From positions 1 through 64,000 of the IMG/VR virus record IMGVR_UViG_3300031111_000008: a DNA stretch of 64,000 bases; one strand, written 5' to 3'. Positions 1 through 64,000 of the stretch are shown here, one piece after another; the stretch's first letter is position 1, and each line of letters starts with the position of its first letter. The position numbers were made by a program, and so were the translations under genes. This DNA comes from a virus. The notes beneath the pieces were generated by a model that saw nothing but the letters and a program-made list of their open reading frames with translations, made no database searches and was not told where the DNA came from.

Positions 1-181
1 CAGCCTGCCGTCCTGGCGTCCAGCCTGCCGTCCTGGCGTCCAGCCTGCCGTCCTGGCGTCCAGCCTGCCGTCCTGGCGTCCAGCCTGCCGTCCTGGCGTC
101 CAGCCTGCCGTCCTGGCGTCCAGCCTGCCGTCCTGGCGTCCAGCCTGGCGTCCTGGCGTCCAGCCTGCCGTCCAGCCTGCC
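1..181. repeat. 20-bp tandem repeat CAGCCTGCCGTCCTGGCGTC (7 perfect copies, 1 variant, partials; runs off the left edge)
   Basis: Direct reading: identical units at 1-140, variant at 141-160, partial units to 181. Confidence 0.98.
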
Positions 182-412
182 ACCGTCGGCAAGATGACCA
201 TAGTCAATTGTTGGCATTCTCTCGGATCCGCAGACCCTACGTTTCACGAGGTTTCCCGCTTGCCTAGATTCCGATCAGCTATGCCACCCTATAAGGCACA
301 TGCCCCTCTACCAGGGGGGTATGGGGGGTCCGGAACTAAGGAGGGTCCCTCGTCGGGCCGGCGGAAGCTGCCTCCCAAATAATTTTTCCATTTTCACTGG
401 CTCTGCCCTTGA

Positions 413-447
413 TCGGCTTTTTCGTCGGCTTTTTCGTCGGCTTTTCC
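413..447. repeat. 12-bp tandem repeat TCGGCTTTTTCG, about 3 copies
   Basis: Copies at 413-424, 425-436 and partial 437-447. Confidence 0.9.
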
Positions 448-748
448 AGGGACTTCGTTTACGTTTGCATACAGGCTTCTCTCCCACAGGAACATCTTTC
501 TTCTCCCCGCAGTTTCCTTCTCCTCCACTACACACAGAGGATTCCTTTCCTACCAGAGGCTTTCTCCTTTCCTGCTAGTTCCGCTTGTGTTCCTTTCCTT
601 CTTCCATGGGGTTTCCTTCCTTTTGCTACTTCCTTTTTCCTGGGACTCCTGCTTATCCATTTGCTTTCTGGTTTCTGGTTTTTCTGCATTTGATTTTTAG
701 AAAATTGGGGTTTTTCGTGGCTATTTTGGTGAAGTGCTTTTTGTGGTA

Positions 749-777
749 TTGCTTATTTCCTGATTTTGTGGTAGGAT
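749..777 (+). promoter_or_regulatory. sigma70-type promoter
   Basis: TTGCTT-17 bp-TAGGAT with extended TG. Confidence 0.5.
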
Positions 778-939
778 AGTTGGTGGAAGTTAGGAGTGAA
801 TGCTTCGATTCAGTTGGAGACTACGAAAGAGGAGAGAACCGTGAAGTGATTGTTTTTGCGTGCTGCATTGTTTTGGGGCTCCCGTCGAGACTCTGTGGGG
901 GATTTTCGGCGGGAGTTTTTTATGCGCTTGTGTGAAAGG

Positions 940-968
940 TTGATTTGTTCCTGGATTTCTGCTATACT
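940..968 (+). promoter_or_regulatory. sigma70-type promoter for GNAT/terS
   Basis: TTGATT-17 bp-TATACT with extended TG, about 45 bp before ATG 1013. Confidence 0.65.
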
Positions 969-1012
969 GGTTGGTGGGACAAAGCTTTACTATTGTGGGA
1001 GGACTAGGAAAG

Positions 1013-1513
1013 ATGGTTAGAACAGCTATTTTCACTCGCTGGCTCGTGAAGACGGATCTTCCTTTTTTGGGAAGGATCGACAAAGAGGTTTTTTCCGATC
1101 CTTGGAGCATGAAGGATTTTTTCAAGGTTCTTAGAGTTCCTTCCATGAGGATTCAGGTCGTTGGTATAGAGCATAGAAGAGAGCAGGAGTTGGTTGGGTA
1201 CATCGTCTATCGTTTCCGGAAGAAGCTGTTTGTGGTTTATCGGGTGGCTGCGATTAGGCAGCGGGAAGGTTTTGGCGGGCTGTTGCTGGATTGTGTAAAA
1301 AAGAAGCTTTCCAGGGAGAGGCGGGATAGAATTGAGGTAAATGTTCCCGAAGAGAATTTGGGAGCGCAGCTGTTCTTCCGCGAGTCGGGTTTTCGCTGGG
1401 TGCGGACGGATTGCTTTGAGGGGATGGATTACTACAACATGATCTACTCTTTGCCAAGTTTTGTTGAGCAGAAGAGGTTCGGTTTTCTGGAAACCAATGG
1501 GAAAAGAAGGTGA
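1013..1513 (+). CDS. RimI-like GNAT acetyltransferase
   Basis: PWS, VGYIVY, RQREGFG (acetyl-CoA motif A), NLGAQLFFRESGF; resembles planctomycete RimI. Confidence 0.85.
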   Translation: MVRTAIFTRWLVKTDLPFLGRIDKEVFSDPWSMKDFFKVLRVPSMRIQVVGIEHRREQELVGYIVYRFRKKLFVVYRVAAIRQREGFGGLLLDCVKKKLSRERRDRIEVNVPEENLGAQLFFRESGFRWVRTDCFEGMDYYNMIYSLPSFVEQKRFGFLETNGKRR

Positions 1514-1518
1514 GCCAG

Positions 1519-2268
1519 ATGGCTAAGAGCAAACAACTCACAAACCGTAAATCCAAACCCATTGCTCCCAATCTTCGCCGCGCGGTGGGGTTGGAAAGAG
1601 AACGGATGGTTCGTAATTTGCTGGTTAAGGATAGCCTCGATCTCGAAGAAATTGCTGCCGTGATGGATCTTCCTATCAAGCAGGTAAGGAAGATCTACAA
1701 GACGATTTGCGACAAGTGGGAAGCTTCCGAAGCCTACTCGGGAAAGAAGGCTCTCATTCGCCGTCTGGAGCAGCTTGAGGATATTCGCAGGGAAAGCCTC
1801 AAGGGATGGGAGAGGAGTACCGAGGACGACGTGGAGGAGATTAGTACTACCAAACAGGAGAAGTGTCCTTCCTGTAAAGGGAAGGGCGAGGATAAGGAGG
1901 GAAATTTTTGCGAACGTTGTGACGGCGAGGGTTTTCTTGAACTGAAGGTCAAGACCAAGAAGGTTCGAGGGCAGGCGGGCAATCCGAGCTTCATCAAGGA
2001 AATGCGGGAAGCCGTCAAGCTGTCGTCGGTTTTGGAAGGACATTCTCCAACGAAGAAAGTTGAACATAGCCATTCGGGACAGATCGCCCACGCTCATGCT
2101 CACATCGAGATTTCGGACGATAACAAATTCAAGGATGCTCCTCCCGAGTTGATTTTGGAATACAAATCTTTGATGAGCAAGTTTGATGATTCCAAGAAGG
2201 AGGGTGATGGGGAAGTAATCGATGTTCCTTGTATTGAGGCAGAGATCGTGGAGGATGACGATGAATGA
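1519..2268 (+). CDS. putative terminase small subunit with HTH and DnaJ-type zinc finger
   Basis: LEEIAAVMDLP HTH, CPSCKGKG...CERCDGEG, GQAGNPSF, position upstream of TerL. Confidence 0.65.
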   Translation: MAKSKQLTNRKSKPIAPNLRRAVGLERERMVRNLLVKDSLDLEEIAAVMDLPIKQVRKIYKTICDKWEASEAYSGKKALIRRLEQLEDIRRESLKGWERSTEDDVEEISTTKQEKCPSCKGKGEDKEGNFCERCDGEGFLELKVKTKKVRGQAGNPSFIKEMREAVKLSSVLEGHSPTKKVEHSHSGQIAHAHAHIEISDDNKFKDAPPELILEYKSLMSKFDDSKKEGDGEVIDVPCIEAEIVEDDDE

Positions 2269-2695
2269 GAGAGGGGACGGTACTTTCAAGATGGGTGGCA
2301 AGAAGTACGAGCTGAAGAAGTGGGATACGGTTTATTCCGCCGAGGAGGCAAAGGAGTGCTTGGAATCTGCCCATTCAATTTGGGATGCTTATGATCTTGG
2401 TTGGGATAGTTTTTTTGCCGAGTTGAAAATACCATCTTTGCCTGCACCGAAACTTTCGTCTGGTGAAAATGCAACCGCTTGCGATCCTTCTGTGTATGCG
2501 TGTGGGATTTCTCCCGTTCTTTTTGAATACAGAAAGTTGAAATGGGAGCTGAAAGTTGTTGCGGTAATAAGGCAGCTTCCCGCTGAGTTTCGCAGCTACA
2601 AGTTGGCAGAACGTCTCCACTTGCAGCAAGGTTGTTTTGATCGGAGTATTGACGCAATCCATCGTTATTGTCATCGGCGTGAGCAATTGATTTAG
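2261..2695 (+). CDS. hypothetical protein
   Basis: ORF coupled to terS stop, GGAGG RBS. Confidence 0.6.
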   Translation: MNERGDGTFKMGGKKYELKKWDTVYSAEEAKECLESAHSIWDAYDLGWDSFFAELKIPSLPAPKLSSGENATACDPSVYACGISPVLFEYRKLKWELKVVAVIRQLPAEFRSYKLAERLHLQQGCFDRSIDAIHRYCHRREQLI

Positions 2696-2703
2696 AGTAG
2701 GGT

Positions 2704-2732
2704 TTGACAATCCCCCGCTGTTGGGTTATCCT
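2704..2732 (+). promoter_or_regulatory. sigma70-type promoter for terL
   Basis: TTGACA-17 bp-TATCCT, followed by AGGAGG RBS. Confidence 0.65.
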
Positions 2733-2753
2733 TTCAAAAAAGGAGGAAACCCA

Positions 2754-4349
2754 ATGGTGAAAAAGCAAGCACTCAGCGAACGCGATCAGCTGGAGGAAGC
2801 CTACCGCTCAAGATCGGCGGAAGACTTTCTCCTTTTTTGTTTAGGTCTCACAATAGCTTCGGCGTCTGGTCCGAAGCTTTTTAGGGACTGCATTCACGAT
2901 TTTCAATTGGAATGCTTCCGCGATCTCGCCCCAGCTCTCCACGCTCTACGTGATGGCGAGATGCCCGAGTGCCGCCGATTTTGGATCGAGCGGACGAAGA
3001 AGTCATCCAAGGATGCCGATCTTGCGATTTGCCTACTTTGGCTGATTGCCTTTGTGCGGCGTCCTTTCCTTGTGCAAGTCTGCGCAGCCAACAAGAAGCA
3101 GGCGGGCATTATCAAGCGGCGGATTGCGGCTCTTATCCATTTCAATTATTGGCTAGCTGATTTGGTGAAGATCCAGCAGAACAGAGTAATTTCCGCAGAG
3201 GGAGAAGAATTAGGACAGGTTGTCATTGAGTCTACCGACACGGATGGCGGTGCTCATGGCGAAACTCCAGACCTGCTTATTTTGAACGAATTGGTACATG
3301 TTGCCCGCTGGCCCGTCATGGAAACCCACATGAACAATGCCAGTGGGGTTCCCCGAGGTGTGGTGATTGTTTCTACCAATGCCGGGATCAAAGGGACGAA
3401 AGCGCACACTTGGCGTGAGAGTTTTGTTACGAATAGGGATCCCCAATGGCACTCTCATGTTTGGTCTGAGGCTTCTCCTTGGTTGAATCCAAAAGATATT
3501 GAGGCGATGAGAAAGCTAGATCCTATTGGGAGTGAATACCGAAGGTTGTGGGAAGGAGTTTGGGTCACTGGTGCCGGTGATGCAATTGATGAGCAGAGTA
3601 TTGATAGGGCTTTCATTTTGGATGGTCCCTTGGAGGAGAGGGAACAAGGTTGGTTTTATATTGGCGGGTTGGATTTGGGAGTTTCTCGGGATCATGCGGG
3701 CGTGAGTGTGCTGGGAGTCAATCCCGCCGAGCAGAGGGTCAGAGTTGCTTATATCAGGGCTTTCGTTCCGTCTGTGAAGAATGATAAAGGCACTTTGGAA
3801 GTCGATTCTCATGCAGTGGAGAGAACGTGCATCCATCTTTGGAGGACGTTTCTCATCGACTGGTTTGGCTATGATCCTGCGGCGGGGGGGTCATTCATGG
3901 CTCAGCGACTTCGCCGGGCAGGTTTGCCCATGAGGGAGTGGACATTTGCGTCTCCCTCGAACACTACGGACATGGCCCAATCCTTTGTGCAGCTGCTAAA
4001 GGACGGGAAGTTGGAGTGCTACGATGATGAGGAAGGTCGTTTGCGACGTGACTTCAAAAAGTTTTTCATCACTTACAAACCCCCGTCTACCTACAAGTTG
4101 GAAGCTGTTTCCGACGAGACGGGGCACGCGGATGTGGGGGTGGCTACGATCATTCCCATGCCGCAAGCCATTGAGCGGTTGAAGTATTGGGAGGGATTGA
4201 CTCCCGACGACGTTCTTTACAACGAGGATGATGAGAAAGTCTTCAATGAGGAGGAATTGGAGCGGCTGCCGTTGGAAATGAGGGAGGTTTACGACACCAT
4301 AAAGCCTGTAGAGGCAACAGCTTTCGACGATTTTGATGGTGTTTTCTAA
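2754..4349 (+). CDS. terminase large subunit
   Basis: ATPase layout (ERTKKSSKD, HGETPDLLILNE, VSTNAG), RLWEGVW, RNase H-like nuclease GLDLGVSRDH...GYDP...HAD. Confidence 0.85.
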   Translation: MVKKQALSERDQLEEAYRSRSAEDFLLFCLGLTIASASGPKLFRDCIHDFQLECFRDLAPALHALRDGEMPECRRFWIERTKKSSKDADLAICLLWLIAFVRRPFLVQVCAANKKQAGIIKRRIAALIHFNYWLADLVKIQQNRVISAEGEELGQVVIESTDTDGGAHGETPDLLILNELVHVARWPVMETHMNNASGVPRGVVIVSTNAGIKGTKAHTWRESFVTNRDPQWHSHVWSEASPWLNPKDIEAMRKLDPIGSEYRRLWEGVWVTGAGDAIDEQSIDRAFILDGPLEEREQGWFYIGGLDLGVSRDHAGVSVLGVNPAEQRVRVAYIRAFVPSVKNDKGTLEVDSHAVERTCIHLWRTFLIDWFGYDPAAGGSFMAQRLRRAGLPMREWTFASPSNTTDMAQSFVQLLKDGKLECYDDEEGRLRRDFKKFFITYKPPSTYKLEAVSDETGHADVGVATIIPMPQAIERLKYWEGLTPDDVLYNEDDEKVFNEEELERLPLEMREVYDTIKPVEATAFDDFDGVF

Positions 4350-4356
4350 GGTTTTC

Positions 4357-4385
4357 TTGGCAGAAGTAAGTAGGTAGTGTATAAT
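4357..4385 (+). promoter_or_regulatory. sigma70-type promoter
   Basis: TTGGCA-17 bp-TATAAT. Confidence 0.65.
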
Positions 4386-4466
4386 TTGGAGGTTTGACGC
4401 GGATGTTATTTTGGGGACATTCTGCGAAAATTTTTGTTTTGCGACACTAAACCAAGGAGACAAGTG

Positions 4467-4787
4467 ATGGCTGATGAAATGACGTTGAGCCGTAGAGATG
4501 CCCGTAAGGTCGAACAGGCCGAGAAGGGTTTGCGGAGGTTTATTAAGCGACGGCGAGAGCGTCGGGAATTGGGGATCACGTTCGCCAATGTGGTCGCCGT
4601 GGCCAGGAAGCAGTCGAGAGATGGGGTCAAGGTTACTGCCGATACGATCCGCGATGAGATTATCGGTGACAACTTGGATCTGGTGGAACGTGTGGGGGAA
4701 CGGGACTGGGCGTCGTTTTTGGAAGCTCTGATGAAATTCATCGAGGCGATCATGCCGTTCTTGCAGATGTTCTTCGCGTTTGCGTAG
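4467..4787 (+). CDS. hypothetical protein with C-terminal amphipathic helix
   Basis: AGGAG RBS; DWASFLEALMKFIEAIMPFLQMFF. Confidence 0.75.
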   Translation: MADEMTLSRRDARKVEQAEKGLRRFIKRRRERRELGITFANVVAVARKQSRDGVKVTADTIRDEIIGDNLDLVERVGERDWASFLEALMKFIEAIMPFLQMFFAFA

Positions 4788-4833
4788 GATAACCTCTTCA
4801 ACAAAATGCGAGTTTTGAGGTGGGTGTGAAACG

Positions 4834-5730
4834 ATGAAAGACGCGATTTTTGAAGCTGTTTGTTGCCTGCTGTTCGCCGTGGGGCTGGCCGTGGTGGTGC
4901 CCAGCGAAGCAGCCGAGAATTTGGCACCCAGAGCAGATCCGAAGCCTCCAGTCGCGGTTGAGACCCCCACTGAAATTACGGTGCCGCCAAAACCGAAGAA
5001 GGTAGTAACATTCAAAGGTGATGTTACTCCCAAGTCCCCAACGGATTCTGGCACACTGGAAATCGCCGGTCCTGGGGAGCCGATAGATGTTGGCGAGGAA
5101 GTCTATTTGCGGATTAGGGGGTTGACGCTGGCCGAAGTTGAGGAAGCTCAGGATAAAGAGCTTTTCGACATGACGGCTTATCCGCTACGAGGGCTGAAGA
5201 TTAAAGCATCTTACGACTGGATGTTTCGGACGCTCGATCTTGAGTTCAGAGCAAAGCATCCAGGCAGCTATCTTATTAAAATGCATCTTGTCAGGGATGG
5301 CAAATTGGAGATAGCCGCTATCGAGGTTACGGTGGTTGGGGATAATCCAGATCCAGATCCGGACCCAGATCCGGACCCAGATCCAAATCCAGATCCGGAC
5401 CCTACGCCTCCCTCTCTGGACGACCTCTCAGTGATATTACTGGAAGAGGCCGACGACAGGATGAAGGGTCTGGAGGGGGCGAGGCTGAATCAGCATGTTT
5501 TTCTGGTACAAGAGTACCTATCGACTTTATCCCTGAATCAAGTCCAGACGATGGACGACGATCTTCCAGCGGCGAAACCCTTTATCTCCTTCCTCAACGA
5601 CCAGAAGGTGACGCAACGCCCAGTGCTTGTGATACGTGACGACCGCAACAATACGGCGGTCGCCGTACCATTTGGAGAAGACGTTGAGGAAACTATCGAC
5701 AAGCTCAAAGAAGCGGGGGTAAAGAAATGA
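4834..5730 (+). CDS. exported protein with Pro-Asp linker
   Basis: N-terminal signal peptide; (DP)n linker at 5341-5403 joining two domains. Confidence 0.8.
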   Translation: MKDAIFEAVCCLLFAVGLAVVVPSEAAENLAPRADPKPPVAVETPTEITVPPKPKKVVTFKGDVTPKSPTDSGTLEIAGPGEPIDVGEEVYLRIRGLTLAEVEEAQDKELFDMTAYPLRGLKIKASYDWMFRTLDLEFRAKHPGSYLIKMHLVRDGKLEIAAIEVTVVGDNPDPDPDPDPDPDPNPDPDPTPPSLDDLSVILLEEADDRMKGLEGARLNQHVFLVQEYLSTLSLNQVQTMDDDLPAAKPFISFLNDQKVTQRPVLVIRDDRNNTAVAVPFGEDVEETIDKLKEAGVKK

Positions 5731-6647
5731 CACCAGTGCGAAGACGAGCCAATCGCCGTCTAGTGAGGTGGAGGGGAGAATATCCCGATGGCAGGAAGCC
5801 GGGTTTGAAGGAAGACAGTCCATCCAAGATTATGGATTGCTGTGATCCGATTGTGGATAACGATTATTTCGAGCCAATACATGAGGATCATTGGTCAGAG
5901 CTTTGCAATACGGCGGTTCACAAGTCTCGTGAACAACGTTATCGGTGGACGCTAGATCAGAATGGAAGAGGTTCTTGCGGAGCCGAGTGCGTTCATCACG
6001 GAAGGCACGCTAACGAAACCCGCCAAGATCCAGGTGGGTTTGGTGTGTTGACAAATCCATGGGGCACTTATCGAATCACGTCGGGAGGAAGAGACAACGG
6101 TTCGGTTATTCGAGAGAACGTCGAATTGATAATGAGGGATGGGTGTCATCCTGAAGAGTTGCATCCTCGATCTTTGGGATGGCGTGCCGAGCCTAGCGCT
6201 GAAGCCAATCGCGTGGCCAAGTTGCTTACCCTTAAGGAATTTTACTACATCGAACGGATCTCGGATATGATCTCGGCTTTGTTGCAGGGATTCGAGGTCA
6301 TCGGAGGTTATGCGGGGCACGCGATTTCTTTTTGTCAGTACATGGGTCGAGGGTTGGTCAAGTATAAGAATTCTTGGGGTGATTGGGGTGCGTATGGATT
6401 TGGTACTTTGGCGACTAGGGATGTGTATTTGGGTTATGGGTTGTTTGCATTCAAGTCGGTTTCCATTCTGGATCCTGATGATTGGTCGCCCAGGTACGAT
6501 CAAGCCGATTTGGCTCGACGAGTGAATCGATTCATGAGCGATGTGAACGGAGTCGAGAGAGCTGGATCATCGCGTGTTTGGAGTAGGAAGAGTTGGTTAG
6601 AGGATTTGTACAATCAGCATTTGGCCGGCTGTGAGTTAGCTTTGTAA
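5727..6647 (+). CDS. papain-like (C1) cysteine peptidase
   Basis: DQNGRGSC (Gln/Cys), GHAI (His), KNSWGDWG (Asn). Confidence 0.85.
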   Translation: MTPVRRRANRRLVRWRGEYPDGRKPGLKEDSPSKIMDCCDPIVDNDYFEPIHEDHWSELCNTAVHKSREQRYRWTLDQNGRGSCGAECVHHGRHANETRQDPGGFGVLTNPWGTYRITSGGRDNGSVIRENVELIMRDGCHPEELHPRSLGWRAEPSAEANRVAKLLTLKEFYYIERISDMISALLQGFEVIGGYAGHAISFCQYMGRGLVKYKNSWGDWGAYGFGTLATRDVYLGYGLFAFKSVSILDPDDWSPRYDQADLARRVNRFMSDVNGVERAGSSRVWSRKSWLEDLYNQHLAGCELAL

Positions 6648-6664
6648 ATCAAGGGAGAATTGAG

Positions 6665-6940
6665 ATGTTGAACGCAGTAATGATAGTAGCCTTAACCATC
6701 GGCACCACCGAGACCATCGAGCTGCCAGTGGTGGCCATCGTGGCGGCCCCGGTGCGAATCGTGCGAGACGTACAGCCGGTGCGAAGTGTGATTCGCGCCA
6801 AGCCGGCAAGGCGAGTTGCGGGCGCGGTGTTGAGCGTACGTCCCCTGCGAGCCGCCAAGCAATTCATCGGCAAGCGTGTCGAGGGTGTGCGGGAACGGGT
6901 TGCCAATCGCCAGACTCGGCGGACGATGCGGAGACAGTGA
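6665..6940 (+). CDS. small Arg/Val-rich protein with hydrophobic N-terminus
   Basis: GGGAG RBS; signal-like N-terminus. Confidence 0.6.
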   Translation: MLNAVMIVALTIGTTETIELPVVAIVAAPVRIVRDVQPVRSVIRAKPARRVAGAVLSVRPLRAAKQFIGKRVEGVRERVANRQTRRTMRRQ

Positions 6941-6941
6941 G

Positions 6942-7100
6942 ATGGACGAACGGAAGCGGATACTGGAGGCTGCCAGAGAGGCTGCACGGATTGTGAAGAC
7001 GTGGCCTCTATGGAAGCAGAATCTGCTAATGAACAGCCTGAGCCCCACCTGCCCGACACGGAAGCCGGTAACTAGACGTGATGCGGAGGCAGTGAAGTGA
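6942..7100 (+). CDS. small hypothetical protein
   Basis: Coupled ORF MDERKRILE... Confidence 0.5.
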   Translation: MDERKRILEAAREAARIVKTWPLWKQNLLMNSLSPTCPTRKPVTRRDAEAVK

Positions 7101-7153
7101 CCCGATATTGTAGGGACATTCGCAACGATTCGCCAACTACGAAAGGTTAGGCT

Positions 7154-7546
7154 ATGCCCGACGGAAATGGAAACGGTAACATGACGATCCTCAAATTCCT
7201 CGGCATGGTACTCGAAAAGGGCGGTCTCAACGGCCTGATCCTGATCGCGTTTCTCTGGTGTGGGATCAACTCGTATAATGCGATGCAGGCGAGAGATGTT
7301 GAACTCGTGAAATCGTTGAACGGGGCAGTCGAGCAAAACCGCAAATCACTGGAGACGATTGCGGGTGCCACGGCTGCGATGGCCCAGAACACCGGTAACA
7401 CGGAGAGGACGTTACTCTCGTTGGACGAAGAGATGGCAGAGTTTCGGCTTGACGTACGACGGGACCATGCCACGACGGACGACCTTGTCCAGCAGATCAA
7501 GCAGGATACGATTACGATTATCAAGAACACTAATCCGGGCAGTTAA
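7154..7546 (+). CDS. single-TM coiled-coil protein, holin-like candidate
   Basis: GLILIAFLWCG transmembrane segment followed by coiled coil. Confidence 0.55.
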   Translation: MPDGNGNGNMTILKFLGMVLEKGGLNGLILIAFLWCGINSYNAMQARDVELVKSLNGAVEQNRKSLETIAGATAAMAQNTGNTERTLLSLDEEMAEFRLDVRRDHATTDDLVQQIKQDTITIIKNTNPGS

Positions 7547-7574
7547 TTCCCGGTCAATTATAGGAGAATAACCG

Positions 7575-8102
7575 ATGTCAATGACTGAAGATCAGAAACA
7601 AACGTATGCGGCATTCCTGGAAGCCAGCACGGATCAGACGGTGATTGATGCTCTGGCGGCGGGAAACAACAATGCTCTTGTGACGTGGTCCAATCAAGAG
7701 GCAGACCCGACGTTCTGGGTGTTTATGAACTCCGTCAGCGTTGACGAGGTGCGGCGTTCACTCGATTGGTCGGAAGTGCTGCACGGTACTACCGGCCTCA
7801 CCGAGTTGCAGCAGTTCGGCTTCGATGCTCTGCTGCACAATGGCACGTACGATCCCAGCGAAGAAAACAACCGAGAAGGGTTAACCAAAATCTTCCCGGT
7901 TACAATGCCTAACACGCGGGCTGCCGTGTTGAACGACGCGGTACGTCATGCAACGAACGCGGAGCAGGTATTTGCGGTGGAAGCGTCTGGTCCAGCAGGC
8001 GGTGACGGTTCCGCCAAGGCCCAAGCGGCTATCGCTGAATTTTACAGCAGCGTGTCCCTGCAAGATATTCGAGACGTGGTTGCTATCATCAACGCGGAGT
8101 AA
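7575..8102 (+). CDS. hypothetical virion-associated protein
   Basis: AGGAG RBS; acidic Ala-rich ORF in structural block. Confidence 0.7.
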   Translation: MSMTEDQKQTYAAFLEASTDQTVIDALAAGNNNALVTWSNQEADPTFWVFMNSVSVDEVRRSLDWSEVLHGTTGLTELQQFGFDALLHNGTYDPSEENNREGLTKIFPVTMPNTRAAVLNDAVRHATNAEQVFAVEASGPAGGDGSAKAQAAIAEFYSSVSLQDIRDVVAIINAE

Positions 8103-8105
8103 GTC

Positions 8106-8564
8106 ATGGCACTTCCAAACTTCTACAAACTGCACATGTTCAACGATACCGGCGTCACGCTGGATTTTTCCGTTGATGACACTATTGAAGTCGTTGGACT
8201 ACCGTGGAAGCGAGTTGATGGCGATTTGACGTATGGTTCTGCCATCACGCTACTGTCTACGAGTGCCGACCTAGCCGACCAAGCACAGGTTGAAGGGTCA
8301 GAGATTGACAATACCACTAACTTGTACGACGGGCTATTCGTCAAGGTTAAGCTGACCTCGGACGATTCGCCAGATGGGAATATCCTGTTTTACCTGGAGT
8401 GGAATTCAGAAGACTCGTCAGGCCAAAACGACTACCCAAGTGATGCTACGGATTTCGATGCCGCCAGGATGGATACGGACTTGACGTTGGTGGGGATACT
8501 GACTCCGGAAGGTGCAGCCGACGATCAAGTAGCAACCAATTTTATCATCTCGTTTGCTGGTTAA
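8106..8564 (+). CDS. hypothetical beta-rich virion-associated protein
   Basis: Coupled ORF; composition. Confidence 0.7.
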   Translation: MALPNFYKLHMFNDTGVTLDFSVDDTIEVVGLPWKRVDGDLTYGSAITLLSTSADLADQAQVEGSEIDNTTNLYDGLFVKVKLTSDDSPDGNILFYLEWNSEDSSGQNDYPSDATDFDAARMDTDLTLVGILTPEGAADDQVATNFIISFAG

Positions 8565-8565
8565 T

Positions 8566-10584
8566 ATGAAACGGATGATAACATTCTCTGAAGCGATGAT
8601 GGTCTCGGCGTGCCACGGGATGAATTCCGAGGCATCCGAACTCTGGCAAGGTCTCCAGGGTCTCTGGCTACCCGCTCTGGGGCCGACTGGGGCAAAGCTG
8701 TTTGACGTTTCGGGAAGGGGAAGACATGGTACGTTCACAAACAGTCCAACGTGGGTAATGACAAGCAGGGGGGCGGCGTTAAATTTTGTAGCAGCATCAA
8801 CACAAGACATTGCTCTCCCTTCCACATCGGTGGGAGAGCCGTTGACGATGGCTGGTTGGGTGTGGCGGTCGAACTATGACACCGGAACGCAATGTGTAGT
8901 TTCCGGGCATTCAGGAGCAACTAACTTTCGGGAGCTAGCAACCAGTTCTAATGACGTGCATCTGCACGAGCGGGCTGCGGAGGGTGTCTCAAATACTCAG
9001 TCAGTAGTGAATTGCCTAACTAACGGACAATGGCATTTAATAGCTGGCATTTGGATCAGCGATACTGCTCGGTATGGATACGCAGACGGGAAATTGGTAT
9101 GCAGCAATGTTGCTGATACGAGAAGCGTCAATCCATTCACGGCTGGCTATATTGGGCGGGTAATCACGTATAACCACTACATGGATGGTCGAGTCGGTAG
9201 CGTTGGGATATGGAATCGGGCACTAAGTGTGAACGAGCTTCAGATTCTTTACGAAGCCCCCCTCGCCATCGTCACCCCGCGAGTCAAAGTCTACCCGGCG
9301 GCAGCGGCGGAGGAGGATGAATCCAGCATTTCAACCTCTTCATCCAGTTCTTCGATTTCAACCTCTTCATCCAGTTCTTCGATTTCGACATCGAGTTCGA
9401 GTTCGAGTGTTTCGACCTCGTCGTCGTCGTCGAGTATTTCGACTTCTTCTTCAAGCTCCAGCATTTCAACCTCTTCATCCAGTTCTTCGATTTCGACATC
9501 GAGTTCGAGTTCGAGTGTTTCGACATCGAGTTCGAGTTCGAGTGTTTCGACTTCTTCTTCAAGCTCTAGCATTTCAACCTCTTCATCCAGTTCTTCGATT
9601 TCGACATCGAGTTCGAGTGTTTCGACCTCGTCGTCGTCGTCGAGTATTTCGACTTCTTCTTCAAGCTCCAGCATTTCAACCTCTTCATCCAGTTCTTCGA
9701 TTTCGACATCGAGTTCGAGTGTTTCGACATCGAGTTCGAGTTCGAGTGTTTCGACTTCTTCTTCAAGCTCTAGCATTTCAACCTCTTCATCCAGTTCTTC
9801 GATTTCGACATCGAGTTCGAGTTCGAGTGTTTCGACCTCGTCCCAGTCTCAAGAAAGCAGCGTTTCGACTTCGTCATCTTCTATTTCGACTTCTTCTTCA
9901 AGCTCTAGCATTTCAACCTCTTCATCCAGTTCTTCGATTTCGACATCGAGTTCGAGTGTTTCAACCTCGTCGTCGTCGTCGAGTATTTCGACTTCTTCTT
10001 CAAGCTCCAGCATTTCAACCTCTTCATCCAGTTCTTCGATTTCGACATCGAGTTCGAGTTCGAGTGTTTCGACATCGAGTTCGAGTTCGAGTGTTTCGAC
10101 TTCTTCTTCAAGCTCTAGCATTTCAACCTCTTCATCCAGTTCTTCGATTTCGACATCGAGTTCGAGTGTTTCAACCTCGTCGTCGTCGTCGAGTATCTCG
10201 ACTTCGTCATCATCCTCAAGCATATCTACTTCTAGTTCTTCTTCATCTATTTCTACTTCATCTTCCAGTTCCTCGGTTTCGACATCAAGTTCGTCATCTT
10301 CTGTTTCGACTTCGTCATCCAGTTCTTCGATTTCGACTTCTTCATCGAGTTCGAGTGTTTCGACTTCTAGCAGTTCTAGTAGCGTTTCAACGAGTTCTAG
10401 TAGCCAGTCGGGAGAATCTTCGAGCAGTTCATCCTCCTCTTCCATTTCGACTTCGTCATCCAGCAGTATTTCAGGAGTGATTGACTTTCCAGCCAGTAAG
10501 ACAGTATCGAGCGTTGGAGCAACTTCATCCTCCGTGAGCAGCGTTGGTCCTTCATTATCACAAATATCAGAGGCGGTTCGATGA
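8566..10584 (+). CDS. LamG/concanavalin A-like domain protein with ~380 aa serine-rich C-terminal region
   Basis: DVSGRGRHGT, TMAGWV, GQWHLIAG, YADG, IG, IWNRALS (LamG_3 pattern); then S6-(I/V)-S-T repeats. Confidence 0.9.
   Translation: MKRMITFSEAMMVSACHGMNSEASELWQGLQGLWLPALGPTGAKLFDVSGRGRHGTFTNSPTWVMTSRGAALNFVAASTQDIALPSTSVGEPLTMAGWVWRSNYDTGTQCVVSGHSGATNFRELATSSNDVHLHERAAEGVSNTQSVVNCLTNGQWHLIAGIWISDTARYGYADGKLVCSNVADTRSVNPFTAGYIGRVITYNHYMDGRVGSVGIWNRALSVNELQILYEAPLAIVTPRVKVYPAAAAEEDESSISTSSSSSSISTSSSSSSISTSSSSSSVSTSSSSSSISTSSSSSSISTSSSSSSISTSSSSSSVSTSSSSSSVSTSSSSSSISTSSSSSSISTSSSSVSTSSSSSSISTSSSSSSISTSSSSSSISTSSSSVSTSSSSSSVSTSSSSSSISTSSSSSSISTSSSSSSVSTSSQSQESSVSTSSSSISTSSSSSSISTSSSSSSISTSSSSVSTSSSSSSISTSSSSSSISTSSSSSSISTSSSSSSVSTSSSSSSVSTSSSSSSISTSSSSSSISTSSSSVSTSSSSSSISTSSSSSSISTSSSSSSISTSSSSSSVSTSSSSSSVSTSSSSSSISTSSSSSSVSTSSSSSSVSTSSSSQSGESSSSSSSSSISTSSSSSISGVIDFPASKTVSSVGATSSSVSSVGPSLSQISEAVR
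9322..10470 (+). repeat. coding tandem array for Ser-rich domain (27- and 21-nt units; 35-bp core x8)
   Basis: AGCATTTCAACCTCTTCATCCAGTTCTTCGATTTC exact at 9325, 9460, 9568, 9670, 9772, 9907, 10009, 10117. Confidence 0.95.
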
Positions 10585-10916
10585 GTTTGGTTTACGCATA
10601 CCGGGGACGGAATAAGACAGTAGACATTGTGATTAAGAACGCCGATGGTGATACAATTACCCCCGGTGGAAATGACAAGGTCCGAATTGCAATCGAACGA
10701 GAGGGCGAAGCGGCCAAGTTGGCAGTCACTAGTGGAACACCCACGGCAAATGGGAGTAGCATCACAAAGGGCGCTTCCAGCAGAGTTCGGTTGGACGCTT
10801 CGGACTTGTTGTTTTCGCCAGGAGTCTATACAATGCGGGTGGACTATTTTGACTACGATGATGACGAGGATTGGAAGATGGTAGACAAACAAGTGTTTCA
10901 TTTGGAAGCTGTGTGA
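10581..10916 (+). CDS. hypothetical Ig-like/beta-sandwich virion protein
   Basis: ATGA coupling; PGVYTMRVDY. Confidence 0.7.
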   Translation: MSLVYAYRGRNKTVDIVIKNADGDTITPGGNDKVRIAIEREGEAAKLAVTSGTPTANGSSITKGASSRVRLDASDLLFSPGVYTMRVDYFDYDDDEDWKMVDKQVFHLEAV

Positions 10917-10927
10917 GGGAAGTAGTC

Positions 10928-12034
10928 ATGGGTATTGGATCACCACAAGGCATATTTGCATTTTCGGATTTGTCGGATAACCTACCGCCAATACTTAGGG
11001 CGACGGTGGGTTGTGGCGATTTGTATATCCATTTAGACAGATGTTTCGAGGCCGACGAGAACGCCCCGTGGAGGTATTTCGTTGAGTGCGATGTTGGCGG
11101 AACGGATAGTAACTACTACGGTCGACCCAGATGGAAGTATGCGCCGCAAGCTGGTGATGCAGGGGATCATGATTGGACGATCCATCGGTATTACGACAAT
11201 ACAGAAATACTACCGGCAATTACCAAGACGTTGACAGTTTCGGCTGGAACGTCAACAGCTGCAAGGAAATTGTGTGTGGTCGGTGATTCGACTGGAGAGG
11301 AGCGTAATATCAACGCTGTGATGCGGTTGGATGGCTCAGGGATGACTGTGACCACAGTGGGGGATGTGTCTGATTCGGGAACGGATTCGGAAGGTGGTTC
11401 GCAGAGTTTCGATCACGAAGGCCACTCGGCGTGGACGCTAAACTCGTTCATCGCTAGGACGGATTCACCGTTCGTTTCCGCTCCGAATGTTGTGGATTTT
11501 CCAACGTGGGTGACGGCGAAGGGGTTTGCGGCAGGCGATTTTATGTATTGGGCTCTGGGTATTAACGATGTGGTGTTCCTCACAACGGATGCGGATGTAG
11601 ACGCTGCTATCGCTTCGTGGCATGTTGATCTGGAGAAGTTGATAGGAATGAGTGATTCCCCACCAGCTAGCAGCTTGCGGGGAGCCGAGCCCGGAGCGAT
11701 TGTCTTGATCGATTTGGTCATCCCCCCTGCACCAGAAGAGGCTTGGGATGCAACTGGTCAAAACCAATGGTTCTATCGTCGATCCATTCACAAGTTACGA
11801 AGGATGCTGATCGATACGTACGCAACAGCAGCCTATCGAGCTAAGAATATACACATTCTTGGTAGCAATCTGATGGTTCCCCAGTTGTATGGTTGGGAAA
11901 CAGCGATGGAAGCAATCAGTGATGTCGCTGATCCTCAGATTGAGCGGGTAGACGACCGTATTCATCCGGATCCTGTAGTCTATTACAAGATCGGTGACCA
12001 TATCGCTACATGGGTTCTAGCCCTTGGAGGATAA
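10928..12034 (+). CDS. SGNH/GDSL hydrolase domain protein
   Basis: Blocks GDST, EGHSAWT, LGIND, DRIHP. Confidence 0.85.
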   Translation: MGIGSPQGIFAFSDLSDNLPPILRATVGCGDLYIHLDRCFEADENAPWRYFVECDVGGTDSNYYGRPRWKYAPQAGDAGDHDWTIHRYYDNTEILPAITKTLTVSAGTSTAARKLCVVGDSTGEERNINAVMRLDGSGMTVTTVGDVSDSGTDSEGGSQSFDHEGHSAWTLNSFIARTDSPFVSAPNVVDFPTWVTAKGFAAGDFMYWALGINDVVFLTTDADVDAAIASWHVDLEKLIGMSDSPPASSLRGAEPGAIVLIDLVIPPAPEEAWDATGQNQWFYRRSIHKLRRMLIDTYATAAYRAKNIHILGSNLMVPQLYGWETAMEAISDVADPQIERVDDRIHPDPVVYYKIGDHIATWVLALGG

Positions 12035-12038
12035 GACA

Positions 12039-12806
12039 ATGAAAAAGATTATTCCGTCTCTTCTAGCCCTCGTTGGTATACTAGGGGCTATTACAGTAGT
12101 TAATTTGTTTCCGCCTGTTGAGGAGGCTCACGCCCAACGTCGCCGGATGACCAACCAGTACCCCTCTGGCACCGATCAACACTTCATCGGCGGCATCGAG
12201 CTGGAAGGCTCGAAGGGCATTGCTATCAACTCCAGCGTCTCCACCGCGATGCTCTACGGCAAACAGTTCGCCGATGAATCGGCAATCACGATCATCGACA
12301 ACGACTCATCCGCAAATTTCAAGCTGCACATCAAGGGAAGCACAACCCAGTTCACATGCTCAGACAATATGTGGCTCATCAGTGGTACTGACAAGTCGAT
12401 TGAATTGCGGCCAGGAACGGGCGACCTCGTGTTAGCCGATGGTAGTGCGTATCCATACGACAGCCGCATGAAGTTTGACTTAGTGGAAACACCCGCTACG
12501 GGCAGAATTCTCATCAACGAAGATTCGGAGAAGACTTATACATGCGGTGCTAGTTATGATGCCAAGTGGGGCTACGATGGAAGCAACCTAGTGTTTACAC
12601 TACTCAGTGGAACCGTTGACATACCCGCTCTGGGTCTGCTAGAAAAGTCAGCCGATCCAGCAGAACCCGCTGAAGGTAAGACCGTAATCTGGATGAGCGA
12701 TGGTACTGGCAAAGGTGATGATGGGGATGTACTGATAGCTGGCAGGGTTGGTGGTGCAACTAAATGGACCATTCTATTCGATCATTCCGCTGGTACGAAT
12801 TGGTAG
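12039..12806 (+). CDS. hypothetical protein with signal/TM segment and fibre-like C-terminus
   Basis: GGAGG RBS; MKKIIPSLLALVGILG; beta-rich Gly/Thr sequence. Confidence 0.7.
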   Translation: MKKIIPSLLALVGILGAITVVNLFPPVEEAHAQRRRMTNQYPSGTDQHFIGGIELEGSKGIAINSSVSTAMLYGKQFADESAITIIDNDSSANFKLHIKGSTTQFTCSDNMWLISGTDKSIELRPGTGDLVLADGSAYPYDSRMKFDLVETPATGRILINEDSEKTYTCGASYDAKWGYDGSNLVFTLLSGTVDIPALGLLEKSADPAEPAEGKTVIWMSDGTGKGDDGDVLIAGRVGGATKWTILFDHSAGTNW

Positions 12807-12826
12807 AGCTGAACTAGGATAGCATA

Positions 12827-13507
12827 ATGTCGAAAGAGATTTATCTTCCTGGAACGTTTGGTTTTTCGGCTGTGGTTGCCGAAGTGAAAGACCAGAGCCG
12901 GAATGTCCGCAGTGCTACTCCAGCATTGGTTGATCCGGTATCGTTGGACTTGGCGGGATGGCAAGGCGGACTTGTTACTTGTACGAAGGAAGTGGACGAC
13001 GACGGGGTCGAGACGGGGTGGTATGCCGATTGGACGGATACGGGATTAACAGCGTCGGGGTTGTATTCGATCCGATTTTTCAACACAGCAACGCCTACGC
13101 GGGACGCTTCGGCGGTCGGGACACAGTTCGACCCGACTGAGTATTTGCTAGCGAATCAAGTAACGATGTTGGCGAACCAAGTAACGATGTTAGCAAATCA
13201 AGTAACGATGTTGGCGAACCAAGTGAGCATGGCGGCAACACTGGCTTCAATTGCTAGTGTGGTAGGTGTAGTAGGCGAAGGCGCTGTTGAGACAAATGTG
13301 TACACACAAGATGGTTCTGGCAATCCACTAGACGGTGTTGAGGTATGGATAACAAGCGATTCTGCGGGCAGTGTTCCAGTTGCCGGGCCGTTAGTGTCAG
13401 ATGCAATGGGTCTCACTACGTTCATGCTAGATGCCGGGACATACTACTTGTGGCGTCAGTTGTCGGGGATGAATTTTCAAAATCCTCAGACACTTGTTGT
13501 TGCATAA
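12827..13507 (+). CDS. virion-associated protein with LANQVTM heptad repeats and C-terminal Ig-like domain
   Basis: 21-bp repeat x4 at 13148-13231; GNPLDGVEV...DAMG...LDAGTYY. Confidence 0.75.
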   Translation: MSKEIYLPGTFGFSAVVAEVKDQSRNVRSATPALVDPVSLDLAGWQGGLVTCTKEVDDDGVETGWYADWTDTGLTASGLYSIRFFNTATPTRDASAVGTQFDPTEYLLANQVTMLANQVTMLANQVTMLANQVSMAATLASIASVVGVVGEGAVETNVYTQDGSGNPLDGVEVWITSDSAGSVPVAGPLVSDAMGLTTFMLDAGTYYLWRQLSGMNFQNPQTLVVA

Positions 13508-13555
13508 ACATCGAAAAGAAATTAAACAACTCTACGTATTGGACGGGTTGCTGAT

Positions 13556-14398
13556 ATGGCTGACCACACTTATACAGACGCTACGCCATCGGTGATTCCT
13601 TCGTCTGATGTCAATCACATTGTTGATATAGCGGAGGTTCTCTTAGAGTTGGGTTTATCCGCATCGGATACCGATGAGGAACGGGCTATTGTTTCTGTTG
13701 CTATTGGGCGGGCTGAGGGGGCTGTGAAAAGACATTTGAAGTACGATCCTACCCGGCAATCACGAACGGAATATTATCCACAACTCGATGTGGAGTTTGA
13801 ACCCCGTAGAGTTTATTGGGAAGTTGAGGGAAGCACGGCTTACCAGAGGAGAGTAGCTTATTCAGCAACTTCTGAATTGCAAGTCCAACATTTGCCGATC
13901 CGCAGTATTACAAGTTTAGCCATCGACTACGACGGACGGAGCGATTCCAAGTCGGGAGCTTTTACGGACACGAAGACGGAGGGGACGGATTTCTGGCCGA
14001 ATTACGACGGCTTGGATGGAGATGGGAATAAGATTTGTCGAGATGGAATTATCCGCAGCGAGGGGATTTGGCCGACAACACCAGGAAGTGTAAAACTTGT
14101 CTACACGTCTGGATACAGCGACGACGAACTTCATGGAGAGATTGCGCTAGTAGATGCTTCTCCCATTTGGAGCAGTGTTCTTGCAGAGGCTTGTCGGCGG
14201 GTGAGGAAAGCTTTCATTTGGAAAAAGAAGACTGGTGTAGGATTTTTGTCTGGTCCCATCATTTCGGAGAAGCTTGGGGACTATTCGGTTACGCTTGATT
14301 CTGCGATAGCTGCTCAAATGTTTGGGGGGCTGTGGGATTTGACATCCGAGTCGATGCAGTCTTTGAATGACTTTGTAAACTACTCTTGGAGCCTATAG
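13556..14398 (+). CDS. head-tail connector/adaptor
   Basis: PIRSITSL, VKLVYTSGY, ISEKLGDYSVT typical of gp6/gp15-like adaptors. Confidence 0.75.
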   Translation: MADHTYTDATPSVIPSSDVNHIVDIAEVLLELGLSASDTDEERAIVSVAIGRAEGAVKRHLKYDPTRQSRTEYYPQLDVEFEPRRVYWEVEGSTAYQRRVAYSATSELQVQHLPIRSITSLAIDYDGRSDSKSGAFTDTKTEGTDFWPNYDGLDGDGNKICRDGIIRSEGIWPTTPGSVKLVYTSGYSDDELHGEIALVDASPIWSSVLAEACRRVRKAFIWKKKTGVGFLSGPIISEKLGDYSVTLDSAIAAQMFGGLWDLTSESMQSLNDFVNYSWSL

Positions 14399-14400
14399 GA

Positions 14401-14772
14401 ATGTCGCTCTTAGACAACTTTCCACACCGCTGTACCATCCGCAGTAGAGTTGCTGCGAAGGATGAGCTAGGAGGGATTCAATTCACCTATCTGAATGAGC
14501 AGACTGGTGTTTACTGTTGGGTGCAGAATGCTTCTCATAAAGAAGTTCTGGAGTACGAAAAGCGGGGGATGATCGTAACGAAGAAGGTCTACTTCACCAC
14601 GGATCCCAGTGTTACAGAACGGCACCAAATACTTGTAACCGAAATGAACGGAACCACTATATCGAGCCCCGTCCCGCTAGATGTGATTTCGGAATCTCTC
14701 CCCGACGCCTCGGCTGGATTGGGGGTGGCGTACAAGGTGATGTGTACGGAGAATACGGGAGAGGATGACTGA
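14401..14772 (+). CDS. head closure protein
   Basis: CTI...KDELGG...VYCWVQ...VYF pattern of gp16-like stoppers. Confidence 0.7.
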   Translation: MSLLDNFPHRCTIRSRVAAKDELGGIQFTYLNEQTGVYCWVQNASHKEVLEYEKRGMIVTKKVYFTTDPSVTERHQILVTEMNGTTISSPVPLDVISESLPDASAGLGVAYKVMCTENTGEDD

Positions 14773-15131
14773 TGCGGGTTAAGTGCAGCTCCTTTGAAGA
14801 ATTCGTCGCCAATATCGAGGCAGAGTTGGAGGGAGCAGTCTACCGCAACATAGTGTATATCAACAGGACGGATCAGCCCATAGACGGGACCAGGGAAAAA
14901 GCTGTGAAGTACATGGTTAGCCTGAGCCTCTTTGCAGTCGTGATGGTAGAACCTGATGTTATTGATTCTCCTCAATACATCTTGGAAATGAATCAGGAGT
15001 GCGGTATCGATTACCGAGATTCCACAAAAGAGTTGAACGGAACATCGGCTTTGGAAAAAGTGGGCAAGGACGTGGAAGAGTTTTGTGCCAGGAAGAAGTT
15101 TTCTCTTCGTCCTGGAGTTGTAGACTTTTAG
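14772..15131 (+). CDS. hypothetical protein
   Basis: Coupled ORF. Confidence 0.65.
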   Translation: MRVKCSSFEEFVANIEAELEGAVYRNIVYINRTDQPIDGTREKAVKYMVSLSLFAVVMVEPDVIDSPQYILEMNQECGIDYRDSTKELNGTSALEKVGKDVEEFCARKKFSLRPGVVDF

Positions 15132-15146
15132 CCAAGGGGAAATGAG

Positions 15147-15551
15147 ATGGAAAGAAAAAATTTGGAATCGTCACAAGAAGCTGCTTTGGAAGCGTCTAAG
15201 GCAGCGAAGGAAGCGGAAGCTTCGGGAAAGTGGTTGGTAGCTGTTTTCAAGGCCGAAGGCGAAGAGGTAACCTTGATCAACAGGATTACTTGGGAATTTC
15301 CAATCAGCAAGCTGCTGGTTGCCAGTGAGTTGTTAAGAAACGATTGCCAGCGGGAATTGGAAGCCTGTCCCGTCGCTGCTTTTGGCACACCGTTGCAGAG
15401 AGCAGTTGATATGGCGGTTGGGGATCGATCAGTCTCCGTAGGCAATCACAAAAATCCTTGTGAGCCTGAAAGATTCCTGCCGTATGGTGTTGTGGATACT
15501 GAGGAGTCTTTGCAGCGAGACGATCCCGATGACGAGGAGAGTGGAATATGA
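15147..15551 (+). CDS. hypothetical protein
   Basis: ORF with RBS in operon. Confidence 0.65.
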   Translation: MERKNLESSQEAALEASKAAKEAEASGKWLVAVFKAEGEEVTLINRITWEFPISKLLVASELLRNDCQRELEACPVAAFGTPLQRAVDMAVGDRSVSVGNHKNPCEPERFLPYGVVDTEESLQRDDPDDEESGI

Positions 15552-15916
15552 GAAGATTGTACGATTGGTTGAAATCGTACTTCTCTCTTCGCAGGATGAT
15601 CAGCAAGTGCGATAAGAAGTCGAAGAAGCTCCATAGGGATTTGAATAGGAGAAAGAAATCTCTCGATGTTCTGGAAGGGAATCTGAGAAAACTTTCGAGA
15701 GCTATATCCGAAGACATTCAGAATACCGAAGACCTTCTGACAAATTCGGAACGGAGCTTGGAGGCCGTCCAGAGCAGGTTGGTGATCGCTGAGGATGTTA
15801 CCATTCCTGCTTTGGTACAGTCAAATAAACTTTTGCTGGAAAGATCTTCTGCCGACACTGCCGAGCAGGTACGCAGACAGCTTCCATCCCAGAGACCTAA
15901 GTACTCAGAGGAATAG
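15548..15916 (+). CDS. coiled-coil hypothetical protein
   Basis: ATGA overlap; heptad pattern. Confidence 0.65.
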   Translation: MRRLYDWLKSYFSLRRMISKCDKKSKKLHRDLNRRKKSLDVLEGNLRKLSRAISEDIQNTEDLLTNSERSLEAVQSRLVIAEDVTIPALVQSNKLLLERSSADTAEQVRRQLPSQRPKYSEE

Positions 15917-15918
15917 TC

Positions 15919-17550
15919 ATGAATGCTATAACGAAGGCAGTGCAACGGAGCGCAGGTATTTCTGAAGCCGCAAGAGTAGGATCTTCGGGGAAAAAAGCTG
16001 CCGATTTTGGGGATGCTCTGTCTTCGATTGGTGGCGGGACTACCGTTACCAATATCTCTGATCAGGGGAAGTACCAATATCGGTACAACCTATTTAGAGG
16101 ATGGCTGTATTCTGCCGTCCATGCGTTGGCTTCCAAGGGAGCTGGTCAGGATTTGAATTTGGGAATACTGACGGAAAGCGCCAGTTACGAGGAGGATCGG
16201 GGAAGCCGTTTGAGAAACAAGCAATTTCTGCTCAACAAGATGACTACCCACGCTTCTTCCCGATTGCAAAAGTCTCCCAATTTAGAAGTTGAGGTTTTGG
16301 CAAGGTCTCCCATTCTCGACGCTTTGGAGAAGCCTAACGACATCCAGGATAGGTGGCAGTTTACGTACTTGTTCATTGCCAACCTGGCTCTTACGGGCTG
16401 GTCCTATGTCGTTATCGATACGAGTGATGAGGGCAAGTTGGAATTCTATTCTATTCCAACTACTTGGGTAACTCCTCTACCGGATGACAAAGGTAATCCG
16501 TTTGGAAAATTCAAGATCAAGAACCCAAAGAAAGGAGATGTTGAAGGGCAGGATTTTGACAAGGAGCATGTGGCATTTGCGTATCTGCCCAATCCGAGCG
16601 ATCCTCTCGCTGCCTACGCACCGTCGTCTGCCCAGTTAGCGGCGATTCAGATCGACGACAAGATCCAAACGTCTCAGGATGCTTTCTTCGACAACGGCAT
16701 TTTTCCCAATGCTGTCGTCACTGTGGGTAAGAATCCTCATCCCGACGTGCCTGGAGGGATACGGCCCAGACTGACGGCAGCTCAGCGTAGGCAGGTCCAC
16801 GGCGTTATTGGGCGGATGATGCGGGGGGTGAACAAGTATGGGAATCCGGCCATCGTGGATGGGTACATCGAGAGCGTTACCCCGTTCTCGTTGACTCAGA
16901 ACGAGATGGGGTGGGATAAGTCTGAGGACAAGGTCCGCTCCAGGATTCTGAGTGCCTATGGGGTTCATCCTTACATTCTTGGAGAGCCCGTAGGTGTAGG
17001 TGGGTATGCTCAGGTAGCGGGTATCGAGAGGGTGTTCTGCGACAGGGTGAACACTTATATCAACATGCTGGGCAACGTACTGACGAACAAGCTGGTGAAT
17101 CTGACAGGGGATGGAAACCTGCTGGTCTGGTGGGACAAATGCGAACCACTGGATCCCAACGTCCGAAACTCGATGCTGAAGGAAGCTCGGAAGAATGGAG
17201 ATATCACGAGAGATGAGTATCGAGCTGAATTGGGATTATCTCCAATGAGGGAGGGTTCGGACAGGAGCAAGCTGTTGGAGAATCCCGTGGTTTTCAGTTC
17301 CATGCTGAAAGTGCAGTCGGATCTGGGACTGTTGGATGCTCAGACATTGGCAGAGATTTACCAATTGTATTTGGGGATCACTTCCGAAGAAGCCGCGTCC
17401 GTTACGGGTTCTTCCAGCAAAAGTGTTGAACATCAAATTCTGAAGGCTCTGGGCGAAGTGGCTGCTAGTGTAAAGGAACAGAAGATTCTGTTGGACAAGA
17501 CGGAAGTTGATGAGAATGTTGGCAGAATTTTGGATGGTGTCCACTCATGA
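15919..17550 (+). CDS. portal protein (HK97 family)
   Basis: LEKPN, LALTGWSY, FFDNGIFP, ILSAYGVHP, ITRDEYRAELGLSP. Confidence 0.92.
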   Translation: MNAITKAVQRSAGISEAARVGSSGKKAADFGDALSSIGGGTTVTNISDQGKYQYRYNLFRGWLYSAVHALASKGAGQDLNLGILTESASYEEDRGSRLRNKQFLLNKMTTHASSRLQKSPNLEVEVLARSPILDALEKPNDIQDRWQFTYLFIANLALTGWSYVVIDTSDEGKLEFYSIPTTWVTPLPDDKGNPFGKFKIKNPKKGDVEGQDFDKEHVAFAYLPNPSDPLAAYAPSSAQLAAIQIDDKIQTSQDAFFDNGIFPNAVVTVGKNPHPDVPGGIRPRLTAAQRRQVHGVIGRMMRGVNKYGNPAIVDGYIESVTPFSLTQNEMGWDKSEDKVRSRILSAYGVHPYILGEPVGVGGYAQVAGIERVFCDRVNTYINMLGNVLTNKLVNLTGDGNLLVWWDKCEPLDPNVRNSMLKEARKNGDITRDEYRAELGLSPMREGSDRSKLLENPVVFSSMLKVQSDLGLLDAQTLAEIYQLYLGITSEEAASVTGSSSKSVEHQILKALGEVAASVKEQKILLDKTEVDENVGRILDGVHS

Positions 17551-18626
17551 ATTTGATCGAACTTTCAGTATCCGTCGCGGGGTTGGCGGGCAGCTTCAAA
17601 AAAGAAGTTGCTCGTAGGCGGGATAATTCTCTGCGGAAAGCTATCACGAAGAATCTCTTTGTGAAGCAGTACGAAGAAACTGAAGGAGAGATCGTCGATA
17701 ATCTGGCACCAGTATTCCAGGATCAGATAAAGGATATCCACAAAAGGTTGCTGGAAACGGAGGTAAAGAACTTTGGTCACCAAGCTCACGATTTGGCGTC
17801 TTTGGTATTCGATCCCCAAGAATGGAATGAAAAGGTTATTGATAAAACCCTCCCGATATTGGCGCTGAATATGGTGAGGGCGGGAGTAGCTGCCATTCTT
17901 ACGTTTGGGATCGACGTGCGGAAATCTTCGATTTTCAATACGAAGCAGACTGGATCTGAGTGGTTTGAAGACGAGGCTGGAGACTTCGAGGATTTGACGG
18001 GGACTCTTGGGGGTACATCGGCGGGAACGGCGGCTAATACGGCATTTATGCATAGTGCTCCCCCATGGATGAAAGCGGCTGTGATCCGCGAGTTGCGTAG
18101 CAGCTTCGATCAGGTCTATTGGGAAAGCATCAGTATTACGACACAGGGAGATGCCGAGAAGATTTTGGAGAAAGGTCTGAGCGAGCATTGGTCTATCAGG
18201 AAAATGGCCCAAGAGATGATGGGCTCGTTGGGGGGTAATGATTATGCAAAGATGCGAGCTACCAAGATAGCTCGCACCGAGGCTGGCAATTCGTTGAATG
18301 GGATGAGGAAGGAGTCTTTAGATCATTTGCAAGCTGAGTTGGGCGCAGTTATTCCTATGCAAATTATCTGGTTAAGCATTCTTAGTGACGCGACTAGAGA
18401 TGAACACGCAGCTTTAGATGGTGTACCCGCAGACTCCGAAGGAATGTGGACACTGACGGGCGTGAAGATTCCTTGGCCAGGACATTATACCCTACCCCCT
18501 GAAATGAGGGTGAACTGTATGTGTACAATAGTGAGCGAAATTGGAATGACCGATGAAGAAGCGAGAATACTGATCGACGAACACGAGGCCGCGATAGCCC
18601 AGATAAATGCTGAGGGGGAAGAATGA
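17547..18626 (+). CDS. head morphogenesis protein (Mu F / SPP1 gp7-like)
   Basis: IARTE, W...D.ATRDEHAALDG, NCMC. Confidence 0.88.
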   Translation: MNLIELSVSVAGLAGSFKKEVARRRDNSLRKAITKNLFVKQYEETEGEIVDNLAPVFQDQIKDIHKRLLETEVKNFGHQAHDLASLVFDPQEWNEKVIDKTLPILALNMVRAGVAAILTFGIDVRKSSIFNTKQTGSEWFEDEAGDFEDLTGTLGGTSAGTAANTAFMHSAPPWMKAAVIRELRSSFDQVYWESISITTQGDAEKILEKGLSEHWSIRKMAQEMMGSLGGNDYAKMRATKIARTEAGNSLNGMRKESLDHLQAELGAVIPMQIIWLSILSDATRDEHAALDGVPADSEGMWTLTGVKIPWPGHYTLPPEMRVNCMCTIVSEIGMTDEEARILIDEHEAAIAQINAEGEE

Positions 18627-18943
18627 AAAGGAAAAATGGAAAAGCAATTCATGGGAATGCTCTCCAACCGTCTCCAAAATCTTTGGTGCATGGCTGCCAA
18701 GTTGTTTGGGAGAAGGTGGCTTTGGTTCTCACTCTCCATCGGCGACAGCGGGGAATGGATCTAGTCCCGCCTCCGCATTTGTCAAACGATTGGAAATTCT
18801 GGAGAGCGATGGTTAAGCGATATGAAAAAGGTGATTACCGCCATACTGATGCCGAACTCCAAAGCATGAAGATGATTGCCCAATGGACTTTGGATGTTCA
18901 TTGTGAATTGAGAAACCAACCAAAGGTCCATGTAGATTTGTAG
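18623..18943 (+). CDS. hypothetical protein
   Basis: ATGA coupling. Confidence 0.6.
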   Translation: MKRKNGKAIHGNALQPSPKSLVHGCQVVWEKVALVLTLHRRQRGMDLVPPPHLSNDWKFWRAMVKRYEKGDYRHTDAELQSMKMIAQWTLDVHCELRNQPKVHVDL

Positions 18944-18954
18944 GAGAACCTCTA

Positions 18955-19197
18955 GTGGGAAATTTTCCTCACCCAAAAATACAAACACGTCCGACGCCCA
19001 GACTTGCTGATGTGCAGTGCTGCCGTTTGCAGTTTCAACCGGGCGACAGGGTGGTTGTTAGGATTTATCAAAAGTTGGACCAGTCGCAGCAACGGCGGTT
19101 GAAAAAATCTGTTGAGAAGTGGGCTGGAGATGTAGAAGTCTTGATCGTGGATTGCACGGTATTTGATGTTAAAGTACTCAAACCAGGGGATGTTTGA
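18955..19197 (+). CDS. hypothetical protein
   Basis: AGGAG RBS, GTG start. Confidence 0.55.
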   Translation: MGNFPHPKIQTRPTPRLADVQCCRLQFQPGDRVVVRIYQKLDQSQQRRLKKSVEKWAGDVEVLIVDCTVFDVKVLKPGDV

Positions 19198-19454
19198 TAA
19201 TGCCAGGGGAAGTAGCAAAAACGAGAATCCTACCAGAGGTTGCGGCGGCTATTGGAGACGACCAGCTTTCAATTGAGGATTATTCCAAAAACCTTCGTGA
19301 ATTTAACGAGGATTTTTGTCGTAACATGTTTAACCGTAGGGACTTCACTCTCAAATTCGAGATTCACGGAAACGGTGGAAAGATCATCCATTGCCGGGTC
19401 AGCAATGACCGTTTTGCCCGCCCAACGCAAGGTGGGGGAGGAAAGAAAAAATAG
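19194..19454 (+). CDS. hypothetical protein
   Basis: Coupled ORF. Confidence 0.55.
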   Translation: MIMPGEVAKTRILPEVAAAIGDDQLSIEDYSKNLREFNEDFCRNMFNRRDFTLKFEIHGNGGKIIHCRVSNDRFARPTQGGGGKKK

Positions 19455-19534
19455 GGATTTTTTCAAATTCCTATTGACTTAGTCATCATTCCGTGCAAAA
19501 TGCGAAGTAGAAACGAGGTCTAGGCGTCTAGATA

Positions 19535-19591
19535 GAGCCGCGACTTATCCGCAGTCTTGCCAAGGGGACTGGGTAATTCGCGGCTTATTTT
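19535..19591 (+). terminator. long hairpin plus T-tract in leader of Ser-rich gene
   Basis: GAGCCGCGA...TCGCGGCTT with inner CAGTCTT/GGGACTG, then ATTTT. Confidence 0.55.
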
Positions 19592-19607
19592 ATTGGAGCA
19601 ATGAAAC

Positions 19608-20294
19608 ATGACACGCCGAGTAACATTTTACCTTGGTCCTGCCGTAGGGTTGACTACACGGCGAATCACGATTGATCGGATGATGGGCGCTGGGGACGAT
19701 ACTACTCCGGCTACACAGGTCCATGTAAATTTGCCGGGGACTACGGAAGACACAACGCACGTTTTGCCCGATAACCGAATTTGGCGAGCGACTTTGGTGG
19801 ACACAAGAACTTCGGGGGAGGTGTCGGTTCCTGATTATCTCTATTTCAATACTGGTAGTTTGCAGTTTCCTGGACCGGATCCCAGGCGGGGGGCAAGGTT
19901 GCAAATTCTCTCTATGGAAGACCTTTCTTCCTCGTCGAGTTCGATCAGTACTTCTTCGATTTCGACTTCGAGTGTTTCTAGCAGTTCTTCCAGCAGCTCC
20001 TCGGCTAGTAGTTCGTCGAGCAGCTCGCAGAGTTCGTCTAGCAGCTCTTCGAGTTCTAGCAGCTCGATCAGCACGTCGAGTAGCTCGATCAGCACGTCTA
20101 GCGCGTCAAGTAGCTCGATCAGTACGTCCTCTATTAGTACATCGAGCAGTTCACAGTCGTCGAGTAGTTCCTCGTCGTTATCAAGCAGCTCTAGCAGCTC
20201 GATAAGTACTTCCAGTTCTTCTAGCAGCTCTAGCAGCTCGATAAGTACTTCCAGTTCTTCTAGCAGTTCCTCTGGCCTTGGGGCCGTCCCTTAA
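19608..20294 (+). CDS. head-region protein with ~105 aa domain and ~115 aa Ser-rich tail
   Basis: GGAG RBS; SSSSIST repeats. Confidence 0.85.
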   Translation: MTRRVTFYLGPAVGLTTRRITIDRMMGAGDDTTPATQVHVNLPGTTEDTTHVLPDNRIWRATLVDTRTSGEVSVPDYLYFNTGSLQFPGPDPRRGARLQILSMEDLSSSSSSISTSSISTSSVSSSSSSSSSASSSSSSSQSSSSSSSSSSSSISTSSSSISTSSASSSSISTSSISTSSSSQSSSSSSSLSSSSSSSISTSSSSSSSSSSISTSSSSSSSSGLGAVP

Positions 20295-20341
20295 CGTAGG
20301 TGGGTAGGTCACATCAATCAAAAAAGAAAGGATGTGTAAAA

Positions 20342-20668
20342 ATGGCGTCTCGACATGAAGATAGGAAAGCCTGTGTCAACCAAGCGGCTTTGGTTGATCT
20401 GACTTTATTCGGCCCGGTGAACAAGCTGAAGCAGTTCTTTCTGCAAACGAGCAAGACAGTTACGAGGCTAAGGCTGAGGACAAAAGGGGTCCAGCCGTTT
20501 ACCAAATCCATGCGTGGAGGCGTTGGGAATTTTCCCGGACTTCACGAAGTCATTTTTTGGCTGGATGATATTCAGAAAACCGAGCAATATGCAGAGGATA
20601 TTGATTTCCTCAAGAGGGTGCATGTTACACTAGCCGCTCGGGTTGCCCAGATGGATTCCGCCGTATAG
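20342..20668 (+). CDS. hypothetical protein
   Basis: AAGGA RBS. Confidence 0.65.
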   Translation: MASRHEDRKACVNQAALVDLTLFGPVNKLKQFFLQTSKTVTRLRLRTKGVQPFTKSMRGGVGNFPGLHEVIFWLDDIQKTEQYAEDIDFLKRVHVTLAARVAQMDSAV

Positions 20669-20966
20669 CAAGGCTACAAGCATGTACGTTGGATACCAAC
20701 AAATTGGTGTGACGAATGCTGTCTTTACGGCGGCAGATTTGACTATCCCAGCAAATGCTCATGGAGCGGAATTGCAAGCAGATGGTCAGAACGTCAGATA
20801 CATTATGGATGATGCTAGGGGGCCGACGAATACGATTGGCATGCTGCTTCTGACCACAAGTGATCCTAAATACTTCTCCATCGAGGACATCCGGAGAATT
20901 AGGTTCACCCGAGCGGCTGTTGGAGCTGTGTTGAACATTCATTACGTAGCTGGCAGAGACGTATAA
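20643..20966 (+). CDS. small phage structural/decoration-type protein
   Basis: GYQQI...LTIPA.A..ELQADGQNVRY..D..GPT..IGM resembles a recurrent phage family; start uncertain (20643 or 20682). Confidence 0.6.
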   Translation: MPRWIPPYSKATSMYVGYQQIGVTNAVFTAADLTIPANAHGAELQADGQNVRYIMDDARGPTNTIGMLLLTTSDPKYFSIEDIRRIRFTRAAVGAVLNIHYVAGRDV

Positions 20967-22552
20967 TGCCACTTCCAGAACCTAGACAGGATGAAAGTGA
21001 GTCGGATTTCATATCCAGATGTATGTTGAGTTCCATCGTCGAAGAAGAAAGCTCCAGCCATGAGCAGGCTGTTGCCATTTGTACGAGCCAGTGGAGAAAT
21101 CGGGAGCGTGAGTCTATGTCCATAAATGATAAACTGCTTCAAGCCATTCGGAATCGTACAAAGCAAGAGTCTTTCGGTTGTGGGATTCTGACGGCTGACC
21201 GTTGGGTTGCAAATCTGCGCGACCAAATTGGAATTGAGGGCTGTAACAAATACTGCATCGACAGACGAAAAGGTAGTTTTGAAGATCTGCTGTCGAAAGC
21301 GGCAAAGACCCTCACGTATTCAAACAACGACATGCGGTTTGGGTCGAAGATCACAACGGCAGATGGTTCCGTTGAGGGTGTAGAGCTTCCAAAGAATACC
21401 TTGATGGCGTTTCGGCACACCCTTACCAGTTCGGCAAAGGATCGGGATGGAGATGTTCTCCGTAGTGAGGGAATGACCATCGATCCTCACATGCTTTTGC
21501 TTTGGCAGCATGTACACACTTTGCCTATCGGAAAGTCGATTAAGATTCACGAACAGAATACGGATCGCGTCGAGATGATTTCCGCCATCGTGGACATGAA
21601 CGAGTTGTCACACGACGCGGCTGTCATGATCGACAATGGAATGGGTCGGTTTTCCCACGGATTTCGCGCCATCGAGTTCGAGGAGATGAAGAATGCCAAT
21701 GGGGATTTCGATGGTTTCGATGTGAAGCGGGCTGAGATCATGGAAGAGTCTTTGGTATCCGTTCCTGCGAATGTGGATGCGGAAACCCATGAAGTTCTGC
21801 TTTCTTTGGTTGAGAACGGCAAATTGACTTCTCCTCTGATGAAGCAGTATGGGACGATTCTCAGAGAAGATAAACCTCCAATGGTTTCTGGGATCTCTTT
21901 CAAGCAGACCAAGGGTGATCATACACTGGCCGTCGATTGTAGTAGTACGGACGAACTGAAAACGATCCTTGGAATGGGCAAAAATAAAGGGGAAAAAGAT
22001 GAAGATACCAAAGAATCCAAAGGAGCGGGAGACGACAGCTCACCAGAAGAAACCTGTGATGTTGGAGAAAAAGGAAAAGAAACGAAAGACCTTGAATTGT
22101 CAGAAGTGAAACGGTACGGGGAGTTGAGTGGTTCGTGGGAGTCCAAGATCTCGACGTTAGGCATGCAGGCTAAGCAGCATTTGAAAAGTGCTGGCTTGGA
22201 TATGGGGGATCGAGATTGGGCTTATCTCGTAGCTACGTATGATGAGTATGCGATCATCTGTGCCGAGAGGGCTGAATATAATGTTCCCGACGAATTTCGC
22301 TATTTCAAGGTTGAGTGGGAATTAAAGGAAGGCGAAGCGAAATTGAAAGGTGGTTATGCTCAAGTAGACATAGTTACCAATGTAGAGCTTCGGGAAAGAG
22401 CTGCTTCCTTGAGCAAGAAAAAGGAAGTCGACGAGGCCGCCATTGTCATTTTGAGCCGGTCGACGGAAGCCCAGAAGAGAGCTTTGATTTCTCAACTGAC
22501 CGCGATGCTTCCTTCCAAGAAGGTCAACGATTACAAAAAGTTGGTGGGTTAG
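20966..22552 (+). CDS. prohead (capsid maturation) protease, HK97 type, with N- and C-terminal extensions
   Basis: DRDGD, LLWQH, PIGK, FSHGF, EESLVSVPAN. Confidence 0.88.
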   Translation: MPLPEPRQDESESDFISRCMLSSIVEEESSSHEQAVAICTSQWRNRERESMSINDKLLQAIRNRTKQESFGCGILTADRWVANLRDQIGIEGCNKYCIDRRKGSFEDLLSKAAKTLTYSNNDMRFGSKITTADGSVEGVELPKNTLMAFRHTLTSSAKDRDGDVLRSEGMTIDPHMLLLWQHVHTLPIGKSIKIHEQNTDRVEMISAIVDMNELSHDAAVMIDNGMGRFSHGFRAIEFEEMKNANGDFDGFDVKRAEIMEESLVSVPANVDAETHEVLLSLVENGKLTSPLMKQYGTILREDKPPMVSGISFKQTKGDHTLAVDCSSTDELKTILGMGKNKGEKDEDTKESKGAGDDSSPEETCDVGEKGKETKDLELSEVKRYGELSGSWESKISTLGMQAKQHLKSAGLDMGDRDWAYLVATYDEYAIICAERAEYNVPDEFRYFKVEWELKEGEAKLKGGYAQVDIVTNVELRERAASLSKKKEVDEAAIVILSRSTEAQKRALISQLTAMLPSKKVNDYKKLVG

Positions 22553-22653
22553 ATCGGTTTTTTCCAAGTACGACCACCGATAACGAGAAATATCTGATGC
22601 GTTACGACGGTCGTAACGGTCATTTCTAAGTGTTTTTGATCGAGGTATAGATC

Positions 22654-24228
22654 ATGACAGAGTTGCTGAAGAAGTGGCTCGTCGACAATTGCGACGTTAA
22701 GGCGGACGCATCAGATGACGAGTTCAAAAAGGCGATGGCGGAAGCGATGGTTTCGGGCAAGCTTACTCCCGAGAAGTATGCCAAGCTCGCTCAGGATCCC
22801 GTCGAGAAGGAAGCGAACGAATTCGCTACCAAATTGGATGCGGTCATCGACGGCATTGGGAAGCTGACGGAAGCGATGACGAAGAAGGAGGAACCGAAGG
22901 AAGAGAAGAAGACTGAGGAGAAAAAGGAGACTCCCGAAGTCAAGGATCTCGAAGGTAAGGAAACCGGCAAGATGGTCGGGGAACTCGGCGGAACTCCCGA
23001 TGATCCTTCGGACGAGAAGGCTTTCAATATCCGAGTCAAGGAAGCCGTCGAGCATTACGACAACACGAAGGGCGCTTTGGTTTATCCCGAGAAGACTCAT
23101 CGTGATGCCGCCCACCCGTTGGCCGGGATGCCCGTTTCGGAATTTGGGAGGACGAAGACTTCCCTGTCCATCCGAGACAAGGCTTTGGCTGGTAGTTGGG
23201 CGAAGTTTGCCATCCAGGCGAACTTGGTGAAGTCCACGCAGATTGCTTATGACAACCTGCCTCAGCACGACAAGGAACTGCTTCACTATCTGTGTGACAA
23301 GACGGAGTGGGACGACATCACGAAGGACAACGGCGCTACTCGGATGGGTTACCCCGGCGGTGTCAAGCAGTTGATCGACGACGGCGGTGCCAGCGGCGGT
23401 CTCGAAGCCGCTCCGATTGTCTTCGACGATATGGTCATCGAAACCCCTCTGCTCTACGGCGAGCTTTTCCCGCTCGTGAACGTCGTTCCGATTGATCGTG
23501 GTCGCCGGATCGAAGGTGTCACGGTTGGTCAGGTGACTGGTGCGTGGGGTGGTGTTGACGACACGGCGATAACGCTGTTCAACACTACGGCCTATGTCGC
23601 CGCGTTCGATACCTCGATCTATCGTTGGGAGGGTTCCATCCACGTCGGTTTGGACTTCCTCTCCGATACGCCGATTGATTTTGGCCAACTGATTTCTCGT
23701 CAGTATGGAAACGAACTGATGAGACAATTGGACATCGTGGTCGCTGTCGGTAACGGTACGACCCAGCCGCAAGGCGTGATGAACAGTGGTGCTACTGCTG
23801 TTGCTTGGGGTGGTGCTACTACCCTTGGCAATTACGAATCGCTTCGGTTCGGTGTTGCCAAGCCCGAGCATTCCACCGATATGCGGAGAACGGCTGTCTT
23901 CTGTGGAACTGAAACCAGTTACCAGAGGGCGATGGCGATTCCCGTGGGAGCGGCGGATGTCCGCAGGATCTTCGGAATGGATTACGATGGCTATTCGATC
24001 ATGAATCGCAAGTATGCCATCAATGAGAGTCTGACGAATGCCCAAATCTTCTACGCGATACTCGGTCGATACCGGATGTACCGCCGTCGAGGATTTGTGC
24101 TGCGTAGTTCTACGGAGGGGGATACCCTGATTCGTCAAAACGAACTTTTGATCGCGGTGATGGCCCGTTACGGTGGGCAAATGGAGCGAGCTGCTGCTGC
24201 TTCGTTGACGACTACGGCACCTGCGTAG
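22654..24228 (+). CDS. major capsid protein (HK97 fold) with N-terminal scaffold region
   Basis: GGLEAAP, DFLSDTPID, GNGTTQPQG, R.GG; strong codon bias; position. Confidence 0.92.
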   Translation: MTELLKKWLVDNCDVKADASDDEFKKAMAEAMVSGKLTPEKYAKLAQDPVEKEANEFATKLDAVIDGIGKLTEAMTKKEEPKEEKKTEEKKETPEVKDLEGKETGKMVGELGGTPDDPSDEKAFNIRVKEAVEHYDNTKGALVYPEKTHRDAAHPLAGMPVSEFGRTKTSLSIRDKALAGSWAKFAIQANLVKSTQIAYDNLPQHDKELLHYLCDKTEWDDITKDNGATRMGYPGGVKQLIDDGGASGGLEAAPIVFDDMVIETPLLYGELFPLVNVVPIDRGRRIEGVTVGQVTGAWGGVDDTAITLFNTTAYVAAFDTSIYRWEGSIHVGLDFLSDTPIDFGQLISRQYGNELMRQLDIVVAVGNGTTQPQGVMNSGATAVAWGGATTLGNYESLRFGVAKPEHSTDMRRTAVFCGTETSYQRAMAIPVGAADVRRIFGMDYDGYSIMNRKYAINESLTNAQIFYAILGRYRMYRRRGFVLRSSTEGDTLIRQNELLIAVMARYGGQMERAAAASLTTTAPA

Positions 24229-24248
24229 GTTTGAAGCTATCCCCTTGG

Positions 24249-24299
24249 TGCCTCGCTCTCGGTCTTTTGGGTTCTCGCCGGGAGCGAGGCAGATTTTCT
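24249..24299 (+). terminator. intrinsic terminator after capsid gene
   Basis: TGCCTCGCTCTCGG/CCGGGAGCGAGGCA stem then GATTTTCT. Confidence 0.75.
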
Positions 24300-24336
24300 A
24301 AATTTTCAAGCAGAACCCTCCGAGGGGAAATAAATT

Positions 24337-24942
24337 ATGAGTACAGACGTAACAGAAACACCGAAGAAGAAAGCATCGTCAGTCGCGCCGTTCGTTGCTG
24401 AGTTGACTGGAAATTGTTGTGACATTGTTGTTCAGTCCATTCCAGGCGCGAGGCTGCGGGGAGCCGTAACTCATTTGAGGAAGGTTTTCAATCCGCAGAG
24501 AAACGGCCAAGAGGAAATGGCTCCTTCGGGAATCATTCCTGGAACTCCCGACATACCTGGAATGCAGCTTCATGTCAATCCTGGTTTGTGTCGGGTAAAG
24601 ATCGTTGATCCTCTTCGAGGCAACGACGATCTGTGTTCAAGCATTCTTCGCGTTCTGAAAAGTCAGCATGTACTCCGCACCGCTGAGAAGGTTGAGGGAG
24701 TACCTACCCGAGAGGAGAAACTTGAGCCCAGCCGAATGAAAACTCTCTGCCGAGAGATTTTCCGAATGGTGAAAGATGACATGGCGGTCATCAAGAAGGG
24801 TCCGCCTCCGACAATGGATGAGATTGACGATCTTCCTGGGCATTACCTTTTGAATCCTGGAAGCCACGTCCAAAACCATCAGCCCAAGTACGAGAAGGAC
24901 TTGGAAAACTTTGTAGAGAATCTCACTAGAGCTGGTGCGTAG
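24337..24942 (+). CDS. hypothetical protein
   Basis: GAGGGG RBS; 201 aa ORF. Confidence 0.75.
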   Translation: MSTDVTETPKKKASSVAPFVAELTGNCCDIVVQSIPGARLRGAVTHLRKVFNPQRNGQEEMAPSGIIPGTPDIPGMQLHVNPGLCRVKIVDPLRGNDDLCSSILRVLKSQHVLRTAEKVEGVPTREEKLEPSRMKTLCREIFRMVKDDMAVIKKGPPPTMDEIDDLPGHYLLNPGSHVQNHQPKYEKDLENFVENLTRAGA

Positions 24943-24944
24943 GC

Positions 24945-25415
24945 ATGGCGAAATTTCATTCAGGAATTGAACACAATCGAGTACTGAAAGCCACTGCGGC
25001 TGGTAGGAGATCAACCTACATTGAATGGAAAATTCGGGAGGTGGTGGATTCAATCGCTCTTACTATGAGAGCGAGAGTCAAGATTGCAACGGAGTTAATC
25101 CATTCAAGAGTTGTGATCAATATCAGCAAACCTGTGGGAAGAAATGCAAAAGGCAGAGTAATTCAACGGAGTAAGCCAGGAGAGTATCCACGAGCTGAAA
25201 CAACTCAACTCATGAAATCGGTAGAGAGTTGGGTGCAAGTTCCCAGGCGAAGAGTTGCGGAGGGAATCATACAAGCCAAAGTAATCGCCCCTGGTGGTGC
25301 GGATTACGCGGCCATTCTGGAGAAGTGGAAGAAGTTAGATCGGAACTATTTGATCCGAACTCTTAATGAAAACCGCGCACTGGTAATAAAGGTTTTGACA
25401 GGACCAATCAAATGA
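24945..25415 (+). CDS. tail completion/neck protein (HK97 gp10-like)
   Basis: SKPGEYP..T.QL..S, YA..LE, R.YL; basic. Confidence 0.7.
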   Translation: MAKFHSGIEHNRVLKATAAGRRSTYIEWKIREVVDSIALTMRARVKIATELIHSRVVINISKPVGRNAKGRVIQRSKPGEYPRAETTQLMKSVESWVQVPRRRVAEGIIQAKVIAPGGADYAAILEKWKKLDRNYLIRTLNENRALVIKVLTGPIK

Positions 25416-25912
25416 CAGTTGCTTCGGCAGATCTTGATAAAGCGATCAATGCAGTGTGGGATGCCTCCACACTGGATACGCTGTTTCAAGCTTTGCACAA
25501 GTCCGATGTGAGTGCCTCCCAGTGGTCGATTCTTAACAACGACGAAGCTTCTCCAAAACAACCATTTCCTTATTGTGTTTATAGTCTTCGTCCTAGTGCC
25601 ACAACTACCCGAATGAGTGCGAAAGCTGGATTTCTTTGGGAAATCCGCGACATTGTTTGCGAATTCAGAGTTCATGCCCGCAAGGTTTCTGGAGACAGCA
25701 GAAGCGCTAAGCAGATTGCTGCTTATTTGGTTGAAGAGATTATGAAGATCTTTGGTGGCCATCCAACCCAAGCTCCTACCGATCTGGAATTGGATAACGG
25801 TAATTTTCTGATCACGGAGTATCAAAACGATATGGGTTTGCGGACTGGGGAAAGTGAATATCAATGGGGCGTGACCTACCTTTTCAGGTTAGACGTTCCT
25901 GTAGCGGTATAA
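25412..25912 (+). CDS. tail terminator protein
   Basis: PKQPFPYCVY, FRVHA, position before tail tube. Confidence 0.7.
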   Translation: MTVASADLDKAINAVWDASTLDTLFQALHKSDVSASQWSILNNDEASPKQPFPYCVYSLRPSATTTRMSAKAGFLWEIRDIVCEFRVHARKVSGDSRSAKQIAAYLVEEIMKIFGGHPTQAPTDLELDNGNFLITEYQNDMGLRTGESEYQWGVTYLFRLDVPVAV

Positions 25913-25925
25913 GGGAGAGAGTTCC

Positions 25926-26741
25926 ATGGGCCGTAGTCTTTCCAGCATCAGAGCAGAGTTGAGGTTGTTCGCCTCATTGACGAATACTTTGAATGATTCT
26001 GTCGGTGTTAGTGTGAACCATCCCAATTTGAACAACAAGCCTACAATAACCTCGGGGTTAGGGTCCAACCAGGCGAATCGTGGTTGGCAAAGTCTTAATA
26101 GATCACTGGCTAACGGGGCGGTTGAGGATCTCGATCTTTACGATTTGGCAAGTGTTGACATCGGGGCCGGTGTTGGGAGGGACGGCGTAGGTCAGACGAT
26201 CATACTTCAAGAAATCGTAGCCATCGCCATTATAAATACAAATGCAATCACGGCTGCGGGAGAACTTGAAATCCAACCTTCTGCTGAGAATGGTTGGACT
26301 CCAATAGGATCCCACACTCAGGCTAATGGAGCTTCTTTGAAAGGGCAGGGAGTCCTTTTCAAAGCCCAGTACGCGGATACGGCATTTGAAGTGACCGATG
26401 GAGCCAGTCATAGAGTCAAGTTCACTGCCACGGGCGGATCTGTTACTTATTCGATCTACATCTTGGGCCGTTCGGATACCGATGAATCGAGTTCGAGTTC
26501 TTCGAGTTCCATTTCCACATCGGGTAGTTCCAGTTCGCAGAGCACTTCCAGTAGCAGTCCATCTTCGTCTAGCTGGAGTAGTTCTTCCAGTAGTTCTAGC
26601 AGCTCGATCAGTACGTCGAGCAGCTCGATCTCGACATCGTCCTCGTCGAGTTCGAGTTCGACAAGCACCTCGTCACAATCGTCCAGCAGTACTTCTAGTA
26701 GTTCTGTGAGTACCTCAAGCAGTTCGTCCAGCTCTAGCTAA
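25926..26741 (+). CDS. tail-region protein with ~85 aa Ser-rich C-terminal tail
   Basis: Beta-rich domain, then ESSSSSSSSIST... to the stop. Confidence 0.85.
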   Translation: MGRSLSSIRAELRLFASLTNTLNDSVGVSVNHPNLNNKPTITSGLGSNQANRGWQSLNRSLANGAVEDLDLYDLASVDIGAGVGRDGVGQTIILQEIVAIAIINTNAITAAGELEIQPSAENGWTPIGSHTQANGASLKGQGVLFKAQYADTAFEVTDGASHRVKFTATGGSVTYSIYILGRSDTDESSSSSSSSISTSGSSSSQSTSSSSPSSSSWSSSSSSSSSSISTSSSSISTSSSSSSSSTSTSSQSSSSTSSSSVSTSSSSSSSS

Positions 26742-26758
26742 AGCGTGGAGAGTGAAAT

Positions 26759-27193
26759 ATGACAAGTGAAAATACCCAAACTGGAAGGGATGGCACGTTC
26801 ACCTGGGGTGGTACTGAAATTGCCAGGACTACTCAATGGGCTGTTAATCCTACCCTAGCTACCAGTAGTGAGTGGGGCGATAGCGACAGCTCGGGGTTCA
26901 CCAACCGTGCTGCGGGACGAAAGGATTGCACTTTCACCACGGAGGGAAAGTATGATTCCGAGAATGAAATCTTCGAGCTGTTCCAGCCTGAAGACATTTC
27001 GGCGGCGGTTCTCTGGCTGGCCAGGACGTTGGCATTCCATTGGGACTTCCCAAGAGCAATGTGTACCGATTTCAACTTGACGGTGAACATCGATACTGAA
27101 GAAGTTATCGGTTGGACGGCCAGCCACGGCGCGGATGGAGTGTTTTATTATCCTGGTGAGACCGGGCATTCTTCACCCGCCGTACCTGTGTAA
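26759..27193 (+). CDS. tail tube (major tail) protein
   Basis: TGRDG...W...G.KD.TFT.EG...; size and position. Confidence 0.75.
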   Translation: MTSENTQTGRDGTFTWGGTEIARTTQWAVNPTLATSSEWGDSDSSGFTNRAAGRKDCTFTTEGKYDSENEIFELFQPEDISAAVLWLARTLAFHWDFPRAMCTDFNLTVNIDTEEVIGWTASHGADGVFYYPGETGHSSPAVPV

Positions 27194-27198
27194 AGACC

Positions 27199-27429
27199 AT
27201 GAACGAGAATGTTCATCATGTTGTGAAAGTGGAATCGCACTGGCTGCCTACTTGTCAGTGCGATTCTTGTGTTGCCGAACGAAAGAGGCGATCCAGTCCC
27301 TCCTCGAAACCTCATCTGAAAAACCTCTCTCCCGAGGCTGCCTTCCTTCTGGGATACATCTCATCCCGCTCCTCTGCTGGATCTCTCGCCCGACAAGTGT
27401 TTAATGCCTCTCAGGAAGCCGAGAATTAG
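27199..27429 (+). CDS. small hypothetical protein
   Basis: CQCDSC motif; inserted between tube and chaperone. Confidence 0.45.
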   Translation: MNENVHHVVKVESHWLPTCQCDSCVAERKRRSSPSSKPHLKNLSPEAAFLLGYISSRSSAGSLARQVFNASQEAEN

Positions 27430-27537
27430 CTTCTAACGCTGTTCTAGGTTTTGAGAGGGTTGCGTGTCGTTTTTTGGCAAGGACGCTTCTGAGGACCGTT
27501 TCTGAGTGTTTCTGTTTAATGTAAAAAGGGGAAAGTT

Positions 27538-28176
27538 ATGGGAGATGGCGAAGCTAGAGTTTTGGGTGCTGGGGACACTATCGCCATTGGTCATGGGAAC
27601 GATAAGAAGGAGTACAAACTCCGACCTGTCGTGGCTAAGCATCTTTGTGATCTGGAACGGGAGGCGCTGAAGCATTACAAGCGGCAGTACCTCAGCACAT
27701 TTGCAGACAATCTGGATCTGTTGAACAACGGCAGTGGGGATGAGTTGCTTCAGAGGGAAATGCGTACGGCTGCTTCGTGGAGCCTTCACGACCTTCCTCA
27801 GAAGGATGTTTTTGATACGAGCAGGGTGCCCATCAACGATAGGGTTAGAAATTGGATCAAGGAGGTATTCGACGCGGATCCCGATAGTGATGATGCCGCG
27901 AGGGCCATTCTGGGTACGGCTTTGGATCAGGGGACGGTTTCTCCCAGGGACATCAATAAGATGACGGGCAAATCTCCCGTTCGGGGGAAGGTCCGTTACG
28001 ACCAATGGTGGATTACCGCTTGTATGGAAGGGATGATTTCTTTCATCGTGTCTTCCGTGCAGTTGGAACATCCCAAAATAACTCGAAACGACATCGAGAA
28101 ATGGTCGTTTGGGAAGATTGCCGAAGCTGCTCGTAAAGTTGAGCAAATAACGACGGCCGACATGGGAAATACATAA
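27538..28176 (+). CDS. tail assembly chaperone (G)
   Basis: Position; ends in G-GGA-AAT slippery site. Confidence 0.75.
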   Translation: MGDGEARVLGAGDTIAIGHGNDKKEYKLRPVVAKHLCDLEREALKHYKRQYLSTFADNLDLLNNGSGDELLQREMRTAASWSLHDLPQKDVFDTSRVPINDRVRNWIKEVFDADPDSDDAARAILGTALDQGTVSPRDINKMTGKSPVRGKVRYDQWWITACMEGMISFIVSSVQLEHPKITRNDIEKWSFGKIAEAARKVEQITTADMGNT

Positions 28177-28592
28177 GCGCCGCTGCCCTCAGAAACGTCG
28201 ACGAGAAGGAAGTCGTCGATGGCGGCGGATTGTTAGGACAATTGACGAGCTACCATCTCCGAATCCTTTGCGAGTGTCCAATGAACGGTGGGGGAGGATA
28301 CACACCGGATGAGGTTGGCATGATGTCTTTGGATCAGATTTGGTTTCGATTGGTGGATATGGACATCCTGAAAAACAAATCTGGAGGTAAGCCCAAGAAG
28401 GTTAGCCGATTGGAAGCTGTGGGTAGTTTATCTCCCGACGAGAATGGTCTAGTAAAAGGGCGAGCGGCAGATGGAACTCCTTTCAAAGCTAGACTTGGAG
28501 GGAAATCCGTAGCCAGACAATTGATGGAAAGAGAAGCTGCTAAGAGGGCAGCGGAATTGGCGGGCAAGAAGAAGAGAAGAAGAATGGGGTAA
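28164..28592 (+). CDS. tail assembly chaperone GT extension via -1 frameshift
   Basis: -1 frame open from GGGAAAT (28164-28170) into ORF 28230-28592; GYTPDEVG.MSL.Q. Confidence 0.75.
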   Translation, partial: GKYISAAALRNVDEKEVVDGGGLLGQLTSYHLRILCECPMNGGGGYTPDEVGMMSLDQIWFRLVDMDILKNKSGGKPKKVSRLEAVGSLSPDENGLVKGRAADGTPFKARLGGKSVARQLMEREAAKRAAELAGKKKRRRMG

Positions 28593-28596
28593 TTCC

Positions 28597-31146
28597 ATGA
28601 GTTTTGATCTGGCTCAGGCGTATATCATGATCCGTGCCGACGGGTCTATGATGGTTCATGATTTCAATAAGGCCAAACCCGCCGCCGTTCGGAGTTCCAA
28701 AAAACTTGGAACCACGATGGGTCAGGTAATGAGCCGCGCCTTCGGGGCGGCTGGGGCGTTGGGTGTGGCATTGGCTTACATGAAGATAGCCAGCATGGGC
28801 GAGCAGTTTAACCGCAAAATGCGGAACTCTCTTGCCATTATGGGAGATGTCTCGTCTGCTTTGCGTGGAGACATGGCAAACGCGGCGATGGAAGCTGCCA
28901 ACGTTACTCAATTCTCCACTGCCGAAACTGCAAAATCATATTTCTATTTGGCATCTGCGGGTTTGTCTGCTGCCCAATCCGTAAAAGCCATGCCTGCGGT
29001 TGCTCAGTTTGCGCAGGCGGGCCTGTTTGATCTTTCGGAGGCCACTACCCTAGCGGCGGATGCGCAGGCTGCTTTGGGAATGAAGTCTAAGGATCCCCAG
29101 AAAAATATGGGAAACATGGTGAGAATTACGGACGTTCTTACCAAAGCTAATACCTTGGCCAACGCTTCTGTTCGTCAGTTTTCTCAATCTCTGACCACCA
29201 AAGCCGGTGCCGCCGCTAAGGTTGCTGGCATGCCTTTGGAAGAGGTCGTGGCTCTCCTGGCGGCCATGGCCGATCAGGGAATCAAAGCCCACGATGCCGG
29301 TACTGCCGTAAACATTGTCTTGAGAGATTTGAAAACGAAGGCGGTTGAGAATGCAGCGGCGTTCAAGGAATTGAATGTGGCTGTGTACAATTCGGATGGT
29401 TCCTTGAGGAACATTGCAGATATTATTGGAGACATCGAAAAAGCGATGGAAGGAGCGTCTGCTAGGGAGAAGAATTTGATTTTGAGCCATCTTGGATTTA
29501 TCGACAAGTCCAAGATTTTCATTCAATCCATCATCGGCACGTCTGAGAAGATTAGGGATTTTGAAAAAGCGTTGTATGATGCTGGGGGGACGACTAGAGA
29601 AGTAGCGGATAAGCAGTTGACTCCTTTGCAAAAATCAATGGCAAAAATAGGAGTTGCGTTTACACAGGTTGGCCAAGTACTCATGCGAATTGTTGAACCA
29701 ATGGCCACTGTATTAGGTGATAATATCCAAATGATGATAAAGTTGATGGTGGCTTTGAGAGCAGCAACCATGGCTTACAAGTTGGTTGGTCTAGCTATCA
29801 AGTATGCCAAGTTTGAACAGATCGCTTTTATGGCCGTCGAGGCGGCGACAACAGTTTATGCGTCTATTGCTTCTGGAAACATTCTATTGATGAGAAAAGC
29901 TCTCTTGCAGGTTGGAGCAGCCATCGCAGTGGGTACAACTGCCTACTTGGCTATGAACAAAGCTTTTGGAGAAGGCAATACGCAAATAAAAAAGGCAGGC
30001 GAAGCTTTTGAAGAAGGCAGTACGCAAATAGAAAAGGCAGGCTCGGCAGTAAACATGCTTACTGGAGAATATGAAGATCTAAACAAACAGATGAAAAGAA
30101 ACATCGAGTTGTCTAAAGAGAAGGCTTCCCTCGATAAAAATTTTAGGGCGTACCTTTTTGGACCTCGTCCAGACACTACTCCACGAGGTCTTGTTTCTCC
30201 TAAAGTTTTGCCAGAGGAAATCAAAGAATCGATGCGACGGGGCAGGGGACGGCGAAGAGAAGCCTTTAGCGATGATCGATCAAGATTGCCTGGTAGGGGT
30301 GGATTTATACCAAAAGGGGAAACTGGACCCGTAGGAAGACTCCCTTGGGAACTGGATCCCAAAACAATGGAAGCTGCTTACAAGGATCTAAAAGGAGTCA
30401 TGGAGGATATGAAGACGCCAACCCAAACTTTTTTGGAGTTACAGCAAAAGCTCAACGGCATCATACAAAGAAATCCAGGATTGGTGCAGAATGTCATCAA
30501 AGTTTGGAATCAAGCTAGATCTGAGTTGACGGGCTATAAGGATATGATGCAGGGCATGTCCCATGAGTACATCAAGATGTCAACAGGTATGGGGGATTAT
30601 GAATTTGAAGCTCGTCGGTTGATTGGTACATGGGGACATTTGCTTTCAGTGGGAGAAAAGTGGAGATTGTTACAAAGGGCTATCGCGCAAGATGCTTTCT
30701 TGGAAAAGAGGGAGGAAGAGGACGAAGCTGAGAGGGAAGCGGAGCAGAAGAAGAAGCAAGCGGAATCGGAAGCAGAAGCACTGGCTTCCAGGAAGGAGCA
30801 GTTTGCAAACACATTGAAGTCGGAAAGGGATCTTGTCATGGAGGATTTTGAAAAGATCAAGTATCTGCTGAGAGAGGGAATGATCTCCCCCGAGATGGCT
30901 CAACGGGGAGTTCAGGGTCTTGCAGAAAGAATGAAATCACAAGGCCCCCAAACAACAGAAATTTCTGGCAGGATGGGATATGCGGCTTTCGCAAATTCAA
31001 TCCAAGACGCCATTCTAAAAGACGATACGCCGAAAATGACGCTTGCAGAAGCTCGAAAACACACGACCACTCTTGGTAATTTAGAAACCTTAAATACTAG
31101 GATGTTGGAAGCATTGAATAATAGAGGCGGACTGCGTGAAGAATAA
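28597..31146 (+). CDS. tape measure protein (TP901 family)
   Basis: TQFSTAETAK..YLASAG, DVLTKANT, ADQGIKA..AGTA; long helical ORF after chaperones. Confidence 0.92.
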   Translation: MSFDLAQAYIMIRADGSMMVHDFNKAKPAAVRSSKKLGTTMGQVMSRAFGAAGALGVALAYMKIASMGEQFNRKMRNSLAIMGDVSSALRGDMANAAMEAANVTQFSTAETAKSYFYLASAGLSAAQSVKAMPAVAQFAQAGLFDLSEATTLAADAQAALGMKSKDPQKNMGNMVRITDVLTKANTLANASVRQFSQSLTTKAGAAAKVAGMPLEEVVALLAAMADQGIKAHDAGTAVNIVLRDLKTKAVENAAAFKELNVAVYNSDGSLRNIADIIGDIEKAMEGASAREKNLILSHLGFIDKSKIFIQSIIGTSEKIRDFEKALYDAGGTTREVADKQLTPLQKSMAKIGVAFTQVGQVLMRIVEPMATVLGDNIQMMIKLMVALRAATMAYKLVGLAIKYAKFEQIAFMAVEAATTVYASIASGNILLMRKALLQVGAAIAVGTTAYLAMNKAFGEGNTQIKKAGEAFEEGSTQIEKAGSAVNMLTGEYEDLNKQMKRNIELSKEKASLDKNFRAYLFGPRPDTTPRGLVSPKVLPEEIKESMRRGRGRRREAFSDDRSRLPGRGGFIPKGETGPVGRLPWELDPKTMEAAYKDLKGVMEDMKTPTQTFLELQQKLNGIIQRNPGLVQNVIKVWNQARSELTGYKDMMQGMSHEYIKMSTGMGDYEFEARRLIGTWGHLLSVGEKWRLLQRAIAQDAFLEKREEEDEAEREAEQKKKQAESEAEALASRKEQFANTLKSERDLVMEDFEKIKYLLREGMISPEMAQRGVQGLAERMKSQGPQTTEISGRMGYAAFANSIQDAILKDDTPKMTLAEARKHTTTLGNLETLNTRMLEALNNRGGLREE

Positions 31147-31161
31147 CAAGAAGGTACGATC

Positions 31162-32145
31162 ATGAGCGTAAATGAAGATCCAGCTTCGTGGAGACTCAAA
31201 ACTCCTGGGGGCATTCCTTTCAAACTCGTGAAGCAGAACGGCGAGTTCGGAGAAGAGGATTCCCAAGCCTCCATGGAAGTGATCATCGAGGCCCGAAGGC
31301 TTAGCGATTTTATCAATGAGGGATTTCCTTCTCCCTGTGTGATCGGATCGACCATTTACTACCCTCAGAGAAATTATTTTCCAGGCGCGCCGAGCTTGAC
31401 AGTTCGGAAAATCGCATGGGAGAATTTAACGGAAGGCAAGCCTTGCGATCCTTTCGACGCGGATTCGGAAGCTCCTGAAGGTACATACGGACAATTTTTG
31501 AAATGCACCGTTTCTTTTGGCACTTCTCCCTGGAACGATTCCGAGCCAGATTCTTCTGATCCGCTCACCTATCTGGAAGTAAGCTCCGTGGCTAGTGGGG
31601 AGTTTTTGGTTAGCGCCATTCGGGGAAGGCAGGATGCAACAATCAAACTTATTCCAGAATGGATTTTTCCTGCCCCCATTTCTGCTAGGTTGGAAAACAA
31701 GGATGTCGATATAGGACAGCCGATAAACCAGTCGATGGTTGAGCACAATCTTCGTTGGAGCCAAATTCCGTATAGCTATTTTAATGGTGTTCTTGCTACC
31801 ATTTTAAGGGAGTCAATGGGCAAGGTGAATTCTGATCCGATGTCCATTTTTAACGATGCTCCTGCTGAAACCATTATGTTTCTTGGCTACTCCCGAACAA
31901 ACCAGTATACTTGGAGAAGCGGACATTCGGGAACTTCTCCAATTGCTCTCGATCTGAAGTTCTTGGAAAAGAATTTTGAAGTCGACGATCCGATTGCCAC
32001 GGAAACCAGCATTCAAGTGACTCACAACCACGTGTATCGTCCGGGCGATTCGTGGAGAAGGTTGACCATAAGGAAGGAAGGGACTGCTGTGTATAATCCT
32101 TTGTACGTTTCTTACGACCTTAACACAATTTTTGAACTTGGATAA
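31162..32145 (+). CDS. tail tip / distal tail protein
   Basis: Directly after TMP; beta-rich. Confidence 0.6.
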   Translation: MSVNEDPASWRLKTPGGIPFKLVKQNGEFGEEDSQASMEVIIEARRLSDFINEGFPSPCVIGSTIYYPQRNYFPGAPSLTVRKIAWENLTEGKPCDPFDADSEAPEGTYGQFLKCTVSFGTSPWNDSEPDSSDPLTYLEVSSVASGEFLVSAIRGRQDATIKLIPEWIFPAPISARLENKDVDIGQPINQSMVEHNLRWSQIPYSYFNGVLATILRESMGKVNSDPMSIFNDAPAETIMFLGYSRTNQYTWRSGHSGTSPIALDLKFLEKNFEVDDPIATETSIQVTHNHVYRPGDSWRRLTIRKEGTAVYNPLYVSYDLNTIFELG

Positions 32146-32738
32146 TGAGCAGTAAATTCCCAGAACTCCGAAAAGGGCAGATGCCGTCTAGGCAGCATTT
32201 CAACCGAATCAATAATGCTGCCCAGCGGTTTACCAACATTTTTGACAGGAATGGAGATCTTGTTGGATATAGACTACCTCCATGGCATCAGCTTGTGTTG
32301 GAGGTTACTGAGGAGGGTGTTAATGGAGAAGACGATTGGTACTATGGAAAGATCATTTTGTATTCGTTTACGGATGACGAGTGGAAGGATGAGGAAACCC
32401 AAGAATGGTTGATTGATGTAGGAGCATTTGGAGATAACGAGGTTCTCATCACGGGGGATCGAGTAACTTGTTTTTGGGATAGGCAGAGGGGGGCTTTCAT
32501 ACCAACATATTGTCCTGATATTCGATGGGCAAAGCTGAATGAAGATCTTGTTGTAGGAGGTTCTGCTGGGGTTTCTATTTATAATGGTGGTCCCACCGTT
32601 TCAGATTTGACGGATACTGGTAGAGACATTACAGTAGGGGCTCCTCCTTTGCAAGACGATACGATAAGCAGTGGAGAGTGGGTGCTCATAGAAAAAATTG
32701 GCGGCTATTGGTGGGTAACGGGGGCACCTTGCGCATGA
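32145..32738 (+). CDS. tail tip-associated protein
   Basis: Coupled ORF. Confidence 0.6.
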   Translation: MSSKFPELRKGQMPSRQHFNRINNAAQRFTNIFDRNGDLVGYRLPPWHQLVLEVTEEGVNGEDDWYYGKIILYSFTDDEWKDEETQEWLIDVGAFGDNEVLITGDRVTCFWDRQRGAFIPTYCPDIRWAKLNEDLVVGGSAGVSIYNGGPTVSDLTDTGRDITVGAPPLQDDTISSGEWVLIEKIGGYWWVTGAPCA

Positions 32739-33271
32739 GCGTTGAATCGTGGGCCAGACGTACGAGCGGGCTGTTGGTTCCGGCGATGGGATTTGCCACG
32801 GCCCGCTGGCGGTGGCAGTGTTGGGGGTGCGGGTGTTCGTCCTACAAAGATTGCAACGACTGCTACACGGGCGGGGCGTGGCCCAGTACCCTCTGGCTCG
32901 ATGTTCCGGCCCCATCCAACGGCACGTGTAGCAACTGTTCATGGTACGGCCAGACATACGCGTTGTCCAAGATGTTTGACTGCTTCTACCAATTCCAGGC
33001 GTCTGGCAGCGGAGCCGGACCGTGTGGGCCTCTCTTGACCTACACGCCGACCTTGTCGATCTTCGGCGGGATGCAGATAGATGCCGGGCAATGCCAATTG
33101 GCGGTGATCATAGGCCTCGACGACGGCGTCATAGGAGGGCCAGGCTTTGAGGCCGAGTGGCGATTGAATCTAGATGGTCCCGTCTCGCAAATTAATCACA
33201 CCCTAACACTCTATGCCGCCAGCGGTGCTATTTGCGATTTCGTCGGCAGCACGGTGGACCTCTATGAGTGA
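32735..33271 (+). CDS. Cys-rich hypothetical protein
   Basis: ATGA coupling; CWGCGC, CNDC, CSNC. Confidence 0.65.
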   Translation: MSVESWARRTSGLLVPAMGFATARWRWQCWGCGCSSYKDCNDCYTGGAWPSTLWLDVPAPSNGTCSNCSWYGQTYALSKMFDCFYQFQASGSGAGPCGPLLTYTPTLSIFGGMQIDAGQCQLAVIIGLDDGVIGGPGFEAEWRLNLDGPVSQINHTLTLYAASGAICDFVGSTVDLYE

Positions 33272-33560
33272 CTGCCAGCCACAACCGACCGGCACGCCAG
33301 GTATCTTCCGCTGTCCAGTCTGCGGACTCCAGAATCCACGCCCGATCAAAAAACCGTTCGTTCATCAGTGCAAAAAATCTGAGCTGTTCTCAGAGCCGTG
33401 GTCCGACGAGGATGTTACATTCATTTTAGAAGTAGTATGCCCCTCTTGTCCTGAACAGAGGTATTCCAATAAACGCTGCCATTACAGATGCAAGAAGGGA
33501 ATTGAAATCACTTTGCTTGTAGGATCGATGCAAGGAGCTTGTCCGATTTATTGTTGGTAA
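33264..33560 (+). CDS. small Cys-rich protein
   Basis: CPVC, CPSC, terminal CPIYCW. Confidence 0.6.
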   Translation: MSDCQPQPTGTPGIFRCPVCGLQNPRPIKKPFVHQCKKSELFSEPWSDEDVTFILEVVCPSCPEQRYSNKRCHYRCKKGIEITLLVGSMQGACPIYCW

Positions 33561-33577
33561 AACCAAGGGAAAGCAAG

Positions 33578-34585
33578 ATGAGATCGTGCATTTATTTTGA
33601 AGAGATCCCAAATTCTGAAATTCATACCTGCTTCAAGTTCGATAGATGTAAGCTAAAGGACGGAGATGCAGATATTCCAAGCTGTAACAAATGTAAGCAA
33701 AAGCTTCTTCTGGACGATAAAGACTTTCTGAGCAAATGGGAAGATCCCGTCCGAATTCTGGATAGGAAGAAGAACCCTACGGACAGTCTCAGAAATCTAC
33801 TTGCTGGAACCCCCGCATTTCTGATTGGAGGTGGTCCTTCCTCCAACGATCTTCCTCTTGAAGAACTATCCCGGCGGGGTGTCTGGTCGATGGGGATCAA
33901 CAATGTGGCAGCCCATCCCAGAATCCGTCCACAGGCTTTTGTCTGCTCGGACCCGCCGATGAAGTTCTCCCATAGCATTTGGCTAGATCCCGGCATCATG
34001 AAGTTCGTTCCCATCCCTAAGCTAAGCCGGGGGTATCGAGGGAAGGTTCGCCAAAAGACAGAAGATGGCAGTTTTGTAACTCTCGACCAGAGAACCGAGG
34101 ATTGTCCCAATGTTTGGGCTTTCAAGCGGGAGAGCTGGTTTACTCCTACCAACGATTTCTTCCTCACAGACGGCGTGTGTTGGGGAAATCACAAATCTGG
34201 GGTTGCAAAAACGGGTAGGGAGAAGGTAGTATGTACGATGTTTCTGGGGATGAGGCTGTTGCGTTATTTGGGGTGCTCAAAGCTTTTTCTGTTGGGAGTG
34301 GATTTCCTAATGGCTGACGGCTATGGGTATTCCTTCAATCAGGCTAGGGATGCGGACGCTTGCAATTCCAACAACGAACACTATTTGGTAGTAAACAAAT
34401 GGCTTTGTGAGATGCAGGCGGCGGGAGTCTTTGAACGGTTTGGAATGCCCGTTTATAACTGCTTTGAGAGATCGGGACTGAGGGCTTTTCCGTACGTACC
34501 TTTCGATGAGGCCGTCGATGAGTGTTGCGGAATCGTGGAAAGGGAACCCAACATTTCCCGATTTTACGAGAAAGTGGACAAATGA
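33578..34585 (+). CDS. Maf/DUF115-like (sialyltransferase-fold) glycosyltransferase
   Basis: AFLIGGGPSS, GINN, P.AFVCSD, YLGCSKLFLLGVDF, VYNC. Confidence 0.7.
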   Translation: MRSCIYFEEIPNSEIHTCFKFDRCKLKDGDADIPSCNKCKQKLLLDDKDFLSKWEDPVRILDRKKNPTDSLRNLLAGTPAFLIGGGPSSNDLPLEELSRRGVWSMGINNVAAHPRIRPQAFVCSDPPMKFSHSIWLDPGIMKFVPIPKLSRGYRGKVRQKTEDGSFVTLDQRTEDCPNVWAFKRESWFTPTNDFFLTDGVCWGNHKSGVAKTGREKVVCTMFLGMRLLRYLGCSKLFLLGVDFLMADGYGYSFNQARDADACNSNNEHYLVVNKWLCEMQAAGVFERFGMPVYNCFERSGLRAFPYVPFDEAVDECCGIVEREPNISRFYEKVDK

Positions 34586-34597
34586 GGAGAGTCCGAA

Positions 34598-34987
34598 ATG
34601 AAAACCGCCAAGTGGGAAGATAAGGTTTGGGGACGTGTTATGCACGTCTTTTCTTTTTGTAATGCTGCTGTCAGCTATTTGGAAGTGAAGAAGGGTTATG
34701 AGTGCAGCATTCATTATCACAAAAAGCGGGTAAACCATTTTGCTGTCATCAAGGGGAAGATTCGGATAGAAGAGTGGTTGTCAGAAGATCTTCTAGGAAA
34801 AGCAGATTGCATAACAGAGTTGAATGAAGGAGATACCTACTCAGTTCCAATCTGCGTGAAACACCGATTTCAAGTATTGGAAAGTGGCATTGTCGTTGAG
34901 TATTACGGTCCACACCATCCTAGCTATGATGTAAGTTTAGACGACATTGTTCGGCAGGATGAAGGTGGGAAGATGGAGGGGTTTTGA
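34598..34987 (+). CDS. cupin-fold sugar isomerase-like protein
   Basis: KVWG, CSIHYH, GD...VP...HRF, DD.VR. Confidence 0.8.
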   Translation: MKTAKWEDKVWGRVMHVFSFCNAAVSYLEVKKGYECSIHYHKKRVNHFAVIKGKIRIEEWLSEDLLGKADCITELNEGDTYSVPICVKHRFQVLESGIVVEYYGPHHPSYDVSLDDIVRQDEGGKMEGF

Positions 34988-35532
34988 TGCGTCGACATAC
35001 TCGCAGATTGGTTAAAATATTGACTCACTGTGGAATTGTTCCTTCCAAAGGCGCAGAGATTGGTGTTTTTATGGGGAATAATGCGGTCGGTTTGTTGGAT
35101 ACTTTTCCAGATTTGCATTTAGTTCTCGTCGACAGCTACGAACTTGAGCAGCGCGGGGCTACTGTCGAAGATGTTCAGATAGTTCGCCGGATGAAACGGG
35201 TGCAGAAGAAAGCCAAAGTTCGTTTTATCGAATATGAGGACAGGATTCTTTGGAAGTACAAGCCCAGCGTAGAAGCTGCTAAGGAGATCGAGAACGAGTC
35301 GCTTGACTACGTCTTTATCGATGCTGAGCATACCTATGAAGCCGTCTCAGCAGACATCGAAGCTTGGTTGCCGAAGATCAGAAAGGATGGTAGAGGATTG
35401 ATCTCGGGGCACGATTACGTTCTTCCGAAGTACCAGGGGTTAGTCCGAGCCGTCCACGAAAGGTTTGGTGAACGAGTGAAAAACATCCGAGATGTTTGGT
35501 ACATCAATCTGGACGAGTTTGACAAATGCTAA
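34987..35532 (+). CDS. class I SAM methyltransferase (Methyltransf_24-like)
   Basis: AEIGVFMG, VDSY, DYVFIDAEHTYE, GHDY. Confidence 0.88.
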   Translation: MRRHTRRLVKILTHCGIVPSKGAEIGVFMGNNAVGLLDTFPDLHLVLVDSYELEQRGATVEDVQIVRRMKRVQKKAKVRFIEYEDRILWKYKPSVEAAKEIENESLDYVFIDAEHTYEAVSADIEAWLPKIRKDGRGLISGHDYVLPKYQGLVRAVHERFGERVKNIRDVWYINLDEFDKC

Positions 35533-35669
35533 AGGTGAGATCGGGAGGTTTGATTATTGGGTATGACTACACCCCTACCTACCGTGGGCTCAAACGCGCT
35601 GTGAGAGAAGAATTCGGAATTGTCAACGCCAATGGGGATGTTTGGTTTACGCAGAAATTAGGAAACTGA
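35526..35669 (+). pseudogene. C-terminal fragment of a Methyltransf_24-like gene
   Basis: Translates KVRSGGLIIGYDY...GLKRAVRE.FG...DVW, matching the ends of neighbouring MTases. Confidence 0.7.
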
Positions 35670-35670
35670 A

Positions 35671-36462
35671 ATGAACTTTACAACAGTCTGCGGTTTGGAT
35701 CGTAGACATCTGGAACAGCTTAGTCTAGTCTGGCCGACATGGAAGAAGAACAAGCCAGACATTCTCAAGAACCCAATGCTTGTTTTCTATGATTATGAAC
35801 AAGTGAGCCATGAGCAAGTTCAAGAGGTTTTGGATCATCCAAATCTGGAGATCCGTTACTGGCCAAGATGGAAAATTTTTTACGGTATAGGTGACGGCAG
35901 TAAGTGGGCAGAACCTCAGCGAGTGAAGATGCTAACGGGTTTTGTCTACATCTCAGGGCTGTTTGTAAAAACCAAATACTGGTTGAAGCTGGATACAGAC
36001 GTAATCGCCCGTGATCAGCCAGATTGGATAAATCCAGACTGGTTCAAGAACGATCCTGCTATTGTTTGTCCTCCGTGGGGTTTTACTCGTCCTCCTGAGC
36101 AAATGCTTTTCATGGACGATTGGGTAGAGCAGAACAAGAACAGGTTTCCTTTCCAAGAGATTGCTGGAAAGCCGCCTCTGGATCTTCATCCAGACCAAGG
36201 TGAGGATCGTGTGAAGCATAAGAGGATTTGCAGTTGGTGTGGCTTCTTCAAATCTTCTTTGTCTAGGACATGCTTTCAGCTGGCGCAGGCTGGGTGTGGG
36301 CCAGGATTCCTACCGATCAATTCTCAGGATGGGTATATGTGGTATGTAGCGAAGAGGCTTGGTTTGGGAATCGAGCGTGTCAGGATGAAGAATTTGGGTT
36401 GGGAGACTTGGAGTAATAGGGGGAATCTCGTGAAAAATACAATGGAGATTATGAATGCCTAG
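35671..36462 (+). CDS. GT-A glycosyltransferase-like protein
   Basis: YWLKLDTD DxD motif; SQDG. Confidence 0.7.
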   Translation: MNFTTVCGLDRRHLEQLSLVWPTWKKNKPDILKNPMLVFYDYEQVSHEQVQEVLDHPNLEIRYWPRWKIFYGIGDGSKWAEPQRVKMLTGFVYISGLFVKTKYWLKLDTDVIARDQPDWINPDWFKNDPAIVCPPWGFTRPPEQMLFMDDWVEQNKNRFPFQEIAGKPPLDLHPDQGEDRVKHKRICSWCGFFKSSLSRTCFQLAQAGCGPGFLPINSQDGYMWYVAKRLGLGIERVRMKNLGWETWSNRGNLVKNTMEIMNA

Positions 36463-37144
36463 CAGATTGATGAGAAGATCTGGTACTTCTGCCGTCCACA
36501 TGAGCAAGCTGATTGGTTGGAGACCAAAGACGGTGATTCAAGCTGGTATTGGTTTGAATTGGGAAGAGGTTGATTGTTTTATGGAGCAATGGCCCGACAT
36601 CCATTTTGAAGGATTTGAACCCAATCCGTTGTTGATTCGGAAATTGAAGAAGGCTAACTATCCAGGCAACTACTATCCCTACGCCATTGGGGATGCTAAA
36701 GGGATTGGAGAACTGCGGTATCGACGGAGACACAAAGATGGTTCGTCCCTGAACGATATTGGAGACAAGGAGGATGAACCCACCAAAACTGCTTCGGTGG
36801 AAATCGTGACCTTGGACGAGTTCTTTGCGGGCACAGTTTTTGAGCAGCCAATTCTTCTATGGTTGGATTGCGAAGGGTATGAACTGAAAGCTTTGCGCGG
36901 AGCCGAAGCTTTTCTTGAAGGCGTGGGCATGATCAATGTTGAGATGACAGGAAATCCCAATGGGGAGGGTTGGTGCAAACCTTGGGAAGTGCATCGGTTC
37001 ATTGTCGATCACGGTTTTGTTCTCCAATACATCCACACGTTTCGTAACCACCAAGGGCAGTACGACGGGCTGTACGTACGTCCTTGCATGTTCCATCTCG
37101 AATACAGCTGTTCTCCTTGCAGATGCAAAGATTGTGGGAGCTAG
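36455..37144 (+). CDS. FkbM family methyltransferase
   Basis: GFEPNP, YAIG, VTLD, LWLDCEGYELKALRG. Confidence 0.88.
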   Translation: MPSRLMRRSGTSAVHMSKLIGWRPKTVIQAGIGLNWEEVDCFMEQWPDIHFEGFEPNPLLIRKLKKANYPGNYYPYAIGDAKGIGELRYRRRHKDGSSLNDIGDKEDEPTKTASVEIVTLDEFFAGTVFEQPILLWLDCEGYELKALRGAEAFLEGVGMINVEMTGNPNGEGWCKPWEVHRFIVDHGFVLQYIHTFRNHQGQYDGLYVRPCMFHLEYSCSPCRCKDCGS

Positions 37145-37145
37145 A

Positions 37146-37718
37146 ATGAGAAAAAAGAAAAAGAAGATTCTTCACCATGAAGTAATCATCAAGTTCCTTC
37201 AGCGGGAAGGTTTTAAGGATGGAGACTTTGTGGGTTGTGAGGTTGGAGTGTTTACATCCAGAACTTCTGTAAATCTACTGGAAGCTTTTCCCAAACTGTT
37301 TCTGTACATGGTAGATCCTTGGGATTCTAATAATACCGAAGGATCTTTGAAAGTTCACCGCACCAAAAGGTTTATGGATACTATTTGCGAAGAGGCTTAC
37401 CAAAAGACCAAGTTTGCAAGAAGCAGGCGAGAGATTATGAGGATGGTAAGTGTAGCAGCTTCGCGGGTTGTTGACGACGAATCTTTGGATTTTGTCTTCG
37501 TGGATGCTGGACATTTTTACAAGCAGACAAAGTCCGACTTGGAAGCTTGGTGGCCAAAAGTAAAGAGTGGTGGTTTTCTCATAGGGCATGATTACAACGG
37601 ACGCATGGAGAAGAATGGAATCTGGGGAGTGAAGAAGGCTGCTGATGAGTTCGCTAAGAAAAATGGAGTGGAGATAGAACTGCACGAAGCGTTGATCTTT
37701 ACCACCAAGAAACCATAA
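37146..37718 (+). CDS. class I SAM methyltransferase (Methyltransf_24-like)
   Basis: CEVGV, VDPW, DFVFVDAGH, GGFLIGHDY. Confidence 0.88.
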   Translation: MRKKKKKILHHEVIIKFLQREGFKDGDFVGCEVGVFTSRTSVNLLEAFPKLFLYMVDPWDSNNTEGSLKVHRTKRFMDTICEEAYQKTKFARSRREIMRMVSVAASRVVDDESLDFVFVDAGHFYKQTKSDLEAWWPKVKSGGFLIGHDYNGRMEKNGIWGVKKAADEFAKKNGVEIELHEALIFTTKKP

Positions 37719-37720
37719 TT

Positions 37721-38635
37721 TTGAGTGTTCCAATGAGATCCCGAGTAGTTTATCTGATGAGCGGTAGTCCGCACTTGCCCTATCTTGTCTGTTCCCTTTG
37801 GACGCTGAGAAAACATTGGGAGGGTAAGCTGACTATCTGTGCTTGGCCCGAGGCTTATGATCTGACGTTACGAATTGCCCAAGACGAAAGACTAGCGGTC
37901 TCGGACGTGCGGGAGAGGGATCCGCAGTTTACAGAACGGAACGGTAGTTGTGTAAATCATTCTCTTGATAAGATCAGGATGATTCAAGAGATGAAGGACA
38001 AAACGGATGTTGTGATGTACATCGATGCTGATACTACAATCCATTACACCATTCAACCCCTGCTGGACATTGGTTTTCAGTATGGTTTTGTGGCTACTCA
38101 GTTCAATGATTGGTTATCCACGGGAAACAAAGCCAGAGGACGCCTGAAGAAGTTTCTAGGCATAGAGGGCATAGATCAGTCAATCGTGCAGTTGATGATG
38201 AGGGAACCTTGGCCTAGCGTCAACAGTGGTGTGTTTGTTGCCCGTCCAGGCTCTCCCGTGCTGGAAACCTACTACAACTATACATACGCAGCCAGGAAGG
38301 TTTTCATTGCTGACGAGACGGCTTTGAATCTCATGCAACCGTTGTACCGTCCTCTGCGGCAATTGGTTACAGTAGGGGATAATGGCAAATGGAACTGCTC
38401 TCCGAAGTTCCAATCCAAAAAGCTTGCCGATGAAGACATTGCAGTACTCCACTTCCACGGCGATTCCTGCGTTCGTCCAGAAAAGAAGAGTCAGAGAGGT
38501 TTTGATTTGTGGTGGCCGATCTATCAAGAGTGCCTCCGAGAAAATGTGGGAGGGATGGCAGAATGGAAAGACTCGATCAGAACCAAATATCTAGGTCCGC
38601 TTGAAAAGCAGTTGGCGGAAGAAGCTTCTGAGTAG
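37721..38635 (+). CDS. GT-A glycosyltransferase (GT8-like)
   Basis: SL.TLR, K, YIDADT, NSGV, DE.ALN, WN, HFHG. Confidence 0.8.
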   Translation: MSVPMRSRVVYLMSGSPHLPYLVCSLWTLRKHWEGKLTICAWPEAYDLTLRIAQDERLAVSDVRERDPQFTERNGSCVNHSLDKIRMIQEMKDKTDVVMYIDADTTIHYTIQPLLDIGFQYGFVATQFNDWLSTGNKARGRLKKFLGIEGIDQSIVQLMMREPWPSVNSGVFVARPGSPVLETYYNYTYAARKVFIADETALNLMQPLYRPLRQLVTVGDNGKWNCSPKFQSKKLADEDIAVLHFHGDSCVRPEKKSQRGFDLWWPIYQECLRENVGGMAEWKDSIRTKYLGPLEKQLAEEASE

Positions 38636-38642
38636 AATTTAT

Positions 38643-38980
38643 ATGCCCAAGCCGACGATTGATCAGAGTGAGCACGATTTCCAGTTCACCAAACGCTGGT
38701 TTCGTACGTCGCAAGAGAAAATCGTTTTGGTGTGGGTAGAGGTTCTGTTGATCTGATCATGGTGGATGGACATCACAAAAGCTTTGCTGTCGCTGAGGAT
38801 GCTAGGATTAGTTTACGGCTGCTGCGGCAGGGAGGATGGTTGCTGTTTGACGATGTTGAAAACATGCGAAAAAAGAAGGATCATGTAAAGCAAGGAATAG
38901 AATTGTTTTTGTCCAAACATAGTTGCAGGGTAAAACTACTCTGGAAACATCATTTTATGGAGGCATATCAAAAGCTATGA
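38643..38980 (+). pseudogene. internally deleted and frameshifted Methyltransf_24-like gene
   Basis: N-terminus MPKP...FTKRWF joined out of frame to VDLIMVDGHH...GGWLLFDD; SAM motif I missing. Confidence 0.65.
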
Positions 38981-39759
38981 AAGGAAATCCTGCCGACGTT
39001 CCCAAGGAAGCTGCTTTAGCTCCAGCAGAGATTCCGCCTGATGTGACTACTGCCAGGTTCATGCTCCATATCACGTATGATTGCAATCTCTCATGCAAAA
39101 TGTGTGACAGGTTTACAGATGTGTCGAGATGGGAACATGCAAGCATGACTATAGAGGACATCATCCGTGGTTCGGAGATGTGTCTCAAGAGTTATGTCAA
39201 CGCTGTTTGGGTCAAGGTGGCTGGTGGAGAACCTATGGTTCATCCTCAGTTCTACGAGTTGTGTGAAGCTATTAAAAAGAATTGGATGCACACTCGCATA
39301 ACTAGATTCACAATAGCTTCAAATGGAACAATTCCTCTCAAGGAAAATCACAATCTCCGAGTACGGGTGTCTACTCCTGATGAAAAATATCATCAGCCTT
39401 GCATGATTTCTCCAAAGGATCTTGGAGAGAATCCTATTATGGGCTACACAAGGATTTGTAAATCCATCATGCGTTGTGGCAGAATGTTCGACACCTTTGG
39501 CTTCACGTCATGCGCCTACGCTGGCGTAATCGGGAGGATGATAAACTACGATCCTTACCGAGAACGTCCCGTGTTGTTTGGAGATATTCGGATTTGCGAA
39601 CATTGTCCAATGTCACTTTCTCACAGGCGCAGAACTCAATTGCGGAAGCAGGTGGCGGAAGGGAAAATCGAATACCCCACAAAGACGTACAGGGAAGGAA
39701 TCGAGAGACTTCGAGATGAACCTGTCACCTTTCCCAAATTTCAAGAGCGTTTGCAGTGA
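38977..39759 (+). CDS. radical SAM protein with C-terminal Cys cluster
   Basis: CNLSCKMC (CxxxCxxC), GGEP, SNG, CEHC. Confidence 0.9.
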   Translation: MKGNPADVPKEAALAPAEIPPDVTTARFMLHITYDCNLSCKMCDRFTDVSRWEHASMTIEDIIRGSEMCLKSYVNAVWVKVAGGEPMVHPQFYELCEAIKKNWMHTRITRFTIASNGTIPLKENHNLRVRVSTPDEKYHQPCMISPKDLGENPIMGYTRICKSIMRCGRMFDTFGFTSCAYAGVIGRMINYDPYRERPVLFGDIRICEHCPMSLSHRRRTQLRKQVAEGKIEYPTKTYREGIERLRDEPVTFPKFQERLQ

Positions 39760-40544
39760 AGACGATTGAGATAGTTTCCCATTGCCAAGCAGTTCAAAAT
39801 CCTTGGTATGCCTCTCTGCTGAATTACCAACTGAGCAGTTTGTTTTTGTATCCGTCTAAGAACTGTAAGATTCTTGTCACAATTTGTTGCAACCGAGAGG
39901 ACGTCAGAACAAATCGAGTCTTGAATTTTTACAAGCCAAAATTGGATTTGAACATCATTTATCAACCTTTTCCTGAATTGGGTAGAAGATCCATCGGCAG
40001 AGATTTGGTAGCACGTAGGACGGAAGCGGATATCGTTTGGTTTACCGATGTGGATTTCCTGTTTCGTGACAGTTGTTTGCAAACGCTAGTTGAACACCCC
40101 TGGAGTGGTTGTGTGGAAGGACTTCCACACAAAGACTCTCCTGCAATAGTCTATCCTTCAGTGATTCAAGCGCAGCGATTGGAACAAGGACTAAAGCTAT
40201 CTCCAGACAAACTTTTGATAGGGTTAGTAGACATCGACGAGAAAGAGTTTGAACCTTTGGAATTTGATCGTCCGACAGGGGCTTTGCAGATCATTAAGGG
40301 GCCATTAGTTAGAGAGTGGGGATACTGCCGCGACAACCACCACGAACTCCCAGAAGATGGTAGCTTTGATAGATGCCTTGGGGATCCTACTTTCCGAAGA
40401 ATGTACAGGAACAAAGGGCATTGGAAACCCATAGATTTGCAAGGAGTGTACCGATTACGACATCCTCTGCGCGAAGGGCATAGACTCAAGAAGATAGAAG
40501 AGAAAAGGCTGAGACGCCAGAAATTACGGGAGAATAATGGCTAG
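39756..40544 (+). CDS. GT-A (GT2-like) glycosyltransferase, paralog 1
   Basis: RSIGRD...TEADIVWFTDVD. Confidence 0.75.
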   Translation: MKTIEIVSHCQAVQNPWYASLLNYQLSSLFLYPSKNCKILVTICCNREDVRTNRVLNFYKPKLDLNIIYQPFPELGRRSIGRDLVARRTEADIVWFTDVDFLFRDSCLQTLVEHPWSGCVEGLPHKDSPAIVYPSVIQAQRLEQGLKLSPDKLLIGLVDIDEKEFEPLEFDRPTGALQIIKGPLVREWGYCRDNHHELPEDGSFDRCLGDPTFRRMYRNKGHWKPIDLQGVYRLRHPLREGHRLKKIEEKRLRRQKLRENNG

Positions 40545-41226
40545 GTTTCTTGGTGACACAAATGACTTTTTTCTGCACATACCTCGGACAGGAGGTTCTT
40601 GGATCCAAAAAGCTTTGGACGCGAGTAAGATCAGAACCTTTCTGTGGAATTCTAGAAGACCTTCCCAGATAGCCATGAAGCATTTTCTGCTGGGACATAT
40701 TGAGTACGACAGTCTCGCAAAGTTGAATCGAGTATTTACTTTCGTACGGCACCCAATTTCATACTATGAGTCTGTCTGGGGTTGGATGATGGAATCGAAA
40801 GGCAGTAGAAACAATTGGAGAATACTCAAGCGGTACGATTGGCATCCACATTTGGCAGCAATAAATAGTTTCCATCCTGATTTCAATGCTTGGTTACAGT
40901 CGTTGTTAGACAAGGAGCCTTGCTGGTACACTCGCTTAGTGGAGCAGTACGTTGGTCCTCAAGGAGGAGAGTTTTGTGATTATATAGGACGTACTGAAAC
41001 ACTGACGTCTGATTTCTTTAGAATATTGGAATGGTTGGGTTACAGTGAGCAGGTTGTGAAACACAGGGACGAGGTTGAGAAGCTGGGACGAATCAATCCA
41101 TCTATACGGAAACCGGAATGGGAAACTTCTTTGGTGGAGCGGGTAGTACACGAAGAACGGCGAGTGGTTAAAAGATTTTATGGTGCTGATGAGCACCGTA
41201 GATTTTATGGTTCTCGTACTCTGTGA
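40537..41226 (+). CDS. sulfotransferase-family protein
   Basis: FLHIPRTGGS (5'-PSB-like), FVRHP...S, YIGRTETL..DF. Confidence 0.8.
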   Translation: MARFLGDTNDFFLHIPRTGGSWIQKALDASKIRTFLWNSRRPSQIAMKHFLLGHIEYDSLAKLNRVFTFVRHPISYYESVWGWMMESKGSRNNWRILKRYDWHPHLAAINSFHPDFNAWLQSLLDKEPCWYTRLVEQYVGPQGGEFCDYIGRTETLTSDFFRILEWLGYSEQVVKHRDEVEKLGRINPSIRKPEWETSLVERVVHEERRVVKRFYGADEHRRFYGSRTL

Positions 41227-41978
41227 AAGGTTTTGTGGTGGATGTTGAAATTGTTTCTCACTGCTATTCGGAAAGTGATCCTTGCTACGCCGTCTTTTTG
41301 GATTTTCAACTTAGTTCGATTCTGCTCAACCCTTCCAGTTGCAAAGTGCAGATGACCGTTTGCTGTACTCCTTCTGACGAGCGTACTCAAAAGGTTTTGG
41401 AGTTCTTCAAAAACAAACTGAATCTGAAGATTATCGAGTTGTCAGTAGAGAAACTGGGCAGAAGAAGCGTTGGTAGAAATATGGCTGCTAAGCAGACAGA
41501 AGCGAATTTTGTTTGGTTTGCAGATACCGATTATCTCTTTGGAGACAACTGCCTAGATACGCTGGTAGAGTATGAATGGGAAAAGAAGAGAGTGTTGGTT
41601 TATCCAAGGAAGGTTCGTTTTCATAAGAGACACGAATTGGGTGATTCTTTAGTAAAACAACATGACGGAACGGTTGGAATTTTTGGTGTCAACGAAGATG
41701 AATTCGTAACCAAAACCAACAAGATGGCTTGGGGAGGAATACAGATAGCCCGTGGAGATCACGTTCGTAAGCACGGTTACTTGGATGGATTTCAGAAGTT
41801 TATGAAGGGGGCCGAAAAACCGTTTGCTGATTTTCGGGATGACGTGCGTTTCCGAAAGTGTTGTGAGAAGAAAGGCATTACTTTACCTCTTAGAATCCCA
41901 AATCTTTATCGGCTTAGACATTCCTACATTTCGTGCCGCAGACGGCCTGGGCATGTTCCACTAAACATCCGAGATTAG
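41223..41978 (+). CDS. GT-A (GT2-like) glycosyltransferase, paralog 2
   Basis: RSVGRN...VWFADTD. Confidence 0.75.
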   Translation: MKGFVVDVEIVSHCYSESDPCYAVFLDFQLSSILLNPSSCKVQMTVCCTPSDERTQKVLEFFKNKLNLKIIELSVEKLGRRSVGRNMAAKQTEANFVWFADTDYLFGDNCLDTLVEYEWEKKRVLVYPRKVRFHKRHELGDSLVKQHDGTVGIFGVNEDEFVTKTNKMAWGGIQIARGDHVRKHGYLDGFQKFMKGAEKPFADFRDDVRFRKCCEKKGITLPLRIPNLYRLRHSYISCRRRPGHVPLNIRD

Positions 41979-41997
41979 TTTTGCTGAGGAGATTCAC

Positions 41998-42711
41998 ATA
42001 AAGATCATCGAGATAGTTACGCATTGCCAATCCATAAGACGGGACTTTTACGCCGCTCTTTTGAACTACCAACTCAGCAGCTTGGTTATTTATCCCCCAA
42101 CGAAATGTCATGCTAGAGTTACTGTTTTCTCCAGCCGTGAAGATGAACGCACCCAGAAGGTTCTTGAGCATTTTTTGGGTCTAGACAAACTAGATTTGAA
42201 TTGTGTGTATCAGCCTTTGGAGGAATTGGGAAGAAGATCTATCGGGAGAGACTTGGCGGCAAAGAAAACAAAAGCGGACATTGTCTGGTTTACCGATGCG
42301 GATTTTTTATTTCGAGATGGGTGCCTGGATTCTTTGGCAACCAAGCAATGGAGGGATGGTACTGCTGCTGTAATCCCCAAGAAATTTAGGGTGAGCAGAA
42401 GCGAGCAGTTTGGGATGAAAGCCATTAAGAGGGTGGATCGTCCCAGGGTTCTGGACATAAAAGAGGATGAATTCGGAAATTCTATCTGTACTCGCATGTT
42501 GGGAGCTTTGCAAATAGTCAGAGGACCAGAAGTAAAATCTTGGGGTTATTGTCGGGGTCATAGATACCACCAATTACCTACAGATGGAACATTTGAAAGA
42601 TGTCGTAGCGATACCGAGTTTCGACGGTTCTGGGGGACGAGGGGCGATGTGCAGAGAATCGCTATACCCAATCTGTATAGGATATTACATCCCCATCCTC
42701 CCCGAAGGTGA
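41998..42711 (+). CDS. GT-A (GT2-like) glycosyltransferase, paralog 3 (apparent ATA start)
   Basis: RSIGRD...VWFTDAD; homology extends upstream to ATA-AAG-ATC-ATC-GAG after GAGGAG. Confidence 0.7.
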   Translation: MKIIEIVTHCQSIRRDFYAALLNYQLSSLVIYPPTKCHARVTVFSSREDERTQKVLEHFLGLDKLDLNCVYQPLEELGRRSIGRDLAAKKTKADIVWFTDADFLFRDGCLDSLATKQWRDGTAAVIPKKFRVSRSEQFGMKAIKRVDRPRVLDIKEDEFGNSICTRMLGALQIVRGPEVKSWGYCRGHRYHQLPTDGTFERCRSDTEFRRFWGTRGDVQRIAIPNLYRILHPHPPRR

Positions 42712-42771
42712 GAGAGAAAACTAATTAACCAACCAGAAGAAGTTCTCGTGACAGAATAATAGTATTGAAAA

Positions 42772-43299
42772 ATGATTGAATTTACAAACTTTCAGTTAGC
42801 CAGTCCTCCACTGGTTGGAGGAGGTTGGTTGCTTGAAGTTCTTTTGCGGCAGAAGGTGTGTCCAACGGAAAGAGTTTCTTGTACGCGGGAACTGCTTCAG
42901 CCTTTCCCAAACGGAAAAACCAATGATCGTTTAAGAATTTCTTTTGTCAGACATCCTTGCGACTGGTTGTGTGATGTGTTCAGTCGGGAAGTTTTGTTGG
43001 ATAATGACATAGACCTTCTACCCCGAACTAGCCTGGATGATTTTGTCAAAGCTTATCTGGATCGGTTTCCTGGTTTGATTTCTAAAATCTTCCTTTCGTA
43101 CAAAGCAGGTTCTTTTCTGCGTGCCGAAGACCTGCCAGGGTGTGCTTACGAACTGCTGGAAATGCTTGGGATACCAAGACCGGAAACAGTGCCTCAGCTA
43201 ACCCATTTGAGACTTGCTCCCAAATTGAGTAGTAAGAACCTACGTCGAGAACTCAGAAAAGCCGAAGAGGAGATATTTGATGCCTTCGACTACTACTAA
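42772..43299 (+). CDS. degenerate sulfotransferase-like protein
   Basis: ISFVRHP.DWL, FLRAEDL; 5'-PSB motif eroded. Confidence 0.55.
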   Translation: MIEFTNFQLASPPLVGGGWLLEVLLRQKVCPTERVSCTRELLQPFPNGKTNDRLRISFVRHPCDWLCDVFSREVLLDNDIDLLPRTSLDDFVKAYLDRFPGLISKIFLSYKAGSFLRAEDLPGCAYELLEMLGIPRPETVPQLTHLRLAPKLSSKNLRRELRKAEEEIFDAFDYY

Positions 43300-44026
43300 G
43301 GGGAAAGTTGCAATCGTCATTCCTGCCCGCATGGAAAGCAGTAGGTTGCCTAACAAACCATTGCTGCCCATCCAAGGCAGACCAATGCTCTGGCATACGT
43401 ATGATAGAGCTAGGCAATCCAAAGCGGATCATATTATAGTCACTACTCCAAACAAAGAGATTGCTGAGTATTGCCAAACAATGAATATGATATGGATGGG
43501 ATCCTCTACAGAAAACCAGAACGGGACTCAGAGGGTTGCTGAGATTGCCGAGAAGCTGAGGACCGAAGCGGGAATTGAAACTATCATCAATTTGCAGTGC
43601 GATGAGTATTGCATTAAACCAGAAGATTTGGATTGTTTTATCGACTTCTCCATCGACTCCTTTTACGACAAGCTTTGCTTTGATGTCTGCACGATAGCTG
43701 CTCGGAGATGTTCCTGGGGGAGTCTTGACGATTTCAGCATAACCAAGGTAGTTGTTTCGGTGAGTAATCGAGCCCACTGGTTCAGCCGAGCCCCTATGGG
43801 AGGATCTCTTTTTCATTGTGGTATCTATTCTTACCCTCTACGTGAACTGATCTCGCTAGGGCAGCTTCCTCCTTCGAGTCTCAGCAAATGCGAAAGCTTG
43901 GAGCAGCTGACTTTTCTCGAAGACGGTCGTTTGGTAGGTGCTCTTGTTGTGGATGAGCTTCCCAGATCTCTCAACACAAAAGAAGAGTATGATGAAATCA
44001 GACGACAAGAATTGGAAGTCAATTGA
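43277..44026 (+). CDS. kdsB: CMP-Kdo synthetase-like cytidylyltransferase
   Basis: IPARMESSRLPNKPL, NGTQR, INLQCDE, FSRAP, HCGIYSY, ESLEQL. Confidence 0.85.
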   Translation: MMPSTTTKGKVAIVIPARMESSRLPNKPLLPIQGRPMLWHTYDRARQSKADHIIVTTPNKEIAEYCQTMNMIWMGSSTENQNGTQRVAEIAEKLRTEAGIETIINLQCDEYCIKPEDLDCFIDFSIDSFYDKLCFDVCTIAARRCSWGSLDDFSITKVVVSVSNRAHWFSRAPMGGSLFHCGIYSYPLRELISLGQLPPSSLSKCESLEQLTFLEDGRLVGALVVDELPRSLNTKEEYDEIRRQELEVN

Positions 44027-44792
44027 AATTGTTGTTCATTGTTATGCGAAAGAACGTCCTTGGTATGCTGCTCTGTTTTGTTACCAGTTTTCTTCTTTAG
44101 TTCTATTTCCTCCCTCCTGCAATGTGCGGCTAACTCTCTTCTGCGATCCAAAAGATGAGGTGCTTGGAAAGTTTCTGGATTTCTTTTGCAAGCACTATTT
44201 ATTTGGAGTCGACTTGAATGTTATCCATAAGGATGTTTCCAAGCTCGGACGGCGGGCGATAGGAAGAAATGAAGCGTCGAAGAGTACCAATGCCGATATT
44301 GTCTGGTACACGGATCCCGACTATGTTTTCGAGCAAGGATGTTTGGATGCTTTGTCAAACACTACTTGGCCCGACAACGCAGTGCTGCTATTTCCCCATT
44401 CAGTCTTCGAGCAGTACCCAAAGCGAATAGACGTTCCCGAATTGAGAGATCTTGTAGAGAGACCTCGGCTGGCGCGTCTAGCTCCTCACGAGAAGTGTAT
44501 CAGCTTTTATAGTCATGCGTTCTTCAGGGCGATGGGATCGATTCAAATCGTTCAAGGCGACTTTGCCAGAAAGTATGGATATTGTCCCCATCATGATAAA
44601 TTCCAATCTCCAACAGACAGTCCTTTTGATGGTTACTCTTCACAGTCGGATCTGTCTTTTCGACTCGGCTGCAAACGGATTGCTAGAAACGCTGACTTCC
44701 AGCAGCCGGTAGACATTCCTAACATTTACCGCATGTCTCATCCGTCGCGACGGCATTCGGCGGAGAAGGCAAAACTAAAATGTGGGTGGTAG
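43989..44792 (+). CDS. GT-A (GT2-like) glycosyltransferase, paralog 4
   Basis: RAIGRN...VWYTDPD. Confidence 0.75.
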   Translation: MMKSDDKNWKSIEIVVHCYAKERPWYAALFCYQFSSLVLFPPSCNVRLTLFCDPKDEVLGKFLDFFCKHYLFGVDLNVIHKDVSKLGRRAIGRNEASKSTNADIVWYTDPDYVFEQGCLDALSNTTWPDNAVLLFPHSVFEQYPKRIDVPELRDLVERPRLARLAPHEKCISFYSHAFFRAMGSIQIVQGDFARKYGYCPHHDKFQSPTDSPFDGYSSQSDLSFRLGCKRIARNADFQQPVDIPNIYRMSHPSRRHSAEKAKLKCGW

Positions 44793-44793
44793 C

Positions 44794-45069
44794 ATGTTCA
44801 CTTGGTTGAGAAACAAACTAAGGAATTGGCTTCTCGAAGCGGGGGAGGAAAAACCTCCGAAGTTGACTCTCGATTGTCTAGAGAACAACAAGCCTGCAAC
44901 GTATCTCATCACAGGAACAGTAGGACTCTATTTGATTGCGCAGGGCAGAGGATTAGTGGGAGAGGGAATTGCTGTGGATCGGGAACACTACCACCAGATC
45001 TGGCGGCACTTCAACAGACACGTCAAATTGGAGTGGGTAGGAGACATCCCTCCAAACGAGAAGTCTTGA
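44794..45069 (+). CDS. hypothetical protein
   Basis: Coupled ORF. Confidence 0.55.
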   Translation: MFTWLRNKLRNWLLEAGEEKPPKLTLDCLENNKPATYLITGTVGLYLIAQGRGLVGEGIAVDREHYHQIWRHFNRHVKLEWVGDIPPNEKS

Positions 45070-45094
45070 CTACACCTTTCTGGTGTGGTATACT
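45066..45094 (+). promoter_or_regulatory. sigma70-type promoter for helicase/primase operon
   Basis: TTGACT-17 bp-TATACT with extended TG. Confidence 0.75.
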
Positions 45095-45137
45095 AGTTGT
45101 TGCTTTTGGACAAGCTGGCCGTCTCTATCCGTGTGGA

Positions 45138-46505
45138 ATGATGACTCTCAAACCATTCAAATACCAACGGGAAACCCTGGATGAGATCGACGAGTTCGGA
45201 GGGAGATCCCTCGTCGGGCATCAAATGGGGCTTGGTAAGACTCTTATCACTCTCTGGTGGATGAAGCGGCATCGGAAGGAAGCCTTCCCTGCTCTTGTCG
45301 TCTGCCCAGCAAGTTTGAAACTGATGTGGGCTCATGAGGCTCGGAGTATTTTGGGAATTGAACCGTTGGTGCTGCAAGGAAGAAAAGCCCATGAGGATAA
45401 GATTGGCTGGAGTGAAAAGTTTGTCGTCATCAATTATGAGGTTTTGCAAAATTGGAAAGAGGTTTTAGACGATTACCAGTTTCAAACATTGGTACTCGAA
45501 GAATGCCAGTATTGCAAATCGCACACAACAAAGAGGACAAAAGCTGCAAAGTATTTAGCTAGGCATATTCCATACGTACTAGCACTCAGCGGGACACCAA
45601 TGTTGAATCGTCCCATTGAATTGCATCCTGTATTGGACATGATTTCTCCAAAAACTTTTGGCACCAGGTTCAATTTTGGAAAGAAGTTTTGTGCAGGAAG
45701 ACTTGGTCCTTGGGGTTGGGAATTCAAAGGAGCGACACACACCGATGAGCTTCATGCCCTCCTCAAGAAAACTTGCATGACGCGAAGGCTGAAGTCAGAA
45801 GTTCTCAAGGATCTTCCCCCAAAGAATCGATTTGTTGTTCCCGTCCCGATGCGCAATCCGGAGGAGTACGAGGAGGCTCAGGATAACTTTCTGGAGTGGT
45901 TGGAAAAAAAGGATTCTACGAAGGCTGCTCTCGCCAAAGAGGCTGAGGCAGTTGTACAACTTGGCTACTTGAAAAGGCTGGCAGCGCGACTCAAAGCCAA
46001 GTATGTGGTTCGTTGGATCAACAAATGGCTAAAGGACAGTAATGGGGACAAGCTGGTTTTGTTTGCAGAACACCGAGGAATGCTTGGTGTATTGGAAAAG
46101 CGTTGTAAGGCAAAATCGGTTGTTCTCGAAGGTCGAACTTCAATGAAGCGGCGGAACGAACGGGTTGAGCAATTCCAGAATGACCCCGAAACGAGATTAT
46201 TCATTGCAAATAGACAGGTGGGAGGGACGGGATTCACTCTCACAGCTGCTTCCACTGTCGTTTTCACCGAGTTCGACTGGGTTCCTGCTAATCTCATTCA
46301 GGCTGAAGATCGGATCCATCGAATAGGACAAACCAGAAAAGCTTTGATTTACTACTTCGTCGCGATGGGGACAATTGAAGAATCTTTGTGTGGCATCATC
46401 CAGTCTAAACAGAGGACTTTCGACGCCGTTCTCGACGGCGGGAAAATGGATGACAGCATGGACATTTATAACCAACTTTTGGAGGAGTACAAAAATGGAT
46501 CTTGA
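45138..46505 (+). CDS. SNF2/HARP-like helicase
   Basis: MGLGKT, VVCPAS, INYE, LEECQ, LSGTP..N, QAEDRIHRIGQ. Confidence 0.92.
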   Translation: MMTLKPFKYQRETLDEIDEFGGRSLVGHQMGLGKTLITLWWMKRHRKEAFPALVVCPASLKLMWAHEARSILGIEPLVLQGRKAHEDKIGWSEKFVVINYEVLQNWKEVLDDYQFQTLVLEECQYCKSHTTKRTKAAKYLARHIPYVLALSGTPMLNRPIELHPVLDMISPKTFGTRFNFGKKFCAGRLGPWGWEFKGATHTDELHALLKKTCMTRRLKSEVLKDLPPKNRFVVPVPMRNPEEYEEAQDNFLEWLEKKDSTKAALAKEAEAVVQLGYLKRLAARLKAKYVVRWINKWLKDSNGDKLVLFAEHRGMLGVLEKRCKAKSVVLEGRTSMKRRNERVEQFQNDPETRLFIANRQVGGTGFTLTAASTVVFTEFDWVPANLIQAEDRIHRIGQTRKALIYYFVAMGTIEESLCGIIQSKQRTFDAVLDGGKMDDSMDIYNQLLEEYKNGS

Positions 46506-46590
46506 ATATTTGAAGTTGGTTGCCGCCCTCCTCGTTTCTGTTGTTTTCATTTTCACAATTTTCTATCTGACGACGAGAAAGGATTTTTAG
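46495..46590 (+). CDS. small membrane peptide
   Basis: GGAGG RBS; single TM segment. Confidence 0.45.
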   Translation: MDLEYLKLVAALLVSVVFIFTIFYLTTRKDF

Positions 46591-46591
46591 C

Positions 46592-47467
46592 GTGCTTTCC
46601 ATCACTGATGTTTTGCGAGAACACGGTGTCGACTTTCGTGAATTTTCTGACCACAAAAATGTCCGCGAAGGTTGGATTGGAGTCTGCTGTCCATACTGCG
46701 GAGATTTGGAAGGCAAGTTCCATCTCGGCATCGAAGTTGATGCTTCCAGAGCCACTTGCTGGGTTTGTGGTTGGCATCCTTTAGCTGATGTTCTGAAAGA
46801 ACTCACAGGAGAGCCCTACAGTGCGTGTCAGACGCTTTCCGAGACTCTGCACGAACCAACAGCCGCCAAGGACAGATTGCCCAGAGGAGGCAAGCTGAGG
46901 CTTCCTGCGGGCATTGGCAAATTTGAGGAAGCCCATCGCCGGTATCTTGAGGGACGGCAGTTTGATCTGGATGAGTTATCTGAAAAGTGGGGAGTGGCTG
47001 GGATAGGAATCGCTGCCCGCCTAGCTTGGAGAATATTTGTTCCAATAACCCACGAAGGGGAAACGGTTTCGTGGACGACTCGAAGTCTGTCGAAACGTGG
47101 TAGGTACATCAACGCAAGTGCTGAAGAGGAGATAGTGAATCCAAAATCCTTCCTTTTTGGCGAAGAACATTGCATCCACACGATCATCATCGTCGAAGGT
47201 CCATTTGATCTTTTCAAAGTAGGTTATGGTGCAGTTGCTACGATGGGAGTCGGGTATTCTCCCGAGCAATTTGCAAGAATGACGAAGTACCCAAATCGAA
47301 TAGTCTGTTTTGACAACGAGCCGATCGCGCAAAGGAGAGCGTTGACACTTTGCAACGATCTCGAAGAGTATCCTGGAGAAACTACAAATGTGGTTTTGAA
47401 AGCTAAAGATCCGGGAAGTGCCTTTCCTTTTGAAATCTCACAGTTAAGGAAGAAATTTCTGGTTTAG
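46592..47467 (+). CDS. DNA primase (Zn finger plus TOPRIM)
   Basis: CPYC...H...CWVC; VEGPFD; CFDNE; KDPG. Confidence 0.85.
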   Translation: MLSITDVLREHGVDFREFSDHKNVREGWIGVCCPYCGDLEGKFHLGIEVDASRATCWVCGWHPLADVLKELTGEPYSACQTLSETLHEPTAAKDRLPRGGKLRLPAGIGKFEEAHRRYLEGRQFDLDELSEKWGVAGIGIAARLAWRIFVPITHEGETVSWTTRSLSKRGRYINASAEEEIVNPKSFLFGEEHCIHTIIIVEGPFDLFKVGYGAVATMGVGYSPEQFARMTKYPNRIVCFDNEPIAQRRALTLCNDLEEYPGETTNVVLKAKDPGSAFPFEISQLRKKFLV

Positions 47468-47476
47468 GAGAACCCA

Positions 47477-48358
47477 ATGCCTAAGATTTGTTACATCGAA
47501 AAGAAATTCACTACCGCCAGTCGCAGCCTAATAACAAAAGCAAATGAAATCATTCGGGAGTACTCCCTGCAAGGATTTCGGCTGACGCTACGACAACTTT
47601 ACTACCAATTCGTAGCCAGGGATTGGATAGAAAACAGCCAGAGAAGTTACAAGCGACTAGGTTCTGTAATTGGAGATGCGAGGAATGCTGGCCTGGTCGA
47701 TTGGTACGCCATCGAGGACAGGACTCGCAATGTGCGTGCTCTGAATCATTGGGATCATCCTAGCGACATTCTTCGGGCTTGTGCCGGACAGTTTCAATTA
47801 GATTTGTGGAAAGGGCAGGCGTACCGTCCAGAAGTTTGGATTGAAAAGGATGCTCTCGTCGGCGTCTTTGAGCCCATTTGCCAAGAATTGGATGTTTCTT
47901 TGTTTTCTTGTCGAGGTTACACCAGCCAGTCTGAAATGTGGACGGCTGCGCAACGAGTCAAGTCCAACCGTACAGAAGATCAGAGATCTGTTATTCTTCA
48001 TTTTGGAGATTACGATCCCAGTGGCATTGACATGTCCCGAGACATTTGTGACAGGCTGGAACTGTATTCTGGTGAGGCGGTCCATTTCGAGCGATTAGCG
48101 TTAAACAGAGATCAGGTTGATCGATATGGACCTCCTCCAAATCCTGCGAAGGTGACTGACAGCAGGTTTGCGAATTACGTGAGAATTCATGGAGGAGAGA
48201 GTTGGGAACTTGATGCTTTGGAACCGGCTGTTCTTGCAGATTTGGTTCGGGAAAACGTGCTAGACTATCGAGCGGATGGACTTTGGAATGAAGCTGTGGA
48301 ACGACAACAAGCAGCAAGAAATCGGTTGCAGGTTCTTGCCGACGAGTGGGAGGATTAA
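47477..48358 (+). CDS. Topo VI-A/Spo11-like TOPRIM protein
   Basis: TLRQLYY, EVWIEKDAL, RGYTS, FGDYDPSG, WELDAL. Confidence 0.85.
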   Translation: MPKICYIEKKFTTASRSLITKANEIIREYSLQGFRLTLRQLYYQFVARDWIENSQRSYKRLGSVIGDARNAGLVDWYAIEDRTRNVRALNHWDHPSDILRACAGQFQLDLWKGQAYRPEVWIEKDALVGVFEPICQELDVSLFSCRGYTSQSEMWTAAQRVKSNRTEDQRSVILHFGDYDPSGIDMSRDICDRLELYSGEAVHFERLALNRDQVDRYGPPPNPAKVTDSRFANYVRIHGGESWELDALEPAVLADLVRENVLDYRADGLWNEAVERQQAARNRLQVLADEWED

Positions 48359-48360
48359 GG

Positions 48361-48444
48361 ATGAGTAACATTTGGCTTACTGCCGATACCCACTTCGGAC
48401 ATGAAGCAATACTGAAACACATGCCTGAAATCCAATGTACTTGA
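48361..48444 (+). pseudogene. truncated metallophosphoesterase (N-terminal 27 codons)
   Basis: MSNIWLTADTHFGH then stop. Confidence 0.7.
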
Positions 48445-48467
48445 GCACTGCAAACGGGGAATAGCAA

Positions 48468-48932
48468 ATGGCTGTTGATGACAAAATCCCTTTCAACACA
48501 AAAGTTCCCATTGTACTCTGTACTGAAACGTACAAGTTGTCAATTTGGCTGCGGGAAAAGATGGATTTGAGTAAGTACCGCTTCAACAAAAAGGTTGGTT
48601 TGACGAACGGCGCTTTAGATCCTTACGAGAAAAAGGAAAAACCTTTATCAGTTCCAATTTTGCAGAAGATTTCCAAGAGTTGTAAATGCTCTTTTTGGAT
48701 TAGTGGGAAGTTGGTAGTGCTGGTCAGTCCTCCCAAAACTCAGAAGTTTTTGCAGAAATATTCAGAATGTTTTATTCTGGCATACAAACACTCCCACTTC
48801 CTCTACGAGCATCTTACCGAAGTGGCAAATTGCTCAAACATATCCTTCTGGGTTGTGGCGGGACAGGTTGGAGTTTTGGGAGAAAAAGCTACCAGAGAAT
48901 TTCGAGAGAAGTACATTGCCAAAAAAACCTAA
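48468..48932 (+). CDS. hypothetical protein
   Basis: 154 aa ORF with internal partial duplication (SFW motif x2). Confidence 0.6.
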   Translation: MAVDDKIPFNTKVPIVLCTETYKLSIWLREKMDLSKYRFNKKVGLTNGALDPYEKKEKPLSVPILQKISKSCKCSFWISGKLVVLVSPPKTQKFLQKYSECFILAYKHSHFLYEHLTEVANCSNISFWVVAGQVGVLGEKATREFREKYIAKKT

Positions 48933-49728
48933 AGTCGAGATTGTACACGGCGATTGTTTGCGAGAGCTTCTGAAAATTCCTACGGGTTCCGTGGATTTGA
49001 TTTTTGCAGATCCTCCTTACAACATCGGCGTCGACTACGGGAAAGGCTGTTCGGCGGACAATCTACCTCTTCATTTATACCTTCGGTGGTGCGGAAGATG
49101 GATGCGACTATGCCGTGACGTTCTGAAGCCGTCTGGGACGTTTTGGGTAATGATCAATGATGAACACGCTGACTACTTTGGTATCATGCTTAGAAAGTTT
49201 GGATTCCATCGCAGATCTTGGGTGAAGTGGTATGAGACTTTTGGTGTAAACTGTACGAAGAAATTCAACAGGACGAGCAGACATCTTTTCTACTGCGTTA
49301 AGAATCCGAAAGCATTCACGTTCAACGCCGACGCTATTCGAGTTCCTTCGGCGCGACTAAAGAAATACAAAGACGCAAGAGCTAATCCAAAGGGCAAGCT
49401 ACCCGACGACGTGTGGGCAATCCCCCGCGTTGCCGGGACATTCAAGGAACGAGTAAAAGGAGCCAAAAACCAATTGCCTTTGGAGCTGTTGGAGAGGATT
49501 GTGGCTTGTTCTTCAAATCCCGGAGATTTAGTTCTCGATCCTTTTTTGGGGACGGGCACGACTGGAGTAGCAGCAATGGAGTATGGGAGAAAGTTTGTAG
49601 GGATCGATAGTAGTAAAGAGTTTGTCGAAATCGCTAAAGGAAGAATTTTAGAATGGGGACTGGAAACATTTGCGACTAAGGGCGGCTGGTTTCCGTGCGA
49701 GGAGATTACCCCCGGTGGAAGTGCTTGA
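48916..49728 (+). CDS. DNA N6-adenine/N4-cytosine methyltransferase (beta class)
   Basis: GDC, DPPY, DVW, LDPFLGTGTT, GID. Confidence 0.92.
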   Translation: MPKKPKVEIVHGDCLRELLKIPTGSVDLIFADPPYNIGVDYGKGCSADNLPLHLYLRWCGRWMRLCRDVLKPSGTFWVMINDEHADYFGIMLRKFGFHRRSWVKWYETFGVNCTKKFNRTSRHLFYCVKNPKAFTFNADAIRVPSARLKKYKDARANPKGKLPDDVWAIPRVAGTFKERVKGAKNQLPLELLERIVACSSNPGDLVLDPFLGTGTTGVAAMEYGRKFVGIDSSKEFVEIAKGRILEWGLETFATKGGWFPCEEITPGGSA

Positions 49729-49817
49729 AGAACTGGCGAACTGGCCGGAAGGCCAAGCGGATATTGCTGGCGTGCTAAACCGTCATCTAGTAATAGAAAA
49801 GGAAGGGAGTTGCCAAG

Positions 49818-50147
49818 ATGAGAAGACCAAGCATCACTAAACCGCAAGCTGACAAAATCTGGAATCTTTGGCAGCAAGGAATTCCCATTAGAAAGATCTC
49901 CAGGGATCTGGATCTTTGCCGGAGATCGGTTCAAAGGTTTATAAATGAGAGATGTTTTCCAGAAGGAAAGAAGTCCAAAAATAAAGTTGCGAATAAACCA
50001 CCAACAAAAAAGGAGAAGCACGTTCTGCCACCAGACAGAAGTGCTGAGGTTGTGTGGTGCAAAGCCTGTAGCGCTTACGTCTACCCTCCTTGCCTCGCTT
50101 GTCAAATACGATCAATAAAAGAGAGGAACAACCGTGAAAAATTTTGA
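49818..50147 (+). CDS. HTH protein with C-terminal Zn finger
   Basis: IRKISRDLDLCRRSVQR; CKAC...PCLAC. Confidence 0.7.
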   Translation: MRRPSITKPQADKIWNLWQQGIPIRKISRDLDLCRRSVQRFINERCFPEGKKSKNKVANKPPTKKEKHVLPPDRSAEVVWCKACSAYVYPPCLACQIRSIKERNNREKF

Positions 50148-50433
50148 ACTGGTAGGAGTAAGGTTCAATTGTTTGACGGGAAAACCCAGTGTCGTGGTGT
50201 GTGGGGTTACTTTGGAGAAGAGCATTCTTTTAGGACCGTGGATCCGAGTTCACGGCGGAGTGACTGGACACGAATCGTTTTGTTTGGGAGGCAAATCCGC
50301 AGCGGACCTCAAAAGTATGACAACCTTTGGTTGGCACGCTTGCGCAGGAACTCCCGGAAGATGGGATGCGCTATTTTTTCACGGGTTACAAATGGCAAAA
50401 CTTTTCAAGGATATGGGGATAGATGATGATTGA
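50134..50433 (+). CDS. hypothetical protein
   Basis: GAGGA RBS, GTG start. Confidence 0.55.
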   Translation: MKNFELVGVRFNCLTGKPSVVVCGVTLEKSILLGPWIRVHGGVTGHESFCLGGKSAADLKSMTTFGWHACAGTPGRWDALFFHGLQMAKLFKDMGIDDD

Positions 50434-51010
50434 GAAATCTCATTGTTATGGAGATGAACATTGGATACAAACTTTCACGGGCAGAAAGTTCTGGCCATTG
50501 GATCCAAAACCTGAAGATGTTTTTATCGAAGACATTGCACATTCCCTCTCGTTGACTTGCAGGTTTGGTGGGCACGTTAAGGAATTCTATTCCGTTGCCC
50601 AGCATTCCGTTCTCGTTTCCGAGTGCTGCATGTCCCAGAAAAAGTGGGGGTTGCTGCACGACGCGGCGGAAGCGTACCTAGCAGATATTTGTAAACCAAT
50701 CAAACCCTACATGAACGGCTTTGCGGATTTTGAGGAAGATGTGCTAATAGCTGTTTCGGAAAGGTTTGGGTTGACATATCCCATTCCCACTTCCGTCCAT
50801 CTTCGGGATTTGCAAATGTTAGCCACGGAGCAAGCCCATCTGATGGATGCCGGATTGGATTGGGTAGGTTTGGGTTCGGTATGTCCTATTGAGAATTTGA
50901 ATATCGAACCTTGGCATTCTAGTTCTGCTGAGATGAGTTTTCTGTCTGCGTTCGAGCGTTTGTTTGGGCGCGCGGAAGATGTTGAAAACTGTTTAAGTGA
51001 CGTTCTTTAA
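50423..51010 (+). CDS. HD-domain nucleotidase (YfbR-like)
   Basis: IQTFTG, DIAHSLS..CRFGGH, YSVAQHS, LLHDAAEAY. Confidence 0.9.
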   Translation: MMIEKSHCYGDEHWIQTFTGRKFWPLDPKPEDVFIEDIAHSLSLTCRFGGHVKEFYSVAQHSVLVSECCMSQKKWGLLHDAAEAYLADICKPIKPYMNGFADFEEDVLIAVSERFGLTYPIPTSVHLRDLQMLATEQAHLMDAGLDWVGLGSVCPIENLNIEPWHSSSAEMSFLSAFERLFGRAEDVENCLSDVL

Positions 51011-51239
51011 GGAGATAGGCGTGAAAGTCTCAACTCTTTTTTGGTTTTTTCTGGGCGGTATTTTTTTCTTGGCGGCTACGGCGATTCCGTTATTTGCTCA
51101 ATATATGTATGTTTGTGGACCCGAATGGCTGCGGCATGGGGAGCCTGTTGGACTTGCTATTTCCAGCTTGTTGGGATTCGCACTGACTGTGGTGTGTGGA
51201 GGAATTTGCATTTCTTTGGGTGATAAGTCGATAAAATGA
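50997..51239 (+). CDS. small two-TM membrane protein
   Basis: Two hydrophobic segments; likely GTG start at 51021. Confidence 0.6.
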   Translation: MTFFKEIGVKVSTLFWFFLGGIFFLAATAIPLFAQYMYVCGPEWLRHGEPVGLAISSLLGFALTVVCGGICISLGDKSIK

Positions 51240-51307
51240 TGGTTATCCGAGTGTGCAGAAGTTTGAAGCTAGCATTTTGATTCTAAAGATGGTAAGATGA
51301 ACCATAC

Positions 51308-51382
51308 GCCCCCGGCGCGGAAAACTCTTGGCTGTTCTTTCAGCCGCTAGCTTTGTCCAACCGCGCCGGGGGTTTTCTTTTT
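51308..51382 (+). terminator. 12-13 bp stem with 40-nt structured loop and T-tract
   Basis: CCCCCGGCGCGG/CCGCGCCGGGGG then TTTTCTTTTT. Confidence 0.7.
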
Positions 51383-51393
51383 GGGATGAAGCT

Positions 51394-51639
51394 ATGATGA
51401 CCCGAGTAGAATGTTTGAAAAGAGAGTTAGCAGCGTTACAGGAGCTTGGGATAGAGACTCCCGAGGAGGAGAAGGAATTCCGCAAGCTGATGGACGAACA
51501 CAACCAGCTAACGGGACGGCGGGATGTGCGGCAGAATATGATCAGGCAGAAACATTCAGAATCGCCTAGCGCAAGTGGGAGGTATCGCTACGAACATTTG
51601 AAGGATAAAGGAATGCATAAAACTTTTGGCGATCATTGA
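51394..51639 (+). CDS. hypothetical protein
   Basis: ORF after hairpin. Confidence 0.55.
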   Translation: MMTRVECLKRELAALQELGIETPEEEKEFRKLMDEHNQLTGRRDVRQNMIRQKHSESPSASGRYRYEHLKDKGMHKTFGDH

Positions 51640-51663
51640 TCTCGTAGAGTGGGAGAGTTGATT

Positions 51664-52101
51664 ATGTCTCGTGAAAGCAACCATCTACAACGATACATTG
51701 CGGAGAGTTTGGCCGAACGGGAAGCTTGCCGAAAGTGGATTCGAGAAGCGGAAGCACGTTCGCCGTGGATCACCGTGACCGAACGTGATTGGGAACAGTT
51801 TGGTCACATGCCGGTAGGAGAATGGTTGATGGATAACCCGACCGACGACGAAGATCCTCGTGATGACTGGGAGGATTCTTGGGACGAGGAAATCTACGAC
51901 TATTGTTCCCACTGCGGAAGGATGTTCGACATCATTGGAGGATGCTCTTGTAACAACGAAGAGTTTGAAGAAGCATGTCTTCTTGACGATTGGTATGAAG
52001 AAACCATCGAAGAGTATGGAGACAGGAGGTATCCAATGGCACATGTACGGGCGGCTAGGGAATACTTAGAAAGAAAAGGAGATTACAAATGTATCCCATA
52101 G
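51664..52101 (+). CDS. acidic hypothetical protein
   Basis: GGGAG RBS; CSHC...CSC. Confidence 0.6.
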   Translation: MSRESNHLQRYIAESLAEREACRKWIREAEARSPWITVTERDWEQFGHMPVGEWLMDNPTDDEDPRDDWEDSWDEEIYDYCSHCGRMFDIIGGCSCNNEEFEEACLLDDWYEETIEEYGDRRYPMAHVRAAREYLERKGDYKCIP

Positions 52102-52334
52102 AATTTCCAGAACAGAATTGTGTGTATGCGGAGAACCAGAATAAGTATTTTAGTCTTCCTTCCCACGAGACAGAGGAAGGCGAAGTGATCTCGTGCTGGA
52201 AATTTTCATGGAAGGAACGCTTGCGGGTGTTGTTTAGTGGAAAACTGTGGCTGCATCAGCTTTCCTTCGGCTCGCCGTTGCAGCCGCAGCTGCCGGAAGT
52301 CGTTAGCCCGTTTGAGAAGGGAGAACCAAAATGA
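52089..52334 (+). CDS. conserved phage hypothetical protein
   Basis: M.P.EFPEQN...LP...SCW..SW.ERL. Confidence 0.7.
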   Translation: MYPIEFPEQNCVYAENQNKYFSLPSHETEEGEVISCWKFSWKERLRVLFSGKLWLHQLSFGSPLQPQLPEVVSPFEKGEPK

Positions 52335-52497
52335 CCGTTAGAAAACTGGCTTCAGTATTTGGGGTTTTGTTTGGACTCTGGGTGTCGAGCATCGGAATCG
52401 GCTACGTGCTAGCCTCATTCACATTCTGGATGTGGCCAGAGTTGCTCTATCCAGCAGCCATGATGTGCATGAAGTATTGGTGTTGACAACGAGCAGC

Positions 52498-52572
52498 GGG
52501 ATAGAGTTGGACGAGGAGTATTTCCAGATAGCCAAAGAGAGGTTGGAGAAATGTTCAGAACAAAATGCTTGA
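52498..52572 (+). pseudogene. C-terminal remnant of a DNA methyltransferase
   Basis: Translates GIELDEEYFQIAKERLEK, the typical MTase C-terminal helix. Confidence 0.65.
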
Positions 52573-52961
52573 TCGTCTTGCTGCTCGTCTCGTTTATCGG
52601 GTGTGGGGATAGCAAGCAGACCATCATCACCGTCTACGAATCCGAGATGCAAGAATTGACAAGACTGTGTTTGCATCAGTCTGCTATCGAGATCGAGGCG
52701 GATGATGAGATCCGTCAGATTGCCCGAGAGGTGGATGAGATCAACGATCAGTTTAGAGTTTTTAGTATTAACATGTCCAAAGGTGAGTTTGCTTCATTCA
52801 AAGAGAGAGCCTTTCCCGAGCGGGAGAAGCTGCAGGCTGAAATGTACACACTCGAAATCCGTAAGCGGGCGCAGATGAAGAAGTCCCAAGCCGCCATCGA
52901 CAAGCAGGCGGAACGGGTGGCTGTGGCCAAGGCAAAGAGGGATAAGGTTTTGGGATATTGA
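52551..52961 (+). CDS. putative lipoprotein
   Basis: Signal peptide ending FIG-C; coiled coil. Confidence 0.7.
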   Translation: MFRTKCLIVLLLVSFIGCGDSKQTIITVYESEMQELTRLCLHQSAIEIEADDEIRQIAREVDEINDQFRVFSINMSKGEFASFKERAFPEREKLQAEMYTLEIRKRAQMKKSQAAIDKQAERVAVAKAKRDKVLGY

Positions 52962-52963
52962 TC

Positions 52964-52992
52964 TTGACAGGGTGCTGGCATAGAAGTAGGGT
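52964..52992 (+). promoter_or_regulatory. sigma70-type promoter for replication operon
   Basis: TTGACA-17 bp-TAGGGT. Confidence 0.55.
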
Positions 52993-52999
52993 GGCGGGC

Positions 53000-53096
53000 G
53001 GAACCAAGGAGTGATCGATGAAAAATATTCCCCCAACCCAGCAAAGTCTCAGTCTCTCTGGCTGGCTCCTTTGGTTCCACTGGGTTGGGGGTTTTT
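53000..53096 (+). promoter_or_regulatory. leader with interleaved helices (attenuator/pseudoknot) ending in terminator
   Basis: 53000-53011 pairs with 53066-53078; 53030-53041 pairs with 53080-53091; then TTTTT. Confidence 0.7.
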
Positions 53097-53114
53097 CTAT
53101 TTGTGGGGTGAGAG

Positions 53115-53717
53115 ATGATTGCAAAGAAACCATCTTCCAAATCATCATTTTCGTGCTGGATCATTCCGAAAAAGGTAATTGTTGCATATCAGAAGGAGAA
53201 GTTGATATACAAAGACGTTTTGGTTTACGCTGCTTTTGAAAATCGTGTAGACGAAGAAATTCCGATGTGGGATTTAGCAGTAGCCATAACGAATGACGTG
53301 CGGCTAGATTTCAATGATGTTTGTTTATCCATAGAAGATTTGTGCGACCAAGGTTTTATAGATGACTTGTATTTCAACAATCTGGTTGACAGTTTTGGAA
53401 ATGAGCCTCTTCTTAATCCTGATTTTAGGCAGCTCATTGTGGCAAGAAACATCCGAGAGATGGAAGAGAAAGAACGGCTTCATCCTAGTCCTGTCCCACC
53501 GCCGAGAAAATCTCTTTCTCCAGGAGAACGAACAGTAGTTTTTGAAAGGGATAAATATCGTTGTGTGAGGTGTGGTACTTGGAAAGATCTCGCAGTGGAT
53601 CATGTTGTCCCAAGAATCAAAGGCGGCACAAACGATCTAGATAATTTGCAAACCCTGTGCAAATCTTGCAATTCAAAAAAGGGTACGAAGACAAAACTTT
53701 ATCGGAAAGGTTCCTAA
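53115..53717 (+). CDS. HNH endonuclease domain protein
   Basis: RD.Y.CVRC...DHVVP..KGG.N...NLQTLC..CN..K. Confidence 0.9.
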   Translation: MIAKKPSSKSSFSCWIIPKKVIVAYQKEKLIYKDVLVYAAFENRVDEEIPMWDLAVAITNDVRLDFNDVCLSIEDLCDQGFIDDLYFNNLVDSFGNEPLLNPDFRQLIVARNIREMEEKERLHPSPVPPPRKSLSPGERTVVFERDKYRCVRCGTWKDLAVDHVVPRIKGGTNDLDNLQTLCKSCNSKKGTKTKLYRKGS

Positions 53718-53718
53718 A

Positions 53719-54840
53719 ATGTCCGAAGAAAATGGGAATGGAACCGAGGGGGTTTTTCAAGGTTTCGAGAAACCAAAAAGCAACTATTCAAAACTTCCAC
53801 ACGATTGGTTTCCGTACATCGCAAAAATGCAGCTTTCTGAATTGAAAGTAATGCTGTACATCCTTCGGCATACTTGGGGATTCAGCGAGTATGGAAAACC
53901 AAAACGGATTTCCTTGGATGAATTTGCCAACGGAAGATGGAAGAAAGACAGCACCAGAATGGATTGTGGTACTGGAATGTCGAAGTCGTCGGTGCGGGAA
54001 GGACTCCAAAAAGCAGTGGAGCACGGGTTCCTAGTCGTGGTGAAAAAGAGAGGTAAGAACAATTCTCCAGAGCATTCTTACTGTCTAAATGTGCTGGGAA
54101 CAAACCCCCCATCCACTGTAGTAGAATTCGGCACAGGTGTACTGAATTCCGATACACCGAAAACTGAATTCCGATACACCTCAGTACTAGAAAGAAACTT
54201 AGGAAAGAAACTTGGCAGAAAGTCGGACCCTGAAGGAACCGACAGCATGTGTGTTTCTGGCGATTCTCCCAACAAGTCTTCTGGAAATTTTAGAGAAGGT
54301 AAATTTTCTGGTAATTCTAATAATGGATCTTCTGGAAAAGGAAATAAGAAGGTTCCTACTTCTTGGGATTTGAAAGTAGCTAAGAAACTTCATAGTATTG
54401 TTTCTTCTCATATCAAAGTAAATGCAAAATCAAATATTCGGGAATGGGCAAACCACATCCGAATTTTGCGTGAGCATTACGAGGTAGACAAAGAAGACAT
54501 CATCACAGCATTGAAATGGTATTCTAGAAATATTGGAAAAGAGTATGTTGTTGAAGCGTTTTCTGGAAAAGCGTTCAAAGAGAAGTTTGTGAACGGACAA
54601 TTCAAACGAGCCTTCAACGAGGATGGTGGAGATGTCGAAGAACATCACAACCCCGAAATCGAAATTCAAGATCCGAAAACGGGAAAATGGCACAAGCGAG
54701 AAAAGCTCGATAAGTACAGAAGTGAATTTTTGAGAACTCATGGTCCCAGAATGATGAACCAAAAAGAGCTAAACGAGATTTTGGAAAAACACGGAATGGA
54801 ACCAGACAGCATTTCCTACAAAGCTGTGAATCAGGCGTAA
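53719..54840 (+). CDS. phage replication initiator (O/Rep-like, N-terminal HTH)
   Basis: NYSKLP, ELKV.LYILRHTWGF, ISL..F, TGMS.SSV..GL; upstream of DnaB. Confidence 0.8.
   Translation: MSEENGNGTEGVFQGFEKPKSNYSKLPHDWFPYIAKMQLSELKVMLYILRHTWGFSEYGKPKRISLDEFANGRWKKDSTRMDCGTGMSKSSVREGLQKAVEHGFLVVVKKRGKNNSPEHSYCLNVLGTNPPSTVVEFGTGVLNSDTPKTEFRYTSVLERNLGKKLGRKSDPEGTDSMCVSGDSPNKSSGNFREGKFSGNSNNGSSGKGNKKVPTSWDLKVAKKLHSIVSSHIKVNAKSNIREWANHIRILREHYEVDKEDIITALKWYSRNIGKEYVVEAFSGKAFKEKFVNGQFKRAFNEDGGDVEEHHNPEIEIQDPKTGKWHKREKLDKYRSEFLRTHGPRMMNQKELNEILEKHGMEPDSISYKAVNQA
54121..54345. other. putative replication origin (iterons plus AT-rich tract) inside initiator gene
   Basis: ACTGAATTCCGATACACC at 54141 and 54163; GAAAGAAACTT at 54190 and 54203; TTCTGGWAA x3 in AT-rich 54270-54345. 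Confidence 0.6.
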
Positions 54841-54858
54841 TCATGGAAATACCAAAAC

Positions 54859-56229
54859 ATGAAAATCAAAAAGTTCAATCTTCAAAAAGCAAACTATGTG
54901 CTTGCTGGAATGATTTTGGATCCCACGGTTTGCGCCAGGATTTCTTCAAAATGGAAAATCGAAGGTTTGTTCGGTGGCAGATGGCAAAATATCGTAGCCG
55001 GATGGGCAGTCAAGCATTTCAAGGAATATGGGGAAGTTCTTGGCCAGGAAAGTGTGGAAGTCAGATTCTCCGAATGGGCTGCGAAGTCGAAAAGCGAAGC
55101 CGCAATAAATTCGATGGAGGAATTTTTCTACCAGTTCGACCAGAACTACGTCGAAAAAGTCCAGGGGATGTCGTCAGAGTACCTCTTGGATTTGGCCGGT
55201 CAGATCTTCGAGCGAGTCCGAATTAGGAACACAATTGAGCAAACTCAGTTCGATCTCGATGAGGATAACGTCGAGAAGGCGTCCAGGAGGCTCGCTGAGA
55301 GCCTCAAAGTGGAATTAGGTGCTGGGAGTCTCTTCAAGCCTGCAAGCGACTACGAGCGATGGCAGGCGGCTTTTGACGCAGATCAGTCAGAACCGTTAAT
55401 TACGTATCCTGGGGCAATTGGGAAACATTTCGGGAGCGACTTCTCCCGTGATTCGTTCGTCTCGTTCATCGGCATCACGGGAATCGGGAAATCTTTCTTC
55501 CTCCTGGATGCCGCCTATAGGGCAGTGAGACAGCTAAGAAGGGTGGCTTTCTTCGAGTGCGGGGACATGTCCGAAAGCCAGCTGACGCGGCGGATGGGGC
55601 AGCGGGCATTGCGCCGTCCGAAGAAAAGTTGCGAAGTCAAACGTCCGCTTGGGTGGGACGGCGATGGTATTCTCGAAACTGAGGAAATGAGGTTGGAAGG
55701 AATTTCTCCTCAAGAGTCGTATCGTGAGTGGCGAAAGATTTCGAGGAAGAGGGATCTGTTGAGAGTTTCTTGCCATTCAAACATCTCAATAAATGCGGAA
55801 GGGATTAGTTCGATTGTCGAGGATTGGGCGAGGGAAGGTTGGTTGCCAGACTGCGTGATTTGCGACTACGCCGACATCCTTGCTCCTCCTCCAGGAATTC
55901 GAGAATATAGAGATCAGATAAACGCGACGTGGCAGAGGTTGAGGAGGCTGAGCCAGGATTTTCACTGTTTGGTTCTGACGGCTACGCAGGCCGACGCGGA
56001 GAGTTATGAGAAGGGGTTGTTGACATTGCGAAGTTTTACCAACGACAGAAGGAAGAACGATCACGTCACGGCGATGATAGGTTTGAATTCCAACGTCGAG
56101 GAAAAGGAGGAAGGAACTTATCGGATCAACTTCATCAAGCGGCGTGAGGACGAGTTTAGCGTAAAGCGGGTTTGCAAAGTGGCGGGATCGTTGGCGATGG
56201 GTTGTCCGATTTTGGTTTCGAGTTTTTGA
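54859..56229 (+). CDS. DnaB-like replicative helicase
   Basis: GITGIGKS, FFECGDM, ICDYADIL, LTATQ, K.R. Confidence 0.88.
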   Translation: MKIKKFNLQKANYVLAGMILDPTVCARISSKWKIEGLFGGRWQNIVAGWAVKHFKEYGEVLGQESVEVRFSEWAAKSKSEAAINSMEEFFYQFDQNYVEKVQGMSSEYLLDLAGQIFERVRIRNTIEQTQFDLDEDNVEKASRRLAESLKVELGAGSLFKPASDYERWQAAFDADQSEPLITYPGAIGKHFGSDFSRDSFVSFIGITGIGKSFFLLDAAYRAVRQLRRVAFFECGDMSESQLTRRMGQRALRRPKKSCEVKRPLGWDGDGILETEEMRLEGISPQESYREWRKISRKRDLLRVSCHSNISINAEGISSIVEDWAREGWLPDCVICDYADILAPPPGIREYRDQINATWQRLRRLSQDFHCLVLTATQADAESYEKGLLTLRSFTNDRRKNDHVTAMIGLNSNVEEKEEGTYRINFIKRREDEFSVKRVCKVAGSLAMGCPILVSSF

Positions 56230-56237
56230 AGGAGAAA

Positions 56238-56405
56238 ATGATGGGTCAGGAGTGGGAGATAAGCAATGTAAAAAAGGATGAGGATGGTTTGTATTTTGTT
56301 TTCAATTCAGCTAGAGGGAGATTTGTGGAGTGCATGGTGGAGTATGATGAAGAAATGGACGAGTTGATTGTGCGGGGAAATGATCACATCGTTGGAAAAA
56401 TTTAG
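56238..56405 (+). CDS. small hypothetical protein
   Basis: AAGGAG RBS. Confidence 0.55.
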   Translation: MMGQEWEISNVKKDEDGLYFVFNSARGRFVECMVEYDEEMDELIVRGNDHIVGKI

Positions 56406-56417
56406 AGAGGAGGATTT

Positions 56418-56753
56418 GTGAATCTAAAAGAATTGAGCGACTACCAGAAGGAAGTGATCGTAGTAGTGGCGGCTTTTCAGGAATTGTTGGATATGGGAAT
56501 CGTGGCTGGATGTTGTGCAGCATATCCCAAAGGGATGGCGTTGAGCGATCAGATTCGAGCGTCTGGATTTGAAGTTCCGGATGAAAACATCCCGGATATT
56601 CTCTACACGTTTTTTGGAGAAAGTCATGGGGGTTTTAGTCCCAAGGATTTCAACCATGTTTGTTTATTTACAAGATTAGTGATGAATGGAAAGCTGGATC
56701 GGGAGAAAGTGGAAGGTTTCAAAAAGGAATTTGGAAACGACTTTTTGCGTTGA
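56418..56753 (+). CDS. hypothetical protein
   Basis: GGAGG RBS, GTG start. Confidence 0.65.
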   Translation: MNLKELSDYQKEVIVVVAAFQELLDMGIVAGCCAAYPKGMALSDQIRASGFEVPDENIPDILYTFFGESHGGFSPKDFNHVCLFTRLVMNGKLDREKVEGFKKEFGNDFLR

Positions 56754-56778
56754 CGCGGCAAAGAATTTGTGGTAAGAT
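56750..56778 (+). promoter_or_regulatory. sigma70-type promoter heading the RNA island
   Basis: TTGACG-17 bp-TAAGAT with extended TG. Confidence 0.7.
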
Positions 56779-56841
56779 AGTTGGTGTGGATGAAAGCTGG
56801 AAATGAGTTTGTTACTCTGACATAACCAAGGGAGATCTGAA

Positions 56842-57717
56842 ATGGGTGTAGAGGTTTTGCTGGACGATGCTGTCGACATTTTGAAAGTCATGGGGAACGA
56901 GCAGGCGGGTAGGTGGAAGAAGGAGAGGGTTTGCAAGGAGTTTGACAAGCAGGTTTTGTTTGAGGAGTGGGACGACGAGCTGTTCAAGATGTATAAGTTC
57001 AACCGCCGACTCAAGCGGTTGCTCGTCAAGATTGCGGGGTTGGACGATGCTGATGAAGTTGAGATTATTGACAACACTGAGGATGCCGAGGACGACGTTA
57101 GTGAGCAGGAAGAGTTTGAGGATGGAACCGATGCGGAAGAGGAGGATGACGACGATTCCCTCGAAGACGATGATGAGGAGGATGACGATGAGAGCGAGGT
57201 CGGGTCGGACGTTGTGGATGATGGCGCTGAGGATGCTGATATCGATGGTGACAAAGATGATGAAGGGGAAGTAGAGGGAGCTACAGAAGGAGTCACCATT
57301 GGGGAGCATGTGATTTCGGTGGGCGATTGGGTGGAAGTGAACGATCCCGCCTATCCGGTGCCGTACAAGGGGCAGCTGAAGGAAATTCAGAATGAGAAGT
57401 ACGGCCTCGTCGTTACGGTGCATGACAAGGAGTGGGAGCAGGCGTTCGAGCACATGACTCCTTGTGCTGCTCCCAAGCGAGCCAAGAGCAAGCCGAAGCT
57501 CAATCGGCAGCAGTGCGTGATGAAGGTTTTGAAGGGACTGAAGAAACCTACGCCGATGGGTACGGTGCTGAAACTTTCTGACGAGGCTTTCGTCGATCAG
57601 GGAGGAAAGCGCAAGGGGAATGCGGATCAGGTGAAGAAGTACCTCGATACGATTTTGGAGGTTCTTGTTTACTTTGGGAAGGCAAAGGTTGAAGGGAAGA
57701 TGGTTTCCGTGAAGTGA
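56842..57717 (+). CDS. protein with highly acidic linker, SH3/KOW-like domain and basic winged-helix-like C-terminus
   Basis: D/E-rich central 90 aa; VGDWVEV; basic C-terminus. Confidence 0.8.
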   Translation: MGVEVLLDDAVDILKVMGNEQAGRWKKERVCKEFDKQVLFEEWDDELFKMYKFNRRLKRLLVKIAGLDDADEVEIIDNTEDAEDDVSEQEEFEDGTDAEEEDDDDSLEDDDEEDDDESEVGSDVVDDGAEDADIDGDKDDEGEVEGATEGVTIGEHVISVGDWVEVNDPAYPVPYKGQLKEIQNEKYGLVVTVHDKEWEQAFEHMTPCAAPKRAKSKPKLNRQQCVMKVLKGLKKPTPMGTVLKLSDEAFVDQGGKRKGNADQVKKYLDTILEVLVYFGKAKVEGKMVSVK

Positions 57718-57723
57718 TTGGTG

Positions 57724-57861
57724 GCAATCCCGTAGCAGAATTGGTAAATGCACACTAACAGGTGGAGAAGACCAGTGGCCCGACGTGGCCATCTCCAGAG
57801 CTACGCTGATTAAATATCGGGAGAAACTTCTCATTGCTGGTTCAAGTCCAGTCGGGGTTGC
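57724..57861 (+). ncRNA. tRNA-like RNA 1 (acceptor, D and T arms; 84-nt non-canonical centre)
   Basis: GCAATCCCG/CGGGGTTGC; TAGCAGAATTGGTAAATGC; GCTGG-TTCAAGT-CCAGT. Confidence 0.75.
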
Positions 57862-57888
57862 TTGAGTTTGTGGGGTTGTTTGTTGCGC

Positions 57889-57940
57889 GAGCCGGTTCCC
57901 GGTGTTTTGGCTCGATGGCATTCGCCGGGGGCCGGTTTTT
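57889..57940 (+). terminator. intrinsic terminator-like hairpin before csrA
   Basis: AGCCGGTTCCCGGTG/CGCCGGGGGCCGGTT then TTT. Confidence 0.65.
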
Positions 57941-57961
57941 AATCGAAAGGAGTCTGAAGAA

Positions 57962-58168
57962 ATGTTGGTTTTGTCTCGCAAGAAAAACGAGAGTATCATC
58001 ATCAACGATGACATAACAATTGTTGTTGTTGAGATACGTGGTGATAAATGCAGGCTCGGAATCGAATGTGACAAGTCCATTCCAGTACATAGAAAGGAAG
58101 TCTACGATGCCATTCAAAGGCAGGAACAGAAAAGTTCCACTGCCCCAAAAGCATCCGACGGTACATAA
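57962..58168 (+). CDS. csrA: carbon storage regulator (RNA-binding translational regulator)
   Basis: MLVLSRKKNESIIINDDITIVVVEIRGDK.RLGI....IPVHRKEVY; AAGGAG RBS. Confidence 0.95.
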   Translation: MLVLSRKKNESIIINDDITIVVVEIRGDKCRLGIECDKSIPVHRKEVYDAIQRQEQKSSTAPKASDGT

Positions 58169-58289
58169 CTTTTTGGATTTAACCGGGCAGACTTTCGGCA
58201 GACTAGTTGTAGATTACTACGGAGGGCGGGTGGAAGACAAGCCTTCGTGGATTTGTACTTGCGTGTGTGGAAATACTAATGAGGGTTGA
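58107..58289 (+). pseudogene. N-terminal remnant of HNH/AP2-type homing endonuclease
   Basis: DLTGQTFGRLVV...WICTCVCGN then stop. Confidence 0.7.
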
Positions 58290-58307
58290 GTTTTTTCAGT
58301 TGTGGTG

Positions 58308-58411
58308 GTAGCCCCGTGGCGGAATTGGTATACGCCTGCTCGCAAAGGAAGAGGATCCAGTCAGTTAGAACGGGCCTGGACATTTGCTGGTTCGACTCCA
58401 GCCGGGGCTAC
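58308..58411 (+). ncRNA. tRNA-like RNA 2 (Leu/Ser-type D arm and T arm, no canonical anticodon arm)
   Basis: GTAGCCCCG/CGGGGCTAC; TGGCGGAATTGGTATACGC; GCTGG-TTCGACT-CCAGC. Confidence 0.78.
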
Positions 58412-58459
58412 TTTTATTTGGCAGTGGAAATTGGTTGACTTAGAAAAGGAGAATTCAGA

Positions 58460-59203
58460 GTGGCAAGACTCAATCAGATTATTGCGTTGGTGAAGGGCAG
58501 GAAGGCAGAGGTTCAGTCGGCTTTGACTCTGATCTACCATCAATGCCAGAAGACGGATCTCTTCGCGGGACTGGTGAAGACTTACGAACCCAGCGACGAG
58601 GAAGGGGAACGCTACCCTGGTGACGAGAAGCGGCTTCAGCTTCGCGTCGAGGAGCTTCTGCAACAGGTGGGTAAGGAGAGCAGCAAGCTGTTCGACGTGG
58701 TCGAGTTGCAGGATAGGATGAACTGCGAGACGAAAGCCAATGTGGTAGTCGACGGCGCGGTGGTTCTCAATGACGTTCCGCCTACTCATTTGCTCTTTCT
58801 GGAGCATAAGCTGGTGGATTTCATTACTCTGCTCGAAAAGATTCCCGTCCTGGATCCCGCCAAGAATTGGTCTTATTCGGACGAGGGCCGCTGTTTCCGT
58901 TCCGACCCGATTCGGAGAACCAAAACGAAGAAGGTTCCCCGGTTCAAGTCAGTGGCGGAAGCTACCGTACAGCATCCCGAGCAGGTTGTTCAGATCACGG
59001 AGGACATTGTGGAGGGAACTTGGACGACTGTGGAGTTCTCTGGGGCGGTTAGCGAGGAAAGGAAGCATCAGCTAATCAGCCGGGCGAGGAAGCTTAAGGA
59101 TGCCGTGATCGCAGCCAGGGAGGAGGCCAATTCGGCAAAGGTGGGCTTGAAGCCTTCCGTTGGAAAATCAGTGTTTGACTTCTTATTGAAGGAGGATGCT
59201 TAA
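58460..59203 (+). CDS. conserved uncharacterised protein (MxxLNQIIAxxKG family)
   Basis: AAGGAG RBS; G..KTYEP.DEEGE..P, A.VVVDG, VP.T.LLFLE..L, P.LDP, AT..HP.QV, G.W....FSGA, AV..AREEAN. Confidence 0.88.
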   Translation: MARLNQIIALVKGRKAEVQSALTLIYHQCQKTDLFAGLVKTYEPSDEEGERYPGDEKRLQLRVEELLQQVGKESSKLFDVVELQDRMNCETKANVVVDGAVVLNDVPPTHLLFLEHKLVDFITLLEKIPVLDPAKNWSYSDEGRCFRSDPIRRTKTKKVPRFKSVAEATVQHPEQVVQITEDIVEGTWTTVEFSGAVSEERKHQLISRARKLKDAVIAAREEANSAKVGLKPSVGKSVFDFLLKEDA

Positions 59204-59208
59204 CAAAA

Positions 59209-59545
59209 TAGGATGAAAGTTTTAGTCTCAGATTCTTCTTGATCTAGCAGCGTGGATAAATGAAGCGCGGCGAATCAGAATTAGACTATCATCCTAGCAT
59301 CAGAATTGCACCAAAAGGTCACATCAAGTCCCGATGTCAATATTGTCATGATGACGGTTCAATCCCGTCCTTCCGCTCTTGGGCAGAAACAACTAAGCGG
59401 AAGTAGCTCAATGGCCAGAGCAATGGCATTTAAGAATGAACGGAGGGTTTAGCGGAGAACGGTGGCCTGTGATTGTTGGTGAAAAATCATGTTAAAATGA
59501 TGCACAAGCTCCTCGGGGGACGGATAATGCCTCCGGGGAGCGTTT
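59209..59545 (+). ncRNA. large structured RNA containing a circularly permuted tRNA-like (YrlA/Y-RNA-type) module
   Basis: T arm 59353-59369, looped acceptor stem 59370-59403, D arm 59406-59421, enclosed by several long-range helices; 5' and 3' hairpins. Confidence 0.8.
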
Positions 59546-59547
59546 TA

Positions 59548-59620
59548 ACCGGGGAGGTTGCTGGTTTACCCGCCCAGCCTCATAAGTTGGGTTACGACGG
59601 TTCGATTCCGTCCCCCGGAA
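59548..59620 (+). tRNA. tRNA with CAT anticodon (Met/Ile2), atypical D arm and 1:72 mismatch
   Basis: CCGGGG/CCCCGG acceptor; CCAGC-CTCATAA-GTTGG; GACGG-TTCGATT-CCGTC; no encoded CCA. Confidence 0.7.
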
Positions 59621-59642
59621 CTTTGGTAGTAAAGCAAACCCC

Positions 59643-59809
59643 AGAAGGAGGAACCCCAGGGCACATTTGCGAGATTTTTCACTATCAATTTCCTGGTCCT
59701 GATTTGGACGTGGGTTTCCCAAGGTTAGCCAAGGGAAGGTAGTCGGAATCGCACGTCTCGTAGTGTCATTTCCAGTTTGATGACGGCTGGATGGGGTTCC
59801 TCCTCTTCT
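59643..59809 (+). ncRNA. unidentified multi-stem structured RNA
   Basis: AGAAGGAGGAACCCCA/TGGGGTTCCTCCTCTTCT closing helix plus inner helices. Confidence 0.6.
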
Positions 59810-59826
59810 TGCAGGAAGGATGGCAA

Positions 59827-60846
59827 ATGGTAAAGATCGTGAGGGAGGATCTGATCAAAGTTCTCGATTTCCTCCAACCAGGACTTTTGGAAGCGACCAA
59901 GGATCGGCCTGGTTTCTATTGCTTTTCTATAGGCAAAGTATTTTCTTGGAACGATAACGTTGCATGCGAAGTGGCGTTCAGAAATGGAGGCGCAAACTTC
60001 AAAGTACCAGCCGATCCTCTAAGGACTCTTCTTGGCAAACTCTCAGATCAGGAGATTAGTTTTTGCGTCGAGGAGAATCAGCTACGGATACGAGGAATCA
60101 ACAAGCGGGCCAAGATCAACCTGCTGGAGTTGGAGAATGAAGTTATTCCCAGAAAATCTGTAAAAACCAAGTGGGAGGAGCTGCCGGAAGGATTTGAGGA
60201 GGCTTTGAAAGTAGTGATGCCCAGCGCTGCCAGGAAGCAGGAAGGTATAGAGAGATACATTCATTTTCATCCTGGATGGGTAGAGGCTTGCGATAATTTT
60301 CAAGCGGTTCGTTGTGATCTGGTTGGTTGGGACGATTCGATTCTGATACACGCGGCATGGGCAAAGCACCTGGTTGGTGCAGGATTGACTCGTTTTGTAA
60401 TTGAACAAGGTTGGATCCATTTCAAAAGTTCTGTGGGACGAATCAGTCTGCGGAGGTACGATGACGATTATCCAGACTACTACTCGGCAGCGTTTGCAGG
60501 GGATGGCAGGGTAATGAAAATGCCGAAGGGGCTTGAGGGCATTATCAATCGGGCCGTCGTGATGAGTAAGGACGAGAAAGTTGGTGAAGAGCTTGGGGAC
60601 GATGTCGAGATTAGTTTCAGAGACGGGCGGGTAACTGTACGGTCCAAAGGCAAGTACGGATCTTATCAGGAGTTTGTGAATGAGGATTACAACAGCTACG
60701 TGGAGGACGAGAACGTTTCGTTCATTGTTTCTGCTAGCATGTTCAAACGAATGTTGGATATGCCAGGAAAGTGCGAAGTGACGGACAGGACGTTGAGGAA
60801 GATTACGGGTTCCTGTTCGTTTGCTGTTCGGTTGAATTCTAATTGA
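59827..60846 (+). CDS. sliding clamp (DNA Pol III beta-like)
   Basis: About 340 aa; VPA..L..LL.KL.DQEI, EACDNF, three-domain periodicity; next to polymerase. Confidence 0.6.
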   Translation: MVKIVREDLIKVLDFLQPGLLEATKDRPGFYCFSIGKVFSWNDNVACEVAFRNGGANFKVPADPLRTLLGKLSDQEISFCVEENQLRIRGINKRAKINLLELENEVIPRKSVKTKWEELPEGFEEALKVVMPSAARKQEGIERYIHFHPGWVEACDNFQAVRCDLVGWDDSILIHAAWAKHLVGAGLTRFVIEQGWIHFKSSVGRISLRRYDDDYPDYYSAAFAGDGRVMKMPKGLEGIINRAVVMSKDEKVGEELGDDVEISFRDGRVTVRSKGKYGSYQEFVNEDYNSYVEDENVSFIVSASMFKRMLDMPGKCEVTDRTLRKITGSCSFAVRLNSN

Positions 60847-60861
60847 TCCAGTCAAGGGGTT

Positions 60862-62052
60862 GTGATGGAAGGTTTTCTCTCGCCTTCTGTTCTGAATACG
60901 TACGACAAACCCACGAATCCGAAGTGTGGGAAATGCGGTTTGTTTCGTAAGTGCAACTCTCCGAAGATGCCGATGACGGGAGAAGGTGGGGAGAAAATAC
61001 TAGTTGTTGCGGAAGCGCCCGGAAAAAATGAAGATGAAGAAAACACTCAGCTGATAGGTAAGTCTGGACAACTCCTCCGAAAACATCTCCGAGAATGCGG
61101 GATTGATCTCGATAGAGATTGTTGGAAAACTAATGCGGTTATTTGCTATCCAGGCGATACTCCTACTCCGAAGCAGGTGGAGTATTGCTTTGCCAATCTA
61201 AGGGCTACTATCAAGGAAACTAATCCCGAGATCATCATTGTCCTTGGTGGCACAGCTGTCTCTTCTCTCATAGGCTGGTTGTGGAAAAGCAGTACGGGAA
61301 AGTTGTCTCGTTGGGTGGGTTGGCAAATTCCAGATCAGAAATTGAATGCTTGGATTTGTCCTACGTACCATCCGTCTTATATTCTTCGTAAGGATGAGTC
61401 TATTTACGAAGAACATTTTCATGATCACCTAGAAGCCGCCGTCAGTCTGAGAGGCAGACCCCATCCCAAGGAGCCTCGGCGATGGCATCGGGATGTACGG
61501 ATCATTACGAATACGGGCGAAGCTGCCGATGCCATCAAGAAGATTGTGGCGTGGGGAGAGGGACTAGCTGCTTTCGACTTCGAGACGGATCGACTGAAGC
61601 CCGACTCCGAGGACGCGAAGATCGTTTGTTGTTCTATAAGCCATGACGGGAAGACGATTGCTTTTCCCTGGTATGGATGCGTTCCTTCCGTAATGAAGAG
61701 GTTTATGGAATCGGAGAGAATTGGAAAGATTGCAGCAAACATCAAATTCGAGCATCGATGGGTGAAGGCGAAGCTGGGAATCGATGTTGCGAATTGGGCT
61801 TTTGATACGATGCAGGCGGCGCACCAGTTGGACAATCGAAAAGGAGTGACGGGGTTGAAGTTTCAATCCTACGTACGGTTGGGGCAACCTTCTTATGACG
61901 AGCACATCGCGCCGTGGCTAAAGGCCAAGTTGGGAAATGAGCAGAACCGCATAAGTAAGATTTCGACGCGGGAGCTGCTTTTGTATTGTGGTATGGATTC
62001 ATTGTTGGAGTACAAATTGGCTCTGATGCAAATGGAGGAGTTGGGAGTATGA
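60862..62052 (+). CDS. uracil-DNA glycosylase-like (family 4) domain fused to 3'-5' exonuclease; N-terminal half of split PolA
   Basis: CGKCGL, AEAPG..ED, G.SG.LL, TNAVIC.P, TYHPS; AFDFET, N.KFE, DTM, YCGMD. Confidence 0.88.
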   Translation: MMEGFLSPSVLNTYDKPTNPKCGKCGLFRKCNSPKMPMTGEGGEKILVVAEAPGKNEDEENTQLIGKSGQLLRKHLRECGIDLDRDCWKTNAVICYPGDTPTPKQVEYCFANLRATIKETNPEIIIVLGGTAVSSLIGWLWKSSTGKLSRWVGWQIPDQKLNAWICPTYHPSYILRKDESIYEEHFHDHLEAAVSLRGRPHPKEPRRWHRDVRIITNTGEAADAIKKIVAWGEGLAAFDFETDRLKPDSEDAKIVCCSISHDGKTIAFPWYGCVPSVMKRFMESERIGKIAANIKFEHRWVKAKLGIDVANWAFDTMQAAHQLDNRKGVTGLKFQSYVRLGQPSYDEHIAPWLKAKLGNEQNRISKISTRELLLYCGMDSLLEYKLALMQMEELGV

Positions 62053-62375
62053 GCTTTCTTGATGGTTCGTGGCAAGTTGCTGGTGAAAAAACTTGCAAAG
62101 CCCCGTGGAATGGGGGAAAGAATGGAAAGTATTTCCGTTGTGCTTACTGCGGGAAGAAGTTTGCGGTTGGTGATATATGGAGATGTATCTACACGAACGA
62201 CATAAAGTATGGAGGTGGGAATCCTCTTTGCTGCGGGAAGTGCAGTGAGAAGGCGGGAAACTCGAAGGACGAGTTACGGAGGATCTGGTTGGAGAGAAGT
62301 ATTACATGGAGGGAAATGCACTCTCCGAGTGGAATGTGGTGGTGGTTTGCTAGAAATTGTGAGGATCATGGATAG
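62049..62375 (+). CDS. Cys-rich hypothetical protein
   Basis: FRCAYCG, CGKC; ATGA coupling. Confidence 0.65.
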   Translation: MSFLDGSWQVAGEKTCKAPWNGGKNGKYFRCAYCGKKFAVGDIWRCIYTNDIKYGGGNPLCCGKCSEKAGNSKDELRRIWLERSITWREMHSPSGMWWWFARNCEDHG

Positions 62376-62682
62376 TTTTCAGGGGATGGAGAGAAAATTC
62401 TCTACGGTCTATGCAGATCCTCCTTGGAGGTTTCGCAATCGGACTGTTAGGGGTGCTCCCGAAGGATACAACGCACATCATTATTCTACTATGAGCTTGG
62501 AAGAAATAATGGATCTTCCAGTAGGTGATTTGGTTTACATGTCTCAAAGGAGGGATCATTCACGAAAGCCCGACGAATTGCGTTCGATAATAAGATTTTG
62601 TAGTCCCGGTCCTTACTTGGAACTGTTTGCCCGCGAGAGGGTGAAAGGTTGGACGTGCTGGGGGGATGGAATAGATGGCTGA
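62368..62682 (+). pseudogene. MT-A70-like adenine methyltransferase with central deletion
   Basis: YADPPW, HY.TM, HSRKP, YLELFAR, GW..WG in only 104 aa. Confidence 0.75.
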
Positions 62683-64000
62683 ACTCACTCCTAAAGATGC
62701 CTACCAACTATTTCACGAGGGGACGTTAGCCCTTGCGGACGTAGAGGCTAATGGCATACGGGTTGATGTAGCCAAGCTTGACAAGAACATTAAGAGGGTT
62801 GAGAGAAGGATAGAAGACAACCTGAAGAAACTGAAGCGGGATGAAGTTTGGGAGAAGTGGAAGGGAGTCTATGGGGAAAAAGCAAATATTGGCAGCCGTA
62901 CTCAATTGGGCAAGATCATATTCGAGCATTTGGGTTATGAATGTACCCAAAGAACGGAGAAGACTGGCAGAGCGAAAGTCAGCGAGGAAACTCTTCAAGA
63001 TGTAAACATACCCTTCACGCGGGCTTGGTTGAAGATCGAGCATTTCAGAAAATTCCTATCGACTAGCCTAAAGGGAATTCGGAACGAGTTAGTTGGTGAT
63101 AGGGTCCATGCGATCTACGATTTGCATTTGGCGATTTCATTCCGTTCCCGGTGCGAACGTCCCAACATGCAGAACCAGCCGATCAGGGAACCAGTTACAG
63201 GCAAGCTGATTCGAGAGTGTTTCATTGCCAGCCCGAACCACCACATCATGGAAGCGGATTTCGGAAGCTTGGAGTTTCTCATAGCGTGCTGTTTTTGGTG
63301 TGATGACACTATGATCGAGTACGCCAACGATGAGACAAGGGATATTCATCGGGACATGGCGACTGAGTGTTACCACCTTCCTGAGAACGCGGTCCCGAAA
63401 GATTGTAGATTCTATACGAAGAACCAATTCGTATTTCCCCAGCTGTACGGCAGCGATTACGTAGCCTGTTCGAGAAATCTGTGGCACGCAATCGAAACCG
63501 CTAAGCTGAAGACGGCGGATGGAATTCCTCTCAGGAGACATTTACGTAGAGAACTGGGGATTAAAAAGCTAGGTAGGTGCAGCCACAAATTTGATCCGTT
63601 TCCGGGAACGTATGAGTACTACATTCGCCGTGTTCAGAACAACTTCAACAAACGCTTCTCTCAATACGCTGCCCGAAAGGAAGTCTGGTGGGAAAAGTAC
63701 AAGGAGACGCGGCAGTTTCGGCTAATGACTGGTTTTGATGTTCGTGGGGTGTATCGGAAAAACCAGGTTTACAACATACCGATCCAGGGACCAGCCTTCC
63801 ACTGTTTGCTTTGGAGTTTGATTCGTATGAACAACTGGTTGAAAGAGAACAACATGCGAACAAAGATCGTGGGGACGGTCCACGATTCAATCGTCTTCGA
63901 TGTTCACAAGGATGAGTTGGGAATAGTCATGAGGAAGTGCAAGGAAGTCATGACAAAGGACATACGGAAAGTTTGGGATTGGATTATCGTGCCTCTGAAA
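62675..64000 (+). CDS. family A DNA polymerase, polymerase domain (runs off the right edge)
   Basis: Own translation from ATG 62675: E.NGIRVD, PNMQNQP, EADFGSLE (motif A), DIH, R...K...F...YG (motif B), N.PIQG, TVHDS (motif C). Confidence 0.92.
   Translation, partial: MAELTPKDAYQLFHEGTLALADVEANGIRVDVAKLDKNIKRVERRIEDNLKKLKRDEVWEKWKGVYGEKANIGSRTQLGKIIFEHLGYECTQRTEKTGRAKVSEETLQDVNIPFTRAWLKIEHFRKFLSTSLKGIRNELVGDRVHAIYDLHLAISFRSRCERPNMQNQPIREPVTGKLIRECFIASPNHHIMEADFGSLEFLIACCFWCDDTMIEYANDETRDIHRDMATECYHLPENAVPKDCRFYTKNQFVFPQLYGSDYVACSRNLWHAIETAKLKTADGIPLRRHLRRELGIKKLGRCSHKFDPFPGTYEYYIRRVQNNFNKRFSQYAARKEVWWEKYKETRQFRLMTGFDVRGVYRKNQVYNIPIQGPAFHCLLWSLIRMNNWLKENNMRTKIVGTVHDSIVFDVHKDELGIVMRKCKEVMTKDIRKVWDWIIVPLK

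Follow-up and report, generated by a model that had tools for sequence, protein, structure and literature searches.

Known glycosylation systems and the present locus

Giant viruses carry their own multi-enzyme glycosylation kits, including methyltransferases, that act independently of the host secretory machinery, as for Vp54 of chlorovirus PBCV-1 and the fibrils of mimivirus. Among phages, virion glycosylation has been described for mycobacteriophages Che8, Corndog and Myrna (Freeman et al. 2023, Cell Host Microbe 31:1216, as cited in PMC12619734 and PMC12363180). In the adhesins Fap1, GspB and PsrP of Gram-positive bacteria, co-encoded enzymes attach O-glycans to the Ser-rich repeats in the cytoplasm and GT8/GT2-type enzymes extend them (PMC7948813, PMC6973325), and Maf enzymes likewise O-glycosylate Ser/Thr in the cytoplasm (PMC11339370; bioRxiv 10.1101/2020.06.03.131540). 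CbMaf of Clostridium botulinum takes CMP-Kdo and CMP-Neu5Ac, and the Aeromonas Maf prefers Ser/Thr with apolar flanks (PMC11339370). We found no description in the literature of a phage that combines poly-Ser tails with Maf-like glycosylation.

The window analysed here, 64,000 nucleotides (positions 1 to 64,000 of IMG/VR record IMGVR_UViG_3300031111_000008), is part of the 92-kb genome of an uncultured phage that belongs to a large uncultured group of siphovirus-like phages of ~85-106 kb. This phage probably sugar-coats its own particle, by cytoplasmic O-glycosylation of virion-module proteins on dedicated poly-Ser modules, because three Ser tails, a flagellin-glycosylase-like enzyme and fourteen sugar genes placed after the tail genes occur together; we put the probability at roughly 0.55.

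In the papers cited above, the mycobacteriophages are like the present case in that phage-encoded glycosyltransferases modify the phage's own structural proteins at C-terminal regions in the cytoplasm, which here is predicted from genes. Their acceptors are reported there to be capsid and tail-tube subunits, whereas here separate proteins bear dedicated poly-Ser modules; moreover, the present enzyme is of another family (Maf-like, with no tblastn match in 50,697 GenBank phage records), the tailoring cluster, predicted to add sulfate and methyl groups, far exceeds theirs in size, and the hosts are not actinobacteria. Fap1, GspB and PsrP share the very long Ser-rich repeats interspersed with apolar residues or Thr. 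However, they belong to bacterial adhesin loci rather than a viral context, and the phage lacks their accessory Sec system, signal peptide and cell-wall anchor, with no GtfA/GtfB-type GT-B priming pair found. The likeness to PBCV-1 and mimivirus lies in a virus-carried enzyme kit, including methyltransferases, for the virus's own particle, but those are viruses of eukaryotes that use other enzymes, modify other sites and lack a poly-Ser tag.

Three virion-module genes end in Ser tails

An earlier note on this DNA had described three unrelated genes that end in the same Ser-rich repeat, with tails of ~380, ~115 and ~85 aa and no signal peptide. That description holds: the reading frames are open on the + strand, the N-terminal parts have no significant BLAST similarity to one another, a search of the three proteins for hydrophobic segments of signal or membrane type found none, and the tails measure 406, 122-131 and 84-93 aa. 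The first gene (8566-10584, + strand; start alternatively 8554) encodes a LamG/ConA-like lectin domain (Pfam Laminin_G_3, residues 83-229, E 1.1e-12), a ~400-aa poly-Ser repeat (9304-10521, + strand; 296 Ser among its 406 aa) and a short non-repeat C-terminus. Its tail is a 27-nt unit (SSISTSSSS) nested in higher-order repeats of 102-339 nt, and the gene sits in a variable region between the terminase (TerL, 2721-4349) and portal (15919-17550) genes, both recognized by PHROGs matches; it has no homologue in the complete relatives G001 and G002.

The second gene (19608-20294, + strand) lies in the head module between a gp7-like head morphogenesis gene starting at 17547 and a protease/scaffold-like gene starting at 20966. 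A conserved N-domain of ~105 aa ending ..ILSMEDL is followed by a tail of 122 aa (19920-20294), or 131 aa if counted from 19902, and a Ser tail is present in 18/18 homologues. The third (25926-26741, + strand), between capsid/connector genes and the tape measure, has a 187-aa N-domain ending ..YILGRSDTDE and a tail of 84 aa (26484-26741), or 93 aa from 26463. The AlphaFold2 model of this N-domain (pLDDT 81) indicates that it is a jelly-roll protein and not tube-like, its structural matches being weak only; the neighbouring genes, labelled "tail terminator" and "tube" in the earlier note, gave no Pfam, PHROG or PDB match. Ser tails of 45-235 aa occur in 41 of 45 homologues of the jelly-roll protein. 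Gene position suggests that all three Ser-tailed proteins are in the virion, the LamG protein as a putative fibre. The capsid protein itself (22654-24228) has no special tail in the genome scan for Ser-rich stretches.

Ser makes up ~75% of residues in all three tails, whose module in this genome is S5-7-(I/V)-S-T. The 92-kb genome contains the motif SS[IV]STSS 51 times, always inside these tails, and has no other Ser-rich stretch anywhere on its coding strand. All six Ser codons are in use in the tails and the Ser background is 6.2% (nine sure genes), so the tails are neither chance nor a simple microsatellite. The longest exact DNA words common to the three tails are at most 20 nt, and among homologues tail length and sequence vary freely while the presence of the tail is kept; together with the codon usage, this indicates that selection acts on composition rather than on sequence. 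In their non-Ser residues, the head- and tail-protein tails agree better within a genome (cosine 0.85) than between genomes (0.51; permutation p 0.0056, six genomes), which fits one shared reader enzyme.

The tail module closes with a Maf-like enzyme

The tail module ends with a gene (33539-34585, + strand; likely true start 33578) for a putative protein O-glycosyltransferase that is Cys-rich in its N-terminal part and has a Maf-like (MptE-like/sialyltransferase-like) fold, modelled by AlphaFold2 at pLDDT 90.5. When the model was compared with 48,161 PDB representatives, the top match was the Maf of Magnetospirillum magneticum (5mu5_A; central-domain fold, Z 13.0, rmsd 3.9, 197 aa aligned), followed by the MptE-type HPPK 8sd5 (Z 10.3, 155 aa) and sialyltransferases of families GT29 and GT42 (Z 7.8-9.5); thiamin pyrophosphokinases (Z 5.4-7.4) and SteA also fall in the matched fold class. 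Foldseek ranks CstII and other sialyltransferases first. No Pfam or NCBIfam model was matched, and the Pfam Maf/MptE model PF01973 gave no sequence match even at E <= 1. The protein has 296 homologues, the best 120 of which are all at least 50% identical to it, and their alignment shows an invariant G-P-S and many invariant K/R/D/N.

Maf and the phage enzyme are both soluble and cytoplasmic, with a CMP-sugar synthetase gene nearby, and the Ser/Thr acceptors of Maf belong to a protein that goes on to form a filament outside the cell. The phage protein is shorter (348 aa), lacks the PF01973 profile match, and has the Cys-rich part in place of Maf's flagellin-binding domains; its gene lies in a tail module without flagellin and is followed by six GT-A genes and sulfo- and methyltransferases. 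Its presumed acceptor is a disordered poly-Ser run, whereas Maf's acceptors are loops of a folded domain.

The glycan cluster

Downstream of the Maf-like gene lie fourteen further soluble enzymes on the same strand; the cluster abuts the tail genes, with gene ends overlapping. The inventory given earlier for 33.5-44.8 kb (Maf-like, six GT-A, FkbM and Methyltransf_24 methyltransferases, two sulfotransferase-like, cupin, radical SAM, KdsB-like) was recovered in full, with two of the GT-A assignments and one of the sulfotransferase-like assignments resting on structure-level or weak profile evidence. All genes are on the + strand. A small cupin (34598-34987; Cupin_2, weak, E 1.9e-4), also beside the Maf-like gene in G001 and G002, is followed by a SAM methyltransferase (34984-35532; Methyltransf_24, E 2.9e-15) and a GT-A fold glycosyltransferase (35671-36462) that is GT8/GT15-like by predicted structure only (ESM Atlas structures, TM 0.64-0.72 to GT15/GT8 clusters) and conserved in G001 and G002. 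An FkbM-family methyltransferase (36455-37144; Pfam E 4.4e-15, NCBIfam fkbM_fam) precedes a Methyltransf_24/TylF-like O-methyltransferase (36960-37718; E 2.9e-13), whose true start is probably later because the listed one overlaps the preceding gene. Next come a weakly GT8-like glycosyltransferase (37721-38635; Glyco_transf_8, E 0.0013, below cut-off), which is also conserved in G002 and, in two copies, in G001, and a radical SAM enzyme (38923-39759; Radical_SAM, E 2.4e-10; NCBIfam matches generic only).

Four GT-A paralogues that keep an invariant DxD occupy 39756-40544 (invariant W-F-x-D-x-D), 41223-41978, 42061-42711 (shorter at the N-terminus; Glycos_transf_2, E 1.7e-6) and 43938-44792 (DxD motif kept; in BLAST it matches the G001/G002 gene that the other three match too). 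Between them are a sulfotransferase (40537-41226; Sulfotransfer_2, E 4.8e-6, above cut-off), a sulfotransferase-like protein assigned by language model and predicted structure only (42772-43299; conserved in G001 and G002) and a KdsB-like CMP-ulosonic-acid synthetase (cytidylyltransferase; 43277-44026; CTP_transf_3, E 3.4e-29). Among NCBIfam models, those that score best for the last are without exception KdsB models (167 bits, short of their cut-offs), with PseF at only 28 bits. The KdsB-like gene is present in G001 and missing from the complete relative G002, and therefore cannot be essential to priming.

Ser tails and the Maf-like gene co-occur

G001 and G002 each combine Ser tails and the Maf-like gene with a glycan cluster in synteny. 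In 36/36 relative contigs covering both regions, the Maf-like gene is accompanied by the Ser-tailed jelly-roll protein, and where a jelly-roll homologue lies beside the Maf-like gene it has a Ser extension of 23-703 aa (29/29 loci; in four apparently negative loci the extension was present just beyond the flank first examined), counts that within one clade are not independent evidence. The Maf-like gene is conserved as well as the capsid protein and is the most conserved of the cluster, while GT-A content is variable.

Co-occurrence, which the earlier note had suggested testing in related phages, extends beyond the clade. Unrelated Phycisphaerales prophages carry Maf-like homologues at 31-38% identity in the order MCP-protease fusion, tape measure, Maf-like gene, directly adjoining 510-aa Ser/Gly-rich gene, and integrase; in one of them (L189) no GT cluster was seen among the ten ORFs, part of the locus, scanned against PHROGs. 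Across 160 loci, 63/115 Ser-rich ORFs lie at -2 to +1 kb from the Maf-like gene, 22 of them directly adjacent; in our genome the nearest Ser-tailed gene is 6.8 kb away. Five distant contigs of 114-192 kb had no Ser ORF within 10 kb (0/5), and all five had long Ser-rich ORFs elsewhere. A Ser-rich stretch occurs in 49/80 Maf-bearing viral loci and in 3/80 random IMG/VR loci (747 kb, unmatched for host or phage type), giving an odds ratio of 40 and a p of 5e-16 that ignores relatedness. These comparative data support a functional link between the Ser modules and the Maf-like enzyme.

A model for a probable virion coat, and its alternatives

In the model that we propose, the Maf-like enzyme would carry out priming by transferring an ulosonic acid from its CMP-activated form to Ser/Thr residues in the tails. 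The sugar, most probably Kdo or a Kdo derivative, would be made by the host and activated by the phage KdsB-like enzyme. Since Maf accepts CMP-Kdo and favours apolar-flanked sites, its chemistry fits both the KdsB-like gene and the S-(I/V)-S-T punctuation of the tails. The six DxD-type GT-A enzymes would lengthen the glycan with nucleotide sugars supplied by the host, caps would be added by the three methyltransferases and the two sulfotransferase-like enzymes, and the cupin and radical SAM enzyme may tailor a sugar; the product would be a bottle-brush, stiff, hydrophilic and in part anionic, on hairs projecting from the particle. The earlier proposal of phage-encoded virion O-glycosylation is partly supported, by comparative linkage, a soluble same-strand cluster and coherent chemistry, and its glycan part stays putative.

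The Ser runs might instead be unmodified flexible hydrophilic spacers, or "entropic bristles", with the cluster acting elsewhere, for example on host lipopolysaccharide or capsule, a reading that we consider rather unlikely. Bacterial secreted carbohydrate-active enzymes have polyserine linkers, which could work unmodified, and the Ser run joins two folded domains in several relatives (e.g. L055). Cluster content varies between relatives, as is typical of surface-glycan clusters, and neither KdsA nor APS kinase was found, leaving the phage without a sugar-precursor pathway. However, no cluster protein has a membrane segment and the cluster contains no polyprenyl-phosphate transferase, flippase or polymerase; the Maf-like fold suggests a protein acceptor, the positional linkage of Maf-like and Ser-rich genes recurs in unrelated backbones far above the random control, and the tail motif is concordant within genomes.

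It is also conceivable, at distinctly longer odds, that virion proteins are glycosylated with a GT-A enzyme as primer, or on capsid or tube termini with the Ser tails as bystanders. Bacterial serine-rich repeat adhesins carry glycans made by GT8/GT2-type enzymes, and the Maf-like protein does not match the Maf sequence profile. The mycobacteriophage acceptors are capsid and tail-tube C-termini (as cited in PMC12619734 and PMC12363180), but the capsid protein here lacks a special tail; the Phycisphaerales prophages pair a Maf-like with a Ser/Gly-rich gene, in L189 with no GT cluster in the ORFs scanned, and conservation favours the Maf-like gene over the GT-A genes. Very improbable is that the Maf-like protein is no glycosyltransferase but a member of the MptE/TPK fold class with (pyro)phosphokinase-type activity, so that the tails are phosphorylated or bear phospho-linked groups: the HPPK and thiamin pyrophosphokinase matches are in its favour, yet Maf is the best match with more residues aligned (197 vs 155), sialyltransferases top the Foldseek list and the neighbours are glycan genes. 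Least credible of all is that the cluster puts sugars on phage DNA and the Ser tails are unrelated. Phage glycosyltransferases often target DNA (PMC12619734, PMC13326640). Replication genes adjoin the cluster (SNF2 helicase from 44802, DNA methylase from 48853), but the genome has no thymidylate-synthase-like hydroxymethylase, and the linkage with Ser-rich genes would go unexplained. We know of no DNA-sugar pathway with sulfotransferases, a KdsB-like enzyme or a Maf-like fold.

If a virion coat of glycosylated Ser tails exists, candidate roles are protease/antibody-like shielding, adhesion to surfaces or polysaccharides, host-range effects and mimicry. In some relatives (e.g. L038, L053, L055, L059) another domain lies C-terminal of the Ser run, which there is an internal linker and not a free tail, so the picture also includes stalks or spacers, and a glycosylated stalk could keep that domain away from the particle. 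The order in L055 is a jelly roll, a 500-aa Ser run and a Gly_rich_2 domain.

Results

Translation of the three genes that the earlier note had singled out for a shared serine-rich repeat, all on the + strand, shows each of them open and each with a Ser-rich end: a LamG protein (8566-10584), a head-module protein (19608-20294) and a jelly-roll protein (25926-26741). The LamG assignment is correct (Laminin_G_3, E = 1.1e-12). The three genes are indeed unrelated, their N-terminal parts having no BLAST similarity to one another, and signal peptides are absent as claimed, with no signal-like or membrane segment in any of the Ser-tailed proteins. The tail of the LamG protein is 406 aa long and contains 296 Ser; the tails measure 122-131 aa in the head-module protein and 84-93 aa in the jelly-roll protein. 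Over these 84-406 aa the Ser share is 73-75%, punctuated by I, V or T, where the background Ser content is 6.2%, and all six Ser codons are in use. A peptide of the Ser-tail type, SSSSSSISTSSSSSS, is a candidate acceptor for the Maf-like enzyme.

These three tails are the sole Ser-rich stretches on the 92-kb genome's coding strand, and every one of the 51 occurrences of SS[IV]STSS in the six-frame translation falls within them. The end of the capsid gene (22654-24228) is not Ser-rich. The longest exact DNA words common to the tails are 16-20 nt; the motif is therefore maintained at the protein level, with no recent DNA duplication, and DNA-level gene conversion is ruled out as its source in this genome. 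Two minus-strand frames rich in Ser, 57033-57239 and 67174-67308, mirror + strand genes and were rejected as genes. A minus-strand Ser-rich open frame at 56676-57350, which mirrors the + strand gene 56842-57717 where GC skew is extreme (0.38), is likewise not a gene.

The genome record spans 92,111 bp, of which the window covers 1-64000, with a CheckV completeness estimate of 97%; nearly every gene lies on the + strand. PHROGs matches identify the large terminase (2721-4349), the portal (15919-17550), an SPP1 gp7-like head morphogenesis protein (17547-18626), a protease/scaffold-like protein (20966-22552), the major capsid protein (22654-24228) and the tape measure protein (28597-31146). By its terminase, portal, capsid and tape measure calls, this is a predicted siphovirus-like tailed phage. 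Its head region has no megablast match among 50,697 GenBank phage records. Relatives were fetched as 14 contigs with capsid proteins 49-62% identical, G001 (100 kb, terminal repeats) and G002 (88 kb) being the two complete ones.

The N-terminal domain of 25926-26741 was modelled as a jelly roll (pLDDT 81), which on that model is not a tube-like fold. Its structural matches are all unspecific (Ena spore appendages at Z 8, small plant-virus coats, P22-type needle knobs and a phage cement protein), and the genes adjoining 25926 gave no match in Pfam, PHROGs or PDB searches, which leaves their earlier labels, tail terminator and tube, putative. Nothing significant was found for the N-domain of 19608-20294 (105 aa). 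PDB profile searches with the N-domains of the head and tail proteins were equally negative, an Ig domain (E = 0.21) being the best match. The LamG gene, for which neither complete relative has a homologue, belongs to a variable region of 11.5 kb that separates terminase from portal; window positions 4434-13507 are without homologues in these two genomes, except for a small gene at 10581-10916. G001 and G002 hold variable stretches of their own, 11-14 kb long, between terminase and portal. At the place equivalent to the LamG gene, G001 carries a 2095-aa ORF in which two Ser runs, 395 and 520 aa long, have the same IST punctuation.

The gene list previously proposed for the glycan cluster was borne out by Pfam, NCBIfam, ESM Atlas and AlphaFold evidence together. 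The cluster shares the strand of the tail module and begins at its last gene, so that phage-encoded glycosyltransferases adjoin structural genes. Pfam scores are good for two Methyltransf_24 proteins, FkbM, Radical_SAM, Sulfotransfer_2 and CTP_transf_3, and weak for the cupin, one GT8 and three GT2. ESM Atlas matches point to 35671-36462 as a sixth GT-A (GT8/GT15-like models, TM 0.64-0.72) and to 42772-43299 as the second sulfotransferase-like protein. An invariant W-F-x-D-x-D is retained in all four GT2-like genes, which are paralogues. In NCBIfam the cytidylyltransferase at 43277-44026 groups with KdsB (167 bits versus 28 for PseF), under the curated cut-offs. No membrane segment was found in any of the fifteen cluster proteins.

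A syntenic cluster follows the tail genes in both G001 and G002. The core common to the clusters consists of the Maf-like protein, the cupin, a Methyltransf_24, a GT8/15-like and a GT8-like protein, a small sulfotransferase-like protein and one to three GT-A paralogues. Our genome and G001 carry the KdsB-like gene; the complete relative G002 does not. There are four DxD GT-A paralogues in our genome (window 39756-44792), three in G001 and one in G002, a difference in copy number which suggests that glycan length or branching varies among close relatives.

The first gene of the cluster, at 33539-34585 on the + strand, encodes the Maf-like protein; it comes after the phage tail genes, with the tape measure upstream and the glycan enzymes downstream. 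Its AlphaFold (AF2) model (pLDDT 90.5) contains a Maf/sialyltransferase-like fold in the central catalytic domain. The closest of 48,161 PDB representatives is the Magnetospirillum Maf glycosyltransferase 5mu5_A (Z 13.0, rmsd 3.9, 197 aa), followed by an MptE-type pyrophosphokinase (Z 10.3) and by GT29 and GT42 sialyltransferases (Z 7.8-9.5); Foldseek ranks CstII first. The protein has no match in Pfam or NCBIfam, PF01973 (the Pfam MptE-like/Maf domain) has none anywhere in the genome at E <= 1, and a profile of the Maf-like alignment produced only spurious matches to PDB sequences. The protein is thus placed in the Maf family by its modelled fold, not by sequence profile or context. G99-P100-S101, located after strand 93-96, is invariant in 30 homologues (consensus GGGPS) and is a candidate for a nucleotide-binding loop of the Gly-x-Gly-Pro-Ser type such as follows the first strand in GT42 CstII. 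Among 296 homologues, the best 120 listed each share 50% or greater identity, and many of these lie on contigs of 71-106 kb; the protein matches the capsid protein in its degree of conservation.

Ser tails are a persistent feature of the homologous proteins. The head-module protein has one in 18 of 18 database homologues (junction ..LSMEDL-SSSS) and the jelly-roll protein in 41 of 45 (junction ..GRHDDDE-SSSS), the four without a tail being on contigs of 0.8-2.7 kb. Across relatives, tail length varies between roughly 20 and 700 aa, and what is conserved is composition, not sequence. In one locus, L005, the jelly-roll protein (9272-9841) stops directly after the conserved ..LLGRGV and has no Ser tail; this contig has no detectable homologue of the head-module protein and ends short of any view of the Maf-like gene, and when longer relatives were looked for, L005 alone came up. 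Two or three jelly-roll paralogues, each Ser-extended, occur in loci L083 (508-1275, 7539-8549, 9177-9851) and L058 (2722-4245).

The co-occurrence of Ser tails and the Maf-like gene, which the earlier note had put forward as a check, was followed in 80 viral loci, each fetched with 10-kb flanks around a homologue of the Maf-like protein (31-60% identity). All 29 loci with a jelly-roll homologue have the Ser extension. At four seemingly negative loci the Ser-tailed gene lies just beyond the fetched flank, and under a stricter criterion there are no opposite-strand Ser-rich ORFs in the 80 loci. Five distant contigs of 114-192 kb have no Ser ORF within 10 kb, yet all five have long Ser-rich ORFs elsewhere. 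For comparison, 80 random IMG/VR loci (747 kb, drawn by an arbitrary 14-mer) include only three with any Ser-rich stretch, one of which resembles a real protein. The contrast between 49/80 Maf-bearing and 3/80 random loci gives an odds ratio of 40 and a p of 5e-16, which is overstated since kinship and host are ignored; the direction of the excess is clear.

A bacterial set comprised 80 loci from genome assemblies with Maf-like homologues 31-38% identical, almost all in MAGs of Planctomycetota and Verrucomicrobiota, plus one close homologue (58%) from a 3.8-kb contig that binning assigns to Bacteroidales. A Ser-rich ORF lies within 10 kb in 29 of the bacterial-assembly loci. In a set of Phycisphaerales prophages, whose backbone differs from that of our phage (capsid-protease fusion, head decoration protein, tape measure, integrase), a 510-620-aa Ser/Gly-rich protein is encoded directly after the Maf-like gene. 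One such protein (L189:10723-12255) has a Hint/intein-type-looking domain, with a C-L-L-F-G start and a V-H-N end, between two low-complexity arms. Of the 115 Ser-rich ORFs in the 160 loci, 63 are placed between -2 and +1 kb relative to the Maf-like gene, and 22 directly adjoin it. Adjacency changes state at least 27 times on the Maf-like protein tree and is therefore not a single inherited accident, though many members are without it.

Discussion

The earlier interpretation is partly supported: gene anatomy, folds, conservation and the Ser-Maf linkage are shown here, and the priming, extension, capping and brush steps we infer. In late expression, the Maf-like enzyme would start the glycan by transferring an ulosonic acid from its CMP-activated form to Ser/Thr residues in the tails. 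For our phage this sugar may be host Kdo activated by the KdsB-like enzyme, although Kdo as the first sugar is doubtful because G002 is without the KdsB-like gene. DxD GT-A enzymes would then lengthen the glycan, methyl- and sulfotransferases would cap it, and the cupin and radical SAM enzyme would modify a sugar. Neither KdsA nor APS kinase was found in the genome, so precursors must be host-supplied. The tails would become extended glycan brushes. Where a domain follows the Ser run the run would be a glycosylated stalk; Pfam searches of nine Ser-rich proteins from relatives returned one informative domain of this kind, Gly_rich_2 in L055.

We put the probability that the Ser tails are coupled to the cluster, and that the whole serves protein glycosylation, at roughly 0.55. 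It is rather unlikely that the Ser runs are unmodified spacers and the cluster is directed at host glycans. The non-Ser residues of head-protein and tail-protein tails are concordant within a genome (mean cosine 0.85, versus 0.51 for tails from different genomes; exact permutation test on six genomes, p = 0.0056), the punctuation being IST in our genome and G001 and Q in others. As DNA is not shared between the tails of our genome, this concordance is a hint of a common reader enzyme.

Virion glycosylation might also be real and be primed by a different enzyme or at different sites, which we consider improbable. A kinase-type function for the Maf-like protein would suit the pyrophosphokinase in second place among its structural matches, behind the Maf glycosyltransferase, and is very improbable. 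Glycosylation of DNA by the cluster is scarcely credible; no thymidylate-synthase-like hydroxymethylase was found in the genome. Returning to coupled protein glycosylation, its fullest form is more tentative: poly-Ser would serve tailed phages as a glycosylation tag, portable and tuned to each genome, and the Maf-like enzyme with a variable tailoring kit would make tagged structural proteins into mucin-like, acidic (ulosonic acid, sulfate), methylated bottle-brush hairs or stalks, so that widespread environmental phages, many of them Planctomycetota/Verrucomicrobiota-linked, might build a particle glycocalyx.

To our knowledge, phage particle self-glycosylation has been shown so far only for a few mycobacteriophages, in which it changes antibody recognition. 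On the proposed reading the present system would be of this known kind, in a new form with a poly-Ser tag and a Maf-like enzyme. Mycobacteriophage virion glycosylation (Freeman et al. 2023, as cited in PMC12619734 and PMC12363180) serves the same end as that proposed here. The mycobacteriophage glycans are on the C-termini of major capsid and tail-tube subunits; our capsid gene lacks a Ser-rich end. The Maf-like transferase has no homologue at E <= 1e-3 in a tblastn search of the 50,697 GenBank phage records. In a literature search of incomplete coverage, no paper was found on poly-Ser tags of phage proteins with a Maf-like enzyme.

The proposed system would work in the manner of Maf-dependent flagellin glycosylation, and much as serine-rich repeat adhesins of bacteria are glycosylated in the cytoplasm. 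As described in PMC11339370, Maf enzymes O-glycosylate flagellin Ser/Thr in the cytoplasm before export, CbMaf accepts both CMP-Kdo and CMP-Neu5Ac, and the Aeromonas Maf prefers Ser/Thr with apolar flanks. Those systems have a flagellin acceptor and a flagellar glycosylation island; the gene described here is instead in a phage tail-gene context. Maf systems draw on a CMP-activated nonulosonic or octulosonic acid and encode a cytidylyltransferase alongside, for which the KdsB-like gene is a candidate counterpart here. Long Ser-rich repeat acceptors with apolar/Thr punctuation are common to serine-rich repeat glycoproteins and our tails, whereas the export and priming components of the aSec adhesin systems are all absent: Pfam searches of the cluster genes found no GtfA/GtfB GT-B priming pair, SecA2/SecY2 or LPXTG anchor, and acceptors and enzymes alike have no hydrophobic segments.

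If the proposed system does work in this way, particle glycosylation would be common among uncultured environmental phages, the acceptor would be a simple transferable tag, and an enzyme family otherwise known only from flagella would have been put to use by phages. It would bear on phage resistance to proteases and grazing, on sticking to surfaces or polysaccharide matrices and on the setting of host range. A poly-Ser tag and a soluble cytoplasmic O-glycosyltransferase, possibly CMP-Kdo-accepting, would also make a compact glyco-engineering pair for E. coli.

Several further observations concern the hosts and the genomes. The distant Maf-like homologues (L115-L193) come almost only from MAGs of Planctomycetota, Verrucomicrobiota and Lentisphaerota, which hints that this superphylum may provide the main hosts of phages with the system. 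Immediately before the Ser run, fibre-like proteins encoded by distant phages have a short Cys motif, CC, CCC or CxxC (L003, L060, L087, L088, G002 at 86707, and the relatives' contigs G009 at 121-125 kb and G010 at 42.7 kb), which may be a conserved junction. The extreme left contig end, window 1-173, consists of 8.6 head-to-tail copies of the 20-bp unit CAGCCTGCCGTCCTGGCGTC. This repeat may belong to the genome end or relate to packaging, or may have arisen from assembly at the contig end.

Follow-up and report, generated by a model that had tools for sequence, protein, structure and literature searches.

Two putative RNA genes in this virus genome, here called T1 and T2, are identified as paralogous, non-decoding members of a family of phage 'tRNA-Leu shell' RNAs with the build of phage T5 RNA1. 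In both, the anticodon and variable arms of a tRNA are replaced by gene-specific inserts. Both fall within the window (the whole stretch of 64,000 nucleotides that was analysed) of a virus genome estimated to be 97% complete, where they occupy a co-directional replication operon, one on each side of csrA (Table 1). Three traits are specific to this phage: 1) it has no canonical tRNAs, 2) the shells bracket csrA in the replication operon, and 3) their acceptor helices are 9-10 bp long with compensated pairs. Our best explanation, held with moderate confidence, is that T1 and T2 are non-decoding RNAs on a tRNA frame that are cut from the operon by host tRNA-processing enzymes, with the insert as the likely working part.

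Table 1 Positions of T1, T2 and the neighbouring features in the window.
Feature	Position	Strand	Basis or remark
Upstream ORF, 291 aa	56842..57717	+	no family match; real coding strand here
T1, whole tRNA-Leu-shell RNA gene (predicted)	57724..57862	+	shell finder; R1 41.3 bits, E 6e-9
T1 acceptor 5' strand	57724..57732	+	pairs with 57853-57861; read from the sequence
T1 D arm, Leu type	57735..57751	+	3-bp stem, 11-nt loop with G18 G19
T1 centre, 84 nt	57752..57835	+	several alternative hairpins possible
T1 T arm	57836..57852	+	5-bp stem, T loop TTCAAGT
T1 acceptor 3' strand	57853..57861	+	discriminator G at 57860; no CCA; U-rich tract next
Two terminator-like GC hairpins with U tracts	57891..57941	+	between T1 and the csrA ribosome-binding site
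csrA, 68 aa	57962..58168	+	Pfam CsrA E 2e-24; PHROG CsrA-like regulator
T2, whole tRNA-Leu-shell RNA gene (predicted)	58308..58411	+	Rfam tRNA 35.2 bits (E-value mode, through the shell alone); R1 65.1 bits, E 2e-15; shell finder
T2 acceptor 5' strand	58308..58316	+	pairs with 58403-58411
T2 D arm, Leu type	58319..58335	+	same D arm as in a genuine Anaerolineales tRNA-Leu(GAG)
T2 centre, 50 nt	58336..58385	+	three GGA motifs
T2 T arm	58386..58402	+	5-bp stem, T loop TTCGACT
T2 acceptor 3' strand	58403..58411	+	discriminator A at 58410; no CCA
DUF7873 gene	58460..59203	+	Pfam PF25283 E 5e-85; directly 3' of T2

Every element of the tRNA upper body is kept in T1 and T2, including the 7-bp acceptor at tRNA spacing, U8, the Leu-type D arm with G18 and G19, U48 and the T arm, and every nucleotide involved in tertiary interactions is retained. 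The parts follow the normal 5'-to-3' order of a tRNA, with open acceptor ends. The original prediction had described the pair as paralogous tRNA mimics lacking an anticodon and flanking csrA, and our analysis supports the paralogy. Both elements carry the shared 5' motif (CCCG, TR, GCR, GAATTGGTAWA, YGC) and the shared 3' motif (T stem GCTGG, T loop TTCRAST, CCAGY, CGGGG), neither encodes CCA, the centres have the lengths then given and are unrelated to each other, and the csrA between them is genuine. The start then given for T1 is exact, and the extended stem of T2 begins at 58308.

The acceptor helices reach beyond those of a tRNA. To the canonical 7 bp (57726-57732 in T1 and 58310-58316 in T2) each element adds two pairs, formed in T1 by 57724-57725, and a G.U could be added by 57723 and 58307, respectively, giving nine Watson-Crick pairs and one G.U (9-10 bp). 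The 9-bp stems with compensatory differences that had been proposed were confirmed by reading the sequence; T1 and T2 differ by double compensatory changes at 2:71, at 12:23 in the D stem and at -1:73. Positions 73-75 are paired with the leader in both elements, and position 73 of T1 is a G, as opposed to the A73 of tRNA-Leu. A U tract directly follows the extended helix of T2, a site that was flagged as terminator-like.

The centres are less clearly defined. In that of T1, no contiguous stem of 5 bp closes a 7-nt anticodon loop, and that of T2 could form two mutually crossing 5-bp helices (58338-58342/58371-58375 and 58356-58360/58376-58380). The centre hairpins listed in the original prediction do exist, although constrained folding offers alternatives to them, such as a long-range 6-bp helix in T1 (57766-57771/57827-57832). 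Neither centre showed similarity to any of 506 fetched loci, and the predicted centre structures consequently have no covariation support. A guide or antisense role of the centres was rejected, as their longest complementarity to the phage genome (11 nt) falls inside the range of shuffled sequences.

A strict shell finder returned T1 and T2 as the only sites on both strands of the 92-kb genome, compared with a mean of 0.17 sites in 30 dinucleotide shuffles. A covariance-model search gave a similar result: the family model R1, built without T1 and without T2, recovered both, and the next match in the window reached 11 bits. The Rfam tRNA model (RF00005, gathering score 29) matched T2 in E-value mode only and through the shell alone, aligning it with a 46-nt insertion where the anticodon arm would be; T1 gave no Rfam tRNA match at E up to 10. 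ARAGORN in default mode, the check proposed originally, called no tRNA anywhere in the genome. Its tmRNA search found none either, and a tmRNA identity was ruled out by the full D arm and the Leu-type body, since a tmRNA has tRNA-Ala-like ends without a D stem and a reading frame for the tag. The anticodon arm of a canonical tRNA is likewise missing, there being no 5-bp anticodon stem with a 7-nt loop stacked on the D stem and no readable anticodon.

A cellular RNA close to the shells is class-II tRNA-Leu of bacteria (RF00005), whose acceptor, D-arm and T-arm sequences are common to T1 and T2. Compared with an Anaerolineales tRNA-Leu(GAG), the T2 shell has changes in the first two acceptor pairs and in a single base of the T loop and nowhere else, and its 5' half matches many bacterial tRNA-Leu genes. 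In contrast to these tRNAs, T1 and T2 lack both a contiguous anticodon arm and a variable arm of the normal kind. The centre, which spans 31-35 nt in real tRNA-Leu genes, takes up 84 nt in T1 and 50 nt in T2, and default ARAGORN misses both elements.

It could be argued that T2, and perhaps T1 as well, is a true tRNA gene with a short intron in it. In its intron mode, ARAGORN calls T2 a tRNA-Leu(tag) with a 5-bp anticodon stem and the loop CUUAGAA, such that removing 21 nt after C32 would yield a tRNA-Leu(UAG) with a canonical anticodon loop; moreover, the viral element L166 resembles a real tRNA-Leu(CAA) that has gained a hairpin insert at this position, and 'enigmatic' tRNA introns have been reported in Lak phages (PMC6784885). 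However, the call for T2 is at chance level. When its centre was shuffled within the T2 shell, an intron-containing tRNA was still called in 313/400 cases (78%), with a Leu identity in 33/400 (8%). Predicted anticodons are scattered over the family (Leu in 18 of 104), and the solution for T1 has three of five anticodon-stem pairs and places an Ile anticodon on a Leu body. Inserts of 21 and 49 nt are also far below the size of a group I intron, no Rfam intron or ribozyme model matched, and the phage encodes neither RtcB nor an RNA ligase (Rnl-type included), although a host enzyme could act instead. We consider an intron very unlikely, and neither T1 nor T2 yields a canonical tRNA by removal of a recognisable intron, an outcome that would have spoken against the original prediction. 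The Lak megaphage tRNAs are similar to T1 and T2 in being over-long, missed by bacterial tRNA finders and scored in intron mode only, with inserts that are unexplained, but they have been read as tRNAs with recoverable anticodons (PMC6784885), whereas the intron solutions of T1 and T2 are at chance level.

The absence of a canonical anticodon arm, and the lack of close homologues of T1 and T2, are also what functionless, decaying tRNA-Leu pseudogenes would show. A BLAST search of 57700-58450 against 50,697 phage records gave no match; the T1/T2 shell pattern had one truncated match in viral contigs, and in bacterial genomes it retrieved mostly genuine tRNA-Leu genes. Nevertheless, decay should affect all arms and not the centre alone, while here all stems are intact, the paralogues differ by three double compensatory changes, and every tertiary-interaction nucleotide is kept, in a pattern repeated in hundreds of phages. 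We regard decay as extremely improbable. The proposal that selection rather than decay maintains the shell is borne out by well over 170 phage contigs that combine a replaced centre with perfect acceptor stems, by the compensatory stem differences between T1 and T2, by covariation in the centres of subfamilies, and by codon statistics that exclude coding on the opposite strand. An antisense ORF of 422 aa across T1 was ruled out on the same statistics (codon log-odds 0.01, against 0.40 for the 291-aa ORF upstream) and has no family match.

The Leu-shell build is very common among uncultured phages. More than 220 viral loci have a Leu-type D loop and a T loop with an over-long gap between them; among the matches listed, 176 of 204 candidates have perfect 7-bp acceptor stems, and the centres there measure 44-101 nt. 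Over the family as a whole, centres range from 36 to 101 nt and differ between lineages, with covariation and conserved motifs within centre families. Shorter anticodon-less members and genuine tRNA-Leu genes share contigs with the long shells, and the flanks of family members are like those of real tRNA genes nearby, with T at -1, trailers in common and CCA seldom encoded; the extended acceptor helix of T1 and T2 is rare across the family. An element of Bacteroides phage BS-TP2 reached 79.8 bits on R1. For 80 of 113 family elements, both neighbouring genes are co-oriented, and a common neighbour gene was sought and rejected, the frequent 245-aa and 158-aa neighbours being DUF2303-like and NinG proteins of a single phage lineage. 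By profile comparison, the 245-aa neighbour is unrelated to DUF7873. The family is absent from Rfam, and in the literature searched we found neither a description of it nor a function for T5 RNA1.

Phage T5 provides the nearest counterpart. Its RNA1 (NC_005859 30501-30644) and RNA2 (32959-33083) are annotated as 'tRNA-like stable RNA with unknown functions', and RNA1 resembles T1 and T2 in its T arm, in a D arm of Leu type whose loop is the same, and in an acceptor at tRNA spacing, all of them around a centre of about 80 nt without an anticodon arm; it scores 44.3 bits on R1 (T1, 41.3; T2, 65.1). The T5 RNAs are, however, located in a large tRNA gene cluster, whereas T1 and T2 surround csrA within a replication operon, and their phage has no tRNA genes; leader-trailer pairing lengthens the acceptor helix only in T1 and T2, and the centres are unrelated. 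While the T5 RNAs are known from experiments as stable RNAs, T1 and T2 are known here from sequence. The relationship to the small stable RNAs beside the tRNAs of phage T4 is a loose one: species 1 RNA (rnaC) has a canonical T arm and a partial R1 match (25.9 bits) without a Leu-type D arm and with imperfect acceptor pairing at its annotated ends, and species 2 RNA (rnaD) has no T-arm motif. To our knowledge, the tRNA-shaped stable RNAs of T4 and T5 have been without a known function for decades.

YrlA-type Y RNAs are another group of non-decoding mimics of the acceptor, D arm and T arm that is also found in phages, and some of them are substrates of RNase P as well as of the CCA-adding enzyme (PMC4201824). 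Their order is permuted (T arm, loop-closed acceptor, D arm), and they have a Ro60-binding stem and a gene beside that of Ro60, unlike T1 and T2 with their normal order and open ends. In this window, an RNA of such a permuted build is found 800 nt downstream. A Y RNA identity was rejected on the tRNA order and because no TROVE match was found in the genome when control genomes matched. A CCA-adding enzyme is likewise not encoded by the phage.

Our preferred explanation builds on the expectation that host RNase P, 3' tRNA-processing nucleases and the CCA-adding and tRNA-modifying enzymes would recognise the acceptor/T-arm helix and the D/T elbow. As these features are all present, the shells would probably be excised from the polycistronic transcript as compact, nuclease-resistant RNAs of about 100-140 nt; both excision and stability are probable in view of the predicted fold and the analogy with T5 RNA1. 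The same cuts could separate the csrA message from its neighbours, and the released RNAs, which would be unable to read codons, would present the insert on a tRNA frame. The leader-trailer pairing, by forming 9-10 bp helices that are followed by U-rich tracts, suggests that the unprocessed form matters: the shells may also hold up or end transcription and make RNase P cleave later, thereby insulating csrA expression. This pairing also counts against the preferred explanation, since a helix that takes in positions 73-75 should be an obstacle to RNase P, and an NCCA end is not free before trimming. Further points against it are the G73 of T1 and the modest enrichment of a pseudoknot-like S1/S2 arrangement among family members (mean z of 0.74, with 29% of elements ahead of 95% of shuffles), on account of which an H-type pseudoknot was dismissed as the universal centre fold. 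In addition, a metagenome profile search with DUF7873 retrieved 80 loci, the closest of which have no T1, T2 or csrA at this position, indicating that the arrangement is specific to this lineage.

Alternatively, the shells may act only in cis, as marks for RNase P and 3' nucleases or as terminator-like insulators that govern where the csrA mRNA begins and ends, how stable it is and its dosage, while the released RNAs and their centres would have no function. The layout of the operon fits such a role, given that T1 begins 7 nt past the stop codon that ends the upstream ORF and has two terminator-like hairpins after it, a U tract abuts the helix of T2 (which ends 49 nt ahead of the DUF7873 gene), and the T1 and T2 centres have neither homologues nor targets in the phage genome. 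The role of RNase P/Z punctuation, already raised in the original prediction, receives indirect support from the recurrence of tRNA or tRNA-like genes upstream of phage csrA. A same-strand T arm was found at most 250 nt upstream in 16 of 80 viral csrA loci from four lineages, where 0.34 were expected (P about 4e-4), and the elements in these four other lineages include minihelix forms without a D arm as well as one canonical tRNA. A GC hairpin of a kind similar to those between T1 and csrA also occurs upstream of csrA in the L361 clade. Yet the centres of the family are longer than a normal anticodon region, covary and contain conserved motifs, which is unexpected if they are unconstrained, the full Leu-type D arm and the conserved elbow exceed what a processing minihelix needs, and in a csrA relative (L319) two shells lie in tandem 1.1 kb downstream without bracketing csrA. 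We see punctuation alone as possible but unlikely.

The shell itself could instead be the active part, mimicking a tRNA as a decoy or competitor for LeuRS, EF-Tu, the CCA-adding enzyme, or defence nucleases and transferases that target the acceptor end, in which case the missing anticodon arm would serve only to prevent miscoding. In E. coli, LeuRS identity depends on A73 and the D/T tertiary core and not on the anticodon. Consistent with mimicry, the T2 shell is nearly identical to that of cellular tRNA-Leu(GAG) and has A73, as do 127 of 157 family members, and both elements are among the early-operon genes of a phage that has no tRNAs. It is difficult to reconcile with the G73 of T1 and with the pairing of positions 73-75 to the leader in both elements. 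Furthermore, a decoy has no need of structured, covarying centres, and no defence or counter-defence gene is linked to T1 and T2 here. We find mimicry by the shell, including a purely anti-miscoding reason for the lost arm, decidedly doubtful.

The position of the shells on both sides of csrA and the GGA motifs of the T2 centre, one of them in a predicted hairpin loop, might also point to a sponge in which GGA-bearing inserts titrate phage or host CsrA in the manner of CsrB or RsmZ, stabilised by the tRNA frame. Two further csrA phages, G001 and G002, have shells as their only tRNA-shaped genes; their only R1 matches are shells near csrA, on a model that also scores real tRNAs. GGA is nevertheless not enriched, with 8 motifs observed and 6.6 expected in five csrA-linked centres and a ratio of 0.9 over the family. 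The majority of GGA motifs are paired in predicted folds, and most family members belong to phages without csrA nearby, making a CsrA sponge highly improbable. Since shells can be a phage's only tRNA-shaped genes, they are not by-products of a tRNA cluster, and their recurrence beside phage csrA in several lineages offers a concrete, testable link to expression or function. A function, if found, would account for a large class of phage genes that lack annotation and would reveal a natural use of the tRNA scaffold already exploited by synthetic biologists.

As a tentative and rather unlikely extension of the preferred explanation, the upper body of tRNA-Leu could be a universal phage handle that displays exchangeable RNA modules acting on host factors, with the shells of csrA-carrying phages forming one regulatory unit with csrA. 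Such a handle would let RNase P and RNase Z process the RNAs, protect them from nucleases and perhaps allow CCA addition and leucylation. The unit, which here might also take in the DUF7873 gene together with its permuted tRNA-like RNA, would act early in infection to reprogramme post-transcriptional control in the host. The DUF7873 protein has a confidently predicted structure (pLDDT 90.8), for which nothing informative was found in PDB (no Foldseek match at E <= 0.001 and none in a sequence profile search of PDB); its best VIA match was 3kdq, a protein of unknown function (Z 9, rmsd 7.7), and a search of viral contigs with the single protein gave no match. Among related DUF7873 loci, a permuted tRNA-like RNA is present 3' of the gene in 57 of 65.

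The two elements flanking csrA, T1 and T2, are non-decoding RNAs built on a tRNA-Leu frame, of the kind represented by RNA1 of phage T5. The original prediction had described them as paralogous tRNA mimics with unrelated centres and no CCA, and on re-reading, all of its statements on their sequence were borne out. Each has a shell comprising a 7-bp acceptor stem with its 3' strand, U8, a D arm (3-bp stem and 11-nt Leu-type loop with G18 G19), a U at the position of U48, and a T arm (5-bp stem, TTCRANN loop), all at exact tRNA spacing. Leader and trailer extend the acceptor by two Watson-Crick pairs and one G.U pair, and double compensatory changes set the two elements apart at 2:71, 12:23 and -1:73. 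CCA is encoded in neither, the phage encodes no CCA-adding enzyme, and the discriminator is A73 (Leu) in T2 and G73 in T1. The centres, which replace the anticodon arm region, are mutually unrelated (84 nt in T1, 50 nt in T2), and their complementarity to the phage genome is not above chance. A strict structural finder returned T1 and T2 as the sole sites in the whole genome (chance level: mean 0.17 over 30 dinucleotide shuffles). The Rfam tRNA model aligned with the shell alone of T2 (35.2 bits, 46-nt insertion) and did not match T1.

Features at and around the tRNA-Leu-shell elements, with scores of R1, the covariance model of the shell family
Feature	Position	Direction	R1 score	Remark
Next R1 match in the window	32947-33008	(-)	11 bits, E 0.9	Leu-type D-loop string present, T arm absent
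Replication-initiator-like gene	53719-54840	rightward		gene assignment
DnaB-like helicase	54859-56229	rightward		gene assignment
291-aa ORF	56842-57717	rightward		no assignment; between DnaB-like helicase and T1
T1	57724-57862	(+)	41.3 bits, E 6e-9	
csrA	57962-58168	rightward		between T1 and T2
T2	58308-58411	(+)	65.1 bits, E 2e-15	
DUF7873 gene	58460-59203	rightward		next after T2
Structured RNA	59204-59545			directly 3' of DUF7873
Fourth tRNA-like element	59532-59621			perfect T arm, 7-bp acceptor

The source record is a 92,111-bp virus with a completeness estimate of 97%. All genes near T1 and T2 point rightward, and the order past DUF7873 is structured RNA, sliding clamp, UDG-exonuclease, MT-A70 methylase and DNA polymerase A. 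A 422-aa ORF antisense across T1 is spurious (log-odds per codon: 0.01, as opposed to 0.40 in the rightward ORF), and a search for a family match to it returned none.

The original prediction expected tRNA finders to call the elements pseudo or undetermined; default ARAGORN gives no tRNA for T1 or T2. A minor alternative is that T2, and possibly T1, is a tRNA gene interrupted by an intron, as ARAGORN in intron mode offers a clean-looking tRNA-Leu(UAG) for T2, with a 21-nt insert after C32. However, when the centre of T2 was shuffled within its shell, 313 of 400 trials still gave a tRNA with an intron, and 33 of the 400 a Leu anticodon. The solution for T1, a tRNA-Ile(GAU) with a 49-nt insert, forms only three of five anticodon-stem pairs and mismatches an Ile identity to a Leu body, and over 147 related elements among the matches listed the intron-mode anticodons are scattered (Leu in 18/104). 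Moreover, the inserts fall far short of group I intron length, Rfam gave no intron or ribozyme match, and the phage encodes neither RtcB nor an Rnl-type ligase.

The non-decoding reading places T1 and T2 in a wider phage family. A search of viral contigs for a Leu-type D loop followed, across an over-long gap, by a T loop yielded >220 loci among the matches listed. Among these, a perfect 7-bp acceptor stem is present at the offsets expected of a tRNA in 176 of 204 candidates, and 147 distinct elements share the shell, with centres of 44-101 nt that are unrelated between lineages; shorter members (centres of ~36 nt) likewise lack an anticodon arm. In single contigs, several copies agree in their shell and differ in their centres. 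Genuine tRNA-Leu genes are present in the same contigs, so the shells are not those phages' tRNA-Leu. Shell flanks resemble those of real tRNA genes nearby (T at -1, same trailers, CCA seldom encoded), which, as a sequence pattern, fits processing by the tRNA machinery. Within one centre family, helices covary (e.g., CAG/CTG, CGGG/CCCG, CTGG/CCAG), indicating structure and constraint in the centres; enrichment of a crossing two-helix arrangement is only modest. R1, trained on 45 family members with T1 and T2 left out, matched both, and its next match in the window is probably due to chance. We found neither a description nor a function of the family in the literature searched.

Compared with a genuine Anaerolineales tRNA-Leu(GAG), the T2 shell deviates only in acceptor pairs one and two and in a single T-loop base, and a search with the 5' shell pattern of both elements pulls out bacterial tRNA-Leu genes with CAA, GAG, TAA, TAG and CAG anticodons (centres of 31-35 nt). 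Cellular tRNA-Leu is therefore either the source of the shells or what they imitate; a main rival reading is that T1 and T2 act by mimicking tRNA-Leu through the shell. Eight bacterial loci (L394, L396, L421, L427, L456, L468, L474 and L490) carry a tRNA-Leu that is normal up to the anticodon loop and then runs into unrelated sequence; these may be group I introns or integration junctions.

Among known RNAs, T5 RNA1 (annotation: 'tRNA-like stable RNA with unknown functions') shares the Leu-type D arm and also has a T arm and a ~80-nt centre; R1 scores it at 44.3 bits, above T5's own tRNA-Leu. T4 rnaC has a T arm and matches R1 partially. Another Leu-shell RNA, unannotated and scoring 79.8 bits, is present in the cultured Bacteroides phage BS-TP2 (PQ571275.1, ~19550-19657; L305:3495-3602). 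It sits between a DUF2303/YfdQ gene and ninG, a synteny repeated in ~14 viral contigs. The 'enigmatic tRNA introns' of Lak phages are a related report (PMC6784885). A Leu-type shell also occurs in a bacterial assembly, a Victivallales MAG (L422:1148-1279; 81-nt centre, R1 58.6 bits), whose locus has no tblastx similarity to this phage.

A same-strand T arm lies within 250 nt upstream of csrA in 16 of 80 viral csrA loci, against 0.34 expected from the background rate. These 16 represent four unrelated lineages (P ~4e-4 at lineage level): a clade of D-arm-less acceptor/T-arm minihelices with variable centres, one Ser-type shell, one further tRNA-like element and one canonical tRNA(CAU). In two other csrA phages, shells are the sole matches of R1, which also scores real tRNAs; in the first, one shell lies 200 nt upstream of csrA, and in the second, two lie in tandem 1.1 kb downstream. 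Distinctive here are shells on both sides of csrA, an extended acceptor helix and a phage without any ordinary tRNA gene (default ARAGORN finds no canonical one in the genome). This helix reaches 9-10 bp in T1 and T2 with the -1:73 pair compensated, and ~7% of the family have one. U-rich tracts follow it in both elements, and the stretch from T1 to the csrA ribosome-binding site holds two more terminator-like hairpins. The other main rival is a purely cis-acting role, as punctuation or an insulator for csrA. Under the reading of T1 and T2 as RNA1-like RNAs, host tRNA-processing enzymes would excise both from the operon transcript, which would also free csrA; the products may be stable and their inserts may have a working role. 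A CsrA-sponge role of the centres is without support because csrA-linked centres show no enrichment of GGA motifs. The viral csrA loci L361-L382 have in common a conserved leader, ~110-190 nt upstream of the gene. In it lies a compact tRNA-like minihelix of 63-100 nt that lacks a D arm, with a centre that varies and an acceptor showing compensatory changes; the leader also has a CACAAGGAUAC-like CsrA-site motif and, ahead of the ribosome-binding site, a GC hairpin.

DUF7873 has tRNA-like neighbours of its own. In 57 of 65 metagenomic loci, permuted tRNA-like modules, arranged as T arm, loop-closed acceptor and D arm, follow it within 700 nt downstream, singly or as a pair, and the structured RNA in this phage carries one. 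Compared with related loci (L224-L303), this phage lacks the first module and keeps the second, together with a shared terminator hairpin. A tRNA or shell upstream of DUF7873, as with T2, occurs in only 9/63 loci; in L225, a close relative, the permuted RNA is followed by a Leu-type shell. The structure model of DUF7873 is confident and gave no informative structural match. The fourth tRNA-like element, called by ARAGORN at relaxed thresholds only, has a 5' acceptor strand that doubles as the 3' half of the preceding RNA's terminator hairpin. Elsewhere, class-I tRNA shells with a long anticodon-stem extension (L002:3130-3263, L132:3225-3357, L152:6911-7041 and L176:9254-9386, among others) have an extended helix ending in a permuted tRNA-like module. 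Conservation of this 'tRNA inside a tRNA' build extends over 7 viral loci, and it is reminiscent of the Lak phage intron that is reported to encode a tRNA.
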